Assembly (NCBI GenBank): GCA_019058315.1
Contig: JAHPZH010000001.1
Coordinates: forward strand, 1,009,432-1,073,431
DNA: 64,000 nucleotides
Direction of reading: 5' to 3'
From: Candidatus Helarchaeota archaeon
GTDB taxonomy: Archaea; Asgardarchaeota; Lokiarchaeia; Helarchaeales; RDOG01
The translations under genes and the position numbers were made by a program. Shown here piece after piece: positions 1 through 64,000 of the stretch. The stretch's first letter is position 1, and each line of letters starts with the position of its first letter. A model generated the notes under the pieces. The model was not told the origin of the DNA. It saw only the letters and a program-made list of their open reading frames with translations, and ran no database searches.

Positions 1-3000
1 TGTATATAGAACGTTAATTATGTCTCCATCGAGTGCTTGAATTGTATATCCGTCTAGACTAGATGTTTGGCTAAAGTTAAATGTTCCAATAAAGGTAGCA
101 GTATTGATTCCAGTTTCAATTAATGTGACATTTATCCCAATTTGATTTGTAGAACTATTTACTGTCACATTAACAGTATCAAAATCACCAGGATTTATAT
201 TTAAATCCTCATCTGTTACAGTAATATTTGCTATAGCTCCAGAACCATAATATGTGAGTGAATCTATTTGTAATGTTCCTGTATCAGTAATATGCCAGAT
301 TGAGCTATTCTTTCGTGTCATTGCTGTTCCTGATATGTTTCTAGCATCTTGATATATACAATTAACAGAATCTAAGTCAGAAACTCTAAGCAATCTTAAG
401 GCAGAACTACTTGTAGTTAATGAAAAGGTGAAGTTTCCTTTGAATTCATTAGAATCTACTCCAGTCTCAGTAAGAGTTAGTGTAATTCCCGTAGGGTTGG
501 TTGTACTGTTTACATTAATAATTTTAGATTCTATTATAGTTGAATTTTGATTCAAATCATCGTCAATTAAAGTAACAATTGCAGTTGTAAGTCCGTAATA
601 ATCGGTACTATCAAATGTTATATTACCAGTATGGGTCTCAATCCAAGTAAATGTATAATTGCTCCATTCATATATATCACTTATATTAAGATCCCAATAC
701 CAAATCCATACAGAGTCACTACCTTGGACATATATACGATCTAATACATTGTCGCTAGGAGCAGTTGTTTTAAAGGTAAAGCTGCCAGTAAATATTCCCG
801 TGTTGATATCGGTTTCCGTTAGATCGACATTAATCGTACCCGGATCGGAATCACTACTCACATTAACTTCTATTAAATCAATTGCATATGCATCAATGTC
901 TTCATCTCTGTCTATAAGAGTGATATCTACAAATGCAGCTGTTCCATAGTAAGTATCTGTTACAAATGAATACTCAGTAGTCACATGTTCAGTCCATAAT
1001 GCTGTATCAATAGATTGTGCAGGATTACCTCCAGCATCATTTTCATCATCATAAGTTACAGTAATTATACTGCCATTATCCACTTGAATTTGGTCTAATG
1101 CATCGTTACTCACCGTCATATTATAACCAAGACTACCAACGAATATACCAGTACTATTACCTGTTTCAGTTAAGGTTACGAGAATTCCTGTTGCATCAAC
1201 ACTGCTTGTAACTTTTATATCGAAAGTATCAATTGCACCTACATCCCTATTCTCATCTTCGTCTGTTAATGTTATGGTTGCATAGTGATTAATTGTTTGA
1301 TACCATGTGTCATCAAATACTGCAACTCCAGTTACGTATTCATTCCATGTTACAGTATCTGTGACGTTTTTAGGCTTTCCTGTAATATCCCATCTATCTA
1401 AGTAGCGAGAAGATACAAATGTATTGTCTTGAACGTGAATGGTATTATTTGATTCCCAACTGCCTAATTTACTGAAATTAAGTTGGGTTGTAAATATGCC
1501 TGAACTTATAGCCGTTTCAGTTAGAGTTATATTAATTCCTGTAGAATCGAGAGTGCTAGTTACGATTACCCAAACTTGATCATAACCGATTTTATTTTCA
1601 TTTGCATCAGAATCAGTTATAGTTATTATTGCGGATTCACCAGTACCATATCCTTCACTATCAAATCCAATCGTTCCGGTTACGGTAACAGTCATATTAG
1701 CATAAGCATAAACATCTGCAGGTGCTCCACTATTTGTATGAACATCATAATAATAAGCAGTAATTATATCACCGTCAGACACGTGAAGTGTGCGGGGAGT
1801 CGTTGCATTCGAACTTGATGCACTCGTGGGCTTAAATACACCAACAAAGATGCCGGTATTAACCCCTGTTTCAGTACATGGAACAATAATCCCTCCGGGA
1901 CTATCACTAGTGGATGTTACGAAAATATTGACAACTTGTATAGTTCCAGAACCTGTATTTAAATCATTATCTGTTACAGTAATTTCTGCAATCTGACCTG
2001 TTCTATATGAAGATGAATTTAATCCAATTGATCCTGTAATTGTTGCAATCCAATAAGCAAAATCTTTTACTCTTGCAGATGCACCAGTTATAGTATATGT
2101 GTCATTATAGATTGCTCTTACTATATCATCATCTTGAGCCCAAATTAAATCTAAAACATCATTACTGCTAGTTGTATTAAATTTGAATGTTCCTTGAAAT
2201 ATACTCGAGTCAGGGAGAGTTTCGGCTAATTGTACCGTTATACCAGTAGGATCACTGGAACTATTAACATTTACAGTAACATAATTTATTGCAGAAGGAT
2301 TCGTGTTTAAATCAATATCTATGACCTCTATTGTAGCCTCGGCATCGGTACCATAGTAATTTAATTCATCTAATGTTATAGTACCAGTATGAGTTTCTCT
2401 CCAATAAGCAGTATCGAGAGAAGTTCCTGGGTTTCCTGTAATTGTATGCGTATCATTATAACGAACTGTAATTAAATCATCATCAAGGGCCAAAATGATA
2501 TCCGCAGGATCATTGCTAGCTGCTGTGGAGAATTCAAAATCACCTTGGAAATTATTGCTATTGATCCCAGTTTCAGTTAATAAAACATTAATTCCTATCA
2601 GATCACTTGCACTCCACACATCAATAGAAACTGTCTGAGGAGTTAATGGATTCGTATTTAAATCAGAATCAGTTACAATTACTGTTGCTATTGCTGCAGT
2701 TCCGTAATAATTCTCAGCATTTAATGCAATACTTCCAGTTTCTGTTTCAATCCATAAAGCAGATTTCTTTGGTCTCGCTGAAGCTCCAGTAACTGTATGA
2801 GTATCATTATAAATTGCCCTTACAGTATCTCCATCTAGAGCCCAAATTAAATCACTTGGATCATCACTTCCCGAGATACTAAACTTGAATGTCCCGGTAA
2901 ATATACCAGTGTTGATATTTGTTTCTGTTAGTTGTACGTTTATTCCAGAATTATCACTGGTACTATTAACATTCACAGTAACATAATTTATTGCTGAAGG

Positions 3001-6000
3001 ATTTGTGTTTAAATCAGCATCATTTACTATAACTTGTGCAACTGCAGCGGTTCCATAATAAGTTGTAGAATTTAGATTAATACTTCCTGTAGTAGTTTGC
3101 TCCCAAATCGCACTATCAGATGGTATTGCAGAAGCACCAGTAACAGTATGTGTATCATAATAAATTGATTTAACAGTATTTCCATCAAGTGCCTGAATCT
3201 TATCGTTAATATCATCACTTGGACCTGTAGTAAATTGGAAAGTACCTCTAAATATTGAAGAATTTTGAGGAATAGCTCCTGTTTCAGTTAATATAACATT
3301 TATTCCTATGGAATCAGATGTGCTATTTACTTTTACATTTACTGTTTCGGTTATGGTTGGGTTAGTGTTCAAATCGGCATCAGTAACAGTAATAGTAGCT
3401 ATGGCTGCTGTTCCATAATAGGTTGTCTTATCTAATGTTATATCACCAGTACTTGTTTTTATCCATATAGCAGTATCCGTCTTGTTAGAGGCTGGTCCAC
3501 TTGCGGTATGTGCGTCAAGGTATCTTGCTGTAATTGTATCACCATCAGAAACCCAAATTTCATCATCAATATCACTACTAGAGGAAGTGTCAACATAGAA
3601 ATATCCTTGAAATATACTTGTATTTACGCCAGTCTCATATAATCGGACAGTAATTCCTGGAGAAGGATCCGATGTACTAGTGACTTTAATATCAACTGTT
3701 TGATTTGTTGCTGGATTTGTATTCAAATCAATATCTGTAACAATTATTAGTCCAGTAGCACCTGTTCCATAATAAGTTGTTTGTTCAATATTTATAGTGC
3801 CACTATAAGTCTTTTCCCAAACTGCACTGTCACTTGGTCTTGCAGAGGTTCCAGTAATTGTATATGTGTCGTTATATATTACCATTATATTATGTCCATC
3901 AAGAACTTTAATTATATCATTGATATCATCACTTGCACCAGTAGTAAATGTGAAGGAACCTGTGAAAATACTGGTATCAGGACCAGTCTCCTCCAAATTA
4001 ACAGTGATGCCAATAGGATCATCCGTACTATTCAGATTCACGTCAACGTCATTTATTACTAGTGGATTAGTATTTAAATCTTCATCTTCTACCGTTATTA
4101 GCGCACTTGCGGCAGTCCCGTAATAGGTTGCTTTATCCAAGGTAATAGTTCCTGTGTCGGTTTCTATCCAAATAGCAGTATCCGACTTGTTTGTGGTTAT
4201 ACCAATTGCGGTATGGGCATCTAGATATATTGCTTTCATAGTATTTCCATCAGCAACTTGAATTTTATCATTAATATCACTGCTAACTATCGTATCAACA
4301 TAAAAATATCCAGTAAATGTGCTTGCATTTAAACTCGTCTCATATAATCGAACAGTTATGCCAGCATTATCACTAGTACTATTAACCTTAATATCTACAT
4401 AATTCGTACTGTAAGGATCTGTATTCAAATCAGCATCTGTAACCGTTACTAGTGCTGAAACACCAGTTCCATAATAAATAGATTCTTGAATATTTATTGT
4501 TCCACTGAATGTTTCATCCCAAGTTGCATCAGTAGTCTGTACAACAGATACTCCCGTTACATCATGTGCATCTGCATATCTAGCAGTAATAATGCTACCA
4601 TCCAATGCATATATAATATCATTGAAATCATCACTTGCGGATTGACTAAATTCTAAAGTACCGATAAATTGACTTGTATTTACATCTGTTTCAACTAATT
4701 GAACCGAAATACCACCAGGAGGCCATGGATCATCAGTGCTCCAAACTCTTACATTAACTGTATCATTATCATACTGATCAATGTTTAAATCAGAATCTAC
4801 TACTGTAATAACCGCGACGGCTGCAGTGCCGAAATAAGTTGAGGCATCGAAATTAATTGATCCTGTAGCTGTTTGGTCCCATATTATATTTTTTACTATT
4901 GTTGCATTTTCTCCAGTGCTGGTATGGATGTCTTCATATATTAAAGTGACATTATCTAAATCAGCAACCTTAATTTTTCTATTAGCAGAATCACTAGCTC
5001 CAGTTGTGAATGTAAAACTTCTTCTAAATTTTTGACTATTATTTGATAGTTCTATTAATTCAATTTGAAAACCTATAGGATCTGAATCACTTGATATATT
5101 TATCCAATAAGATTCTATTAATGAGGGATTTGTGTTTAGATCTGCATCTGTTAATGTAATCCATGCCACAGCTAAACCACCATAGTACATAATTTCATCT
5201 TCTTCATTAGTTTCATGATCATCAATAACCATAGTAGCAGTATAAGTCTTTATCCATTCACCGAGAGCAGTTCTTGTTTGAGGAAGCCCATTAATATCAT
5301 ATTGTTCAGTATATATTGCTGAGATTACATCTCCACCAGTAACTTTAATTAAGTCCAAAGGATCATTACTTGTTCCAGTTGTAAAGTTAAATATTCCTTC
5401 AAATGCTGATGAATTTGTTCCAGTCTCTGTCAAAACAACTTGTATACCGACAGGATCTGCCGTACTTGTGACATTTATAGTCACTGTTTCAGTTACGCTT
5501 GGGTTAGTGTTCAAATCAGGATCGGTAACACGGACTTGAGCATATGAATCAGTTCCATAAAATTCGTCTGGACCAATATAAGTTATAGTCCCAGTCCAAG
5601 TTTTTACCCAACTTGAAGAATTTGATACATAATCAGAAAGTCCAGTTACACTCATTTCATCATTATAATAAACATAAACATTATTTCCATCTTCAATATG
5701 AATTCTTACTGTGACATTACTACTTGCAGTTGATATAAAAGTAAAAGTACCTTGAAATATACCTGAACTACTAGTAGTTTCAGTTAAATTAACATTTATG
5801 AAATCTCCAGAAGAGGTACTATTTACTGTAACCATAAACCACTGTACAGTTGCATCATCTGTATTAACATCTGAATCATAAACAGTAATAGTTGCAGTTG
5901 AATGTCCAAAGTATTCATCAGCATCTAAAATGACTATTCCTGTGACTGTTGCATTCCAAGTAGCTGTATCTGTGTCCGAATCTGGAAAACCAGTTTCATT

Positions 6001-9000
6001 CAACGCATCAGTATATGTTGCATAAATCATATCTCCATCTTGAGCCCAAATTATATCATTATCATCGTCACTAGAAGTTAAATTAAATGTGAAGGTACCA
6101 TTAAATATTCCTGTATTGGGACCTGTCTCAGTTAATTGAACTGTAATACTCGAAGGATCTGAATCACTACTTACAATTACATTTACTGTTTGAGATGTTC
6201 CAGGATTTGTATTTAAATCATTATCATTTACTGTGATTACAGCCTCTGCAAGAGTGCCATTATATTGATCATAATCTAAATCAATAGTTCCCGTAATAGT
6301 AGCAATCCATGTTGCCGTATCATTCGGATTATTTGGTACACCATTGGCATTAAATGCGTCAGCATATATTGCTGTAACAACTTCTTGAGGTGCAGCTATT
6401 CCGATTAAATCTGAGCTATCATTACTGAAACCTAGGTTAAATCCAAAAGATCCTGTAAATATTGAAGAGCTTATACTATTTTCAGTAATAATAACTGAGA
6501 TTGGAGTGCCAGTGGAACTTTGAACAGTTATTGAGGACTGTTCAATCGTAGTATTATCTGTATTTAAATCAGCATCTGTAACTGTAACTGTAGCAATATC
6601 TCCAGTTCCAAAATATTGAATTTCATCTAAAGTAATAGTTCCTGTATAATATTTCGTCCAAGTTGCATTTTTAAATGGATGTTTATTAGCTCCAGTTGCA
6701 TCAAGAGTATCGTTATATTCAACTATAACCCATTGAGGTGAGGCATCATCAGTCATACCAATTTGTCTAGATGCATTATTACTACTAGTACCGAATACGA
6801 ACCATCCAGTAAATATACCAGTATCAACTCCTGTTTCGGTTACGGTTAAATTGACCCAGCCTGGTGCATCTTTACTTGTGATGTTTACCCAAGCTATATC
6901 TATAGATACATCAAATAGATTTAAATCGCTGTCCGTAACTGTAACATACACAGTATATACATATCCCGTATAACTTGTTTTATCTATTTGAATTATTCCA
7001 GTAGTAGATTTACGCCATATAGCTGTATCAATTGGATTTGCTGGATTTCCATCATCGGCATGCTCATCATTATATTGAACTGTAATAGTTCCTTCATCAA
7101 CAACACGAATAATATCAAGAGTGTCATTACTTGTGCCAACATCAGTAAATGTAAAAGTACCTCTAAATTCTCCTGGAGTAGCAACTTCTTCAGTACATTC
7201 TACGGTAATACCAGTAGGATCTGTAGTACTTACTACCGAAATATTAACAGCATCTTGTCCTGGAGTAACATCTAAATCCGAATCAATTACTGTAATTATT
7301 GCAGTCTCACCAGTTCCATAACGATCTTTATTCAGAACTATAGTTCCAGTATAAGTGGCATACCAAATAGCCGTATCAGTTGTACTAACTTGAGCTCCTG
7401 TAATGTCGTGGATATCAATATAAGTAACCGTTACATTATCCCCATCGGAAACATAAATCTCATCAGCAGTATCATTACTTTGAATCTTGCTAAAACTGAA
7501 ATATCCCTGGAAGAGTCCACTATTAAATGCAGTTTCAGTAAGAGTCACCGAAATACCAGTGGCATCACTATCGCTTGTAACATAAATCACTACTGTTTCT
7601 TTCACGCTTGGATTTTGATTCAAATCAGCATCATTAACAGTTACTATAGGACTTTCACCAGTAATATAAGAAACTGCATCAAGATAAATAGATCCAGTAA
7701 CTGTTTCAATCCAAGTTGCGGTATCTGTAGGACTGGCAGAAGCTCCAGAAACATCATGAGCGTCATAATATGTAACTGTTACAATATCATCATCAGTAAC
7801 ATGAATCCAATCATCTATATCACTACTACTCGATGTATTAAAAGTAAAAGTACCTGTGAATATACCAGTTTTAACACCAGTCTCACTAAGTGTGACATTA
7901 ATACCCGTTCCATCAGTATCACTTGTTATAGTTACATTAACAGTATCAATAACAGTGGAATTTTCATTCAAATCTGAATCTGTAACTGTTATTGAAGCAG
8001 CCCCAGTTCCATAGTAAGTGATTTTATCCAATAATACAGAACCGGTAACTGTAGCTATAAAGATTGCAGAATCCGTTACCGTTGCTGGAGAACCAGTTGC
8101 TGTATAAGCATCATTATAGCTTACGGTAACTATTGAACCGTTTACGACTTTAATTTTATGTGCAGCTTGACTACTAGATCCGAATGTAAAGCCGAAGAAA
8201 CCTGTAAAATTACCAGTAGTGGCTCCAGTCTCTGTTAATTCCACGGTTATAGATCCAGCGGCAGGAGCTGTGCTTGATACGGTAATAATAACGGTATCTG
8301 GAGAACCGGATGTATCTAAATCTTCATCAATAACAAATACATTTGGGGATTCTCCCGTAATATATTCCGTTGCATCAAGTTCAATAGTACCTGTATGAGT
8401 CTCAATCCAAGTTGCAGTATCTGTAGGACTGGCAGCAGCACCAGTTACAGTATATTGATCATCATATCTTGCATAAATAGTATCTCCATCAAGAGCCAAT
8501 ATTATGTCCGATCCATCATTGCTAGCAGTCATATTAAATGTGAAGTTACCAGTAAAGATACCAGTATTTACCCCTGTTTCTTGACAGGTTACGTTAATAC
8601 CTCCAGTATCACTGTCACTGGTAACATTGATATTTACAAATTCAATAGCACTAGGGTTAGTGTTCAAGTCTGAATCAGTTACCGTGATTATTGACATGGC
8701 TCCTGTTCCGTAATAAACAGTATCATCTAAAATTATTGTACCTGTCACAGTAGCAGTCCAAATTGCTGTATCGGTTCTATATGATGAAGCTCCTGAAGCT
8801 ATATGAACATCAAAATATCTTATAGTAACTGTATTACCATCTTGAGCCCAGATTTTATCATTTGTATCATCGCTTGGAGATGTGGTCTTGAAACCAAAAG
8901 TTCCAATGAAAATACCTGTCTGTCCTCCTGTTTCATCTAATGTTACATTAATTCCTGAAGAATCACTTGTACTTATTACATTGACATCTATATGATCTAT

Positions 9001-12000
9001 AGCTGGAGAAGTATCCAGATCTGGGTCAGTTACATTTATAGTTGCTAAAGCTCCAGTTCCGAAATATTCACTGGCATCGAGATTAACTATACCTGTGTGA
9101 GTTTCTATCCAAACTGCATCATCAGTCTGGCTTGCAGGGGCTCCAGTTAAGGTGTGTTCATCATCATATGTTGCAGTAACTGTATCACCATCTGCGATAG
9201 TAACTCCACCTCCTTGAAATTGGAATGAATCGGTAAATATTCCAGATGTACCAGTAGTTTCTGTTAATATAATAATGATTCCTGTGGGATCACTAGTACT
9301 AGAAATATTTACATTTACTGTATCAGCTCCCCCAGTAATGTTTAGATCGGAATCAATAACAGTTATATCTCCTATTGCTCCAGTTCCATAATAATATTCT
9401 TCATCCCAAGTAATACTACCGGTTACGGTAGCAATCCATGTGGCAGTATCAGTTGTATAACCTGACTTACCAGTAACTCTTCGTGTATCATTATATCGAA
9501 CAGTAATTGTATCTCCATCATTAATAGTAATTGAACCTAGTATTAGAAAATTAAGCTGAAATATACCAGTTGAAGGTCCAGTTTCGGTTAATTCTAATAA
9601 TGTACCAGTAAGATCGCTTGTACTTCTATATGTAATATTAACACTATCTGCTGAACCCGTTGTATCTAAATCCCAATCATTAACAATGACAGTTGCAGTT
9701 GCTGCAGTACCATAGTATGTTTCTTGATTAAGTGCAATTGTTCCTGTATAAGTCTGAATCCATGTTGCAGTATTAGTAATATTGGAGGAAACTCCTGTTG
9801 CTATATGTTCATCCTCATAACGTACAGTAACTGTATCGTCATCAATGGCCCAAATAATATCAGCAGGGTCATTACTAGCTGTTGTTGAAAATTCAAAGGT
9901 ACCATTAAATATTCCCGTATTGGGACCTGTTTCAGTTAATTGAACAACAATTCCCGAACTATCACTATCACTTGTAACGTAAACGTCAACAGTATCAGCA
10001 CTTCCAGTGACATCAAGATCAGAATCAGTTACGGTAATTTTAGCAACTGCAGCAGTACCATAATAATAACTTGCATTTAATACTACAATTCCTGTATGTG
10101 TAGCTATCCAAGTTGCTGAAGTTTTAGGTCTTGCTGAAGCTCCAGTAACAGTATACGTATCATTATAAATTGCTCTTACCGTATCTCCATCTTGGGCTTC
10201 AATTATATCATTAGGATCATCACTACTAACAGTGCTAAATTTAAATGTTTTTTGAAATATTCCAGTATCTGCTCCAGTTTCTGTTAATCTTACAATAATT
10301 CCTGGAGAATCTGATGAACTATTAACATTAATATCTACATAATTTACGATTGAAGGGTTAGTATTAAGGTCATTATCAGTAACTGTTATTAACGCTTGAG
10401 CTGCGGTACCGTAATAATTTGCTGCATCTAAAATAATTGTACCAGTTACTGTTGCAATCCAAGTAGCTGTATCAGTAGCATTACCAGATAAGCCTGAACT
10501 TTTGTGCTCATCATCATATCTCGCAGTTACTATATCATCATCTATAGCCCAAATCTCATCATCAATATCACTACTACTAGAAGTATCAAAATAAAATTGC
10601 CCTTGAAATACTCCAGTTAAAGATCCAGTTTCGGTTAATTCAACAGTAATACCATAACCATCACTTTCACTCGTAATATTCACATCAACTGAATCAATTC
10701 CAGTTGTAATATCAAGATCTTTGTCATTAACGGTGACATTTGCAATTGCATCGGTCCCATAATAATTTAATTGATTTAAGGTAATAGTTCCGGTTACAGT
10801 AGCTATCCAAATTGCAGAATCTTTTGGGGTTGCAGGAGCACCACCCGCTGTGTGTTCATCATTATATCTTGCCATAGTTGTATCTCCATCTTGGGCATGA
10901 ATAATATCGAGCACATCACTACTTGATGTTTGTGAAAATCTGAAAGTTCCAGTAAATGTAGAAGAATTTACTCCATTTTCTTGTAATGTTACAGTTATTC
11001 CCGGAATATCGATGCTACTATTAACATAAATATTTATAGACTCTTGTGTAAGTGCATCTTGATTCAAATCTGCATCAATTACAGTGACTGTTGCTTCTGC
11101 AGCTGTTCCGAAATATTCTGTGGCATCTAAACTAATTGATCCTGTTGCGGTTTCCACCCATTTAGCTTTATAAGTATGGTTCGCAGCAGGTCCTGTGACT
11201 ATATGTTCATCAAAATAAATTACAGTTACATTATCGTTATCTATTGCTTTAATAATATTACTAGGATCGTTACTTGCACTCTTACTAAAAGTGAAGGTTC
11301 CCCGAAATATCCCAGTTGTAGACCCGGTTTCGGTTAATTGGACGCTAATACCAGTTGAGTCACTCGTACTATTTACATCTACATCTACTGTGTCAGGACT
11401 TCCTGTTGTATCTAAATCAGCATCGGTAACAGTTATTCTAGCAACCACAGCAGTTCCATAGTAAGTAGTTGCATTTAACACAACTGATCCTGTGACAGTA
11501 GCCGTCCAAATTGCTGAATCAGTATCATAATTAGGAGATCCGGTTACATCTCTCGAATCATTATATCTTACTTGAATGGTATCACCATCTGTTGCCCAAA
11601 TAGTATCGGTTCCGCTTGCACTAGTACTAAATGAAATATATTTTGTGAAAATTCCTGTTGAGGGACCAGTTTCTGTTAAAGTAACAATAATTCCACTAGA
11701 ATCTAAAGTACTATTTACATTAACTGCAACTGAATCAGCACTGCCAGTTGTATCTAAATCCCAATCAGTAACTGTTATTAATGCTTGAGCTCCAGTACCA
11801 TAATAATTGGCAGAATCAAATTGCACATTGCCTGTAAACGTTTCAATCCAAGTAGCTGTATCATACACATCAACTGTTTGACCTGTAACATCATATTGAT
11901 CCTCATATTTTACAGTCACAACGTCTTGATCACTTACACTTAGATAATCTAATGGATCATTACTAGTTCCTGTTGTAAAATCAAAAGTTTCTGTAAAGAT

Positions 12001-15000
12001 GCCAGTATTCACACCAGTTTCAGTAAGTGTTACCCAAATTCCTGTGGTATCAGAATCACTATAAACGTTAACAGCTACAGAATCAAGTAAAGTTGGTTGA
12101 ATATTTAAATCGAAATCGTTAACTGTTATAGACGCAGTGGTTAATCCATAATATTGAGTTTTATCCAAAGAAACAGAACCACTAACTGTTGCAATCCATG
12201 TTGCAGAATCTGTTCTCACAGATGGAAAACCAGTAACATCCTTCAAATCATTATATATAACTTTTGTAGTGTTTCCATCGAGTACTTTAATAACATCTAG
12301 AGGATCATTACTACTAGATGTACTAAATGTAAAATTACCTACAAATACTCCCGTATCTGCCCCTGTTTCTGTAAGCAAGACATTAATACCGCTTGAATCG
12401 TCTGAACTATTTACTTTTACTGAAACAGTTTCAATTATTAATGGTTCTTCATTTTCATCAGAATCAGTGAGCGTAATAGTTGCTAAAGCTTGAGTGCCGT
12501 AATAGTTAGATTTGTCAAGGTTAATAATTCCAGTTACAGTTGCAATCCAAGTAGCAGTCTCAGTTACATTTTCTGCAGTTCCACCAACACCATGAGGATC
12601 AGTATAAATTACCCAAATTGTGGCACCATCGGCAATCCATATTCTCTGATAATTCACACTTGATGAAGTTGAAAAGTTGAAGTTTCCGGTAAATATACCT
12701 GTATTTGGACCAGTTTCAGAACAATTTATGTTTATTCCCACTCCATCTTCAGTGCTATTCACTAAAATTGTTACAGTTTCTGTAACTCCAGGTAATACGT
12801 TCAAATCTACATCTGTAATAGTAACATATGCTGTATCAGCAGTTCCATAATATTCGTTAGTATCCAGATCTAAAACACCAGTTACATATTGAGTCCAAGA
12901 TCCAGAATCAAATGCCCAAGCTTGAGCACCAGATGCATCATTTGAATCATTATAATATACATATACTGTATCTCCAGCTCCAGCATTCATCCAAATATAA
13001 TCGTTTGTATCATCGCTAGTTGTAATATTAAATTTGAAAGTTCCGATAAATGTACCCGTAGCGGGACCGGTTTCTGTACAAGTCACAAATATACCTGTAG
13101 GATCTTGGGAACTATTCACTAATGCATTAACAGTTTCAGCTATTAAATCATTAGTATTCAAATCATAATCATTAATAGTGATAGTTGCTGTCTCATTTCC
13201 ACTATAAACAAGTTTATTTAATACAATTGTTCCTGTTACAAATGCCCTCCATAATGCAGTATCATAAACAGTTGTTGGATTACCATTAACATCGTGTTCA
13301 TCATCATATTGAACTTGAACAGTTCCTTCTTCTTTTACTTTAATTGTATCAGTGGTGTCATTACTTGCAATTAAACTAAAAGAGAAATTTCCTCTAAATA
13401 CACCAGTATGTGCACCAGTTTCTGTAAGTTCCACGGTTATAGTTCCTGCTCCAGTAGCATCACTAGTTACTGAAATATTTACGTCATCAGCACTGCCAGT
13501 GACATCTAAATCAGAATCAGTGACTGTAACAATTGCTTGTTCGTTTGTTCCATATCGTGTTTTATCTAGCACTATGGTTCCACTATATGTAGCATACCAA
13601 ATAGCTGTATCCGTATGAATAGCAGCAGATCCGGTTTCATCATATTGATCATTATAAGTTACAGTAACTGTATCTCCATCAGATACTAATATCTCATCAG
13701 CAGTATCATTACTTTGAACTTTACTAAAACTAAAATAACCTTCAAAAATCCCACTATTAATTGCTGTTTCTGTAAGGGTTACAGAAATGCCCGTAGTATC
13801 ACTATCACTTTTTACGGAAATTATTACTGTTTCTCTTAAACTGGGGTTCTGATTTAAATCTGCATCGGTTACATTAATTGATGCAATCTCACCTGTAATA
13901 TAAGAAAGCGAATCAAGATAAATAGATCCAGTAAAGGTTTCTATCCAAGTAGCTATGTCTGTTGGTTGTGCAGGTGCTCCAGAAACATCATGAGCGTCAT
14001 AATAAGTAGCTGTAACAGTATCATCATCAGTAACATGAATCCAATCGTCTATATCACTGCTACTTGATGTATTAAAAGTAAATATATTCGTAAATATTCC
14101 AGTGTTGACACCAGTTTCACTAAGTGTAACATTTATACCCGTTCCATCAGTATCACTCTTTACAGTTACGTTAACAATGTCGATACCAGCAGAATTTTCA
14201 TTCAGATCAGCATCTATAACAGTAATTGTGGCAGCTTTAGTCCCATAATATGTACCAGCATTTAGATCTATACTACCAGTAACTGTAGCATCAAAAGTAG
14301 CAGTATCTGTTTTAGTTGCAGACACTCCAGTAACGGTATAAGTATCATTATATCGCACAGTAATTGTTGCCCCCTCTGCAACTTTAATGAGATCCAAAGG
14401 ATCACTGCTAGTTCCAAAGGTAAATTCAAACGTTCCGTTAAAGATGCCTGTATTAAATCCTGTTTCGGTTAATAGAACATCAATCCCAATGGTATCACTT
14501 GTACTCCAGACATCTATCATCACTGTTTGAAGTGTAGCAGGATTTGTATTTAAGTCTGAGTCATTTACCAGAACTATTGCAGTTTCTCCTGTAATATATT
14601 CAACATCATCTAATACAATAGTTCCAGTCACTGTAGCTATCCAGGTAGCTGTATCGGTTGCATATCCAGGTAAGCCAGTTACTTTTTGGGCATCACTATA
14701 AATTGCTTTAATTAAATCGTTATCAAGAGCATGAAGCTTATTATTAGGATCATCATTAATTGTGGTACTAAATGTAAATGAACCTGTAAAGATTCCGGTG
14801 TTAACAGCAGTTTCAGCTAATTGAATATTTATTCCAGTAGAATTAGTAGTACTATTAACAGTTACATTAACATGATCAATACTTCCACTATCGAGGTTTA
14901 GATCTGCATCACTAAGAGTAATTGTAGCAGTAGCTCCTGTTCCATAATAATTTAATTTGTCTAAATCAATAGTACCAGATGCAGTTTCAATCCATGTAGC

Positions 15001-18000
15001 TGTATCTGTAGGAGATGCCGGTGCACCTGTAGCTGTTCTTTGATCATCATAACGAACTGTTACAATAGTACCATCTATAGCCCATATTTCATCTTCTCCA
15101 TCATTACTACTAGTAGTACTGAATTTGAATGAACCTAAGAAAATACCAGAACTTGCTCCAGTTTCCGTTAGTATTACTGATATACCTGAGGAATCTTGAG
15201 TACTTGTAACATTGATACTTACAGTATCTAGACCACCAGTAGTGTCCAAATCTGCATCGATAACATTAACTGATGCAGTTGCTAAAGTACCGTAGTAATA
15301 ATCTTCATCCAATTCAACTGTTCCAGTATATGTTTGAATCCAATTAGCTGTATCTGTAGGGCTGGCACTTGCACCAGTCACTGTATATTGATCATCATAT
15401 CTCACTGTTACGACAGCTCCATCATGTATTTTGATTCTATCTTGAAGATCATTACTACTAGATAAACTAAAATAAAAAACACCATCAAAAATACCAGTTG
15501 TACCTCCTGTTTCTTGTAATTGAACACTAATAGAACCAGCCCCTGTAGTTGTACTAGTAACATTAATATTGACAGTGTCAAGACTACCTGTAGTATCAAG
15601 ATCTTTATCATTGACTGTAACAGTGGCCGTAGCCCCAGTTCCATAATAATTAGCTGCATCTAATACTATCGTTCCAGTATATGTCTTAATCCAAGTTGCT
15701 GTAGCTTTAGGTTTTGCAGAACTACCTGATGCAGTCCTCGCATCATTATATATAACCATTATAGTGTTTCCATCTTCCGCCCAGATTTTATCTAAAGGAT
15801 CATTACTTGGTCCGCTTTCTATAAAAGTGAATGTGCCTCTAAAAATTGGAGAATTGAGAGGATCAGCCCCTGTCTCGGTTAGTGTGACAGTAATTCCAGG
15901 GGAAGGATCTACAGAACTATTTACATTTACAATGACGGTTTCAGTTAATGAAGGATTGGTATTCAAATCCGCATCAGTAACTGTAATAGTAGCTATAGCT
16001 GCAGTTCCATAATATTGAGCTTTATCCAAAACCACTATACCAGTATAAGTTTTGATCCAAGTTGCAGAATCTTTTGGTGTTGCTGATTTTCCTGTGGCTG
16101 TATAAGTATCATTATAAATAACCATAGTGGTATTTCCATCACCAATCCATATTTTATTATTAGGATCATCACTTGGATATGTAAGCTTAAAGGTGAAAGT
16201 TCCATTGAATTCACCAGTTGAAGCTCCTGTCTCAGTTAATTGAACAATTATTCCAACTGGGTCATTTGAGCTATTAACTCTGACATTAACAGTATCCGGC
16301 GAACCCGAGGTGTCAAGATCGTCATCATTTACAATAATTGTTGCTACTGCAGCTGTGCCATAATAGGCTGTTTTATCTAATTCAATTGAACCTGTGTCTG
16401 TCTCGATCCAAGTTGCTGTCCTTTTTGGTTTTCCTGGCTTACCTGTAACTGTTCTTGAATCATTATATATTGCTTTAACTGTATCCCCATCTAATGCTTT
16501 AATAATATCACTAGGATTATCGCTACTAATTGTACTAAATTTAAACGTTCCTTCAAAAACACCCGTATGGACTCCTCCTGCTTCAAATAAACGAACCTCA
16601 ATACCAATATTATCACTCGTGCTGTTAACATCAACATCTACAAAATCAATTCCACCTGTGGTATCTAAATCAGAATCTGTAACGGTAATTTTAGCTACGG
16701 TATCTGTTCCATAATAAGTAGTTGCATTTAGTTGTATTGTCCCAGTTACTCTAGCAATCCAAGTTGCAGAAACTTTTGGTCTTGCTGAAGCTCCTGATAC
16801 AGTATGTGTATCATTATAAATTGCTCTTGTTGTATTTCCATTCATTGCCCAAATGATATCTAATGCATCACTACTTGGAGAGGTTGTTTTAAATGTAAAA
16901 GTGCCTTCGAATATTCCTGAAACACCAGTGGTTTCAGTTAAGCGTACTATTATTCCAGAAGAATCCACTGAACTATTTACATTTACATCGACATAATCTT
17001 GTGATCCTGTAGTATTCAAGTCCAAGTCTGTAACTGTTATTTTTGCGACTGCAGCAGTTCCATAATAGATAGTTGCATTTAGCTGTATTGTCCCAGTTAC
17101 AGTCTCTATCCAAACTGCAGAATCCTTATTTCTAGTCGATGATCCAGAAGCTGTTCGTGAGTCGTTATAGATAGCTCTTACTGTATCCCCATCTTGAGCC
17201 CAAATGATATCACTAGGATCACTACTTCCAGCTGTACTAAAGGTAAAGTTACCTCTAAATGTGCTGGAATTTAGCCCTTCCTCATATAATCTTACAATTA
17301 TACCTGGAGAAGGATCTGATGAACTATTAACATTTATATTTTTAGATTCTTTTAAGGTTGGATTGGTATTTAGGTCTTGATCAACAACTGTAACTATTGC
17401 TAGTGCTCCCGTTCCATAATATGTAGCTTGCTCAATATCAATTGTGCCAGTATAAGTTTTAATCCAAGTTGCAGTAGCAGTTGGACTTGCGGAAGCACCA
17501 CTACTAGTGTGTTCATCATCATATCTTGCATATACTGTATCTTGATCTTGTGCCCAAATAATATTGCTATCATCATCACTACCTGTTTGACTGAAATAGA
17601 ATGTTCCTGTAAAAATACCAGTATGTGTACCAGTTTCAGTGCAAATTACACCAATACCATTTGCATCTGTATCGCTGGTAACGTTAATATTAACTGTATC
17701 AGCTCCACCAGTGGTATCAAGGTCAAGATCTGTCACAGTAATTAATGCACTTGCACTTGTCCCATAATATGAAGTTTTATCAAGTAAAATGGATCCTGTA
17801 ACCGTTGCTTCCCATATGGCTGTATCAGTTCTTGTAGTTGGTGATCCACCTATATCATATTGATCAGTATATCTTACTGTAATAGTATCTCCATCTGTAG
17901 CTTTAATTCTATCCGAAGGATCACTACTTGTTGTTCCAAAGGTAAAATTCCCATAGAATATACCAGAACTAACAGTGGTTTCACGTAATAACACATTAAT

Positions 18001-21000
18001 TCCTGCAGGATCGCTTGTGCTCCAGACTTCTATAGAAACAGTTTGTGAAGTGGCATTATTAGTATTTAAATCATGATCTGTTACCGTAACAAAAGCCCTT
18101 GCGGCTGTTCCATAATATATACTAGCATCTAAATTAATAGTACCACTCCAAGTTTTAGTCCAATTAGCTGAAGCCGTTGGGCTTGCAGAGGCTCCTGTTA
18201 TAGTATGTTCATCATTATATTTAACAGTAAAATCTCCACCATTTATTACATAAATATCATCTGTTGCATCATTACTTGCAGTATTATTGAAATATACCAC
18301 CCCAGTAAATATTCCAGAAGATACTGAAGTCTCTGTACATAAAACTTGAATTCCAGTCGGATCTATACTGGAATTGACATAAATTATAACACTCTGTGTG
18401 GAGCCAGAATCTGTATTTAAATCAGAATCTGTAACAGTAATAGTTGCAGAACTTAAACCAAAATAATCATCATCATCTAATTCTACTGTTCCTGTAACAG
18501 TGGCAGTCCATGTTGCAGTATCGGTGGGATTACCTGGTGCACCGGTTGCAGTCCTTGCATCAGTATATCTTGCGGTAATAGTGTCACCATCAACAGCCTT
18601 TATTATATCAAGGGGATCATTGCTGGTTGTGCCGAAAGTAAAATTATCGGTAAATACACTCGTATTTACACCAGTTTCGGTCAATTCAACTTTAATTCCG
18701 GTAGGATCACTTGTACTCCAAACACTAACATTTACTTTTTCAACAACACCTGCTTTTTTATTTAAATCTTGATCAGTAACAGTTATTATTGCCACTGCAC
18801 CTGTACCAAAGTATTCATCCGCATCAAGGATAATTGTTCCTGTATAGGTTTTAATCCACATACCATAATCATTTCTACTTACACTATCACCGTTAATATC
18901 TTTAGACTCGTCATAAAGAGCCCATACTTCACTTGCATTTGCAACTTTAATAATATCATTTGCATCGTTACTAGCTGCAGTGCTAAAATATAATGTTCCA
19001 GTAAATACCCCTGTATCAAGTCCTGTTTCATTACATTCGACTCCAATACCAATTAAATCCACAGAACTATTTACGTCTATATTTATTGTATCATATTGAT
19101 CATCATGTTGATTCTCATCAAAATCTTCAACCGTAATTGTGGCAATAGCTGATGTGCCATAATAATAAAAAGCATTTAAAAGAATTGAGCCACTTACATA
19201 AGTATACCAAATAGCGGTGTCATTTACATAAGCTGGTAAACCAGTAGCATTATTTGCATCAAAATAACGGGCTATTATGGAACTTCCATTCGTAGCTTCA
19301 ATAATATCGGAATCATCATTACTGCTGGAACCAAAAGTAAACGTTCCTTGGAAGATCCCAGTATTTGGTCCAGTTTCTGTACAAGTTACATTAATACCAC
19401 TTGGATCATCCGTACTCGTAACATTAACTTTAACACTTTCCGCAGCTCCTGGTAATTGATTTAAATCTGGATCAGTTACTGTAAGGTGTGCAGTTCTCCC
19501 ACTGCTATATGTTGCATCGTCTAATACACAAGTTCCGCTTGCAGTTTGAGTCCAAGATGCGGAATCGTTATGGACATCTGCAAGACCAGTATAATTATGA
19601 GCTTCAAAATACCATGCAAAAACAGTATCTCCTAATGAATTGACCCAAATTAAATCATTAGTATCATCACTTGCTGTGATACTAAACGAGAATGTACCAG
19701 TAAATACTCCCGTATTTACACCAGTTTCTGTACAAGTAACATTAATTCCCGTGGAATCTTGAGTGCTATTTACAGTAGCATTAACAGATTGTTTCGAAGT
19801 GGCTGCTGTATTCAAATCAGCGTCCGTAATAGTAATGGTTGCAGTTTCATAGGTTCCGTAAGATGATTGATCCAAATCGAGAGAACCAGTTTCTGTTGCA
19901 TCAAATGTAGCCGTATCAATTGGATTAGCAGAAGTGCCCGTAACTGTATATTCATCATGATAAGTTACAGTTACAGCATCTCCATCTTGAACATAAATAC
20001 GATCTAAAACATCATCACTTGGAGAAGTTAGTTTAAAGGTGAAATTTCCTGTAAATACTCCAGTTGATGCTCCGGTTTCAGTTAGTGTGACATTAATACC
20101 TATTGCATCAGAATCGCTAGTAATTGTAACATTAACTTGATCAGGTGAACCAGAAATATCTAGATCCGAATCTGTAACATTAATAAATGCGGTTTCACCA
20201 GTAATATAATCTTCTTTATCCAGACTAACAGAACCTGTAATAGTCGCATTCCATGTGGCTGTATCTGTGGGAGCATTTGGATAGCCATTATAATCATATT
20301 CATCATCATAGCGGGAAGTAATTATATCACCATCTACCGCTTGAATTGAAGTCCCTGGAACGCTTGCTCCAGAGGTAAATCCAAATATTCCAGTAAATAT
20401 ATGAGTTGTTGCTCCAGTTTCAGTTAGTAATATAAAAATTCCATAACCATCACTTGTACTCGTAACATTAACCGAGACTGTATCTGGACTAGCAGTTGTA
20501 TCTAAATCAAGATCATCCACAGTAATTCTAGCCTTAGCAGCAGTACCAAAATATTCAGTTGCATTTAATTGAATTGTACCAGTATGAGTCTGTTCCCATG
20601 TTGCTGTATCTGTATCATAAATATCTGCACCAGATTCATCATGTTCATCATAATATTGAACTGTAACAGTATCACCATCTGACACTTCTATTATGTCTAA
20701 ATTGTCATTACTAGTAGTTTTACTAAAATTAAGTAACCCTTGAAATATACCAGTGGTTGCCCCAGTTTCAGTTAGCGTAACATTAATACCCGTTGTATCA
20801 GAATCACTAGTAACTGTAACATTAATTTGATCAACACTACTTGAAATATCTAAATCGGTATCATTCAATGTAATAACAGCTGTCTGGTTTGGATAATATA
20901 CATTGTTATCAAAATAAACATCTCCTGTCATTGTCTCAATCCAAATAGCTTGTTTGTATGGATTTGCGCTTTCACCTGTTTCATCATGTACATCTGTATA

Positions 21001-24000
21001 ATATGCTCTTATATTTGATCCATTTAGTGCATAAATTAAATCATTCGTATCGTCACTTGGTGAAGTTATTTTAAATCCAAAAGTGCCATTAAATATACCT
21101 GTATTTACTCCTGTCTCAGTAAGGGTTACATTAATCCCCGTACTGTCTTGAGAACTAGTAACTTTTATAATAATATTATCAATACCTGAAGGATTTTCAT
21201 TCTCATCAAAATCATTAACTGTAAAAAGTGCAATAGCAGCAGAACCATAATAAATCGTGTTATTTAATGATAGAACTCCAGTAATTGTTTCAATCCAAGT
21301 CGCAGAATCAGAAGTACTTCCTGGAGGACCAGTTATTGTATGTGCATCATCATATCTGGCAGTAATACTATCATCATCAACTACTTGGATCATATCTGCT
21401 GTATCATTAGAAGTTACATTCACATAAAATGTCCCTGAGAAGATACCAGTGGTAGGTCCAGTTTCGGTTAATTGAACTTGTATACCAGCTCCATCACTGG
21501 AACTTGTGACATTTATAGTAGTTGTATCCGTACCAGAGGTGGTATCTAGATCTGAATCAGTTACTGTTGCAGTAATTTCAGCATCAGTACCAAAGTATTC
21601 TGTTTGATCTAATGCTATTGTTCCAGTAACTGTTTCAACCCATGTAGCAGTATCAGTTGGAGATGCTGAAGCTCCTGTTAAAGTATGTTCATCATCATAA
21701 CGGACTGTGATAGTATCCCCATCTAATGCTTTAATGATATTTGCTGGGTCATTACTACTACCTTTAGTAAAAATAAATGATCCATTAAATATACCTGTGT
21801 TGTCTCCAGTTTCAGTTAATGGAACACTTATTCCAATAGAATCACTATCACTTGTAACATTTACTTCTACAGTATCAGGACTGCCAGTTACATTAAGATC
21901 TGCATCGACAACAGTAATATAAGCAGTAGCTCCTGTTCCATAATAATAATCCGCGTCTAATTCAATCGTACCAGTAACTGTTGCTATCCATGTAGCTGTA
22001 TCAGTATGATTTGCAGAAGCACCACTTAAAGTATGTTCATCCTCATAACGAACAGTAATGATGTCTTCGTCAGCAACTAATATTTTATCATCAGGATCAC
22101 TGCTTGCAATTGTACTAACAATAAAAGTTCCATTAAATATGCCAGTAGTGGCTCCCGTCTCAGTTAATTGGACGCTAATACCGGTTGAGTCACTTGTACT
22201 AGTAACATAAACGTCCACTGTATCTGCACTACCAGTTGTATCCAAATCTGAATCTGTTACTGTGATAATAGGAATCGCTCCAGTTCCATAGTATGTATCT
22301 ACATCTAAAATTATTGTTCCGGTTACAGTAGCTATCCAAGTAGCACTATCTTTTGGGTTAGCTGAGGAACCCGTAACAGTATATGTATCGTTATATATCA
22401 CCATAACAGTATCGTCATCAGTAACCCAGATTTTATCTAATGCATCATCACTGGGTGCAGTAGTTTTAAATTCAAAATGACCAGTAAATATTCCAGTAGA
22501 CCCACCTGTTTCTGTTAATTGTACTTCTATACTATTTGGATCTGATGTGCTGTTTACTTTAACGTCAACCGTATCAGAACCTCCAGTAGTGTCTAAATCT
22601 TCATCTTCAACAGTGATATAAGCTGTAGCTCCAGATCCATAATAAGTTAATTTATCTAAATCTACCGTACCTGTGTAAGTTTTTATCCAAGTAGCAGTAT
22701 CTTTTGGTTTTGCAGGAGTTCCTTCTGCGGTTCGTGAATCATTATAAATTACCATAGTAGTATTGCCATCTTGAGCCCAAATTTTATCAGCAGGGTCATT
22801 GCTAGGTCCACTTTCTGTAAAAGTAAACTTTCCGGTAAATGTGTTTGTATTTACATCTGTTTCGGTTAATCGAACAATAATACCAGGTTGAGGATCTTTT
22901 GAACTATTTACATTTACATCAATAGTCTCAGCTACACTAGGATTGATATTCAAATCTGCATCAATAACAGTAATTGTTGCTTCTGCAGCGGTTCCATAAT
23001 AAGATGTTGCATCCAATTCAATAGTACCAGTATGAGTCTCGATCCAAGTTGCAGATTTCTTTGGTCTTGCTGAAGCTCCGGTTACGGTATAAGTATCATT
23101 ATATATGGTCCTAACAGTATCATCATCTTGAGCCCAAATAATATCACTAGGATCATTACTACTGCTTGTACTGAAGTAAAAATTCCCTTTAAATATCCCA
23201 GTATTAGAACCAGTTTCAGTTAAACGAACAATAATCCCCTCATTATCGCTTGTACTATTAACATTTACATCAACATAATCAGCTGATCCTGAGGTGTCTA
23301 AATCAGAATCTTCTACTGTAATTTCAGCAACTACATCAGTTCCGTAATAAGTCGTAGCATTTAAATTTATAGTCCCTGTCACCGTAGCTTCCCAAGTAGC
23401 TGAATCTTTAGGTCGTGCTGATGCGCCAGAAGCAGATCGGGTATCATTATAAATAACCATAGTTGTATTTCCATCCTGTGCCCAGATTTCATCACTAGGA
23501 TCATTGCTTCCAGAGGTACTGAACGTAAATGTCCCAGTGAAGGTACTCTGATTTACCCCAGTTTCAGTCAATTCAACAATAATTCCCGAAGCATCTAACG
23601 AGCTATTCACATTTACATCAACAGTTTCTATTACACCTGGATTTGTATTTAAATCAGCATCTGTTACTGTAATAGACGCCATCGCATCTGATCCATAATA
23701 TATACCAGCATCTAAAACAACCGTTCCAGAATAAGTTTTAATCCAAGTTGCAGTATCAGTCGGACTTGCAGAAGCCCCAGAGGCTGTATGTTCATCATCA
23801 TATCTTACAGTTATAGTATCGTCATCTTGAACATATATACGATCTAAAATATCATCACTTGGAGCAGTTAATTTAAAGGTGAAAGTACCCGTGAAGATTC
23901 CAGTTGAACCACCAGTTTCATCTAATTGAACACTAATTCCTGCTCCATCACTGGTGCTCGTAACGTTTACATTTACTGAATCTGTCCCTCCTGTTGTGTC

Positions 24001-27000
24001 TAAGTCAGAATCAATTACAGTTATTGTTGCTTCTGCACCAGACCCATAATAAATTGTTGCATCAAGATCAACAGATCCAGTAACAGTTGCTTCCCAAGTA
24101 GCAGTATCAGTGGTAGTAACAGGATTACCATACATATTTTTTGCATCACTATATCTTGCAGAAATAGTATCGCCATCGACAGCCTCTATTCTATCCAAAG
24201 GATCACTTGTTGTAGTGCCAAAAGAAAAATTCCCATAGAAAATCCCAGAATTTACAGTAGTCTCCCATAATAAAACATTAATTCCGCTAGGATAAGGATC
24301 ACTTGTACTCCAGACTTGTATAGAAACAGATTGTTTAGTAGCATCGTTAGTATTTAAATCAGGATCAGTAACATTGACATATGCTCTCGCAGCTGTTCCA
24401 TAATACGTAGCTGCATCCAATTCGATTGTCCCTGTATAAGTTTGAGTCCAATCAGCAGTATCAGAATGGTTTTGTGCTAAACCTGTTACATTATGTTCAT
24501 CATAATAACGTACAGTAACAATATCACCATCAGTTACATTAATTTCATCACCTGGATCATCACTTCCTAAAGTTGTAAAAGTAAATGTTCCAGTAAATAT
24601 TCCAGAATCCACTAAAGTTTCATCACATTGAACTTGAATTCCAGAAGTATCTGTAGTGGAAGTTACATAAATATAAACACTTTGTGTGGTTCCAGGGTCT
24701 GTATTTAAATCAGAATCTGTAACAGTCACAGTGGCAGTGCTCAATCCATAATATTCGAGTTCATCTAATTCGATTGAACCGGTAACAGTAGCTGTCCAGA
24801 TTGCAGTATCTGTAGGTTGAGCAGGTGTTCCTAAAGCAGTTCTTGCATCACTATATCTTGCGGTGATAGTATCATCAGGAGATACTTTAATAATATCATT
24901 ACTATCATCAGTAGTAGTTGTACTAACTGAGAATGTATTTCTAAACACACTGGTATTAACATTAGTTTCAGTTAATTCTACAGTAATTCCTGTAGGATCA
25001 CTATTACTCCATACACTAATATTAACTGTTTCATTGGCAAAAGCATCTCTATTTAAATCTTGATCCGTAACAGTAACTGTAGCCACTGCACCAGTACCAA
25101 AATATTCAGTTTCATCTAAATCAATTATGCCAGTATATGTTTTTATCCAAATACAATAAACATTTCTATCAACACCAATTCCATTAATATCTTTATCTTC
25201 CTCAAAAAGAACCCATACTTCACTTGCATTAGCAACTTTAATAATATCACTTGTATCACTACTTGCTGCTGTACTAAAATAAAATATTCCAGTAAATATC
25301 CCTGTATCAAGACCAGTTTCATTAACTGTTACTTGTATACCACTGAGATCTTCCGTACTATTTACTTTAACTTCAAATGTATTATAAGATGTGGGGTTTG
25401 TATTTTCATCGAAGTCATTAACAGTAACTGTAGCTGAAGCTGATGTTCCATAATAGTAGAAAGCATTTAATTCAATAGTTCCACTCACGTATTGATACCA
25501 TATTGCTGTATCAATTTTATCTTCAGGTAATCCGGTTGCATTTTTTGCATCATAATAACGAGCTGTTATCACACTACCATTAGTGGCTTCAATAATATCA
25601 GAATCATCATTACTACTGGTACCAAAAGTAAATGTTCCTTGGAAGATTCCAGTATTTGGTCCGGTTTCTGTACAAGTTACATTAATACCACTCGGATCAT
25701 CATCACTCGTAACATTAATTTTAACACTTTCTGAAGCTCCTGGTAACTGATTTAAATCTGGATCAGTTACTGTTATGTGTGCAGTTCTCCCGGTACTATA
25801 AGTTGCATCGTCTAATACACAAGTTCCGCTTGCAGTTTGAGTCCAAGATGCAGAATCGTTATGTACATCTGCAAGACCAGATGCATTATGAGCTTCAAAA
25901 TACCATGCAAAAATAGTATCTCCTGCTGAATTGACCCAAATTAAGTCATTAGGATCATCACTTGCAGTAATATTAAATGAGAATGTACCAGTAAATACTC
26001 CCGTATTTACACCAGTTTCTGTGCAAGTAACATTAATTCCCGTGGAATCTTGGGTGCTATTTACCGTAGCATTTACAGATTGCTTCGAAGTTACTGCAGT
26101 ATTTAAATCAGCGTCTGTAATAGTAATGGTTGCAGTTTCATAAGTTCCATAAGATGCTTGATCTAAATAAAGAGAACCCGTGACTGTTGCATCAAAAGTG
26201 GCTGTATCTATTGGATCTGCGGAATCTCCAGACTCAGTATATTCATCGTGGTAAGTTACAGTGACAGTATCTCCGTCTGATACTTTAATATATTCTAAGT
26301 CTTTACTATCGGTTAAATTGAATTGGAAAGTTCCGATAAATATGCCAGTATTTGCTCCAGTCTCAGTTAATGTTACATAAATACCAGAAGGATATGAAGT
26401 ACTAGTTACTGTAACATTAACTTGATCAAGGCCACCAGTAGTGTCTAAATCCGAATCGGTAACGTTAACAATTGCTGTCTCACCTGTAATATAATAATCT
26501 TTATCTAAGTCAACAGAACCTGTAATCGTTGCATTCCAAGTTGCAGTATCAATGGGAAATGCAGGATTACCATTTACATCATAAGAATCATTATATATTG
26601 CATAGATTATATCACCATCTGCAGCTTCGATTTTTCCTCCTCCAGAAGTTCCCGTTGTAAAGCCAAATGTATTAGTAAATATTCCAGTTGTCGGACCTGT
26701 TTCAGTAAGTATAACATATATTCCCGTACTATCGCTTGTGCTATTTATTTTCACTATTACTGTATCTGGAGTGCCTTTAACATCTAAATCCGAATCTGTT
26801 ACTGTAACAGATGCAATAACATCAGTCCCAAAATATTCAGTCGAATTTAGTTCGATATATCCTGAAACAGTTTGGTACCATGTTGCTGTATCATAATGAT
26901 TTGTAGGGTTTCCAGTAGCAGTATAAACGTCATAGTAATCAACAGTAACTGTATCACCATCCGAGACTAATATTTCATCTAATGGATCGCTGCTGGTTAC

Positions 27001-29650
27001 ATTATCGAATGTAAAGGTGCCTATAAATACACCAGTATTAGGACCAGTTTCTGTACATGTTACATTTATTCCAGTTAGATCCGAATCGCTTGTAACAATC
27101 ACATCAACTACATCATTTCCACTTGTGACATCTAAATCAGAATCCGTAACATTAATGGTTGCAGTTTCTCCAGTATAATATATTGTATCATCTAGCACTA
27201 CATCACCCGTAACAGTTGCATTCCAAGTCGCAGAGTCAGTAACATTTGCAAAGAATCCTTGTTGGTTGTGTTCATCGCTGTATGTGGCATTTATTAAATC
27301 ACCATCAGCAGCTTCAATTTTTCCACTGCCACTGGCTCCTGTTGTAAATCCAAAAGTTCCGATAAATATACCTGAATGAAAATCAGTTTCAGTACATTTT
27401 ACAGAGATACCCGAATTGTCGCTATCACTTATTACACTAATATAAACATCATCTGCAAGCCCTGAGGTGTCTAAGTCCATATCAGTAACATTTATTTGTG
27501 CAATAGCACCAGTTCCAAAGTATGCTGTAGCATTTAGAGTTATAGTACCCGTTACAGTTTCTATCCAAGTGGCAGATTTCTTAGGTCTTTTAGGATCTCC
27601 TGCAGAATCATAAGTATCATTGTAAATAGCTCGTACAATATCATTATCTGTTACTTGAATTGAGGTCCCTGGAACGCTTGCTCCAGTAGTAAATCCAAAA
27701 TATCCTTCAAATATACTAGAATTCGCATTCAATTCTGTTAAAGTTATAATAATACCACTATTATCAGATGTACTATTCACATTTACATTAATTGTTTCCT
27801 GAGTTCCCTCATCTTGATTTAAATCTCCATCAGTAACTGTAATTTTAGCACTTGTTCCAGTACCAAAATATTGAGTACTATTTAATGAAATAGACCCCGT
27901 AACGGTTTGGGTCCAATATGCAAAATCTAATACTAAAACTTCTGCACCAGTAACATCATACTGATCCATGTATCCAACCATGATCGTATCATTATCTGTA
28001 GCTTTTATATAATCGCTTGCATTATTACTAGAGGTGGTACTAAAGTAAAATGAACCTGTGAATATTCCAGATGTTCCCGTAGTTTCTGTCAAAGTTACCA
28101 ATATGAATCCAGCTCCGGGTGCGGTACTATTTACACCAATTTCGACATTTTCTTGACCAGAAGTTGTATTTAAGTCATAATCAATAACAGTGACATTTGC
28201 AATGGCATCTGTACCAAAATATTCTAGAGCATCAAGGTCAATTGTCCCACTCATCGTTTCAATCCAAGTTGCTGTGTCACTTGGAGTGTCGGGGTCACCC
28301 GTAGAAGTGTGATTATCATTATAAATCACTTGGACAGTATCATCATCAGACACACTAATTTGTGTTCCCGGAACACTTGGACCAGTTGTAAAACCGAACG
28401 TGCCAGTAAATACACCAGTATTAATGCCTGTTTCATTCAAAATAATAGTAATGGAACTAGGATCAGTTGTACTATTTACAGTAACATTAAATGTTTCTAC
28501 AGCAAGGGGATTTTGATTCTCATCGTCATCTATAACCGTTACAAGAGCAATTGCTCCCGTTCCATAATAATAAGTTGCATTTAAACCAACTGATCCTGTA
28601 GTAGTTTCCGTCCAAATTGCAGTGTCGGTCACAATAACAGGATTACCTATTTGATCGTGTGCATCATCATAAATGGCAGTTATGATATCTCCATCTGTAG
28701 CTTTAATAATATCGCTTGCATTATTACTGGACGAAGTACTAAACCAAAAGTTACCAACAAATATTCCAGTAGAAAGTCCTGTTTCGTCTAGTGTTACATA
28801 AATGAACCCAGCGCCAGGGGCAGTGCTATTAATTCGAATATCCACATCATCAGGATTGATGTCACTTATATTTAAATCTGTATCATTCACAGTCACTGTC
28901 GCTACAGCATCAGTTCCGAAATATTCTATTGCATCTAACTCAATCGTACCGTTAGTGGTTTTATACCACCAAGCACTGTCGGTAAATTGAGCATATTCAC
29001 CTGTACTTGTGTGAGAATCGTTATATCTGACTCCAAATAAATCGCGATGATCTACCCAAATTGTATTAGTGCCACTACCGGTGGTACTGAAATAAAGTAG
29101 CCCCGTAAAATTTGCTGTATTAGGACCAGTTTCTGTTAAATTCACGTATATACCAGTCATATCAAGCGGACTTATTACGTTTACTTGAACCCAATCTATA
29201 GTTGTCGCCGATATATTCAAATCCCGATCTATTACCGTAATAGTTGCGATAGCTCCAGTTCCATAATAGAAAGTTTCATCAAGCGAAACCGATCCAGTCC
29301 AGGTTTCATCCCAAGTTGCATTATCGATCCTGCTTGTAACATTTCCATTAAAATCTTTTTCATCTATATATATAACAGTAATTTCATCTAAATCTAATGC
29401 TTTAATAATATCGTCAGCATCACTGGATGAACCTTTTGTAAATGTGAAATTACCAATGAAGATGCTAGAATTAACTGAAATTTCTGTGCACCTAACTCCA
29501 ATTCCAGTCGAATCACTATCACTTATTACTTTTACGTCAACATATTCTCTAGATAATGGATCTTTATTCAAGTCAGCATCAGTAACGTTAATATAAGCTA
29601 CAGCCCCAGAACCATAATAGACATCTTCATCTAAATAAACACTTCCATTA
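1..29650 (-). repeat. ~85 tandem ~350-nt (~117-aa) Ig-like coding repeats
   Basis: Consensus G[TS]IxLDxxxY[YF]GTxAxAxITVTDxDLN…V…S..D..GIxVxLTETGxxTGIFxGxFxF…SxDxxDxIxxxDGDTxTxxYxD…G….DTAxW. About 85 YxG signatures were counted by eye from ~241 to ~29612, mean spacing ~350 nt. Confidence 0.93.
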
Positions 29651-33117: not shown

Positions 33118-33339
33118 AATCAATCCCTCTTGGAGGTAATATGAGTGAGCAGGTCATCTAGTTTAAAGTTAGAAAAATTCAGATTGTGGTCTTTTATTTC
33201 ATAAACCAACTTAACATATCCGGATATTGTTAAATAATTGATTAAATCTAGCTAAATTCTCATAATTTAAACTAAAATGCCTGTTCTATTTTTCAATTTC
33301 AATAAATTCACTAAAGAATTAAACTAAATAAATTATGAC

Positions 33340-33360
33340 TCTATATATAAACCTTATCGA
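33340..33360 (-). promoter_or_regulatory. Possible archaeal TATA box (TTTATATATA) upstream of the giant gene
   Basis: The minus strand reads CGATAAGGTTTATATATAG ~225 nt upstream of the ATG, in a 650-bp AT-rich intergenic region. AT richness makes chance matches likely. Confidence 0.25.
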
Positions 33361-33768
33361 AATTTATTAAATAGAAATAAGAATGGTAACATTCGAGATT
33401 AGAAGAATTTAACGAGTAATTTATTTTATCCAAAATTGGAATGGACGAAAATCTTATATTATCGCTCGATAATATAATCTATGGCCCAAACTTACTGAAA
33501 TAGGAGTAAATAATATATTTAATATTTTTTCAAAAATCATATATGCATTCTTGGGTTAAGATATATACTATATTTTCTGAAATCGAGATTTTATTACTGG
33601 AATCTTCTATTTTTATCCCTTTTTTTATTATTTTGAATTCTATGAATTTTATTGATCAATAAAAAAAATCACTATCGTAGAATTGTTGAACACAAAAAAA
33701 GTTTTTATTTGTATTTTAATTTAATCTAAAAAAATAGAAATTAGATTTTAAGGAAATTATTGAGCTAA

Positions 33769-34095
33769 TTAATAGCACAGGAATATAATAGCACCCACTA
33801 TAAAAACAATCCAAGGAATAAAAGTAGGTTGACTAATATTTAAGTTATGTAGAATCCAATAACCGCTTGCTATTGCTATGATGGCACCTATCACTAATGC
33901 AGCGGTTGTATCTTCGCTTTCATGCCCTATAGCACCTATAATCAATGCTAACACCGCAATACCAATTAATATCAATGCAAATAATCTATTGTTAAATCCA
34001 GATGAACGTATTCCTGCTGCTAGGTATGAAATCCCAATATTTATTCCCATAAATATCTTAGCTGCAGTTTTTGCTCCTGACATTTTAAAAGGCAT
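33769..34095 (-). CDS. Small multi-pass membrane protein, hypothetical
   Basis: 108 aa with 3-4 hydrophobic Gly/Ala/Ile-rich segments and AT-rich flanks. It is co-oriented with, and upstream of, the giant gene. Confidence 0.7.
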   Translation of the reverse strand: MPFKMSGAKTAAKIFMGINIGISYLAAGIRSSGFNNRLFALILIGIAVLALIIGAIGHESEDTTAALVIGAIIAIASGYWILHNLNISQPTFIPWIVFIVGAIIFLCY

Positions 34096-34319
34096 CTCCT
34101 TTTTTTTTTTTAAAATTAAAATGTTATTAGTATAGATTTTTTAAACTTAAATAAAAACATATAAAATTTTTATTATCAAGGAATTAATTCCTTATTTTCT
34201 AAAATATTGTCAGAAACTTAATTAATTATAGCGATTGATGATAAATTAACAAAAAAACCTATACTAGAGAATTAAATATAATTTAAAAATAATTAATAAA
34301 AGTTATGATGTGATATCTA

Positions 34320-35555
34320 ATGGTCCAAGTTTTTAAGGTCCCATGGGCAGCTTGGAGAGACCCAGAATTCTTAGAACTAACTTTTCCAGATTCTTGGGAT
34401 GTAAATTTATGCAATATGAATGGTGGAAGAGAATTAACTGATGATGAAATTAAAAACGCCTTATTAAGTCCAATAAATTCCCCAAAATTATCCCAATTAG
34501 CAAAAGGAAAAGAAAACGCAGTGATTGTTGTAGATGATATGACCAGGGTTACTCCAGTTTCAAGAATTATTCCCCATGTTCTTAAAGAGTTGGAATATGC
34601 GGAACTAACGAGGGATAAAATTACAATCTTATTAGCTTTGGGTGCTCATAGACCAATGAATCGGCATGATTGTATTCTAAAATTAGGAAGAGATATAGTA
34701 GATACAATCAATATTGAAAATCACCATCCTTATGAAAATTTAACAAATTTTGGTGAATCAAAAATAGGTACACCTATAGATGTTAATACAACTTATTGTA
34801 AAGCTGATTTAAAAATCTCTTTAGGGGGTGTTATACCACATCCATTAGCAGGTTTTGGTGGTGGAGCTAAAATTGTTTTACCAGGAGTATGTGGGATTCG
34901 AACTCTTGAAGCAAATCATTCTGCTGGAATGAGGGGTGTGAGTGTTGGAATTGGTAGGATGACTGGAATAAGGAAGGATATTGAAGATATTGCAGAGAAA
35001 GTTGGTTTAGATTTTTCTATTAATGTAATAATGAATGAACATGGGGGAATTGTAGGATTGACATCTGGTCATTTTAGAGATGCCCATCAAAAAGCAATGG
35101 AAATGGCTACACAAGTATATAGCACAAAAATTACTCTAAATAATCAAGTCTGCTTTTTTAATTTATATCCAGAAGATTCAGAATTAAGTCAATCTATAAA
35201 AGGATTTAATTTTTTAATGACTACATCAGGAAAAATTTTAGGTAGAAGAGATACAATTGTATTAATGTCTTCCTCATATGAAGGTCGTGGATACCACAGT
35301 CTTATAGCTGAAACTGGAGCAAAATTATATTCTAATTTGGGAGATAGCATTATTTGGAAGGCTTTTATAAATAAAAGAAGAGTTTATTTTTTCTCACCTA
35401 ATATAAGTGAGGCGGATTTATATCATTTCTATCCAAAATCTGTAAAATTATTTAATAATTGGGATGAATTAATACAAGACCTAACTTCCATTTATGGAGA
35501 ATCCCCTAAAGCATCAATATTTCCTTGCAGTATTCAATTAGCCTTACGAGAATAA
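34320..35555 (+). CDS. larA: LarA-family (DUF2088) nickel-pincer-dependent racemase/epimerase
   Basis: Motifs VVDDMTRVTP, ALGAHRPM, PHPLAGFGGGAKIVLPGV and EANH. The substrate cannot be determined. Confidence 0.8.
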   Translation: MVQVFKVPWAAWRDPEFLELTFPDSWDVNLCNMNGGRELTDDEIKNALLSPINSPKLSQLAKGKENAVIVVDDMTRVTPVSRIIPHVLKELEYAELTRDKITILLALGAHRPMNRHDCILKLGRDIVDTINIENHHPYENLTNFGESKIGTPIDVNTTYCKADLKISLGGVIPHPLAGFGGGAKIVLPGVCGIRTLEANHSAGMRGVSVGIGRMTGIRKDIEDIAEKVGLDFSINVIMNEHGGIVGLTSGHFRDAHQKAMEMATQVYSTKITLNNQVCFFNLYPEDSELSQSIKGFNFLMTTSGKILGRRDTIVLMSSSYEGRGYHSLIAETGAKLYSNLGDSIIWKAFINKRRVYFFSPNISEADLYHFYPKSVKLFNNWDELIQDLTSIYGESPKASIFPCSIQLALRE

Positions 35556-35599
35556 AGAGAACTTGTTAATGAATACTCATATCATTGATTTATCAATTT

Positions 35600-35902
35600 C
35601 TAAATTGGCAAAGGAAGCGGTGAATCGAGTTCCATTTCAGTTAATTCTAGTCTCAGCTTTATACTTTCAAGCTTTTGATCTTTAATTGATAATTGTTCTT
35701 CAAGATATTCTATTCTAGATTTTAGTGCAGGAAAAATCGTTTCTTTAATCATTTCTAGAATTAAGGTTTTAGATTCTAATTCTTTAGTTATATCTTTTTT
35801 ATTTACTTTATCGCTAGTAATATCTTTTTTTTCATTTACAGAACGTTTATTTGAATCATTTGGAATTTCATCCTTTGTTTTTTCTTGTATTCTTTTTGAC
35901 AA
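35600..35902 (-). CDS. Hypothetical protein with C-terminal coiled coil
   Basis: 100 aa, TTG start, heptad-like LKSRIEYLEEQLSIKDQKLESIKLRLEL. Confidence 0.65.
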   Translation of the reverse strand: MSKRIQEKTKDEIPNDSNKRSVNEKKDITSDKVNKKDITKELESKTLILEMIKETIFPALKSRIEYLEEQLSIKDQKLESIKLRLELTEMELDSPLPLPI

Positions 35903-36180
35903 TTCCCACTAACCTATTTCGTAATCAAATAAATTATATAATCTAATAAATAAAATCCGATAAAATACATATATTAAATTTAGTGTGATAAAGAAGAGGT
36001 AAGATTAGATATTGGTTGTTTACAAAATTAATGGTCTGAATTATTTTACTTATTTAATTATTTTATTCTATATACTCTATTAAAATCTAAAAATATTTTT
36101 AAATAAAAATAAGGAATAATTATAAAATAAAATAAAATGACAAGTTTTTTAATTATAAAGGTTAGTAAATATAAAAAAAA

Positions 36181-37110
36181 TCAAGTTTTAATTTTCTTCT
36201 TTTTTTGTTCATCTAAAATTTTCTTTAATTCTTTCATTTGATCCTCAACACTACCTAACTTTTTAATTTCTTCTTCTATTGCCATATCATCAGTGCTTAC
36301 ACTACTTTTTGAAGTGGATAAAGGACTTGGTGTAAGTGGTTTAGGTGAACTCTTAACCGGAATAGAATATGGTTTTGATGGCTCTTTAACAGGAGATACA
36401 AAAGGTTTAATTGGCTGAGGAACACCTTTAGGTAAGGAAGCAAGCTTGTCAGAGGGAATAGATCCCTTAGATGGAAGAGTCGGGGCCTTCACTGGAGGAC
36501 CTTTAGTAGGTGCCTTCATTGGAGGACCTTTAGTTGGTAACCTCGTTGGAGGACCTTTAGTAGGTGCCTTCATTGGAGGACCTTTAGTTGGTGCCTTCAT
36601 TGGAGGACCTTTAGTTGGTAACCTCGTTGGAGGACCTTTAGTTGGAGGAACCGCAGGAGTAGGTGCTTTAGTTGGAGGAGGTGGGCCTTTAACTGGGAGT
36701 GAAATAGGTTTAGCAGGTGTAAATGGCTGTTTAGGAACAGGTACTGTTGTGTCACCCGTAGCTGGAACTGCTTGAGCAACCTCAATAGGTTGGCTAAATT
36801 CTCTTAAAATAAGTTGAGGAGCCAATAATAAGTCGCTTATAAACTCCTGAATTTGTTCAGGATTCGCCACAACTCCCGTAGTAGTGCTTGTTTGAGTGAT
36901 CCTAGCTTTTAAGAATTCAAGCTTCTCTGTAAATTCTGTTTTTATACTCTCATCATCGATTTTATCTGAAATTTCTATTATTTCTTTAAAATGTTGCATA
37001 AGAAGGAGATAATCTTCATTTTTTAAGGCGGTTTCGGATTCTTTCATAAGATCCATACGTCTTTTCTTTAAGACCTTTAATTCCTTTGGACTTATATATT
37101 TAAACGACAA
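36181..37110 (-). CDS. Proline-rich repeat protein with helical (MIT-like) N-terminus and coiled-coil C-terminus
   Basis: 309 aa, TTG start after GGGAG. Helical N-terminus, PTKGPP repeats and a charged C-terminal helix. Confidence 0.85.
   Translation of the reverse strand: MSFKYISPKELKVLKKRRMDLMKESETALKNEDYLLLMQHFKEIIEISDKIDDESIKTEFTEKLEFLKARITQTSTTTGVVANPEQIQEFISDLLLAPQLILREFSQPIEVAQAVPATGDTTVPVPKQPFTPAKPISLPVKGPPPPTKAPTPAVPPTKGPPTRLPTKGPPMKAPTKGPPMKAPTKGPPTRLPTKGPPMKAPTKGPPVKAPTLPSKGSIPSDKLASLPKGVPQPIKPFVSPVKEPSKPYSIPVKSSPKPLTPSPLSTSKSSVSTDDMAIEEEIKKLGSVEDQMKELKKILDEQKKKKIKT
36485..36647 (-). repeat. 27-bp coding tandem repeat x6 (PTKGPP[MKA/TRL/VKA])
   Basis: ggaggacctttagt recurs at 36494, 36521, 36548, 36575, 36602 and 36629. 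Confidence 0.95.
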
Positions 37111-37411
37111 GATTTTACTCCCAGTAAGTCTAAATAAGAATAGTCATATAAAATCTCGCTTTAATCGGACATGTTATTTTTACTTATTTATCAAATATTA
37201 TGAATTACTATTATTTTATTATAATTTTTAGTTTAAATAACTTGTTTTATTTTATTTAATATTTATTATTTAAAGGATAGAAATAATGGAATTTATTACA
37301 AGTATTTTAAATATAAGATATAAAAAAAAATGATTTTTTGATAGTAAATGAATTTTTAATTTATACATTAAATTTAAATTAAAATTTAAAAGAAATTTCA
37401 AGCGAATATTA

Positions 37412-38227
37412 TTATTTCTTCATTTTTTTAGTAGTTTTTTTACTTTTTTTCTTATTAGTCTTTCGTTTAGACTTTTTAATTGTTTTAGGTTTTGATTTTG
37501 TTTTTTTAGGTTTGTCTATTTCTTTTATTTCCAATGGTTTTTCTTTCTCTATTATTTTTTTTGGTTTATCTTCTATCTTTTCATTTTTTTCAATTTCCAT
37601 TGATTTTTTGGGTTCTTCTTTTTCATCAGATACTATTTTATGAATTTTATCTGTTTTTGCATACACTTCGTCTTGAAAAAGTGGAATTGATCCAGACATT
37701 TTGAATGAAGTAACCATACCGTAATCATCAATATAAAACCGTGGCTTTCCTGCTATTTCCTCGACTTCTCGGGGTCTCGTTAGTCTTTCTACTGTTTCTT
37801 TTCTAGATTTCTGTTCTGCCTCAATAATTAATTGTGCTGCAAGATCTTTTATTGAACCAAAAGCCAGTTCCCCAATTTCATCTAGATTCATGTCTGGTTT
37901 GAATATAACTTCTTTTACTGGAATTTTACCAGCATTTTCCTTAATTAATTTTCTATATTTTTTTATATTCTTTTTACTTTTCTTGATCATTACTATAATT
38001 GCGCCATTTGCAGTTTTAAGACTATGTGAAACCAAAATCGGAGACATTGAATCTTCATGAGGTTGCCAATAGACGAGTGCTGCAACTCTAGAGATTTTAC
38101 TTTGATGAAATTCGACACCATCAACTCTACCATGTGTTTCTGCGATAACATTTAAAAATTTCGAATTAAGTTCATCATTTGGTCCTACTACCGCGATATT
38201 AAATGAATAAGTTCCCTCTATTTCCAA
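37412..38227 (-). CDS. Degenerate Rab/Ras-like small-GTPase-fold protein with Lys-rich tail
   Basis: FNIAVVGP (beta1/G1 position), DGVEF (G2 position), LVYW (G3 position), TANGAIIV and AGKIPV follow the Rab order of motifs, but GKT/DxxG/NKxD are absent. K-rich C-terminus. Confidence 0.7.
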   Translation of the reverse strand: MEIEGTYSFNIAVVGPNDELNSKFLNVIAETHGRVDGVEFHQSKISRVAALVYWQPHEDSMSPILVSHSLKTANGAIIVMIKKSKKNIKKYRKLIKENAGKIPVKEVIFKPDMNLDEIGELAFGSIKDLAAQLIIEAEQKSRKETVERLTRPREVEEIAGKPRFYIDDYGMVTSFKMSGSIPLFQDEVYAKTDKIHKIVSDEKEEPKKSMEIEKNEKIEDKPKKIIEKEKPLEIKEIDKPKKTKSKPKTIKKSKRKTNKKKSKKTTKKMKK

Positions 38228-38302
38228 ATTTCAAATCTCCTTTTTTATTATATGATTAAAGAATTATAAAAAATTTTTTGATGTAATATTTTTTTATGAT
38301 AA

Positions 38303-38653
38303 TTAATCGATTGGAATATCAACTCCTTCTTCGTCAACTTCACTTTCAATAACTTTCTCTTCTGAAGTTGCCTCTAATTTAGTACATCCTTTTATATGGA
38401 GAATATTTAAATCATTTTTCTTTTCAATTATTGGCTTTTTTAGCAAAATGAAGGTAGAGATTAATCTACTTGTTTTTATTTTAAAAATCTCAAAAATTTT
38501 AGTATTTGATAAGTAATCAGTAATCATACCTAAAAAATTCAGACCAAGGACTTTTTTTACTTCATTTTCTATATCATTTCTGAGATTTAACATCCTTTTA
38601 TCCAAAAAATCTTTCATAGCTGTTCTATAACAATCACATTCTTTTACTTTCAA
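38303..38653 (-). CDS. Hypothetical protein
   Basis: 116-aa ORF between AT-rich spacers, TTG start, acidic C-terminus. Confidence 0.6.
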   Translation of the reverse strand: MKVKECDCYRTAMKDFLDKRMLNLRNDIENEVKKVLGLNFLGMITDYLSNTKIFEIFKIKTSRLISTFILLKKPIIEKKNDLNILHIKGCTKLEATSEEKVIESEVDEEGVDIPID

Positions 38654-38804
38654 TCTATTTCACATTTTTTAATTACTAATTTAATTTAAATCTGGTCTTT
38701 GCTTAAAAATAATATAGAAATTTAACATAAAAAAACTATATATTCTTTTAATATTATGTTTTGGAATATAATCTATAAGTCTAAATTAAAATGAGGACTT
38801 ACCT

Positions 38805-40424
38805 ATGTCAAAAAAAACAAAAAGAGCTCCCTATTATGGTCATATTTCTCAAAGTCCTATAAGTCCAAGGAGAAAAAAGAAAAAGTTGGGAATTCCTAAA
38901 TTTGATGTTGCCGATTTATATAGTGGTAGCGCACCAGTCATAATGGAAGAAGAGTCAGAAACTAAAACAATTACTGAAGTTTCGCCTGATGAAAAAGCTC
39001 GTAAAGCATATTATTGGATTGTAAATAATGCGCTTATATCTCCATATTATGATATCGAATTTAGCCAAGCACAACCAGAAATAATCAAATTTACTGGCGC
39101 AGGAACAGAGCTTACCATTCCGACAGAGCACTCATATTCATCTTTTGTGCTTTTACCCATATTAAATTTTATAGTTCGTAAACGGGCGTTATTTATTGGC
39201 GGTCCAGGACGTGGAAAAACAGCATCAGCCATTCTTATGGGGCTTTTAGCAGGATATGATATTACAGATCTTAAGAAAGCAATCCAACATGGGCAACCTC
39301 AAATGACAATTACTGATTTATTAGGCAATCCACTACCAAGAGATCTAATTCGTGCAAAAGAAATGGAAGAAGTTTCGATTGCTTGGAGAAAATGGATTGA
39401 TATGAATGTAAAAATTATTGATGAATATAATAGGATTCCAACTAGGACTCAATCAGCTTTACTTACCTTAATGGCTGATGGCTATGCCGAAATACTTGAT
39501 CAAATAGTTGAATGTGGGGAAAGTGCTTGGTTCTTAACAGCTAATGATGACATTGGAGGTGGGACATACCAGGTTATTGAAGCCTTAAAGGACCGAATCG
39601 ATATCGTAGTAAAAACACTTAATTTTAATTCAAGATTCTTAGATGATTTATTATTTAGAATTGAAAATAAAATAAAAATAGAGGATATCATACCTCCGGA
39701 TATAATATTTTCACAAACTGAACTAGATATAGCATACGATGAAATGCTAGAGGTGACAATTTCAAAACAAATACGAAGACGTCTAGAATTTTTTTGCGCT
39801 CAATTTGATTTTTGTGATCTTGCAAGTAAAATTTTTGATTACAAAAGTAAAGATAATATTCGTTTAGCAGGTAATTCGTTGTCACAAATTTGTAAACAAG
39901 ATTGTGGTAGAGATAAAATAATTAGTGTTTGTTCACAAACTGAAAACGGCTTATCCGTGAGAGTTAGACTTACAATATTGAATTTTGCAAAAGCATTAGC
40001 CTATTTTCGCGGAAATAACGAAGTAGAACTTGAAGATTTACGCCAAATTATTCCGTGGATATTACATGAAAAGTTGATACAAAACCAAACCTCACCTTTC
40101 TTTGATGTTCCTGAAAATCAAATCTATCGCATAGATAAAATTGCATGGATCAAAAATGCGTTTGATATGGCTATGAAAGAATATGAAAGACTAGATCTTG
40201 ATAATAAAGATCCATTAATGGAAATAGAGGAAGAGTTCAATCGTGGTATAGAAGATTTGACACCAATACAAGTTAAACAACGGTTAGTAAAAATTGAAAA
40301 ACTCATTAAAGATTATTCTAAATCCTCTAAATTATTGTCTTATGTCTATGAAGATGTTGTAAAATTGAAATATTTTTACATGCGCTATAGAAATTATTTA
40401 GAATGGTTGGAATGGCAGGATTAA
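38805..40424 (+). CDS. MoxR-family AAA+ ATPase
   Basis: Walker A GGPGRGKT, Walker B KIIDEYNRIPTRTQSALLTLM, sensor LTAND, EALKDRID and the lid motif GLSVR. Confidence 0.92.
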   Translation: MSKKTKRAPYYGHISQSPISPRRKKKKLGIPKFDVADLYSGSAPVIMEEESETKTITEVSPDEKARKAYYWIVNNALISPYYDIEFSQAQPEIIKFTGAGTELTIPTEHSYSSFVLLPILNFIVRKRALFIGGPGRGKTASAILMGLLAGYDITDLKKAIQHGQPQMTITDLLGNPLPRDLIRAKEMEEVSIAWRKWIDMNVKIIDEYNRIPTRTQSALLTLMADGYAEILDQIVECGESAWFLTANDDIGGGTYQVIEALKDRIDIVVKTLNFNSRFLDDLLFRIENKIKIEDIIPPDIIFSQTELDIAYDEMLEVTISKQIRRRLEFFCAQFDFCDLASKIFDYKSKDNIRLAGNSLSQICKQDCGRDKIISVCSQTENGLSVRVRLTILNFAKALAYFRGNNEVELEDLRQIIPWILHEKLIQNQTSPFFDVPENQIYRIDKIAWIKNAFDMAMKEYERLDLDNKDPLMEIEEEFNRGIEDLTPIQVKQRLVKIEKLIKDYSKSSKLLSYVYEDVVKLKYFYMRYRNYLEWLEWQD

Positions 40425-41938
40425 CTGACGAAACTTTAATAAAATTATTAAAGGATAAAAGAGAACAAATTAATAAGAAAGTTGATAAAGCTCAACAAAT
40501 GCAACCTGCATTTGATACTAAGGCGGTAAAATATGCTATTTTAAACGTTATGGAGCCTTTAATTAAAGCCATAAAAAAAATTCAACCCGAAAAAATTGAA
40601 TCTGTTTTTACTAATGTTTTTGATCTTTTACTTTATGCCATTAGCAAATATTATTATGCTCTTCCTGAAAACCAATTTACAAATATTAGGCTAGAAATGT
40701 TATTTGAAAAGATTTTACCTATGTTTCCAGAAATAATTATAGAAAAACCTACTAATTTTATTGGTAAATTATTCAATGCTGGTGAGCATCTTCGAGAAAA
40801 GTCTTCTAATTTTTATAGGGTTCTTATCGACATTTCTGATTATATAAAGTCTGACAATTTTACTGACTATGGACAAGTAGCTGCATGGGCTGTGGGAGAA
40901 ACTCGTCTTCGAAAAAATGCCCTTTCTATTCTTGAGAAATCTCCCCCTGGTTTAATTTTAAAATTGACAAGTTTAAATAATATTCCTAAATCAAAAGAAA
41001 AAAATATTACAACCTATATTATCGAGGCTTTAAAAAACGATAAATGGCGTTCAATCGAAAAACCTTTTTCAAGTAAATTTATAAAATTAATTCAAAATAA
41101 TCAAGAAATCCAAAAAAAAGTTATCGATGAAGAAATATCACAACCTAATCTCTTAAAAGAACGTCCCTTAGTTGTACTTGATGATGTCGGTAATTTTATA
41201 GGTTTTAAAGGGAATTTTAGTTCTCCTCCAAATCTAATTTGGGGATCAAATGGAACGATTATAGCATACACTGAAATAGGGGAGATTGTTTTTATTAATA
41301 TTGAAGGGAATGGATATCGAGAAAAAAGTATACGTCCTAGGGATGTTCGAGTGATAGGTTACAATCCGAGTGTAGGTTTTATTGGAATTAACCGAAAAGG
41401 ACAATTTGTGAACCTATCAAACTTGAAAATTTATTCCGAAAAGATTACAGGTACCAAAAAGTTCTTTGATTATTGTTATTCAATTTCAACTTCGGATTAT
41501 ATTTATTTCATACTTAAAGATAAAGAAATTTATAGATTAGATTCAGAGAATGTTAAAAAATTTGTTTTCAAAGGCAAGACCGATAATTTAACAGTGTCTA
41601 CAGACGATAGATTTTTCTTTATTAATATTGAAAAGACCGAAACAAAAAGATATAATTATAATCTTTCAGAACTATCATCAACAAGAAAATCTAAAAAAAT
41701 AATGAAAATAAAATCTAATGGTCTTCTTAGAGTGAATCCTCCTTATGTATATATTCTAGATGAACCAAATAAACTTTTAATTTATGATTTAAAGAATAAT
41801 TCCTTGGTAAAATCACAAAATTTGCCTCTAAAAATAACTAATTGTTCTTCATTTTTGATAAACGAAAGAGAAATTTATATAACTACAAAATTTAGTCATC
41901 ATATAATTTGTATCGGGTCAAATCCTTATTTATCTTAA
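40403..41938 (+). CDS. MoxR-operon accessory protein (helical N-terminus, beta-rich C-terminus)
   Basis: 511 aa overlapping the AAA stop (the true start may be 40412). Contains VAAWAVGETRLRKNAL and VGNFIGFKGNFSSPP, with short beta-strand repeats at the C-terminus. Confidence 0.8.
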   Translation: MVGMAGLTDETLIKLLKDKREQINKKVDKAQQMQPAFDTKAVKYAILNVMEPLIKAIKKIQPEKIESVFTNVFDLLLYAISKYYYALPENQFTNIRLEMLFEKILPMFPEIIIEKPTNFIGKLFNAGEHLREKSSNFYRVLIDISDYIKSDNFTDYGQVAAWAVGETRLRKNALSILEKSPPGLILKLTSLNNIPKSKEKNITTYIIEALKNDKWRSIEKPFSSKFIKLIQNNQEIQKKVIDEEISQPNLLKERPLVVLDDVGNFIGFKGNFSSPPNLIWGSNGTIIAYTEIGEIVFINIEGNGYREKSIRPRDVRVIGYNPSVGFIGINRKGQFVNLSNLKIYSEKITGTKKFFDYCYSISTSDYIYFILKDKEIYRLDSENVKKFVFKGKTDNLTVSTDDRFFFINIEKTETKRYNYNLSELSSTRKSKKIMKIKSNGLLRVNPPYVYILDEPNKLLIYDLKNNSLVKSQNLPLKITNCSSFLINEREIYITTKFSHHIICIGSNPYLS

Positions 41939-41988
41939 GAGAAATTAATATAAATTCAAAGTTTAAGGATTTTTGAAGGTTATCATCT

Positions 41989-43746
41989 TTGGAAGCCAAA
42001 TTTGAAAAGATAAAGAAAAAATGGCTTGAAATCTGGCCTAAAGCTCTCCTCACTTGGTCAAGATATATTATTTTAAGAGAGCCTATATTTCTTTTTAATT
42101 TGAAAGAAGTAAAAAGAGTAGGCATGGGTGATAATATTGCAGCAGTATCAATGGCAGACTTGGGTATACATGTAAATCTCCCAAAAATCGTTAATCTTGG
42201 TTTGGAAGATTGTGGCCATATAATACTTGCCCATGAAATTGGACATCATGTTCTTTGTCCTAATAGTCTAGTGAATATGGCAAGGCTAGTAAATATAATG
42301 CAACCAGTTTTTGGGAATATTGAACAAACTAGGATGATGGAAAATCTATATGGAGATTTGTTAATTAATGATAGATTATATCTCTCGCGAAAGCTTCCGA
42401 TTCCTAATGTTTATAAGCTAATGATGAAAAATGATGCTACATTACATGCCGATTTACTTTGGAAATTTTATATGAGAGTATATGAAACAATGTGGTATTT
42501 ACCACGTGGAAGTTTGGCAGGGAAAAACATAACAAAAAATATGGATATGGATGCTGGTATAGCTACGAGGATAATACGAATTTTTGCAAATCGTTGGATG
42601 AGGGCAGCGAAAAAAATCGCATATGTATTTCAACCATATTTTCCGCCCCTTGAAAAAATGAAACAAGCTTTAATGCCTAATTTAGATACAGAAGTTCCAG
42701 GTGAAGGTGCGGAAGGAAAAATTTATGGTTTGACGCAGATAGATCAAGATGAACTTGATGCTGCAGCAGATGAGGGTCCCTTTCCAATAGATTTACCCTC
42801 TCTAGATGAAATAAAAGAAGCAGAAATTGCTGAAGCAAAGAATAAAGCAGGTAAACCAGGAGGAGGACAACATCGTACCCCTGCTCAATATGGTCAAATT
42901 CTCAAGAATATTGGATTAAAGCTTAAACCTAATGAGGAAATTATAAAATATTATAAAGAATTAGCTAGTCCAAATCTAATACCACTTCCTAAAGTTAAGC
43001 GACCCGGAGGTGGTGATGCTTATCCAGAGGCAACTGATATTTGGTATATTGGAGAAGAACATGAAAAACTCGATTGGCCTGCGACTATTTTTGAGTCTCC
43101 AATAATATTTCCAAATTTAACAACCAGAAAGAGAATGTGGGCAGAAGATAAAGGATCAAAACTAACTAAGATGCCTGTAGATCTTGATATTTACATCGAT
43201 AGTTCCGGAAGCATGCCAAATCCTAGAACTGCAGTATCTTATCTTACCCTAGCTGGTGTAATTCTTGCTTTAAGTGCATTAAGAGCGGGAGCGAAAGCTC
43301 AAGTCACTGTATGGAGCGGTTATGGGCAATTTGCAAGCACCCAAGGTAAAGGTGGTTTTATCAATGATGAAAAGATTCTTTTAACAATGCTGTGTAAATA
43401 TTTTGGTGATGGTACAGGGTTTCCATTAAATGTTCTTCGTAACACATATAATGAACGAAAACCTGAGGATCCACCTGCCCATATTATTGTTATTTCAGAT
43501 GATGGTGTTGATACAATGCTTTTAAACGATGAAAAGGGAAAATCAGGTAAAAAGATCTCACAAGAATCGCTTGATTCTGCTCGTGGTGGAGGTACTCTAC
43601 TTCTTAATCTTCCATCACAAGTAAACAGTTATTCAAGAATTTTAGATTTAAAAAAACTTGGTTATGAAATATATAGGGTAACAAATTGGAACCAACTTGT
43701 AGATTTTGCCCGAGATTTTTCTGTAAAAACATATGGAGATTTATAA
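41989..43746 (+). CDS. HEXXH metallopeptidase-like + von Willebrand factor A domain protein
   Basis: LAHEIGHH … ENLYGDLLIND (zincin-like). MIDAS YIDSSGSM, plus GTGFP and IIVISDDG. Confidence 0.9.
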   Translation: MEAKFEKIKKKWLEIWPKALLTWSRYIILREPIFLFNLKEVKRVGMGDNIAAVSMADLGIHVNLPKIVNLGLEDCGHIILAHEIGHHVLCPNSLVNMARLVNIMQPVFGNIEQTRMMENLYGDLLINDRLYLSRKLPIPNVYKLMMKNDATLHADLLWKFYMRVYETMWYLPRGSLAGKNITKNMDMDAGIATRIIRIFANRWMRAAKKIAYVFQPYFPPLEKMKQALMPNLDTEVPGEGAEGKIYGLTQIDQDELDAAADEGPFPIDLPSLDEIKEAEIAEAKNKAGKPGGGQHRTPAQYGQILKNIGLKLKPNEEIIKYYKELASPNLIPLPKVKRPGGGDAYPEATDIWYIGEEHEKLDWPATIFESPIIFPNLTTRKRMWAEDKGSKLTKMPVDLDIYIDSSGSMPNPRTAVSYLTLAGVILALSALRAGAKAQVTVWSGYGQFASTQGKGGFINDEKILLTMLCKYFGDGTGFPLNVLRNTYNERKPEDPPAHIIVISDDGVDTMLLNDEKGKSGKKISQESLDSARGGGTLLLNLPSQVNSYSRILDLKKLGYEIYRVTNWNQLVDFARDFSVKTYGDL

Positions 43747-43747
43747 G

Positions 43748-44326
43748 ATGGAGAAAATTGAGTTAAAATTCCTGAAAGATGCAGTTTCACAGCTCCCTGA
43801 AGCATTTTCGCCCGAATCCTCTCCTGCTTTAGCTCATGATAATCTTATAGCAGTAAGTTATGATTTTTTAAATTATGAATTAGAAGTTCCAGCGAAACTT
43901 AAAAATTTTAAAAAAGTTTTTTCCCGTATCCCAAAAAATCAACGCGCAATTTATCTAATAGAAATAGGAATTCTTTCAAATAATGATGTTTTACCAATTT
44001 TTAAAGCTGCTATAAAAAAGAAATCAGTGGGTGACTTTTATATTATATCCTCAATAGCTGAGATAGCAAAAAGTTTAGCCGATATTGTTCCACCCGAAAA
44101 CTTCATTAGTGATCCTGAAAGGGCAGAAGAAATTGTGAGAAAACTTACTAAAACATTTGGAATTAAGATTGCAGGTGAAACTGAGTCAGAAAGTGAATCA
44201 AGACTTCTTCAAGTGGATTCTTTAGAGTTAAAAAATGTTAAAGATCAAATCGAGGCAAAAATTCGAAAAGCCCTTGAGGAAGCTCGAAGAAAAGCAAAAG
44301 CTGCTGCCAAAGTAACGAGAGAGTGA
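43748..44326 (+). CDS. MoxR/VWA-operon accessory helical protein
   Basis: ATG 1 nt after the VWA stop (the track start is 43733). Contains DPERAEEIVR…GETESESESRL…AAAKVTRE. Confidence 0.8.
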   Translation: MEKIELKFLKDAVSQLPEAFSPESSPALAHDNLIAVSYDFLNYELEVPAKLKNFKKVFSRIPKNQRAIYLIEIGILSNNDVLPIFKAAIKKKSVGDFYIISSIAEIAKSLADIVPPENFISDPERAEEIVRKLTKTFGIKIAGETESESESRLLQVDSLELKNVKDQIEAKIRKALEEARRKAKAAAKVTRE

Positions 44327-44359
44327 AAATAATGCGCTCTAATTCGTTGAGAGGGTTAA

Positions 44360-44908
44360 ATGGTTAAAATAGACAGAATTTCGAATGAACACGAAAAACA
44401 CACGATTCGAGAATTAAAAAAGAAATATAATTTATCAGATAAAGATTATAATATTGATGAAAGAGGACATGTAATTAAAATTAGTTTATCTAATAAAAAT
44501 TTAGAGAAGATACCTGATTTTATTAATGAATTAAAGCAATTAAAAATATTAAATCTTAGTCATAATAAAATTTCAAAGATAGAAGGTTTGAATAATCTAT
44601 CGAAACTTAAAAAATTGAATTTGCATGCAAATATCATCACACATATAAGTGGTTTGGAGAATTTAATTCAATTAAAAGACATAAATCTTCTCCGAAATCA
44701 GATTAATAAGATAGAAGGGTTAGATAATCTTACTCGATTACAACGATTGAATCTTTACAATAATCAGATCAAGAAATTAGAAGGGTTAGGTAATCTTACG
44801 CAATTATCAGAACTACAACTTAGTAATAATCCCTTATTAGATGAAGATAAAAAAATATATGAAAAGGGCTTAAAAACAATAATTGAATATTGTAAAAAAA
44901 ATGAATAA
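44360..44908 (+). CDS. Leucine-rich repeat protein (SDS22/internalin-like)
   Basis: Repeated 22-aa LxxLNLxxNxIxKIEGLxNL units. Confidence 0.92.
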   Translation: MVKIDRISNEHEKHTIRELKKKYNLSDKDYNIDERGHVIKISLSNKNLEKIPDFINELKQLKILNLSHNKISKIEGLNNLSKLKKLNLHANIITHISGLENLIQLKDINLLRNQINKIEGLDNLTRLQRLNLYNNQIKKLEGLGNLTQLSELQLSNNPLLDEDKKIYEKGLKTIIEYCKKNE

Positions 44909-44956
44909 TAAAAAATAAAAATCAAAAAAAGGACAAGATAAGGAAGTCAGATTTGA

Positions 44957-45124
44957 ATGGCTAAAAAAGTAAAAATAATAGAGAAACTCGATTATCCTGC
45001 GGACTTAGAAGAAGCTATGAACGCTTTCTTAAAAGGAGTTGGAAACGTTATTGACATACAATACACTGTTTTCATCACTCCAGACAAAAAAGCATACTAC
45101 CAAGCATATATTTTGTATGAGTGA
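44957..45124 (+). CDS. 55-aa small protein, Cse60/DUF2758-like (not in ORF track)
   Basis: MAKKVKIIEKLDYPADLEEAMNAFLKGVGNVIDIQYTVFITPDKKAYYQAYILYE*. The beta-alpha-beta-beta pattern VKI…LE..MN.FL…VIDIQY…AYILY resembles that family. Confidence 0.75.
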   Translation: MAKKVKIIEKLDYPADLEEAMNAFLKGVGNVIDIQYTVFITPDKKAYYQAYILYE

Positions 45125-45200
45125 TAATGAAAGAACTATCCCTAAGGAACAAACCTTAAATCTCTTCTAACCTTTCTTTATTTCTTAAATAAATTTAAAT

Positions 45201-45671
45201 GTGAAAAATATGGAAGAATCTAAACTTTTTAAGCAAATCAACCAAATTGGAATTGTCACAACGAATTTAGAAAAAGCTATAGAGAAATACGAAAAAGTAC
45301 TTGGAATAGGTCCTTGGAATATTTTAGATCGTAAAAATCAGACTGCTATATATAATGATAAAGAAATAACATTCTCTACAAAAACAGCCTTAGCTTGGTT
45401 TGGTTCTATACAAATGGAAATAAATCATGTTTATGAAGGTGAGACGGCTCATTTGGATTGGATAAGAAGACGTGGTGAAGGGTTCCACCATTTTGGAGTA
45501 TTTGTTGATGACCTAGATGAAGCTTTAAAAAAACTTGAACCTTTAGGAATTAAATGCTTCTTCCGGGTCACAACGGCAGGAGTGACCGCTGCGTATTTAG
45601 ATACAGAAAAGATATTCGGATACGTTTATGAATTTATATCATTACCAAAGAGAAAAAAAAGAAAGAAATAG
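45201..45671 (+). CDS. VOC-family protein (methylmalonyl-CoA epimerase/glyoxalase-like)
   Basis: INQIGIV…LGIGPW…QMEIN…GEGFHHFGVFVDDL…AYLDT…YEF. Confidence 0.9.
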   Translation: MKNMEESKLFKQINQIGIVTTNLEKAIEKYEKVLGIGPWNILDRKNQTAIYNDKEITFSTKTALAWFGSIQMEINHVYEGETAHLDWIRRRGEGFHHFGVFVDDLDEALKKLEPLGIKCFFRVTTAGVTAAYLDTEKIFGYVYEFISLPKRKKRKK

Positions 45672-45680
45672 TGAATTTTA

Positions 45681-47042
45681 ATGGATCTCGATGAAATTAA
45701 AGAGCATAAACATGGTCCTAAATGGAACTCTGAAGCTTCTGATATGCTTGATGAGGGAATGATTGATGAGATTGCTGAATTTACTGAAGATTTAGATGAA
45801 TTTACAAGAAATATGGAATCTCGAAGTATATATTTAAAAGATAATATTCCTAAATTGTTAGATTATGCTAAACGGCATATACAATATATTAAAGAATTAA
45901 ATATACCAGAATCAAATAAATTGATTGATTTCCCAACAACAGATCGCTCTATTCTTGCCTCTTATCCTTGGAAACTTGTTCCGGATGATCTGGATTATTC
46001 AGGATTAATAGTGTATAATACAGCTGGCACGACAGGAGAACCTGTAAGTGTACCTCAACATCCTATTAGTGTAGCAGCTTATTGTAATTTACTATTACGA
46101 GCTCTTTCCTTTTGGGGAATTGAACATGAATTTTTACCAGAAAAAGTAGGAATTGCACTAGTAGGATTTCAAAAATATACTATTACATTTCCCTGTATAT
46201 TAAAATCTTTAAATAATACTATTTTTTTAAAAATTAACCTGAACGAGGAAGATTGGCGGGATGCTTATGATGGTTATCGCTTTCTTTCTGATGTGAAACC
46301 GGAAATTTTAACCGGAGATCCCCTGTCCTTTTCAAAGTTAGCACATCTTGGTGATCAAATTAAATATCCGCCAATTCGACCTAAAGCATTGATTACAACT
46401 GCAGTTGCTCTTTCTGATGGAGTTAGAAAAAGACTTGAAGAAGCTTTTCAAGCCCCAGTTATTGATTGGTATTCTTTGACAGAAACAGGTCCAATTGGCT
46501 ATAAATGCAAATTAGGCCATGGATATCACGTTTTATCTCACGATATCGAAATTGAAATTCTTGATAAAACAGGAAATCCTTGTAAACCAGAAGAAGTTGG
46601 TGAAATCACAGTATCTGGTGGTAGAAATCCTTATTTTCCTTTAATTAGATATAGAACTGGTGATTATGGGAAACTAAATTTTGAAATTTGCCCTTGTGGT
46701 GATCCCATGCCTAGAATTTTCAACTTAGAAGGACGTGAACCAGTTCAATTCTTCACAATAGATAAAAAAATTATTAATAATGCAGATATTTCAGCAGTCC
46801 TAAAACCTTTTCCTATCATTCAATTCACATTTCATCAAGATTCTAAAGGTGCTTGCGAACTTAAAGTAAAATTTGCGAGTGGTGTTCAACAACCTTCAAA
46901 AGAAGAATTGAGAGAGGTAATTTGTGAAGTAATGGGAAAAAATATTTCATTAAATGTTATAATTGACCCTAATTTAGGGGAGAGAAGATCTAGTGGTAAA
47001 GTTATACCTTTCTCAGCTGATATTCCGCTCTTTTATGAATGA
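45681..47042 (+). CDS. Adenylate-forming enzyme, phenylacetate-CoA ligase/CapK-like
   Basis: YNTAGTTGEP, DWYSLTETGPIG, PLIRYRTGD and LEGR. Confidence 0.88.
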   Translation: MDLDEIKEHKHGPKWNSEASDMLDEGMIDEIAEFTEDLDEFTRNMESRSIYLKDNIPKLLDYAKRHIQYIKELNIPESNKLIDFPTTDRSILASYPWKLVPDDLDYSGLIVYNTAGTTGEPVSVPQHPISVAAYCNLLLRALSFWGIEHEFLPEKVGIALVGFQKYTITFPCILKSLNNTIFLKINLNEEDWRDAYDGYRFLSDVKPEILTGDPLSFSKLAHLGDQIKYPPIRPKALITTAVALSDGVRKRLEEAFQAPVIDWYSLTETGPIGYKCKLGHGYHVLSHDIEIEILDKTGNPCKPEEVGEITVSGGRNPYFPLIRYRTGDYGKLNFEICPCGDPMPRIFNLEGREPVQFFTIDKKIINNADISAVLKPFPIIQFTFHQDSKGACELKVKFASGVQQPSKEELREVICEVMGKNISLNVIIDPNLGERRSSGKVIPFSADIPLFYE

Positions 47043-47101
47043 AATAAAAAAAGTTCTTTATAATTTAATCGTTAAAGATTAATAATTTTAAAGGTGATTT
47101 T

Positions 47102-47680
47102 ATGGAAAAAGATAAAATTAGTAAGGAAGAAACTCATCTAATTGCACCATGTGGAATCTATTGTGGTGCATGCGATTCATTCTTGGGAAAAAGTAAAAAA
47201 TTAGCTTCTGAACTATATAAAATCCTCGAAGGTTTTAATTTAACAGATGTAGGTCCTGTATTTTTAGGAGCTACTCAAAAACAAATAAAAACCTTCTTAA
47301 AATTGTTAAAGAAAATAGGTAAAAATCCAAAATGCCTAGGTTGTTTAGGAGGAGGAGGAAATCCTATGTGTCCAATGAAATTGTGCACAAAGAAAAAAGG
47401 TATTTTAACTTGTGCTGAATGTGATGAAATGCCATGTCCTCCAAATGATGCCGACTTAGAAAATCCTTTGATGAGTAAAGCAGGTATGTTGCATTTAATC
47501 AGTAGGCGTTATAATAAGTGGAATATTGAAAATTTAAAAAAGATTAAGAAGGATGGATATCGAAAGTTAATTGATGAAATGCAAGAAAAAGTTAGAGATG
47601 GATTTCTGACAAGCGATGTAATATCAAAAGAAAAAATTTTTACTGAAGTCATGGAGAAAATGGAAAAAAAGAAAAAATAA
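47102..47680 (+). CDS. DUF3795-like Cys-rich (Fe-S/Zn) protein
   Basis: APCGIYCGAC … CLGC … CPMKLC … CAECDEMPC. Confidence 0.85.
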   Translation: MEKDKISKEETHLIAPCGIYCGACDSFLGKSKKLASELYKILEGFNLTDVGPVFLGATQKQIKTFLKLLKKIGKNPKCLGCLGGGGNPMCPMKLCTKKKGILTCAECDEMPCPPNDADLENPLMSKAGMLHLISRRYNKWNIENLKKIKKDGYRKLIDEMQEKVRDGFLTSDVISKEKIFTEVMEKMEKKKK

Positions 47681-47730
47681 ATAATAATAAATATAATTAC
47701 AGATATATTTCGACTAAAAATGGTGAATAA

Positions 47731-48486
47731 TTGACAATCACAGCATATCATGATTCTCCTTATGAGGGACGCCCTCATCGATATTATTTTGCTATAACAA
47801 ATGATTGTAATAGAGCATGTCCTTGGTGTAGCACATATTCATCCCCTGGAAAAAAAACATATTTATTAAAAGAAAAATTTATTCATTTACTTCCTAAAGA
47901 AGGATCATTCGAAATTCAATTCGAAGGGGGCGAACCGACTCTTCATCCTGATTTATTTTGGATGATCAAGCAATCTCGTGAAACAAGAAGATGTAACAGA
48001 GTTGTTCTTTGTACAAATGGTGTAGTATTTCCTTTTTTGTATCGAAATAATCGAATAGATAATAAGAAATCAAAGTCATCACTTAAAAACTATTTTTTAA
48101 AAATGGGACATCCTTTAACCATTAAATTAAGTTTAAATCATCATCTCTATGAGCATGATAAATTGATTTTTGAAAAAGCTAAATTGGTTGTGGATGTTTT
48201 CGAAGATCTAAGAGCCATTGGGGATTTTAAAATTATTTTAAATGTTAGACGTCGAAATAATCGAAAATATAATTATGATAAGTTAATTTTAGAACATTTA
48301 TCTCATTATGCACTTGAACCATATACAAATATATTTTTTCTTCAAGCATATGGGAAAAATAAAAATAATAAACTCGCAGAAAAGCCGTTTCTTGTAGGAT
48401 ATAATTTCACCTTATTCAATCCAGATGGAAAATCCTTTGGCAATGATTTAATTTCAAGATCTGAGGCAATGAAAGAACTTCCTTGA
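47731..48486 (+). CDS. Radical SAM protein (short)
   Basis: CNRACPWC, FEGGEPTLHP and LCTNG. Confidence 0.9.
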   Translation: MTITAYHDSPYEGRPHRYYFAITNDCNRACPWCSTYSSPGKKTYLLKEKFIHLLPKEGSFEIQFEGGEPTLHPDLFWMIKQSRETRRCNRVVLCTNGVVFPFLYRNNRIDNKKSKSSLKNYFLKMGHPLTIKLSLNHHLYEHDKLIFEKAKLVVDVFEDLRAIGDFKIILNVRRRNNRKYNYDKLILEHLSHYALEPYTNIFFLQAYGKNKNNKLAEKPFLVGYNFTLFNPDGKSFGNDLISRSEAMKELP

Positions 48487-48496
48487 GAGATTATAA

Positions 48497-49591
48497 ATGA
48501 TTACAAGTCAAAAATTTAATAGTATAAATCCAGAATATCGGCAATATAAACAGACAATTTTTGACTTAAGAACAAATAGTACAACTAAATCATTAATAAA
48601 TTGGAATGTTAATGGTAAAACTTACAAAGTTTATTCAAATGTTAATCTCTCAATATATTCGGGACAAGAATGTAATGGAAATTGTTCTTTTTGTGTAGAA
48701 CAGCTACGACCTTTAAGTCGTGGAAGAACTTTGAAATCTCAGAAAATCCAAATTTCGGATGATAAAAAATACTTTAAATTATTGGAGGCAACATTAAGAG
48801 AAACAAAGCAATTAAAGCCGAGTATTTCAATCACAGGTGGCGAACCAAGCAAAGATCATCGATTAAATAAGATTCTTAAATATATAACAAAATATAATAT
48901 GCGTAAACGTACAATGACAACAAATGGTTCGGGTCTATTAAATGTGGATCCCGGGACTAACCTAAAAGTAATAGACCTTTTAGCTCTTGCAAAATTATCT
49001 CATTTAAATTTAAGTCGAGCTCATTATGATGATGAAATTAATCACAAGATTATGGATTTGGATGAATTTTTCAGTAATAAAAAATTGAAGGCGATTATTG
49101 TTAGAGCTAAAATGGGAGGTATTAGACCTCGTTTATCTTGCGTTCTTTTAAAAGGAAACGTTGATAACACCCGAGAAATAATTAAATATTTAGATTGGGC
49201 AGCCTCAATGGGTGTTGATAATGTCGTATTTCGACAATTAATGCAATTTGATCATAAAACTCATCTTAAAAACCGAATTACCCGATTTTGTCAAGATTTT
49301 TTTGTTCCACTTGCACCATTACTACAAGAAATTTATCAAGATGAATTTTATCATAAACCAAATTTTTCATTTATCAAACAGGTAATGGGTTATTATTATT
49401 ATGTAGAAGTTTTTCGTTATAAAAAATCTGGGCAGAAAGGAATTGATGTTGTTTTTGAAGAAGCTGATCTTTCATTCATTGAATTAAGAAAACAAAACAA
49501 TATTGAGAATCGAATTATTTATGAACTTATTTTCCATCCAAATGGTCATTTATGTTCAACTTGGCAACCATGGGACGGAATAATACTTTAG
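48497..49591 (+). CDS. Radical SAM protein
   Basis: CNGNCSFC, ITGGEPS, TTNGSGL, HLNLSRAHYD and LIFHPNG. Confidence 0.9.
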   Translation: MITSQKFNSINPEYRQYKQTIFDLRTNSTTKSLINWNVNGKTYKVYSNVNLSIYSGQECNGNCSFCVEQLRPLSRGRTLKSQKIQISDDKKYFKLLEATLRETKQLKPSISITGGEPSKDHRLNKILKYITKYNMRKRTMTTNGSGLLNVDPGTNLKVIDLLALAKLSHLNLSRAHYDDEINHKIMDLDEFFSNKKLKAIIVRAKMGGIRPRLSCVLLKGNVDNTREIIKYLDWAASMGVDNVVFRQLMQFDHKTHLKNRITRFCQDFFVPLAPLLQEIYQDEFYHKPNFSFIKQVMGYYYYVEVFRYKKSGQKGIDVVFEEADLSFIELRKQNNIENRIIYELIFHPNGHLCSTWQPWDGIIL

Positions 49592-49599
49592 GTCATTAA

Positions 49600-49917
49600 T
49601 TAATATTTTTCTCCCTGTTTCCAATACATTACTTTTTCAAATGACTTTCGTTGTGCTAAAATTTCTTCTTGGCTTTTTCCTCGCTTCTCTAATTCCTCTA
49701 CCCAATCAATTATTAAAAGTTCAAACGCATCTTGTAGTGTAGTAATTTCGTTTTTATATTGTTTTATTTCCTCATCTTTTTTACTTAAATCTTGATTAAG
49801 ATCATCGATTTTTTTTTGTAATTTTTTTGTTTTACTAATTTCATCATATAATTTTTTAGTTAGGCTTTTCCGGATCTTCTCCAATTCTTGCTCTAGAACC
49901 TTAAATTTTTCTTCCAA
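49600..49917 (-). CDS. Coiled-coil hypothetical protein
   Basis: 105 aa of K/E-rich heptads, TTG start, convergent with the radical SAM gene. Confidence 0.7.
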   Translation of the reverse strand: MEEKFKVLEQELEKIRKSLTKKLYDEISKTKKLQKKIDDLNQDLSKKDEEIKQYKNEITTLQDAFELLIIDWVEELEKRGKSQEEILAQRKSFEKVMYWKQGEKY

Positions 49918-50265
49918 TATGATTAAACTCTCAATAATTTTTCAAATAGAAGATTTGAATTATAGATAGTATTAATTTTATATTAAATTACCTATATTTC
50001 CAAATTCTAATTTTAATGAAATAAAAGTCGAAATCATGGTCACAAATGGTGTTAATAATTTACCAACTGGTCTAATAACTTTTGGAAGATCAGATGATTA
50101 AGTTCAATATAATCTCTATATTTTTTTTATAACAAATTTCTAATTTGGAATAATCGGACAGTATAAGCTGGGAATTATTGGACTATATTATTTTTTATAA
50201 CATTAAAAAGTTCTATATCATTTAAAGTATTATTGCATCGATTTCGAATTTCAAAGGTGAATTTT

Positions 50266-53200
50266 ATGAAAAAAAATAATTTCAGTTCAAAATCACTAAT
50301 TTTACTAGTAATCTTTTCATTAAGTTTCACGCTTCTTTATTCAAACTCATCAAATAATCTATCTTTATGGAGTTTTACACAATTAATAAATAAAATTAAC
50401 AATTTTGAAGATTCAAATATTTTTACAAATGAAGATTTAAAATGGGTTAATAACGGAACTCCAATATGTACTGAAGATTATTCTCAATCGGGAGCAAAGA
50501 TTTGCAGTGATGGTGATGGGGGTGTAATTATAATATGGTCTGATGGTAGAGATTCCAATACTGATATTTATGCACAGCGGCTTAATTCAAGTGGGATCGC
50601 GCAATGGACGCCTAATGGTACTCCTATATGCCAATTTAGTGGAGGTCAGACACAGCTCCAAATTTGTAGTGATGGAAATGGTGGGGCAATAATTACTTGG
50701 ACTGATTATAGAGATGGAGCTAATACTGATATTTATGCCCAACGGATAGATTCAAATGGAGTCGTTAATTGGACTATAAACGGAATACCTATATGCAAGG
50801 AAGATGATGCCCAACATCAGCCCGAAATTTGTAGTGATGGCGCTGGAGGTGCAATTATAGTATGGCAAGATGGCAGACCTGGAGGAGCTAATGATGATAT
50901 TTATGCACAGCGAATAAATTCAAATGGTATTGCACTTTGGACTCCCAATGGAACTCTAATATGTGATCAAATTAATTATCAAAGAAACCCAGAGATTTGT
51001 AGTGATGGGGTTGGAGGTGCAATTTTTACATGGGAAGATGAAAGAAATGGGGGCGGTATAAGAGATATTTATGCACAAAGGATCGACTCAACTGGTTTCG
51101 TACTGTGGTTAGCAAATGGAATATCAATATGTACAGAGATTAATAATCAATATTATCCAGAAATTTGTAGTGATGACAATGGAGGCGCAATTATAACATG
51201 GGAAGATCATCGTATTACTTCTTCAAATCGTGATATTTATGCACACAAAGTTGATTCTATGGGGAATTTATTATGGACTGATAATGGCACACCAATTTGC
51301 ACAACAAGTAACAATCAATATTCTCCTAAACTATGCAGCGATGATGATGGAGGCGCAATTATAACATGGGAGGATGAAAGAGTAGGCACGAAAGACATTT
51401 ACGCACAAAGAATTAATTCTAGTGAGGCTGTTATGTGGACTAGCAATGGTGCAAATATCTGTACAGCAATCAATTCTCAAGAAAGTCCTTCAATTAGTTC
51501 CGATGGAGCTGGAGGCGCAATTATAGCATGGACAGATTGGAGAAATGGTACAGAAATGGATATTTATGCTCAACAAATAAATTCAACTGGAGCTGTACAA
51601 TGGACTATGGATGGTATACCAATATGTACTTTTAATTATAATCAAATGGGTAGTTTTGTTTTCTCCAAAGCTGGCGAAGCATTTATAACATGGGCTGATA
51701 GAAGAACTGGGACTTTATATGATGATCTTTATGCACAGCATGTAGTATTTGATGAGATTCCTCCAAGTATTACTGTATATTCACCTCCTGGAAATTATTA
51801 TAATAGCCCTCCTGTAATGGATGTGGATTTTAATGATGATTATAATTTGGATGATGCATATTATAAAGTAGATTCTTTCACTCCTTCTGGTACTAATACA
51901 ACAGGATGGAATACCATTTTTACTAATAATGATGGAAATACCAATACGACAGATTTTACAATGGCAACTTCAATATGGACTTCATTAACTCAAGGATTAC
52001 ATACAGTTTATTTTAAAGCTTGGGATGATGTTAATAATGTAAATGATGGATCTTCTCCTTCTTGGCAATTTTATAAAGATACACAAGCTCCGAGTATTAC
52101 AGTCAATATGCTGGGTGGGAATACTTACACATCCGCTCCTGTTATGGATGTAGATTTTTTAGATGCTTTTTCACTTGATGATGGATATTACCGAGTAGAC
52201 TCATATAACCCTCAGGGCACCAATCCAACTGATTGGACAGAAATTTTCACAAATCTTGCCAATGATAGTTATACTTCAAACTTTACAATGTCAAGTTCTG
52301 TATGGAATTCATTAACTCAAGGATCACACACAGTTTATTTTAAAGCTTGGGATGATGTTAATAATGTAAATGATGGATCTTCTCCCTCTTGGCAATTTTA
52401 CAAAGATACTAATGCTCCAGACATTATTATCAATACTGGATCTGGTAATTATTATAATTCACCTCCAAGTATGGATGTAGACTTCAATGATTCAATATCT
52501 CTTGATGATGGTTACTATAAAGTCAATTCTTGGGTTCCAAGTGATTTTATAACTACTGGTTGGTATGAAGTTTTTAATAATTATGGAGGATCCACTTATA
52601 CAATAGATTTTACAATGAATGGGTCTCTTTGGAATACTCTTAATGAGGGATCAAACACGGTTTATTTTAAAGCTTGGGACGACGAGGGAAATATTAATAA
52701 TGGTTCTTCTCCATCTTGGCAATTTTATAAAGATATAACTGATCCTTATTTTTCATTTATAACCCCTTCTGGTAATTATTATAATTACGAAATACCCAGT
52801 ATTCTTGTAGATCTCAAAGATAACTTAAATTTATCTTGGGTATATTACCAAATAGATAATGATCAACCAAAAGATGCTGATTTAACAAATTGGACAGTAA
52901 TTTTTATCGATTTGTCATCAAATGATACAGTAATCAATTTTGGAGTAAATAATACTATTTTTAATTCCTTAAGTGAAGGCTCCCATAATTTATATATCAA
53001 AATAAGTGATGATGCAGGTAATATTAATGATACTAACCTTGAATATTTCCAATTTTGGAAGGATACTACACCTCCTACAATTACAGTTAATTCTCCACAA
53101 GGAAATTATTATAATTCAACTCCGTATATGGATATGGATTTCAATGATAATTATTTACTTGATGATGCATATTACAAAGTAGATTCTTGGTCTCCAAATG

Positions 53201-54516
53201 GAACTACTACTACTGGTTGGATTCCAATATTTACAAATGCTCTTGTAAATTCTTGGGTAAATGATTTCTATATGGATGGCGGTGTTTGGAGTGGTTTAAG
53301 TGAAGGAAACCACACGGTTTATTTTAAATGCTGGGATGATGCAGGAAATATTAATGACGGTCCTGCCCCTTCGTGGCAATTTTATAAGGATATTACTCCT
53401 CCAAATTTTACATTTTATACGGTTTCGGGGGGATATTATAATTCGGAACCGTATATACAAATGTGGTTCAAAGATAACTTGAATTTGTCAGGTGCATATT
53501 ACCAAATTGATTCTTTTAATCCGCAAGGAAACGATATTACAAATTGGACTTTTATCCCATTTTCTCTAAACGCAAAGTCCATATTTGTCGGATTTCAACC
53601 GTCATTATTAGTTTTTAATTCATTAACTGATGGTAACCACACTTTCTATTTCAAGGTCTTTGATGATGCTGGCAATATAAATGATACTATAAATTATACA
53701 TGGGAATTTTATAAAGATACAGCAATCCAAGCACCTACTGGATTAACTGGTAAAATAATAAAAGGAACTAATAATAATACATTAAATATAGGTTGGACAA
53801 ATCCAACAGATTTATCTGGGATAGTTGGCGTATATTATAGATTAGGGGCACCACCAACTTCAAATACTAATGGAACCTATGTAACTGGCTTAAATATTAA
53901 TCATTTAAATATAACAGTATTTGGGGATGGACCTTTTACCATATATATATGGCTTAATGACTCAGTTGGGAATTGCAATTATACTATGTATACAAATATT
54001 ACACTTGTTCTAGAAAAAGCAAAACCTGATATTTCTACAATTATTGCAACAATTTTAAGTGGAACTTTTAATAATGGATTTGATCTTTTAAGGATATTAA
54101 TATTCGGAATTGTAGGTAGTGTAGCTGTTGCGATTACTTTAGGAGTATATAGGTATAAAAAAAGTTCAAGAGTTAAAAGTGTAAAAAAGAAGGCAAGAGC
54201 CAAAGCCCTAAAAGCTAAAGTTATTAAGGAATCTATTGAAAAACCTCTCCCAATTTTTACCGAAAAAACAACACTCGAAGAAAAAATACAAAAATTGCAA
54301 TCGGATGGAATTCCAATAGATTCAATTACCAAACAATATGATCCCGAATTAAATGCCTATTTTGAGAAAGATCTTGCAACATTATCTACTGAAGTCAAGG
54401 AAAGAATAATGAAATTAGATATTCCAATTGAAGAAAAAATCTCTATATTCGAAGAATTTAGGAGTTTACCCGAAAAATTACAAAACGAATTTCTTAAAGA
54501 GTTAGAAGAAGAGTAA
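50266..54516 (+). CDS. Type I membrane surface protein: 8 beta-propeller-like repeats + 6 Ig-like repeats + FN3-like + TM + cytoplasmic tail
   Basis: Likely ATG at 50266 after AAGGTGA (the track start is 50233). Signal peptide. Repeats WxxNGxxIC…CSDGxGGAIIxWxDxR…DIYAQRI (~55 aa) and DxxPP…GNYYN…YFKAWDDxxNxN…WQFYKD (~109 aa). TM ILIFGIVGSVAVAITLGVY followed by RYKK. Confidence 0.93.
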   Translation: MKKNNFSSKSLILLVIFSLSFTLLYSNSSNNLSLWSFTQLINKINNFEDSNIFTNEDLKWVNNGTPICTEDYSQSGAKICSDGDGGVIIIWSDGRDSNTDIYAQRLNSSGIAQWTPNGTPICQFSGGQTQLQICSDGNGGAIITWTDYRDGANTDIYAQRIDSNGVVNWTINGIPICKEDDAQHQPEICSDGAGGAIIVWQDGRPGGANDDIYAQRINSNGIALWTPNGTLICDQINYQRNPEICSDGVGGAIFTWEDERNGGGIRDIYAQRIDSTGFVLWLANGISICTEINNQYYPEICSDDNGGAIITWEDHRITSSNRDIYAHKVDSMGNLLWTDNGTPICTTSNNQYSPKLCSDDDGGAIITWEDERVGTKDIYAQRINSSEAVMWTSNGANICTAINSQESPSISSDGAGGAIIAWTDWRNGTEMDIYAQQINSTGAVQWTMDGIPICTFNYNQMGSFVFSKAGEAFITWADRRTGTLYDDLYAQHVVFDEIPPSITVYSPPGNYYNSPPVMDVDFNDDYNLDDAYYKVDSFTPSGTNTTGWNTIFTNNDGNTNTTDFTMATSIWTSLTQGLHTVYFKAWDDVNNVNDGSSPSWQFYKDTQAPSITVNMLGGNTYTSAPVMDVDFLDAFSLDDGYYRVDSYNPQGTNPTDWTEIFTNLANDSYTSNFTMSSSVWNSLTQGSHTVYFKAWDDVNNVNDGSSPSWQFYKDTNAPDIIINTGSGNYYNSPPSMDVDFNDSISLDDGYYKVNSWVPSDFITTGWYEVFNNYGGSTYTIDFTMNGSLWNTLNEGSNTVYFKAWDDEGNINNGSSPSWQFYKDITDPYFSFITPSGNYYNYEIPSILVDLKDNLNLSWVYYQIDNDQPKDADLTNWTVIFIDLSSNDTVINFGVNNTIFNSLSEGSHNLYIKISDDAGNINDTNLEYFQFWKDTTPPTITVNSPQGNYYNSTPYMDMDFNDNYLLDDAYYKVDSWSPNGTTTTGWIPIFTNALVNSWVNDFYMDGGVWSGLSEGNHTVYFKCWDDAGNINDGPAPSWQFYKDITPPNFTFYTVSGGYYNSEPYIQMWFKDNLNLSGAYYQIDSFNPQGNDITNWTFIPFSLNAKSIFVGFQPSLLVFNSLTDGNHTFYFKVFDDAGNINDTINYTWEFYKDTAIQAPTGLTGKIIKGTNNNTLNIGWTNPTDLSGIVGVYYRLGAPPTSNTNGTYVTGLNINHLNITVFGDGPFTIYIWLNDSVGNCNYTMYTNITLVLEKAKPDISTIIATILSGTFNNGFDLLRILIFGIVGSVAVAITLGVYRYKKSSRVKSVKKKARAKALKAKVIKESIEKPLPIFTEKTTLEEKIQKLQSDGIPIDSITKQYDPELNAYFEKDLATLSTEVKERIMKLDIPIEEKISIFEEFRSLPEKLQNEFLKELEEE
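50440..53720 (+). repeat. Internal coding repeats (8 x ~165 nt, then 6 x ~327 nt)
   Basis: Protein repeats as above. DNA at ~51980-52080 is nearly identical to ~52310-52410. Confidence 0.9.
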
Positions 54517-54524
54517 TTACTAAT

Positions 54525-56747
54525 TTACTCAAATATTTTTTTTACTAATTCGCTCGCGGATTTAAAAAGAGCTACATTACCAGACCAAGTTTTTAATTCT
54601 TTTTTAAATTTTGATTCAAATTCATTAATATATACATTCAATTTTTTTATTATACTATCAATTGGTTGTCCTTTTAGAATTAATGCCGCTCTTATATTTT
54701 CAGCATCATCTAAAGCAATTTCAAAATTTTTATAAGCCAATTTAGTCATACTGGTTTCTGTTTGAGATAGTTCAGAGCCAAAGGATTGAATTGCTGTTAA
54801 AAAACCGCCTAAAAGGTCAGGATCAATTTTTGATTCCGTAAAATTATATTCATGTAGAGTTAATCCTGAACTTTTATCAATAATCATTAAATATTGTATA
54901 ACAATTTTGGTATATCTCTTCTTTAATCCATCAAATACTGGATTTTTTTCATCAACAAGCGTGCATAATTGTTGAATTTGAGTTTCTTGTTCTGGAAAAG
55001 TCTGTTGGTATGTTTCTAAATTTTGGCAAGCAATACGATTAACCTCTGAAAACCATTTTAATAAATCAAATTCAAGGTTAATACGATTCTTTACTGACAG
55101 ATTATCTCCAGTTCTATAATTTTTATCAAGATCATTTATCCATTCTTGTAAAGTATCAATTATACTTAGACCTGGTAGGCTTCTATCTAGTTTAGTTTTA
55201 ATTTCTTTCATTAAAAGCAATATATCCCCTATGTTCCAATTCCCTTCATCACAATAATCGAATAAAGTGAAAAATCTTAAAATAATTTCAGTTGAATCAA
55301 GGATTTTTTGGCTAATTTTTTCAGTTTTTCCTGCCAATTTAGAAGCAGTTTCAAAAGCCATTTGTATTAAATTCTTCAGGTACGCTAGAAATCCCGTAGC
55401 TTGTTTTAAATCTTTCGTCCAAACGGTTAGAATTGCATCGTGATTTTTAATAGTAGATTCGATAATCATATTGTCAGCAGTCACTTTGGCAATTCCAGAA
55501 TATAAAGCGAGATACTGTTCTTTATCTACATTAATTTCGCTTAAATCTAGAGCGGAAATCTGATCTATAATTATATTAAATGCCAAATTATCATCAATTT
55601 TAAATGGAATTTTTGCAGAACCTTTTTGTAGTTGTGATTTTAGCAATTCAATTTGGGTCAATATTTTCGGCTGAACTAGGGGGCATTTTATTTGAATTTC
55701 TTTGGGTGTAACTGTTGCTGTGTGAGGATTTCCAAAGGGATCAATAAAAGATACTGATCCAAAGACTTTTGATTTTCCACAAGTTAAAGGTATTAAATCA
55801 AAATCTACGCCTCTAGATTCACCTGGTTTTAAAATATCGACGACTTTCACTCTATCAGGTATTTCGTATTGTGAGGTAGGAACAAGTGTGACATTAATAT
55901 CAGTAATAACTGTTTTAGAAACATTCTGGACTGCTATTTTAAAGCGAATTCCACCTCCCACATAGTCATATTCTCTTTTGACATTTAATAAATCTTCAAT
56001 TTCTCTTGTGGGAGAAGTTGGTTTTGTAATTGTTGTAGTTTTTATAGGTATTGGAGGCTTAACGGGAATTAAAGGTTCAATTTCTTCTTTTAGTTCAACT
56101 TTCAAATATTTTTGGATAGATTCTACTTTTTTTTCAACTATTTTATAGAAATTTTTCTCCTTTTTTATAATACCTGAAGAAATTAAGCGCTCTAAATGAT
56201 ATTTTATAACTTTAGGGTCTAAATCTACTATATCTTTTAATTTACCAAGGTCAAGGTCTGGTAGATTAAAAATTTTTTTAAATATTAAAAGTGAATTTTC
56301 GTTTTTCAAAGCCAAAAGTGGCTCTTCGGATCCTTTATTAAAATTTGATGGAAAAAATGTTCGATATTTTAGATATTTCTTGCGATAAATCATATTAAAA
56401 TTTTCTAAAACTTTTAAGTGCCAATTTGCCACTTTGGGATTTAAATTTAAATTTTCTCTTAATTCTCTTAAGTGGCTTCCTGGATTTTCATTAATATAAT
56501 TTAAAATATCTTCTCTTTTTTTGTTAGAAAGAACATTTGAAATAGTTAATTTCTTTTCAGGAAAAATTAACTTGTTTAAGATTAGATTATAAATTGCTTG
56601 GCTAATTTCAACATTTGAATAATTAAATTGACTCCTTGCAGCTGATTGAAGTTTTCTTATATTTAATCTTTTATTTTTATTGGCAAATTGATCAGCAATT
56701 TTTAATATATCTTTTTCAATTTTGCTTATTTTAGTTAATTTTTCCAA
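54525..56747 (-). CDS. Winged-HTH + adaptin-appendage-like (Ig + platform) + helical + C-terminal longin-like fusion protein
   Basis: wHTH ILNYINENPGSHLRELRENL…WHLKVLE, then a second wHTH (KYHLERL). Ig-like RFKIAVQN…LKPGESRGVDFDL. Longin-like C-terminus YLMIIDKSSGLTL…DPDLLGGFLTAIQSFGSEL…EFESKF…WSGNVALF. Confidence 0.85.
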   Translation of the reverse strand: MEKLTKISKIEKDILKIADQFANKNKRLNIRKLQSAARSQFNYSNVEISQAIYNLILNKLIFPEKKLTISNVLSNKKREDILNYINENPGSHLRELRENLNLNPKVANWHLKVLENFNMIYRKKYLKYRTFFPSNFNKGSEEPLLALKNENSLLIFKKIFNLPDLDLGKLKDIVDLDPKVIKYHLERLISSGIIKKEKNFYKIVEKKVESIQKYLKVELKEEIEPLIPVKPPIPIKTTTITKPTSPTREIEDLLNVKREYDYVGGGIRFKIAVQNVSKTVITDINVTLVPTSQYEIPDRVKVVDILKPGESRGVDFDLIPLTCGKSKVFGSVSFIDPFGNPHTATVTPKEIQIKCPLVQPKILTQIELLKSQLQKGSAKIPFKIDDNLAFNIIIDQISALDLSEINVDKEQYLALYSGIAKVTADNMIIESTIKNHDAILTVWTKDLKQATGFLAYLKNLIQMAFETASKLAGKTEKISQKILDSTEIILRFFTLFDYCDEGNWNIGDILLLMKEIKTKLDRSLPGLSIIDTLQEWINDLDKNYRTGDNLSVKNRINLEFDLLKWFSEVNRIACQNLETYQQTFPEQETQIQQLCTLVDEKNPVFDGLKKRYTKIVIQYLMIIDKSSGLTLHEYNFTESKIDPDLLGGFLTAIQSFGSELSQTETSMTKLAYKNFEIALDDAENIRAALILKGQPIDSIIKKLNVYINEFESKFKKELKTWSGNVALFKSASELVKKIFE

Positions 56748-56907
56748 ATTTTACCCCAAATTTTACATTAATATTATTGCTTTATTTTATAATTTATAAA
56801 ATATTCTTTGAGAAAATATTTTTTCAATATAAATTTTAAATTTTATATCTATCAATAGGCGTAATGTCTAATAAATTAAATATAAAATTACTAGAAGAGA
56901 TGAAAAT

Positions 56908-58110
56908 ATGCCAAGAAAGGTTGCCATTGTTGGAATTGGGATGTATCCTTTTAGAGTAAGGCATCCAAAAACAAGTTATTACAACATGGCTTATGAAACA
57001 ACTAAACAAACTTTAGAAGATGCAAAATTAACGATTGATCAAATTGATAGTGCGGTTTATGGCATATATAATGATTTTTTCGAACGACAATTTATGCCAG
57101 ATATCATTGTTCACGATCATATTGGTATGATACTAAAGCCCGGAACGCGTGTTACGACTGGTGGGGCAACTGGGGGATATGCAATTCGAACCGCCTATAT
57201 GGAAGTCGCAAGTGGTCTTTCGGATATTGTTCTATGTTTAGGTGTAGAGAAATCAAATGATTGCTGGGATCCTGAAACTGAACAAAGAACACCAGAATTA
57301 GTAAAAGCAATTTCTTATTCTGCAGACTGCACATGGGTTCGACCTTTAGGGAGTTTTCCCGCAGCTTCATACGTCCTCCCAGTACGAGCACATATTGAGA
57401 AATTTGGAAATCCCTCAGAAGAATCTATGGCTCGTGTTTCAGTAAAAAATCATGGAAATGCTATTGGAAATGTCAATGCTCAAAGCCCAATGAAAATAAC
57501 CATAGATGATGTATTGAAATCAAGATATATTTCAGAACCCTTTAAGAAATTAGACTGTTGTTTATATAGTGAAGGGGCGGCCGCTATGATTATAGCGAGC
57601 GAAGAAAAAGCTAAAGAAATTTGTAGAAATACTGGAAAAGATCCAATTTGGATAACTGGGATTGGAGCTGGAAACGACTCAAATTTTGGAGGGTTGCGTG
57701 AAAAATTATGGTCTTTAACTTCTAATGTCTATGCAAGCAAACAATGTTATAAAATGGCTGGAATTAAAAACCCTTTAAAAGAATTAGATGTTGCGGAACT
57801 ACATGATGCCTTTACAGGGCAAGAAATTTTAAGTTATGAAGACTGCGGATTTGCAAAACACGGTGAGGGGTATAAATTAATTGATGATGGTATAGTTGAA
57901 GAAGGGGGAGAACTTCCAGTCAACCTTTCTGGGGGTTTGATTGGCTGTGGGCATGCAGTTGGTGCAACTGGGATATTTCAAGGTGGAGAAATCATCAAAC
58001 AACTACGTGGAGAATCACATCGCCAAACGAAAGATCCTGAAAAGGGATTTCTACATTCAGTAGGGGGACCAGTAACAGCGTATTGTGTATGTATTGTTAT
58101 GGAGAGATAA
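56908..58110 (+). CDS. Thiolase-family protein (SCP2/archaeal type), nucleophile Cys absent
   Basis: VAIVGIG, KNHGNA, DCCLYSEGAAA, AELHDAF and VNLSGGLIGCGHAVGATG. TTGGATGG sits at the position of the CxSG motif. Confidence 0.9.
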   Translation: MPRKVAIVGIGMYPFRVRHPKTSYYNMAYETTKQTLEDAKLTIDQIDSAVYGIYNDFFERQFMPDIIVHDHIGMILKPGTRVTTGGATGGYAIRTAYMEVASGLSDIVLCLGVEKSNDCWDPETEQRTPELVKAISYSADCTWVRPLGSFPAASYVLPVRAHIEKFGNPSEESMARVSVKNHGNAIGNVNAQSPMKITIDDVLKSRYISEPFKKLDCCLYSEGAAAMIIASEEKAKEICRNTGKDPIWITGIGAGNDSNFGGLREKLWSLTSNVYASKQCYKMAGIKNPLKELDVAELHDAFTGQEILSYEDCGFAKHGEGYKLIDDGIVEEGGELPVNLSGGLIGCGHAVGATGIFQGGEIIKQLRGESHRQTKDPEKGFLHSVGGPVTAYCVCIVMER

Positions 58111-58113
58111 GAT

Positions 58114-58575
58114 ATGAGTGAAAAAAAAGACTTTTTAGAATATTATGATGAGATGATTATACATTATCAATATAGTGTTGGCGAAATTTCGAAATTCTTC
58201 CTTGAGGTAAAAAATAATGGCAAATTATTCGGAACACGTTGTACTAAATGCGGTTTTGGCTTTTTTCCACCGCGTATAAATTGTCATAAATGCTATGAAC
58301 CCTGTGAATGGGTCGAATTGAGTGGGAAAGGTGAAATTATTGCAGGTACTTTAGCACATTTTGGTGTGAGCAATTTTACTCAAGTTGTTCCTATAACAAT
58401 AGCTTTTATAAAGATGGACGAAATGGACATGGCAATCCGCCATACTGTTGTTATGGACTCCAAAGATCTTTCAATGGATAATCTAAAGAAAGGTACAAGA
58501 GTAAAAGTACAATTTAGACCTAAAAATGAAAGAGAGGGAAAAATTACAGACTTCTATTTTGTATTAGATAAGTGA
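58114..58575 (+). CDS. DUF35 Zn-ribbon/OB-fold thiolase partner
   Basis: GTRCTKCGFGFFPPRINCHKC, WVELSGKG and GTRVKVQF. Directly downstream of the thiolase. Confidence 0.92.
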   Translation: MSEKKDFLEYYDEMIIHYQYSVGEISKFFLEVKNNGKLFGTRCTKCGFGFFPPRINCHKCYEPCEWVELSGKGEIIAGTLAHFGVSNFTQVVPITIAFIKMDEMDMAIRHTVVMDSKDLSMDNLKKGTRVKVQFRPKNEREGKITDFYFVLDK

Positions 58576-58615
58576 TTCTAAAATTATTTTAAGGAAATAT
58601 ATGAAGAATTCCACT

Positions 58616-59968
58616 TTATAATCGAAAATCTTGTCGTAATTTACCCCAAATCGCTACAAATATATTTCCTAATTGTTCGATCTGGAAAGGATCTTCTACT
58701 TTGAATCCATTTGGAACACCGAACCTATCATTTAATGCAAATACAAGCTCTTCCCGATCTCTATTTATACCCCAAATCGATTGTTCCTCAAAATTTCTAA
58801 TTGAAATATTTACTTTATTATAATTTGAAAATATATCTCGATGACTAGAGTCATTTGGTTTTATATTTGTAATAATCCGAAATTTCATTGTCGCTTTAAT
58901 ATCAGACAAATTTAAAATCTTAGGTAACATTTCGATACTTGGAAATATTAAAATAGCATTATGTTTGACCCTTTTTACTACCTGGCTTAATTTTTCAATA
59001 GCTTGATCTTGTCCTTTTAGTAAATTTGGCATATTATCAATTATTCCCCTTTCCGCTTTAGCAAGGGATTCTTCATAAGTATTCATTTTCATATTTCTTT
59101 CAAGAAGCTCTTCAGCCATTTTCTCAACTGTATTATCCATTTCTGTTATTTTCCCGTCTTTTGATTTTATCTCTTTTTCTAATTTTTCTTTAGTTACTTC
59201 CAATTCACTTATATAAGATCGATTTTTATTGAGCTCATCCCCTTGAATTCGTATTTTGTTCTTTAATTCCAATATTTCTTTTGTAGTCTCCTCTTGATAT
59301 TGTTCGAATTTCGATTTTTGCTCAACAATTTCATTGTTAAATTGGATTTTGTTCTGATTTAACGATTCATTAAATTGTGCTTCGTTTTCCTTAATTTCAT
59401 TTAGGAAATTGGTTTTAATTTCTCCAATTTGATTTTGTAATTCTTGAATACGATCATTAAAATTTGCAATTTCTGAATTTTTTTGTTCAATTTCCTCATT
59501 TTTTAATTGAACTTCCGTTTCTAATCTTGCCTTTATATTGCCAAATGTTGAGATTTTATTTTGTTGTTGACTAGATTTGGTTTGTAATTCGTTGTAATTA
59601 GTCTGTAATTTATTTGCTTTGTCTTCTAAACCTATTATTTTGGCATTTAAAGTTCCTATGTCTGCTCTTAACTTTAATTCATTATCTTCTAATTGTTTAA
59701 TTCGCGATTTATAATCTTCAATCTGACCTTTAAGTATTGTACTTTCACTAACTTTTTCTTCTGCGGTAACTTCAGCTTTTCTTCGTTTTTCTTCTGCGTC
59801 TTTCAGTTCTTTTTTTAATTGTTTGATCTCTTCTTTCTTTCGCTTTATCTCTCTACTTTTTTTATCTGACTCATCTTTTTCGTCTTTTTTATACTTTTGC
59901 TCAATCTCTTTTATTTTCCTTTTCAAATCTTCTATTTCTTGATCTTTTTTACGAAACACTTCATCCAA
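58616..59968 (-). CDS. Long coiled-coil protein with C-terminal TrmB/PLD-like alpha/beta domain
   Basis: ~310 aa of heptads, then KHNAILIFP…FRIITN…WGINRDREELVFA…VAIW. TTG start after GGGAGGGA. Confidence 0.85.
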   Translation of the reverse strand: MDEVFRKKDQEIEDLKRKIKEIEQKYKKDEKDESDKKSREIKRKKEEIKQLKKELKDAEEKRRKAEVTAEEKVSESTILKGQIEDYKSRIKQLEDNELKLRADIGTLNAKIIGLEDKANKLQTNYNELQTKSSQQQNKISTFGNIKARLETEVQLKNEEIEQKNSEIANFNDRIQELQNQIGEIKTNFLNEIKENEAQFNESLNQNKIQFNNEIVEQKSKFEQYQEETTKEILELKNKIRIQGDELNKNRSYISELEVTKEKLEKEIKSKDGKITEMDNTVEKMAEELLERNMKMNTYEESLAKAERGIIDNMPNLLKGQDQAIEKLSQVVKRVKHNAILIFPSIEMLPKILNLSDIKATMKFRIITNIKPNDSSHRDIFSNYNKVNISIRNFEEQSIWGINRDREELVFALNDRFGVPNGFKVEDPFQIEQLGNIFVAIWGKLRQDFRL

Positions 59969-60075
59969 AGAAATCCCTCCCTTATTAGTGGGTAAATTTC
60001 TTTATTATTAATATCGAATAATATAAGATGTAAATTTGTATGTTTCTTTTATTATTTAACTTTAACTCATATTAA

Positions 60076-60450
60076 CTAACTACTAGCAGCTTTAACTGCT
60101 ATATCATGTACTTCAATCCAATATTTTCTTAAACCTAATCCTGCCCACCAAATACCACAGCCACTCAAAATTAATAGGGCATATACTACGATAAATAATG
60201 GAAGGTATATAATATTTATATTGATCATATCCGGGTAGGAGATGAATATTCCTGTTAGCAAGTTCGAGGATGCAAAAACTATTCCTATTTCTAAACAAAT
60301 AAGTCCTATCGTAGTACCTTTCCACGGTCTCCATCTATCTGAGAATTTTGTTAGCTGATATAATCTATATTGGTAGAAACAGAATATTCCACCACCAATG
60401 AATACTAAAATCATGAAAACAACAGCTATCCACATTAGAATTGCTGGCAT
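60076..60450 (-). CDS. Small 3-TM membrane protein
   Basis: Three hydrophobic segments. The start overlaps the stop of the upstream gene (TAATG). Confidence 0.8.
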   Translation of the reverse strand: MPAILMWIAVVFMILVFIGGGIFCFYQYRLYQLTKFSDRWRPWKGTTIGLICLEIGIVFASSNLLTGIFISYPDMININIIYLPLFIVVYALLILSGCGIWWAGLGLRKYWIEVHDIAVKAASS

Positions 60451-60869
60451 TAAGATTTTCCTCCTTTTGCACTTTCAATATTTCTAATGAATTCTCTAAT
60501 AGAGATAATGCTTTTTATCATTCCTATAATAGCTATACCAAAACCAATGAAAGTATTTATTATAAAAATAGGTTGTTCAAAGGGATTTCGTATAAAAATA
60601 TCCAGACTGAATCCCATACCAAAAAATGCCGGATTTGAGAGATAGACGTAACCAAAAAAGCAAAATACAAAAAGAACAAACCCAATTATAAATAAGGAAA
60701 GACCATATACTTGTGATCCCCAATGATCCCAAACTTTATCATCGGTTCTAAATGAATATATCTTTCTATGTTGTAAAATATTCTTTGTAATTAAAGATAA
60801 TAATACTACAAATATCAAAATTATTGCTCCAAGCATTAATACAGTAACTTGTTGAGTATCCATAATCAA
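60450..60869 (-). CDS. Small 3-TM membrane protein
   Basis: Three hydrophobic segments; translationally coupled to 60076-60450. Confidence 0.8.
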   Translation of the reverse strand: MIMDTQQVTVLMLGAIILIFVVLLSLITKNILQHRKIYSFRTDDKVWDHWGSQVYGLSLFIIGFVLFVFCFFGYVYLSNPAFFGMGFSLDIFIRNPFEQPIFIINTFIGFGIAIIGMIKSIISIREFIRNIESAKGGKS

Positions 60870-61014
60870 TCATCCACTCTAAGAAATTTCTGTGTATTTT
60901 TAAAATATTTAAAATATCTAAAATATTTTTAAAAAAGTTGTAATAATAAACTTAATTTTTTAAATTATTATTTAAATTTTTACAAATTATATTGTATCTC
61001 TATTTTATCCTAAT

Positions 61015-62310
61015 TTATTCATTTTGCTCTTTTGCTTTTTCCTCTAATTCCATTTTTTTCTTATCAGCTTGAATCTCATCCCAGATAGTAGAAGTATAGC
61101 CAAAATGTTGGGTTAGAAAATTTTCAATATCAAAAGTTTTTCCAACCTCTCTACCTGGTAATCCTTCTATTTGCTTTCCCTCTTCCACATCGGTAGCTAC
61201 GGCGGTATAAGGTAATATTTCTGCATTATCTTCGATTTTAACTCCAGGAACTATTCCGCTCCCTACATCTACTAACACATTCTTTCCAACGTAAATCTCC
61301 CCCAACTTAACTGGCGCATCCCCATAAGCTTGATGAGTTGCAAAAACAGTTTTACTCTTGATAACTGCACCATCATCAATTGTTATCTTCTCAGGATGTA
61401 ACGGGTCTATTGTCACATCATCTTTTATTATGACATTTTTCCCAATTTTTACGCCTGCCAGTCTCAATAAAATCTGTCTCATTCCCTGTGTCATTAAAGG
61501 GCTTTTTTGTAATTCAAGAAGAAGCATATTAAAGGGACTATAACGAGGTATATATTTTCTAAAATCACGCAGATTAGCATCAAGAGTTTCTAATGGTCGT
61601 TTATCCATAGCAAGTAATTGAAGAATATCTTCTGAAAAAGGATATCGGATAGAGTCAGGTATGCCAATACCTATATAATTCTCTTTTATATCATAAGAAA
61701 TAAATCCGGGTCCTACATATGCATTATCACCGATATTTACTCCTGGTAAGATTATAGCTCCTGGCAGCACTATAACATTTTTGCCTATATTTACCTCACC
61801 GACGTATAGTTCATGAGTGTCAAGTGAGAATTCATGACATAAAATAACAGCTCCTGTATTTATTACAGTATTATCACCAATCGAAATCTTTTTAGTAAAG
61901 AGAGTATCTATTAAATTGGCCGGGGAAATGAAGACATCTTTGCCAATTTTTGCTCCCAAATCTTTCAAGAAATTTCTTTTAAATTTAGGTGTTCCATATT
62001 TTAAAAGTGTTAGAAAATATTGGTTCCGCAAAGAAGAAATTAATCCACCAGTAATTCTTCTATATCTCTTTTTTTCTTCCTTTGTAGCTAATCTTATATT
62101 TCTTGCTCTCTCAGTTTTTCCTTCATAACTTTTTTTAGTATTTTTAATGAGTCTTTTTGTTAAATTTTCTTGATATTTGATAATCCGTTGTTTATTTCTT
62201 TCAGTTTCTGCTTCTTCTGGGAATAAAAATAAATTAGTTATTAATTGTTGAAATTCTTTCAAATAAGGAAACATTTCTACTATTGGCTTCATCCTTTTCG
62301 GGATTCGCAT
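61015..62310 (-). CDS. Tandem double hexapeptide-repeat (LbH) acyltransferase, YvoF-like
   Basis: Two copies: LGAKIGKDV…ISIGDNT…ILCHEF…GEVNIG…ILPGVNIGD and AGVKIGKNV…PEKITID…ATHQ…GEIYVG…IVPGVKIED. Confidence 0.85.
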   Translation of the reverse strand: MRIPKRMKPIVEMFPYLKEFQQLITNLFLFPEEAETERNKQRIIKYQENLTKRLIKNTKKSYEGKTERARNIRLATKEEKKRYRRITGGLISSLRNQYFLTLLKYGTPKFKRNFLKDLGAKIGKDVFISPANLIDTLFTKKISIGDNTVINTGAVILCHEFSLDTHELYVGEVNIGKNVIVLPGAIILPGVNIGDNAYVGPGFISYDIKENYIGIGIPDSIRYPFSEDILQLLAMDKRPLETLDANLRDFRKYIPRYSPFNMLLLELQKSPLMTQGMRQILLRLAGVKIGKNVIIKDDVTIDPLHPEKITIDDGAVIKSKTVFATHQAYGDAPVKLGEIYVGKNVLVDVGSGIVPGVKIEDNAEILPYTAVATDVEEGKQIEGLPGREVGKTFDIENFLTQHFGYTSTIWDEIQADKKKMELEEKAKEQNE

Positions 62311-62392
62311 TAATCATCCTTTCCAAATATGTTTTTAATAAGAAAAAAATGTCTATAGTAATTAATTTGTTTGTATTCCTAATACTTAAACA

Positions 62393-63169
62393 TTACTTTT
62401 TCTGAATATCCAGATATTTACTAAAGATATTCATATAAAGACATTCTTCCGCTGGCATGAAAAAATCGTGTTTTGGTTTTTCTGTTAATTGGACCGGAGC
62501 ACCTCTTATAAGAACAATTGGGATTTGCTCATTAGACTCACCCATAAGTAATTGAGCCGCTGTTGCTAAATCGTCTGCTATAGCTCTAAATGTAAATACT
62601 AATTTTCTACCGTAAAGATCGGGTTTTCCTCGTTCGTCAGATACTGGTTCGATCCCAGATACGGCTAAAGCAGCACCAACTACTCCTCTCTTTAAAGGTT
62701 GAGTTCGGCTGTCACTTAAAACAATGCCGATTTTTTTACCAGTTTTTTCTTGAATTTTTTTTCTTATTTCATGAATAGAAGAAATATCTGGTAAAAGCAC
62801 AACACATCCTAGAGGAGCATTAGACTGATCAACCCCCGCATTTGCTGTTAAACATCCGTATTTTTCACATAAAAGCACATGTTTCACTCCTCCATATATC
62901 TTATCCGCTTCATCAATAACTACTTGTACCATTCCTGGATCCATTTCATAAAGTTTAGCTAAGTCTAAAGCTTGCTTAGATGGTTTAACTTCATTTAAAT
63001 CCACAAAACGACCTTGAGAAATTGCTAATGGAGTTTCTGCTATTACTAATACATCATTATCTTTAAGTTCTAATTTTTCTCGGTTTAAGGTATCCAAAAT
63101 TATTTGGACGATATCATCGCCCTTTTCAATTAGTTTTGTTTTTAATGAAAAGAGGGAAATTTTATTCAT
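62393..63169 (-). CDS. cofE: Coenzyme F420-0:L-glutamate ligase family protein
   Basis: GDDIV…DVLVIAET, ANAGVDQSN, SDSRTQPLKRGVVG, RGKPDLYGR, ADDLATAAQLLMGESNEQIP. Confidence 0.92.
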   Translation of the reverse strand: MNKISLFSLKTKLIEKGDDIVQIILDTLNREKLELKDNDVLVIAETPLAISQGRFVDLNEVKPSKQALDLAKLYEMDPGMVQVVIDEADKIYGGVKHVLLCEKYGCLTANAGVDQSNAPLGCVVLLPDISSIHEIRKKIQEKTGKKIGIVLSDSRTQPLKRGVVGAALAVSGIEPVSDERGKPDLYGRKLVFTFRAIADDLATAAQLLMGESNEQIPIVLIRGAPVQLTEKPKHDFFMPAEECLYMNIFSKYLDIQKK

Positions 63170-63178
63170 TTTTATTCC

Positions 63179-64000
63179 TCATTTACCCATTCGCAAGGAT
63201 TTTGCCATTTTTACCATTTCTATTTGTGCTTTTACATCGTGTGTACGAATTATATGAGCACCGTTATAAACTGCGATAACAGTTGCAGCAAGAGACCCAT
63301 TCAATCTATTTGATGGATCTGGAATATTTAAAACATCACCAATAAATGATTTTCGAGAAATTCCGACTAAAATAATTTTTTTAAGAGTTCGAAGTGCTTC
63401 TAGAGATTTAATAATTTGTAAATTAAATTCATACGTCTTTGTATTCACCCATCTCCCTATACCAGGGTCTATAATAATTTTATTTTCGTCAATTCCATTA
63501 TTTTTAGCAATATCAATTGATTTTTTCAGTTCATTAATAATCTCATGAATAGTATGACAATCTCCTGGTACTTTTTTAGTAGCCATTAAAATAACCGGAC
63601 AATTATAGTCTGAAATAACTTTTACTATTTTTGAATCAGTTCTAAATCCACTTATATCATTTATTAAGTGTGCTCCAAGGGATAAGGCTTTTTCTGCTAT
63701 GGAAGCATATTGAGTATCAATTGATATAAGGCAATTAGTTATATCCAATATTTTTCTTAATGCAGGTATTAGTCGGTCCTCTTCTTCCTTGATTGAGATC
63801 GCTTCTACGCCAGGTGCAGTAGATCTAGCTCCAATATCTAAAAATTCTGCCCCCTCGTCCTCCATTAATTTCGCTGTATTTATAAGTTTATCTTGAGTTA
63901 CTACAGATCCTTTGTAAAATGATTCTTTACTTAAATTGATAATCCCCATCGTTCGGATTGGATATGAATCACCTATATTTAAATTTAAAATTTGAGTGTT
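63179..64000 (-). CDS. folP: Dihydropteroate synthase (archaeal type), 5' end truncated by the window edge
   Basis: The frame is open to base 64000 (NTQILNLNIGDSYPIRTMGIINLSKESF). Motifs DIGARSTAP, ISIDT, INDISG, IDPGIG, GISRKSFI and IIRTHDV. Confidence 0.95.
   Translation of the reverse strand, partial: NTQILNLNIGDSYPIRTMGIINLSKESFYKGSVVTQDKLINTAKLMEDEGAEFLDIGARSTAPGVEAISIKEEEDRLIPALRKILDITNCLISIDTQYASIAEKALSLGAHLINDISGFRTDSKIVKVISDYNCPVILMATKKVPGDCHTIHEIINELKKSIDIAKNNGIDENKIIIDPGIGRWVNTKTYEFNLQIIKSLEALRTLKKIILVGISRKSFIGDVLNIPDPSNRLNGSLAATVIAVYNGAHIIRTHDVKAQIEMVKMAKSLRMGK

What the first reader, a model, noticed from the sequence alone, without database searches (positions are those of the whole stretch)
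1000..27500. Titin-like 18-domain super-repeat (~6.3 kb / ~2,090 aa) in the giant protein
Seen: rare repeat variants recur every 18 units. G[LH][ST][ST]A is at units 17/35/53/71 (~5908, 12146, 18458, 24746). YITGE is at units 22/40/58/76 (~7660, 13892, 20198, 26483). xYGTxE is at 21/39/57/75. Short-loop Y.[TP][GN][EQ] is at 6/24/42/60/78. KVANASEVW is at ~18930 and ~25220. About 4.7 super-repeats lie in the window. Known: ordered super-repeats are a hallmark of titin and nebulin, where they act as molecular rulers. Inference: preserved position-specific identities suggest a ~70-80 nm structural periodicity (helical register, partner-binding sites or hinges). Simple block duplication is the alternative.
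Basis: partly seen in the sequence, partly recalled or inferred. Interest (0 to 1): 0.9.

Follow-up and report, generated by a model that had tools for sequence, protein, structure and literature searches.

The report
Old 18-domain super-repeat, archaeal giant protein
A 13,736-residue cell-surface protein of an archaeon (Asgard, according to earlier notes of this scan) is built largely from 93 similar Ig-like domains, and an ordered block of 18 of them is repeated four times exactly and a fifth time in shortened form; this is a real record of ancient block duplications, but nothing found here shows that it works as a titin-style ruler.

Summary
The minus-strand ORF (window 1-33123, continuing 8 kb beyond the window) encodes 13,736 aa with 93 tandem units of about 116 aa.

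- **Lag 18:** mean identity peaks at lag 18 (z 7.5-8.8 against other lags). A 5.8-kb self-match at 70% nt identity lies at a lag of 6,282 nt.
- **Loop pattern:** one loop shows the class pattern ccccccTcTGSccLcccc in four successive 18-domain copies. A fifth copy is three units shorter. Permutation p <= 5e-6.
- **History:** copies 1/2 and 3/4 are old pairs (dS about 1, dN/dS 0.1-0.5). Between the two pairs only the loop classes survive; the rest of each domain is at family background.
- **Domain family:** the unit has no Pfam model. It matches the Ig-like domains of the Nitrosopumilus S-layer protein (E 1e-22, TM 0.83).
- **Relatives:** no orthologue was found, so period conservation could not be tested. 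Other members of the family show periods of 2, 3, 5 and 6.

Best reading: in-register block duplication (a coding higher-order repeat) in a rod-like surface extender. The ruler idea is unsupported. This scan has already reported similar super-repeats in other Asgard giant proteins on other DNA.

The parts
1..33123 (-). Window part of the giant ORF. The whole gene is G000:C3:1001344-1042554 and encodes 13,736 aa. It has an N-terminal signal-like segment, a head of about 1,190 aa, 93 tandem units, four mixed Ig/FN3-like modules, a transmembrane helix and a short tail.
1..29556 (-). Tandem array of units of about 116 aa, related to S-layer Ig-like domains. Units 1-84 lie in the window; the array runs on to residue about 12,041 outside it.
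23065..29331 (-). Super-repeat copy 1 (domains D1-D18, residues 1265-3353).
16780..23064 (-). Super-repeat copy 2 (D19-D36). It pairs with copy 1: 5.8 kb at 70% nt identity, at a lag of 6,282 nt.
10480..16779 (-). Super-repeat copy 3 (D37-D54).
4189..10479 (-). Super-repeat copy 4 (D55-D72). It pairs with copy 3 mainly over D43-46/D61-64. Its second half is strongly diverged.
1..4188 (-). Copy 5 (from D73), shortened. Its loop classes read T G S c L at D79-D83, that is three units fewer than in copies 1-4. It continues outside the window.
24469..27243 (-). Variant-loop cassette of copy 1 (D7-D14; classes T c T G S c c L).
18181..20961 (-). Variant-loop cassette of copy 2 (D25-D32).
11869..14661 (-). 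Variant-loop cassette of copy 3 (D43-D50).
5629..8427 (-). Variant-loop cassette of copy 4 (D61-D68).
25519..26214 (-). D10-D11, the younger tract shared with D28-D29 (window 19228-19923): 90-91% aa, 89% nt, dS 0.37. It is a likely gene-conversion patch and holds the longest exact DNA repeats (44 and 50 nt).

Best explanation
The array is the extender of a giant type-I membrane-anchored surface protein. The extender is built from Ig-like domains of the archaeal S-layer kind.

It grew by repeated in-register duplication of an 18-domain block, in the way higher-order repeats grow in satellite DNA and in titin's middle-Ig region. An ancestral block had itself been assembled partly by two-domain duplications. 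It already carried five domains with a variant A'-B loop, at positions 7, 9, 10, 11 and 14.

The block was first copied into at least two or three lineages. Later each of two lineages was copied again, giving the order 1-2 and 3-4. After the first duplication, the best homology for unequal crossing-over or gene conversion lies exactly 18 units away. Later events therefore keep the period without any selection on length.

All copies stay under purifying selection for a foldable domain. The loop variants persist because they sit at otherwise highly conserved positions and include a one-residue indel, so they change slowly. Block-wise growth also keeps neighbouring domains dissimilar.

Shown here: the pattern, the colinear DNA, the ages, the purifying selection and the fold. 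Inferred: the recombination mechanism, the rod shape and the extender role.
For: **Pattern and history**
- 93 tandem units.
- Lag-18 peak at z 7.5-8.8.
- 5.8 kb at 70% nt identity at a lag of 6,282 nt, and 2.2 kb at 67.6% at a lag of 6,231 nt.
- Identical loop-class string in four copies, p <= 5e-6.
- The tree pairs D8-15 with D26-33 and D43-46 with D61-64, with support 87-100.
- Synonymous sites are near saturation: background pS is 0.64, against 0.41-0.61 in copy 1-2 pairs. dS is about 0.6-1.3 and dN/dS 0.10-0.48. A younger tract at D10-11/D28-29 has dS 0.37.
- Nearly all exact DNA repeats of 26 nt or more in the array lie at lag 18.
- Lag-2 sister pairs D2/4, D3/5, D72/74 and D73/75 show small duplications as well.
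- No adjacent pair reaches 70% aa identity (maximum 0.66), while lag-18 pairs reach 0.91.
- Other long members of the domain family have their strongest internal lags (robust z 3.4-5.4) at 2, 3, 5 and 6, and none at 18.

**Domain and architecture**
- Single domain: pLDDT 95.4, best PDB match 8C8K at TM 0.83 and rmsd 1.5 A. Profile E = 1e-22 against the same protein.
- Tandem model: pLDDT 96.6, pTM 0.84.
- The N-terminal hydrophobic segment and the C-terminal transmembrane helix with tail are read directly from the sequence.
Against: - The T-class loop sits at D7/25/43/61/79, exactly 18 apart five times. That holds over a time long enough to saturate synonymous sites and to erase all other same-position similarity between the two lineages. 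Selection on spacing or on the cassette would also produce this.
- No orthologue was available, so neutral drift of copy number could not be shown.
- The recombination mechanism is inferred, not observed.
Confidence: 0.8

Rival explanations
1. Functional periodicity. The cassette of variant loops (positions 7, 9, 10, 11 and 14 of each block) changes the domain-domain junctions. It thereby forms a hinge, kink or docking zone about every 75-90 nm along the rod. Selection keeps both the cassette and the 18-domain spacing, as in titin's A-band.
For: - The loop classes are conserved in four or five copies while the rest of the domains diverged to background.
- The T loop is spaced exactly 18 apart five times.
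- In a related strain, YITGE of D63 carries three synonymous changes and no amino-acid change.
- From the strand order of the models, the loop should lie at the end of the domain that faces the next domain. This is inferred; no coordinates were available.
Against: - Outside the loop, same-position domains of the two old lineages are no more alike than other pairs, even at the variant positions.
- Charge, sequons, length, Cys and Trp show no periodicity beyond lag 18.
- Copy 5 has lost three units inside the cassette.
- No periodic partner is known.
- The domain subtypes also occur in short paralogues with 7-9 domains.
- Other family members show different periods.
Confidence: 0.12
2. The 1-2 and 3-4 pairing does not record the order of duplications. 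It reflects later in-register gene conversion between neighbouring copies of a block that was already amplified four or five times.
For: - Divergence along the copy 1-2 pair is patchy: dS is 0.37 at D10-11 against about 1 around it.
- Copy 3-4 similarity is largely confined to D43-46/D61-64, while D47-54/D65-72 lie below background.
- The longest exact matches cluster in these patches.
Against: Copy 1-2 similarity runs colinearly over about 16.5 units with fairly even dS of 0.8-1.3 outside the young patch. That fits one duplication followed by one small conversion better than many conversions.
Confidence: 0.25
3. Artefact or chance: the periodicity comes from misassembly of a repetitive gene or from chance recurrence of short motifs.
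For: None found. The genome is a metagenome-assembled one (94% complete, 6.6% contamination).
Against: - Units differ by at least 11% in DNA.
- A separate contig set of the probable source run covers window 7500-19540 in one piece with no difference.
- Three runs from two other studies tile the gene at 90-97% identity.
- Permutation p <= 5e-6.
Confidence: 0.01

Closest known systems
Titin (connectin) middle-Ig 6-Ig and 10-Ig super-repeats (PMC12241362)
   Same: An array of a single Ig-like domain kind in which a multi-domain block was copied in tandem several times. Copy number differs between lineages. The cited paper raises avoidance of near-identical neighbouring domains as a possible reason for block-wise growth. 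No ruler role is claimed.
   Different: This one is archaeal and extracellular, with no exons. The block is larger (18 domains, about 2,090 aa). The domain family is unrelated. The oldest copies have diverged until only one loop marks the register.
Titin A-band D-zone (7 domains x 6) and C-zone (11 domains x 11) super-repeats (PMC10665226)
   Same: An ordered pattern repeated in tandem. Domains at equivalent positions keep specific features. It is thought to have arisen by serial duplication of super-repeats.
   Different: Titin's pattern is made of two domain kinds (Ig and FnIII). Its length of about 43 nm matches the myosin helix and the MyBP-C stripes, and it is conserved across vertebrates. 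Here all domains are of one kind, no partner or matching period is known, and no orthologue could be compared.
Extender region RII of the Marinomonas primoryensis ice-binding adhesin MpIBP (PMC5550230)
   Same: A surface-anchored protein in which about 100 tandem Ig-like beta-sandwich domains of about 104-116 aa make up most of the chain and carry a distal head. By that scale (0.6 um for about 120 domains), 93 domains give about 0.45 um.
   Different: MpIBP repeats are identical in sequence, are rigidified by Ca2+ as shown by experiment, and are exported by type I secretion. Here the domains are about 45% identical and are organised in a higher-order block. Anchoring is by a C-terminal transmembrane helix. 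Ca2+ binding is only suggested by the conserved D-x-D-x-N and other acidic motifs.
Nitrosopumilus maritimus S-layer protein NmSLP, Nmar_1547 (PDB 8C8K; PMC11153153)
   Same: The repeat unit is homologous to its Ig-like domains, best to the ninth (residues 1501-1594): profile E 1e-22, TM 0.83, rmsd 1.5 A, 28% identity. It shares the motifs around D-x-D-L-N and E-T-G-x-N-T-G-x-F. Both are acidic. Sequons are frequent here, and NmSLP carries 17 mapped glycans per monomer.
   Different: NmSLP has ten domains and forms a hexagonal lattice. This protein has 93 such domains in a row plus a membrane anchor, which does not look like a lattice subunit.
Earlier reports of this scan on other Asgard giant proteins (e1-5455127, e1-2677147, e1-5454426)
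   Same: Multi-domain blocks of Ig/FN3-like domains duplicated inside giant archaeal surface proteins. Those agents judged them to be old block duplications rather than rulers.
   Different: Those cases had 17 domains x about 2.4, 8 domains x 2 and 3 domains x n. This case has the largest block (18 domains), in four exact copies plus a shortened fifth, and a different domain family. I did not re-test those reports.

Membership tests
Titin A-band-type functional super-repeat (molecular ruler) | An ordered pattern of distinguishable domains repeated in tandem several times | tested here: met
   Loop-class string ccccccTcTGSccLcccc in four copies and a shortened fifth.
Titin A-band-type functional super-repeat (molecular ruler) | Domains at equivalent positions are more alike across all copies than domains at other positions | tested here: not met
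   True only within the pairs 1-2 and 3-4. Between the pairs, the register peak is broad (-2 to +2). With loop columns removed, same-position pairs equal background.
Titin A-band-type functional super-repeat (molecular ruler) | The period matches a periodic partner structure | not testable with these tools
   No partner is known and no imaging is available.
Titin A-band-type functional super-repeat (molecular ruler) | The period is conserved among orthologues | tested here: inconclusive
   No orthologue was found in 40 relatives, 300 genomes of the phylum, metagenome contigs or genome contigs. Distant family members show periods of 2, 3, 5 and 6.
Block-duplication higher-order repeat (titin middle-Ig type) | Colinear multi-domain DNA similarity at one fixed lag | tested here: met
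   5.8 kb at 70% identity at a lag of 6,282 nt, and 2.2 kb at 67.6% at a lag of 6,231 nt. Exact repeats are concentrated at lag 18.
Block-duplication higher-order repeat (titin middle-Ig type) | Copies of different age, all under purifying selection | tested here: met
   dS is 0.37, about 1, or saturated, and dN/dS is 0.10-0.48 in the related pairs.
NmSLP-type archaeal S-layer Ig-like domain | Sequence homology to the NmSLP domains | tested here: met
   Profile of 83 domains against PDB sequences: 8C8K chain, E 1.1e-22, best stretch at residues 1501-1594.
NmSLP-type archaeal S-layer Ig-like domain | Same fold | tested here: met
   AF2 model with pLDDT 95.4. Foldseek against 8C8K: TM 0.83, rmsd 1.5 A, 112 columns.
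NmSLP-type archaeal S-layer Ig-like domain | The protein forms a two-dimensional lattice | not testable with these tools
   The architecture (93 tandem domains plus a transmembrane anchor) differs from the ten-domain NmSLP (PMC11153153).
RTX-type fibrillar adhesin (MpIBP, SiiE) | A long tandem Ig-like extender between an anchor and a distal head | tested here: met
   Head of about 1,190 aa, 93 domains, C-terminal transmembrane helix.
RTX-type fibrillar adhesin (MpIBP, SiiE) | RTX repeats and a C-terminal type I secretion signal | tested here: not met
   The Pfam scans of four segments (residues 1-3000, 5542-7041 and 12042-13736) gave no RTX family; residues 3001-5541 and 7042-12041, both inside the domain array, were not scanned. 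The C-terminus is a transmembrane helix with a short tail. The organism is an archaeon.
RTX-type fibrillar adhesin (MpIBP, SiiE) | Ca2+ bound at the inter-domain linkers makes the array rigid | not testable with these tools
   D35 and D37 are invariant and other acidic motifs are conserved. The tandem model has pTM 0.84. This is suggestive only.

The most novel reading that the evidence does not exclude
The five variant-loop domains form a conserved cassette that alters consecutive domain junctions. The rod of about 0.45 um would then carry a hinge or docking zone every 18 domains (about 75-90 nm). The cassette and its spacing would be kept by selection since before the copies diverged to saturation. 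That would make this a prokaryotic protein with a titin-like, functionally periodic design.
Probability: 0.1. Interest if true: 0.7.

Novelty: new member of a known kind. Interest (0 to 1): 0.3.

Why it matters
- **A clear prokaryotic example.** It is an unusually clear case of a coding higher-order repeat in a prokaryote: an 18-domain, 6.3-kb block kept in exact register four times inside one of the largest archaeal proteins seen. It shows how such giants grow. They grow block by block, which also keeps neighbouring domains dissimilar.
- **A marker for old homology.** It shows that a slowly changing loop can mark register long after overall similarity has gone.
- **An uncatalogued domain family.** It flags a large domain family without a Pfam model (about 5,300 clusters at 50% identity) that is related to the thaumarchaeal S-layer protein.
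- **If the periodic-hinge reading were true.** It would be a rare case of titin-like design outside eukaryotes. The present evidence does not favour that reading.

Tried and rejected
- **Pfam.** Scans of the array and of both ends gave no family for the unit. Only a sub-threshold DUF4785 hit, fn3 in the head and Big_7 near the anchor appeared.
- **Tandem Repeats Finder.** It reports nothing in the array, because the units are too diverged and its maximum period is 500.
- **Orthologue searches.** The domain profile matched nothing in 40 relatives and only 2 of 300 other genomes of the phylum, each with a single domain hit. Close-relative scans of metagenome contigs (D7-D15) and genome contigs (N-terminal head) found nothing. 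A word-based search for proteins of similar size gave four giants at 23-26% identity, which are not orthologues. The top representative hit, P0005, is a GC-rich protein with 20 domains at about 36% identity.
- **Bulk features by position.** Length, net charge, sequons, Cys, K+R and Trp show no periodicity beyond lag 18.
- **Whole-domain tree.** It does not recover same-position clades across the two old lineages, apart from D22/D58.
- **Sequencing runs.** No RNA holder is listed. The 'joints' in the contig table come from secondary alignments of repeats and were not used.
- **Structure tools.** No coordinates are returned by the structure tool, so junction geometry and rise per domain could not be measured.
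- **Taxonomy.** I checked only that the genome's SSU rRNA is archaeal. 'Asgard' rests on earlier notes of this scan.
Full report
**What is there**

The window holds one huge open frame on the minus strand, at 1-33123, open at the window's left edge. In the whole genome it runs from C3:1042554 down to 1001344 and encodes 13,736 aa.

The protein starts with a hydrophobic signal-like segment. It ends with a transmembrane helix and a short tail. It is therefore a type-I membrane protein with its N-terminus outside the cell.

The genome's SSU rRNA is archaeal. Earlier notes of this scan call the organism an Asgard archaeon. I did not test that further.

**Units**

A profile built from the protein's own repeats finds 93 contiguous full units of 107-124 aa (about 116 on average), from residue about 1190 to 12041. 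After these come partial copies interleaved with other Ig/FN3-like modules.

I re-framed the units to the likely structural domain, which starts at the conserved D-T-A-T-W. This gives 92 domains, D1-D92, of which 83 lie in the window.

Pfam has no model for the unit. An AlphaFold2 model of one domain is confident (pLDDT 95.4). Its best match among solved structures is a domain of the Nitrosopumilus maritimus S-layer protein, 8C8K: TM 0.83, rmsd 1.5 A, 28% identity. The domain profile also matches that protein by sequence (E 1.1e-22). The best match is at residues 1501-1594, the ninth Ig-like domain, and the same motifs recur in other domains (PMC11153153).

A profile search of 1.84 billion representative proteins finds 5,310 proteins at E <= 0.001. 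The family is thus large but uncatalogued. A two-domain model is also confident (pLDDT 96.6, pTM 0.84). That fits a fixed junction and a rod-like array, but no coordinates were available to measure it.

**Check of the observation**

In my numbering they fall as follows:
- G[LH][ST][ST]A: D14/32/50/68.
- YITGE: D9/27/45/63, and also D43/61.
- xYGTxE: D10/28/46/64.
- The short Y-x-T-G-E-like loop: D7/25/43/61/79.
- KVANASEVW: the units straddling D12/D13 and D30/D31.

All these motifs except the last are variants of one loop, between strands A' and B. In most domains that loop reads Y-[YF]-G-T.

Classing that loop as canonical (c) or as one of four variants gives this picture:

| Copy | Loop classes | Note |
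|---|---|---|
| 1 | ccccccTcTGSccLcccc | D9 (YYITGE) counted as a T variant by eye; the script scored it c |
| 2 | ccccccTcTGSccLcccc | |
| 3 | ccccccTcTGSccLcccc | |
| 4 | ccccccTcTGSccLcccc | |
| 5 | ccccccTGScLccccccc | same order, three units fewer |

All 19 variant loops that the script scored in D1-D72, and D9 as well, fall at these five positions. The permutation test used the script's scoring: placing the same number of variants at random in each copy reaches the observed four fully shared positions with p <= 5e-6. If copies 1-2 and 3-4 are counted as only two independent lineages, the chance of the same five positions is 1/8568.

Whole-domain identity gives the same period, but only for one step:
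- Mean identity is 0.503 at lag 18, against 0.44-0.47 nearby.
- After double-centring, z is 7.5 by identity and 8.8 with rare residues up-weighted.
- Lag 36 reaches about 2 and lag 54 about 0.5.

At the DNA level, the best self-match is 5.8 kb at 70% identity at a lag of 6,282 nt. The next in the array is 2.2 kb at 67.6% at a lag of 6,231 nt. No separate diagonal appears at two or three periods. The four copies are 2,089-2,100 aa long.

The pattern is not an assembly artefact:
- No two units exceed 89% nt identity.
- A separately built contig set of the probable source run covers window 7500-19540 in one piece with no difference.
- Short contigs from three runs of two other studies tile the gene at 90-97% identity.

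**History**

Copies 1 and 2 are related over about 16.5 units. D8-D15 pair with D26-D33 in the tree, with support 87-100. Copies 3 and 4 are related mainly at D43-46/D61-64.

Synonymous sites are close to saturation. Random pairs have pS 0.64. Copy 1-2 pairs have pS 0.41-0.61 (dS about 0.6-1.3) and dN about 0.2-0.3, with dN/dS 0.10-0.48 in the related pairs. Both copies have therefore been under purifying selection for a long time.

D10-11/D28-29 stand out, with 90-91% aa identity and dS 0.37. This is most simply a later gene-conversion tract. It holds the longest exact DNA repeats in the array, 44 and 50 nt.

Between the two pairs of copies, domain similarity is at family background:
- The register profile has only a broad hump from -2 to +2.
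- With the loop columns removed, same-position pairs are no more alike than other pairs, even at the variant positions.

There is also a broad 18-unit modulation. Runs of mutually similar 'canonical' domains (D16-23, D34-41, D52-60, D73-78) alternate with diverged runs.

Lag-2 sister pairs (D2/4, D3/5, D72/74, D73/75) and the T-c-T motif show that two-domain duplications also took place.

**How it most likely arose and works**

Nearly all exact DNA matches of 26 nt or more in the array lie at lag 18. This is what a higher-order repeat looks like. After a first block duplication, the best substrate for unequal crossing-over or conversion lies one block away. Further events then keep the period without selection on length.

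Two further points fit this reading:
- Growth in blocks places similar domains far apart. No neighbouring pair reaches 70% identity (maximum 0.66), while pairs 18 apart reach 0.91. The titin literature discusses avoidance of near-identical neighbours for the same reason (PMC12241362).
- Other long members of this domain family show internal periods of 2, 3, 5 and 6, and none of 18. Block growth is therefore common in the family, and 18 is not a family constant.

The loop variants sit at positions that are otherwise among the most conserved of the domain (Y22 is kept in at least 90% of domains). They also include a one-residue indel. They should therefore change slowly and outlast other similarity.

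**The ruler idea**

For it:
- The cassette survives in four or five copies.
- The T loop is spaced exactly 18 apart five times.
- A related strain keeps YITGE of D63 through three synonymous changes. In that contig, 8 of 10 differences are synonymous.
- From the strand order, the loop should face the next domain, so it could change the junction. This is inference only.

Against it:
- There is no same-position conservation outside the loop.
- Charge, sequons, length, Cys and Trp show no deep periodicity.
- Three units are lost inside the cassette of copy 5.
- The same domain subtypes occur in short paralogues. parB carries S-type domains colinear with D11-D12. parC carries a T-type domain nearest D63/D45.
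- No partner is known.

The domain was not found in 40 relatives. It was found as single hits in only 2 of 300 other genomes of the phylum. No close relative of the head or of D7-D15 turned up in the contig collections. Giant repetitive genes are often missing from fragmented assemblies, so this is 'not found', not 'absent'.

**Size**

By the scale of the Marinomonas adhesin (about 120 domains of 104 aa spanning 0.6 um; PMC5550230), 93 domains would span about 0.45 um and one block about 90 nm. At 4 nm per domain, a block would span about 72 nm. These are estimates by analogy.

**Comparison and verdict**

The nearest known parallel is titin's middle-Ig region. There, 6-Ig and 10-Ig blocks were copied in tandem and vary in number between lineages (PMC12241362). 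The A-band ruler pattern is a more distant parallel: it combines two domain kinds and matches a 43-nm partner lattice (PMC10665226).

This scan has already reported block duplications in other Asgard giant proteins on other DNA. The present case has the largest block of these, 18 domains, in four exact copies plus a shortened fifth.

I rate it a new member of a known kind.

Noticed in passing
window 1-29556 (-) and the whole domain family: The unit of about 116 aa has no Pfam model. Its profile nonetheless finds 5,310 representative proteins at E <= 0.001 (423 at E <= 1e-30) in bacteria and archaea. It is homologous to the Ig-like domains of the Nitrosopumilus S-layer protein. This is a candidate for a new domain family entry.
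   Followed up: partly
G000:C3:120985-124476 (-), C3:794176-798342 (-), C9:91083-96932 (+): Three shorter paralogues (1,164, 1,389 and 1,950 aa) carry 7-9 domains of the same family plus a transmembrane helix. The first two share a nearly identical cytoplasmic tail ending around L-K-E-L-A-S-L-S-P-K-E-R-E-E-F-L, which the giant protein lacks.
   Followed up: partly
L001 (G000:C3:999000-1009431), residues about 12,100-13,600 of the giant protein: A second higher-order repeat lies next to the membrane. Modules of about 415 aa (lags of 1,236-1,257 nt; 3.3 kb at 68% identity) hold a partial copy of the unit plus Ig/FN3-like domains (Big_7 hit).
   Followed up: partly
window 316-29331 (-): Every domain is strongly acidic (net charge -5 to -21). 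Each carries about three N-x-S/T sequons on average. The array would thus be a long, glycosylated polyanion.
   Followed up: partly
window 7500-27400: Short contigs from three sediment or other metagenome runs of two other studies (2025) match the gene at 90-97% identity along most of its length. A close relative that carries the individual copies therefore exists elsewhere.
   Followed up: partly
window 31620-32115 (-): Other first-stage notes propose a caspase/CHAT-like His-Cys domain in the N-terminal head. Pfam gave only an fn3 hit for residues 1-1189. I did not test the protease idea.
   Followed up: no
window 36181-37110 (-) and 50233-54516 (+): Neighbouring ORFs carry their own repeats. 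One is a 27-nt (9-aa) tandem repeat in a 309-aa ORF with no Pfam hit. The others are 168-nt and 327-nt repeats in a 1,427-aa protein with Big_13/Big_3_2 hits.
   Followed up: no
window 38805-43746 (+): A MoxR-like AAA ATPase gene (AAA_3, AAA_lid_2) is followed by two co-oriented ORFs of 511 and 585 aa with no Pfam hit. A small LRR protein lies at 44360-44908.
   Followed up: no
G000:C12:1-900 (L002): The only SSU rRNA match in the assembly is a partial archaeal 16S (model positions 1-877) at the end of a 31-kb contig.
   Followed up: no
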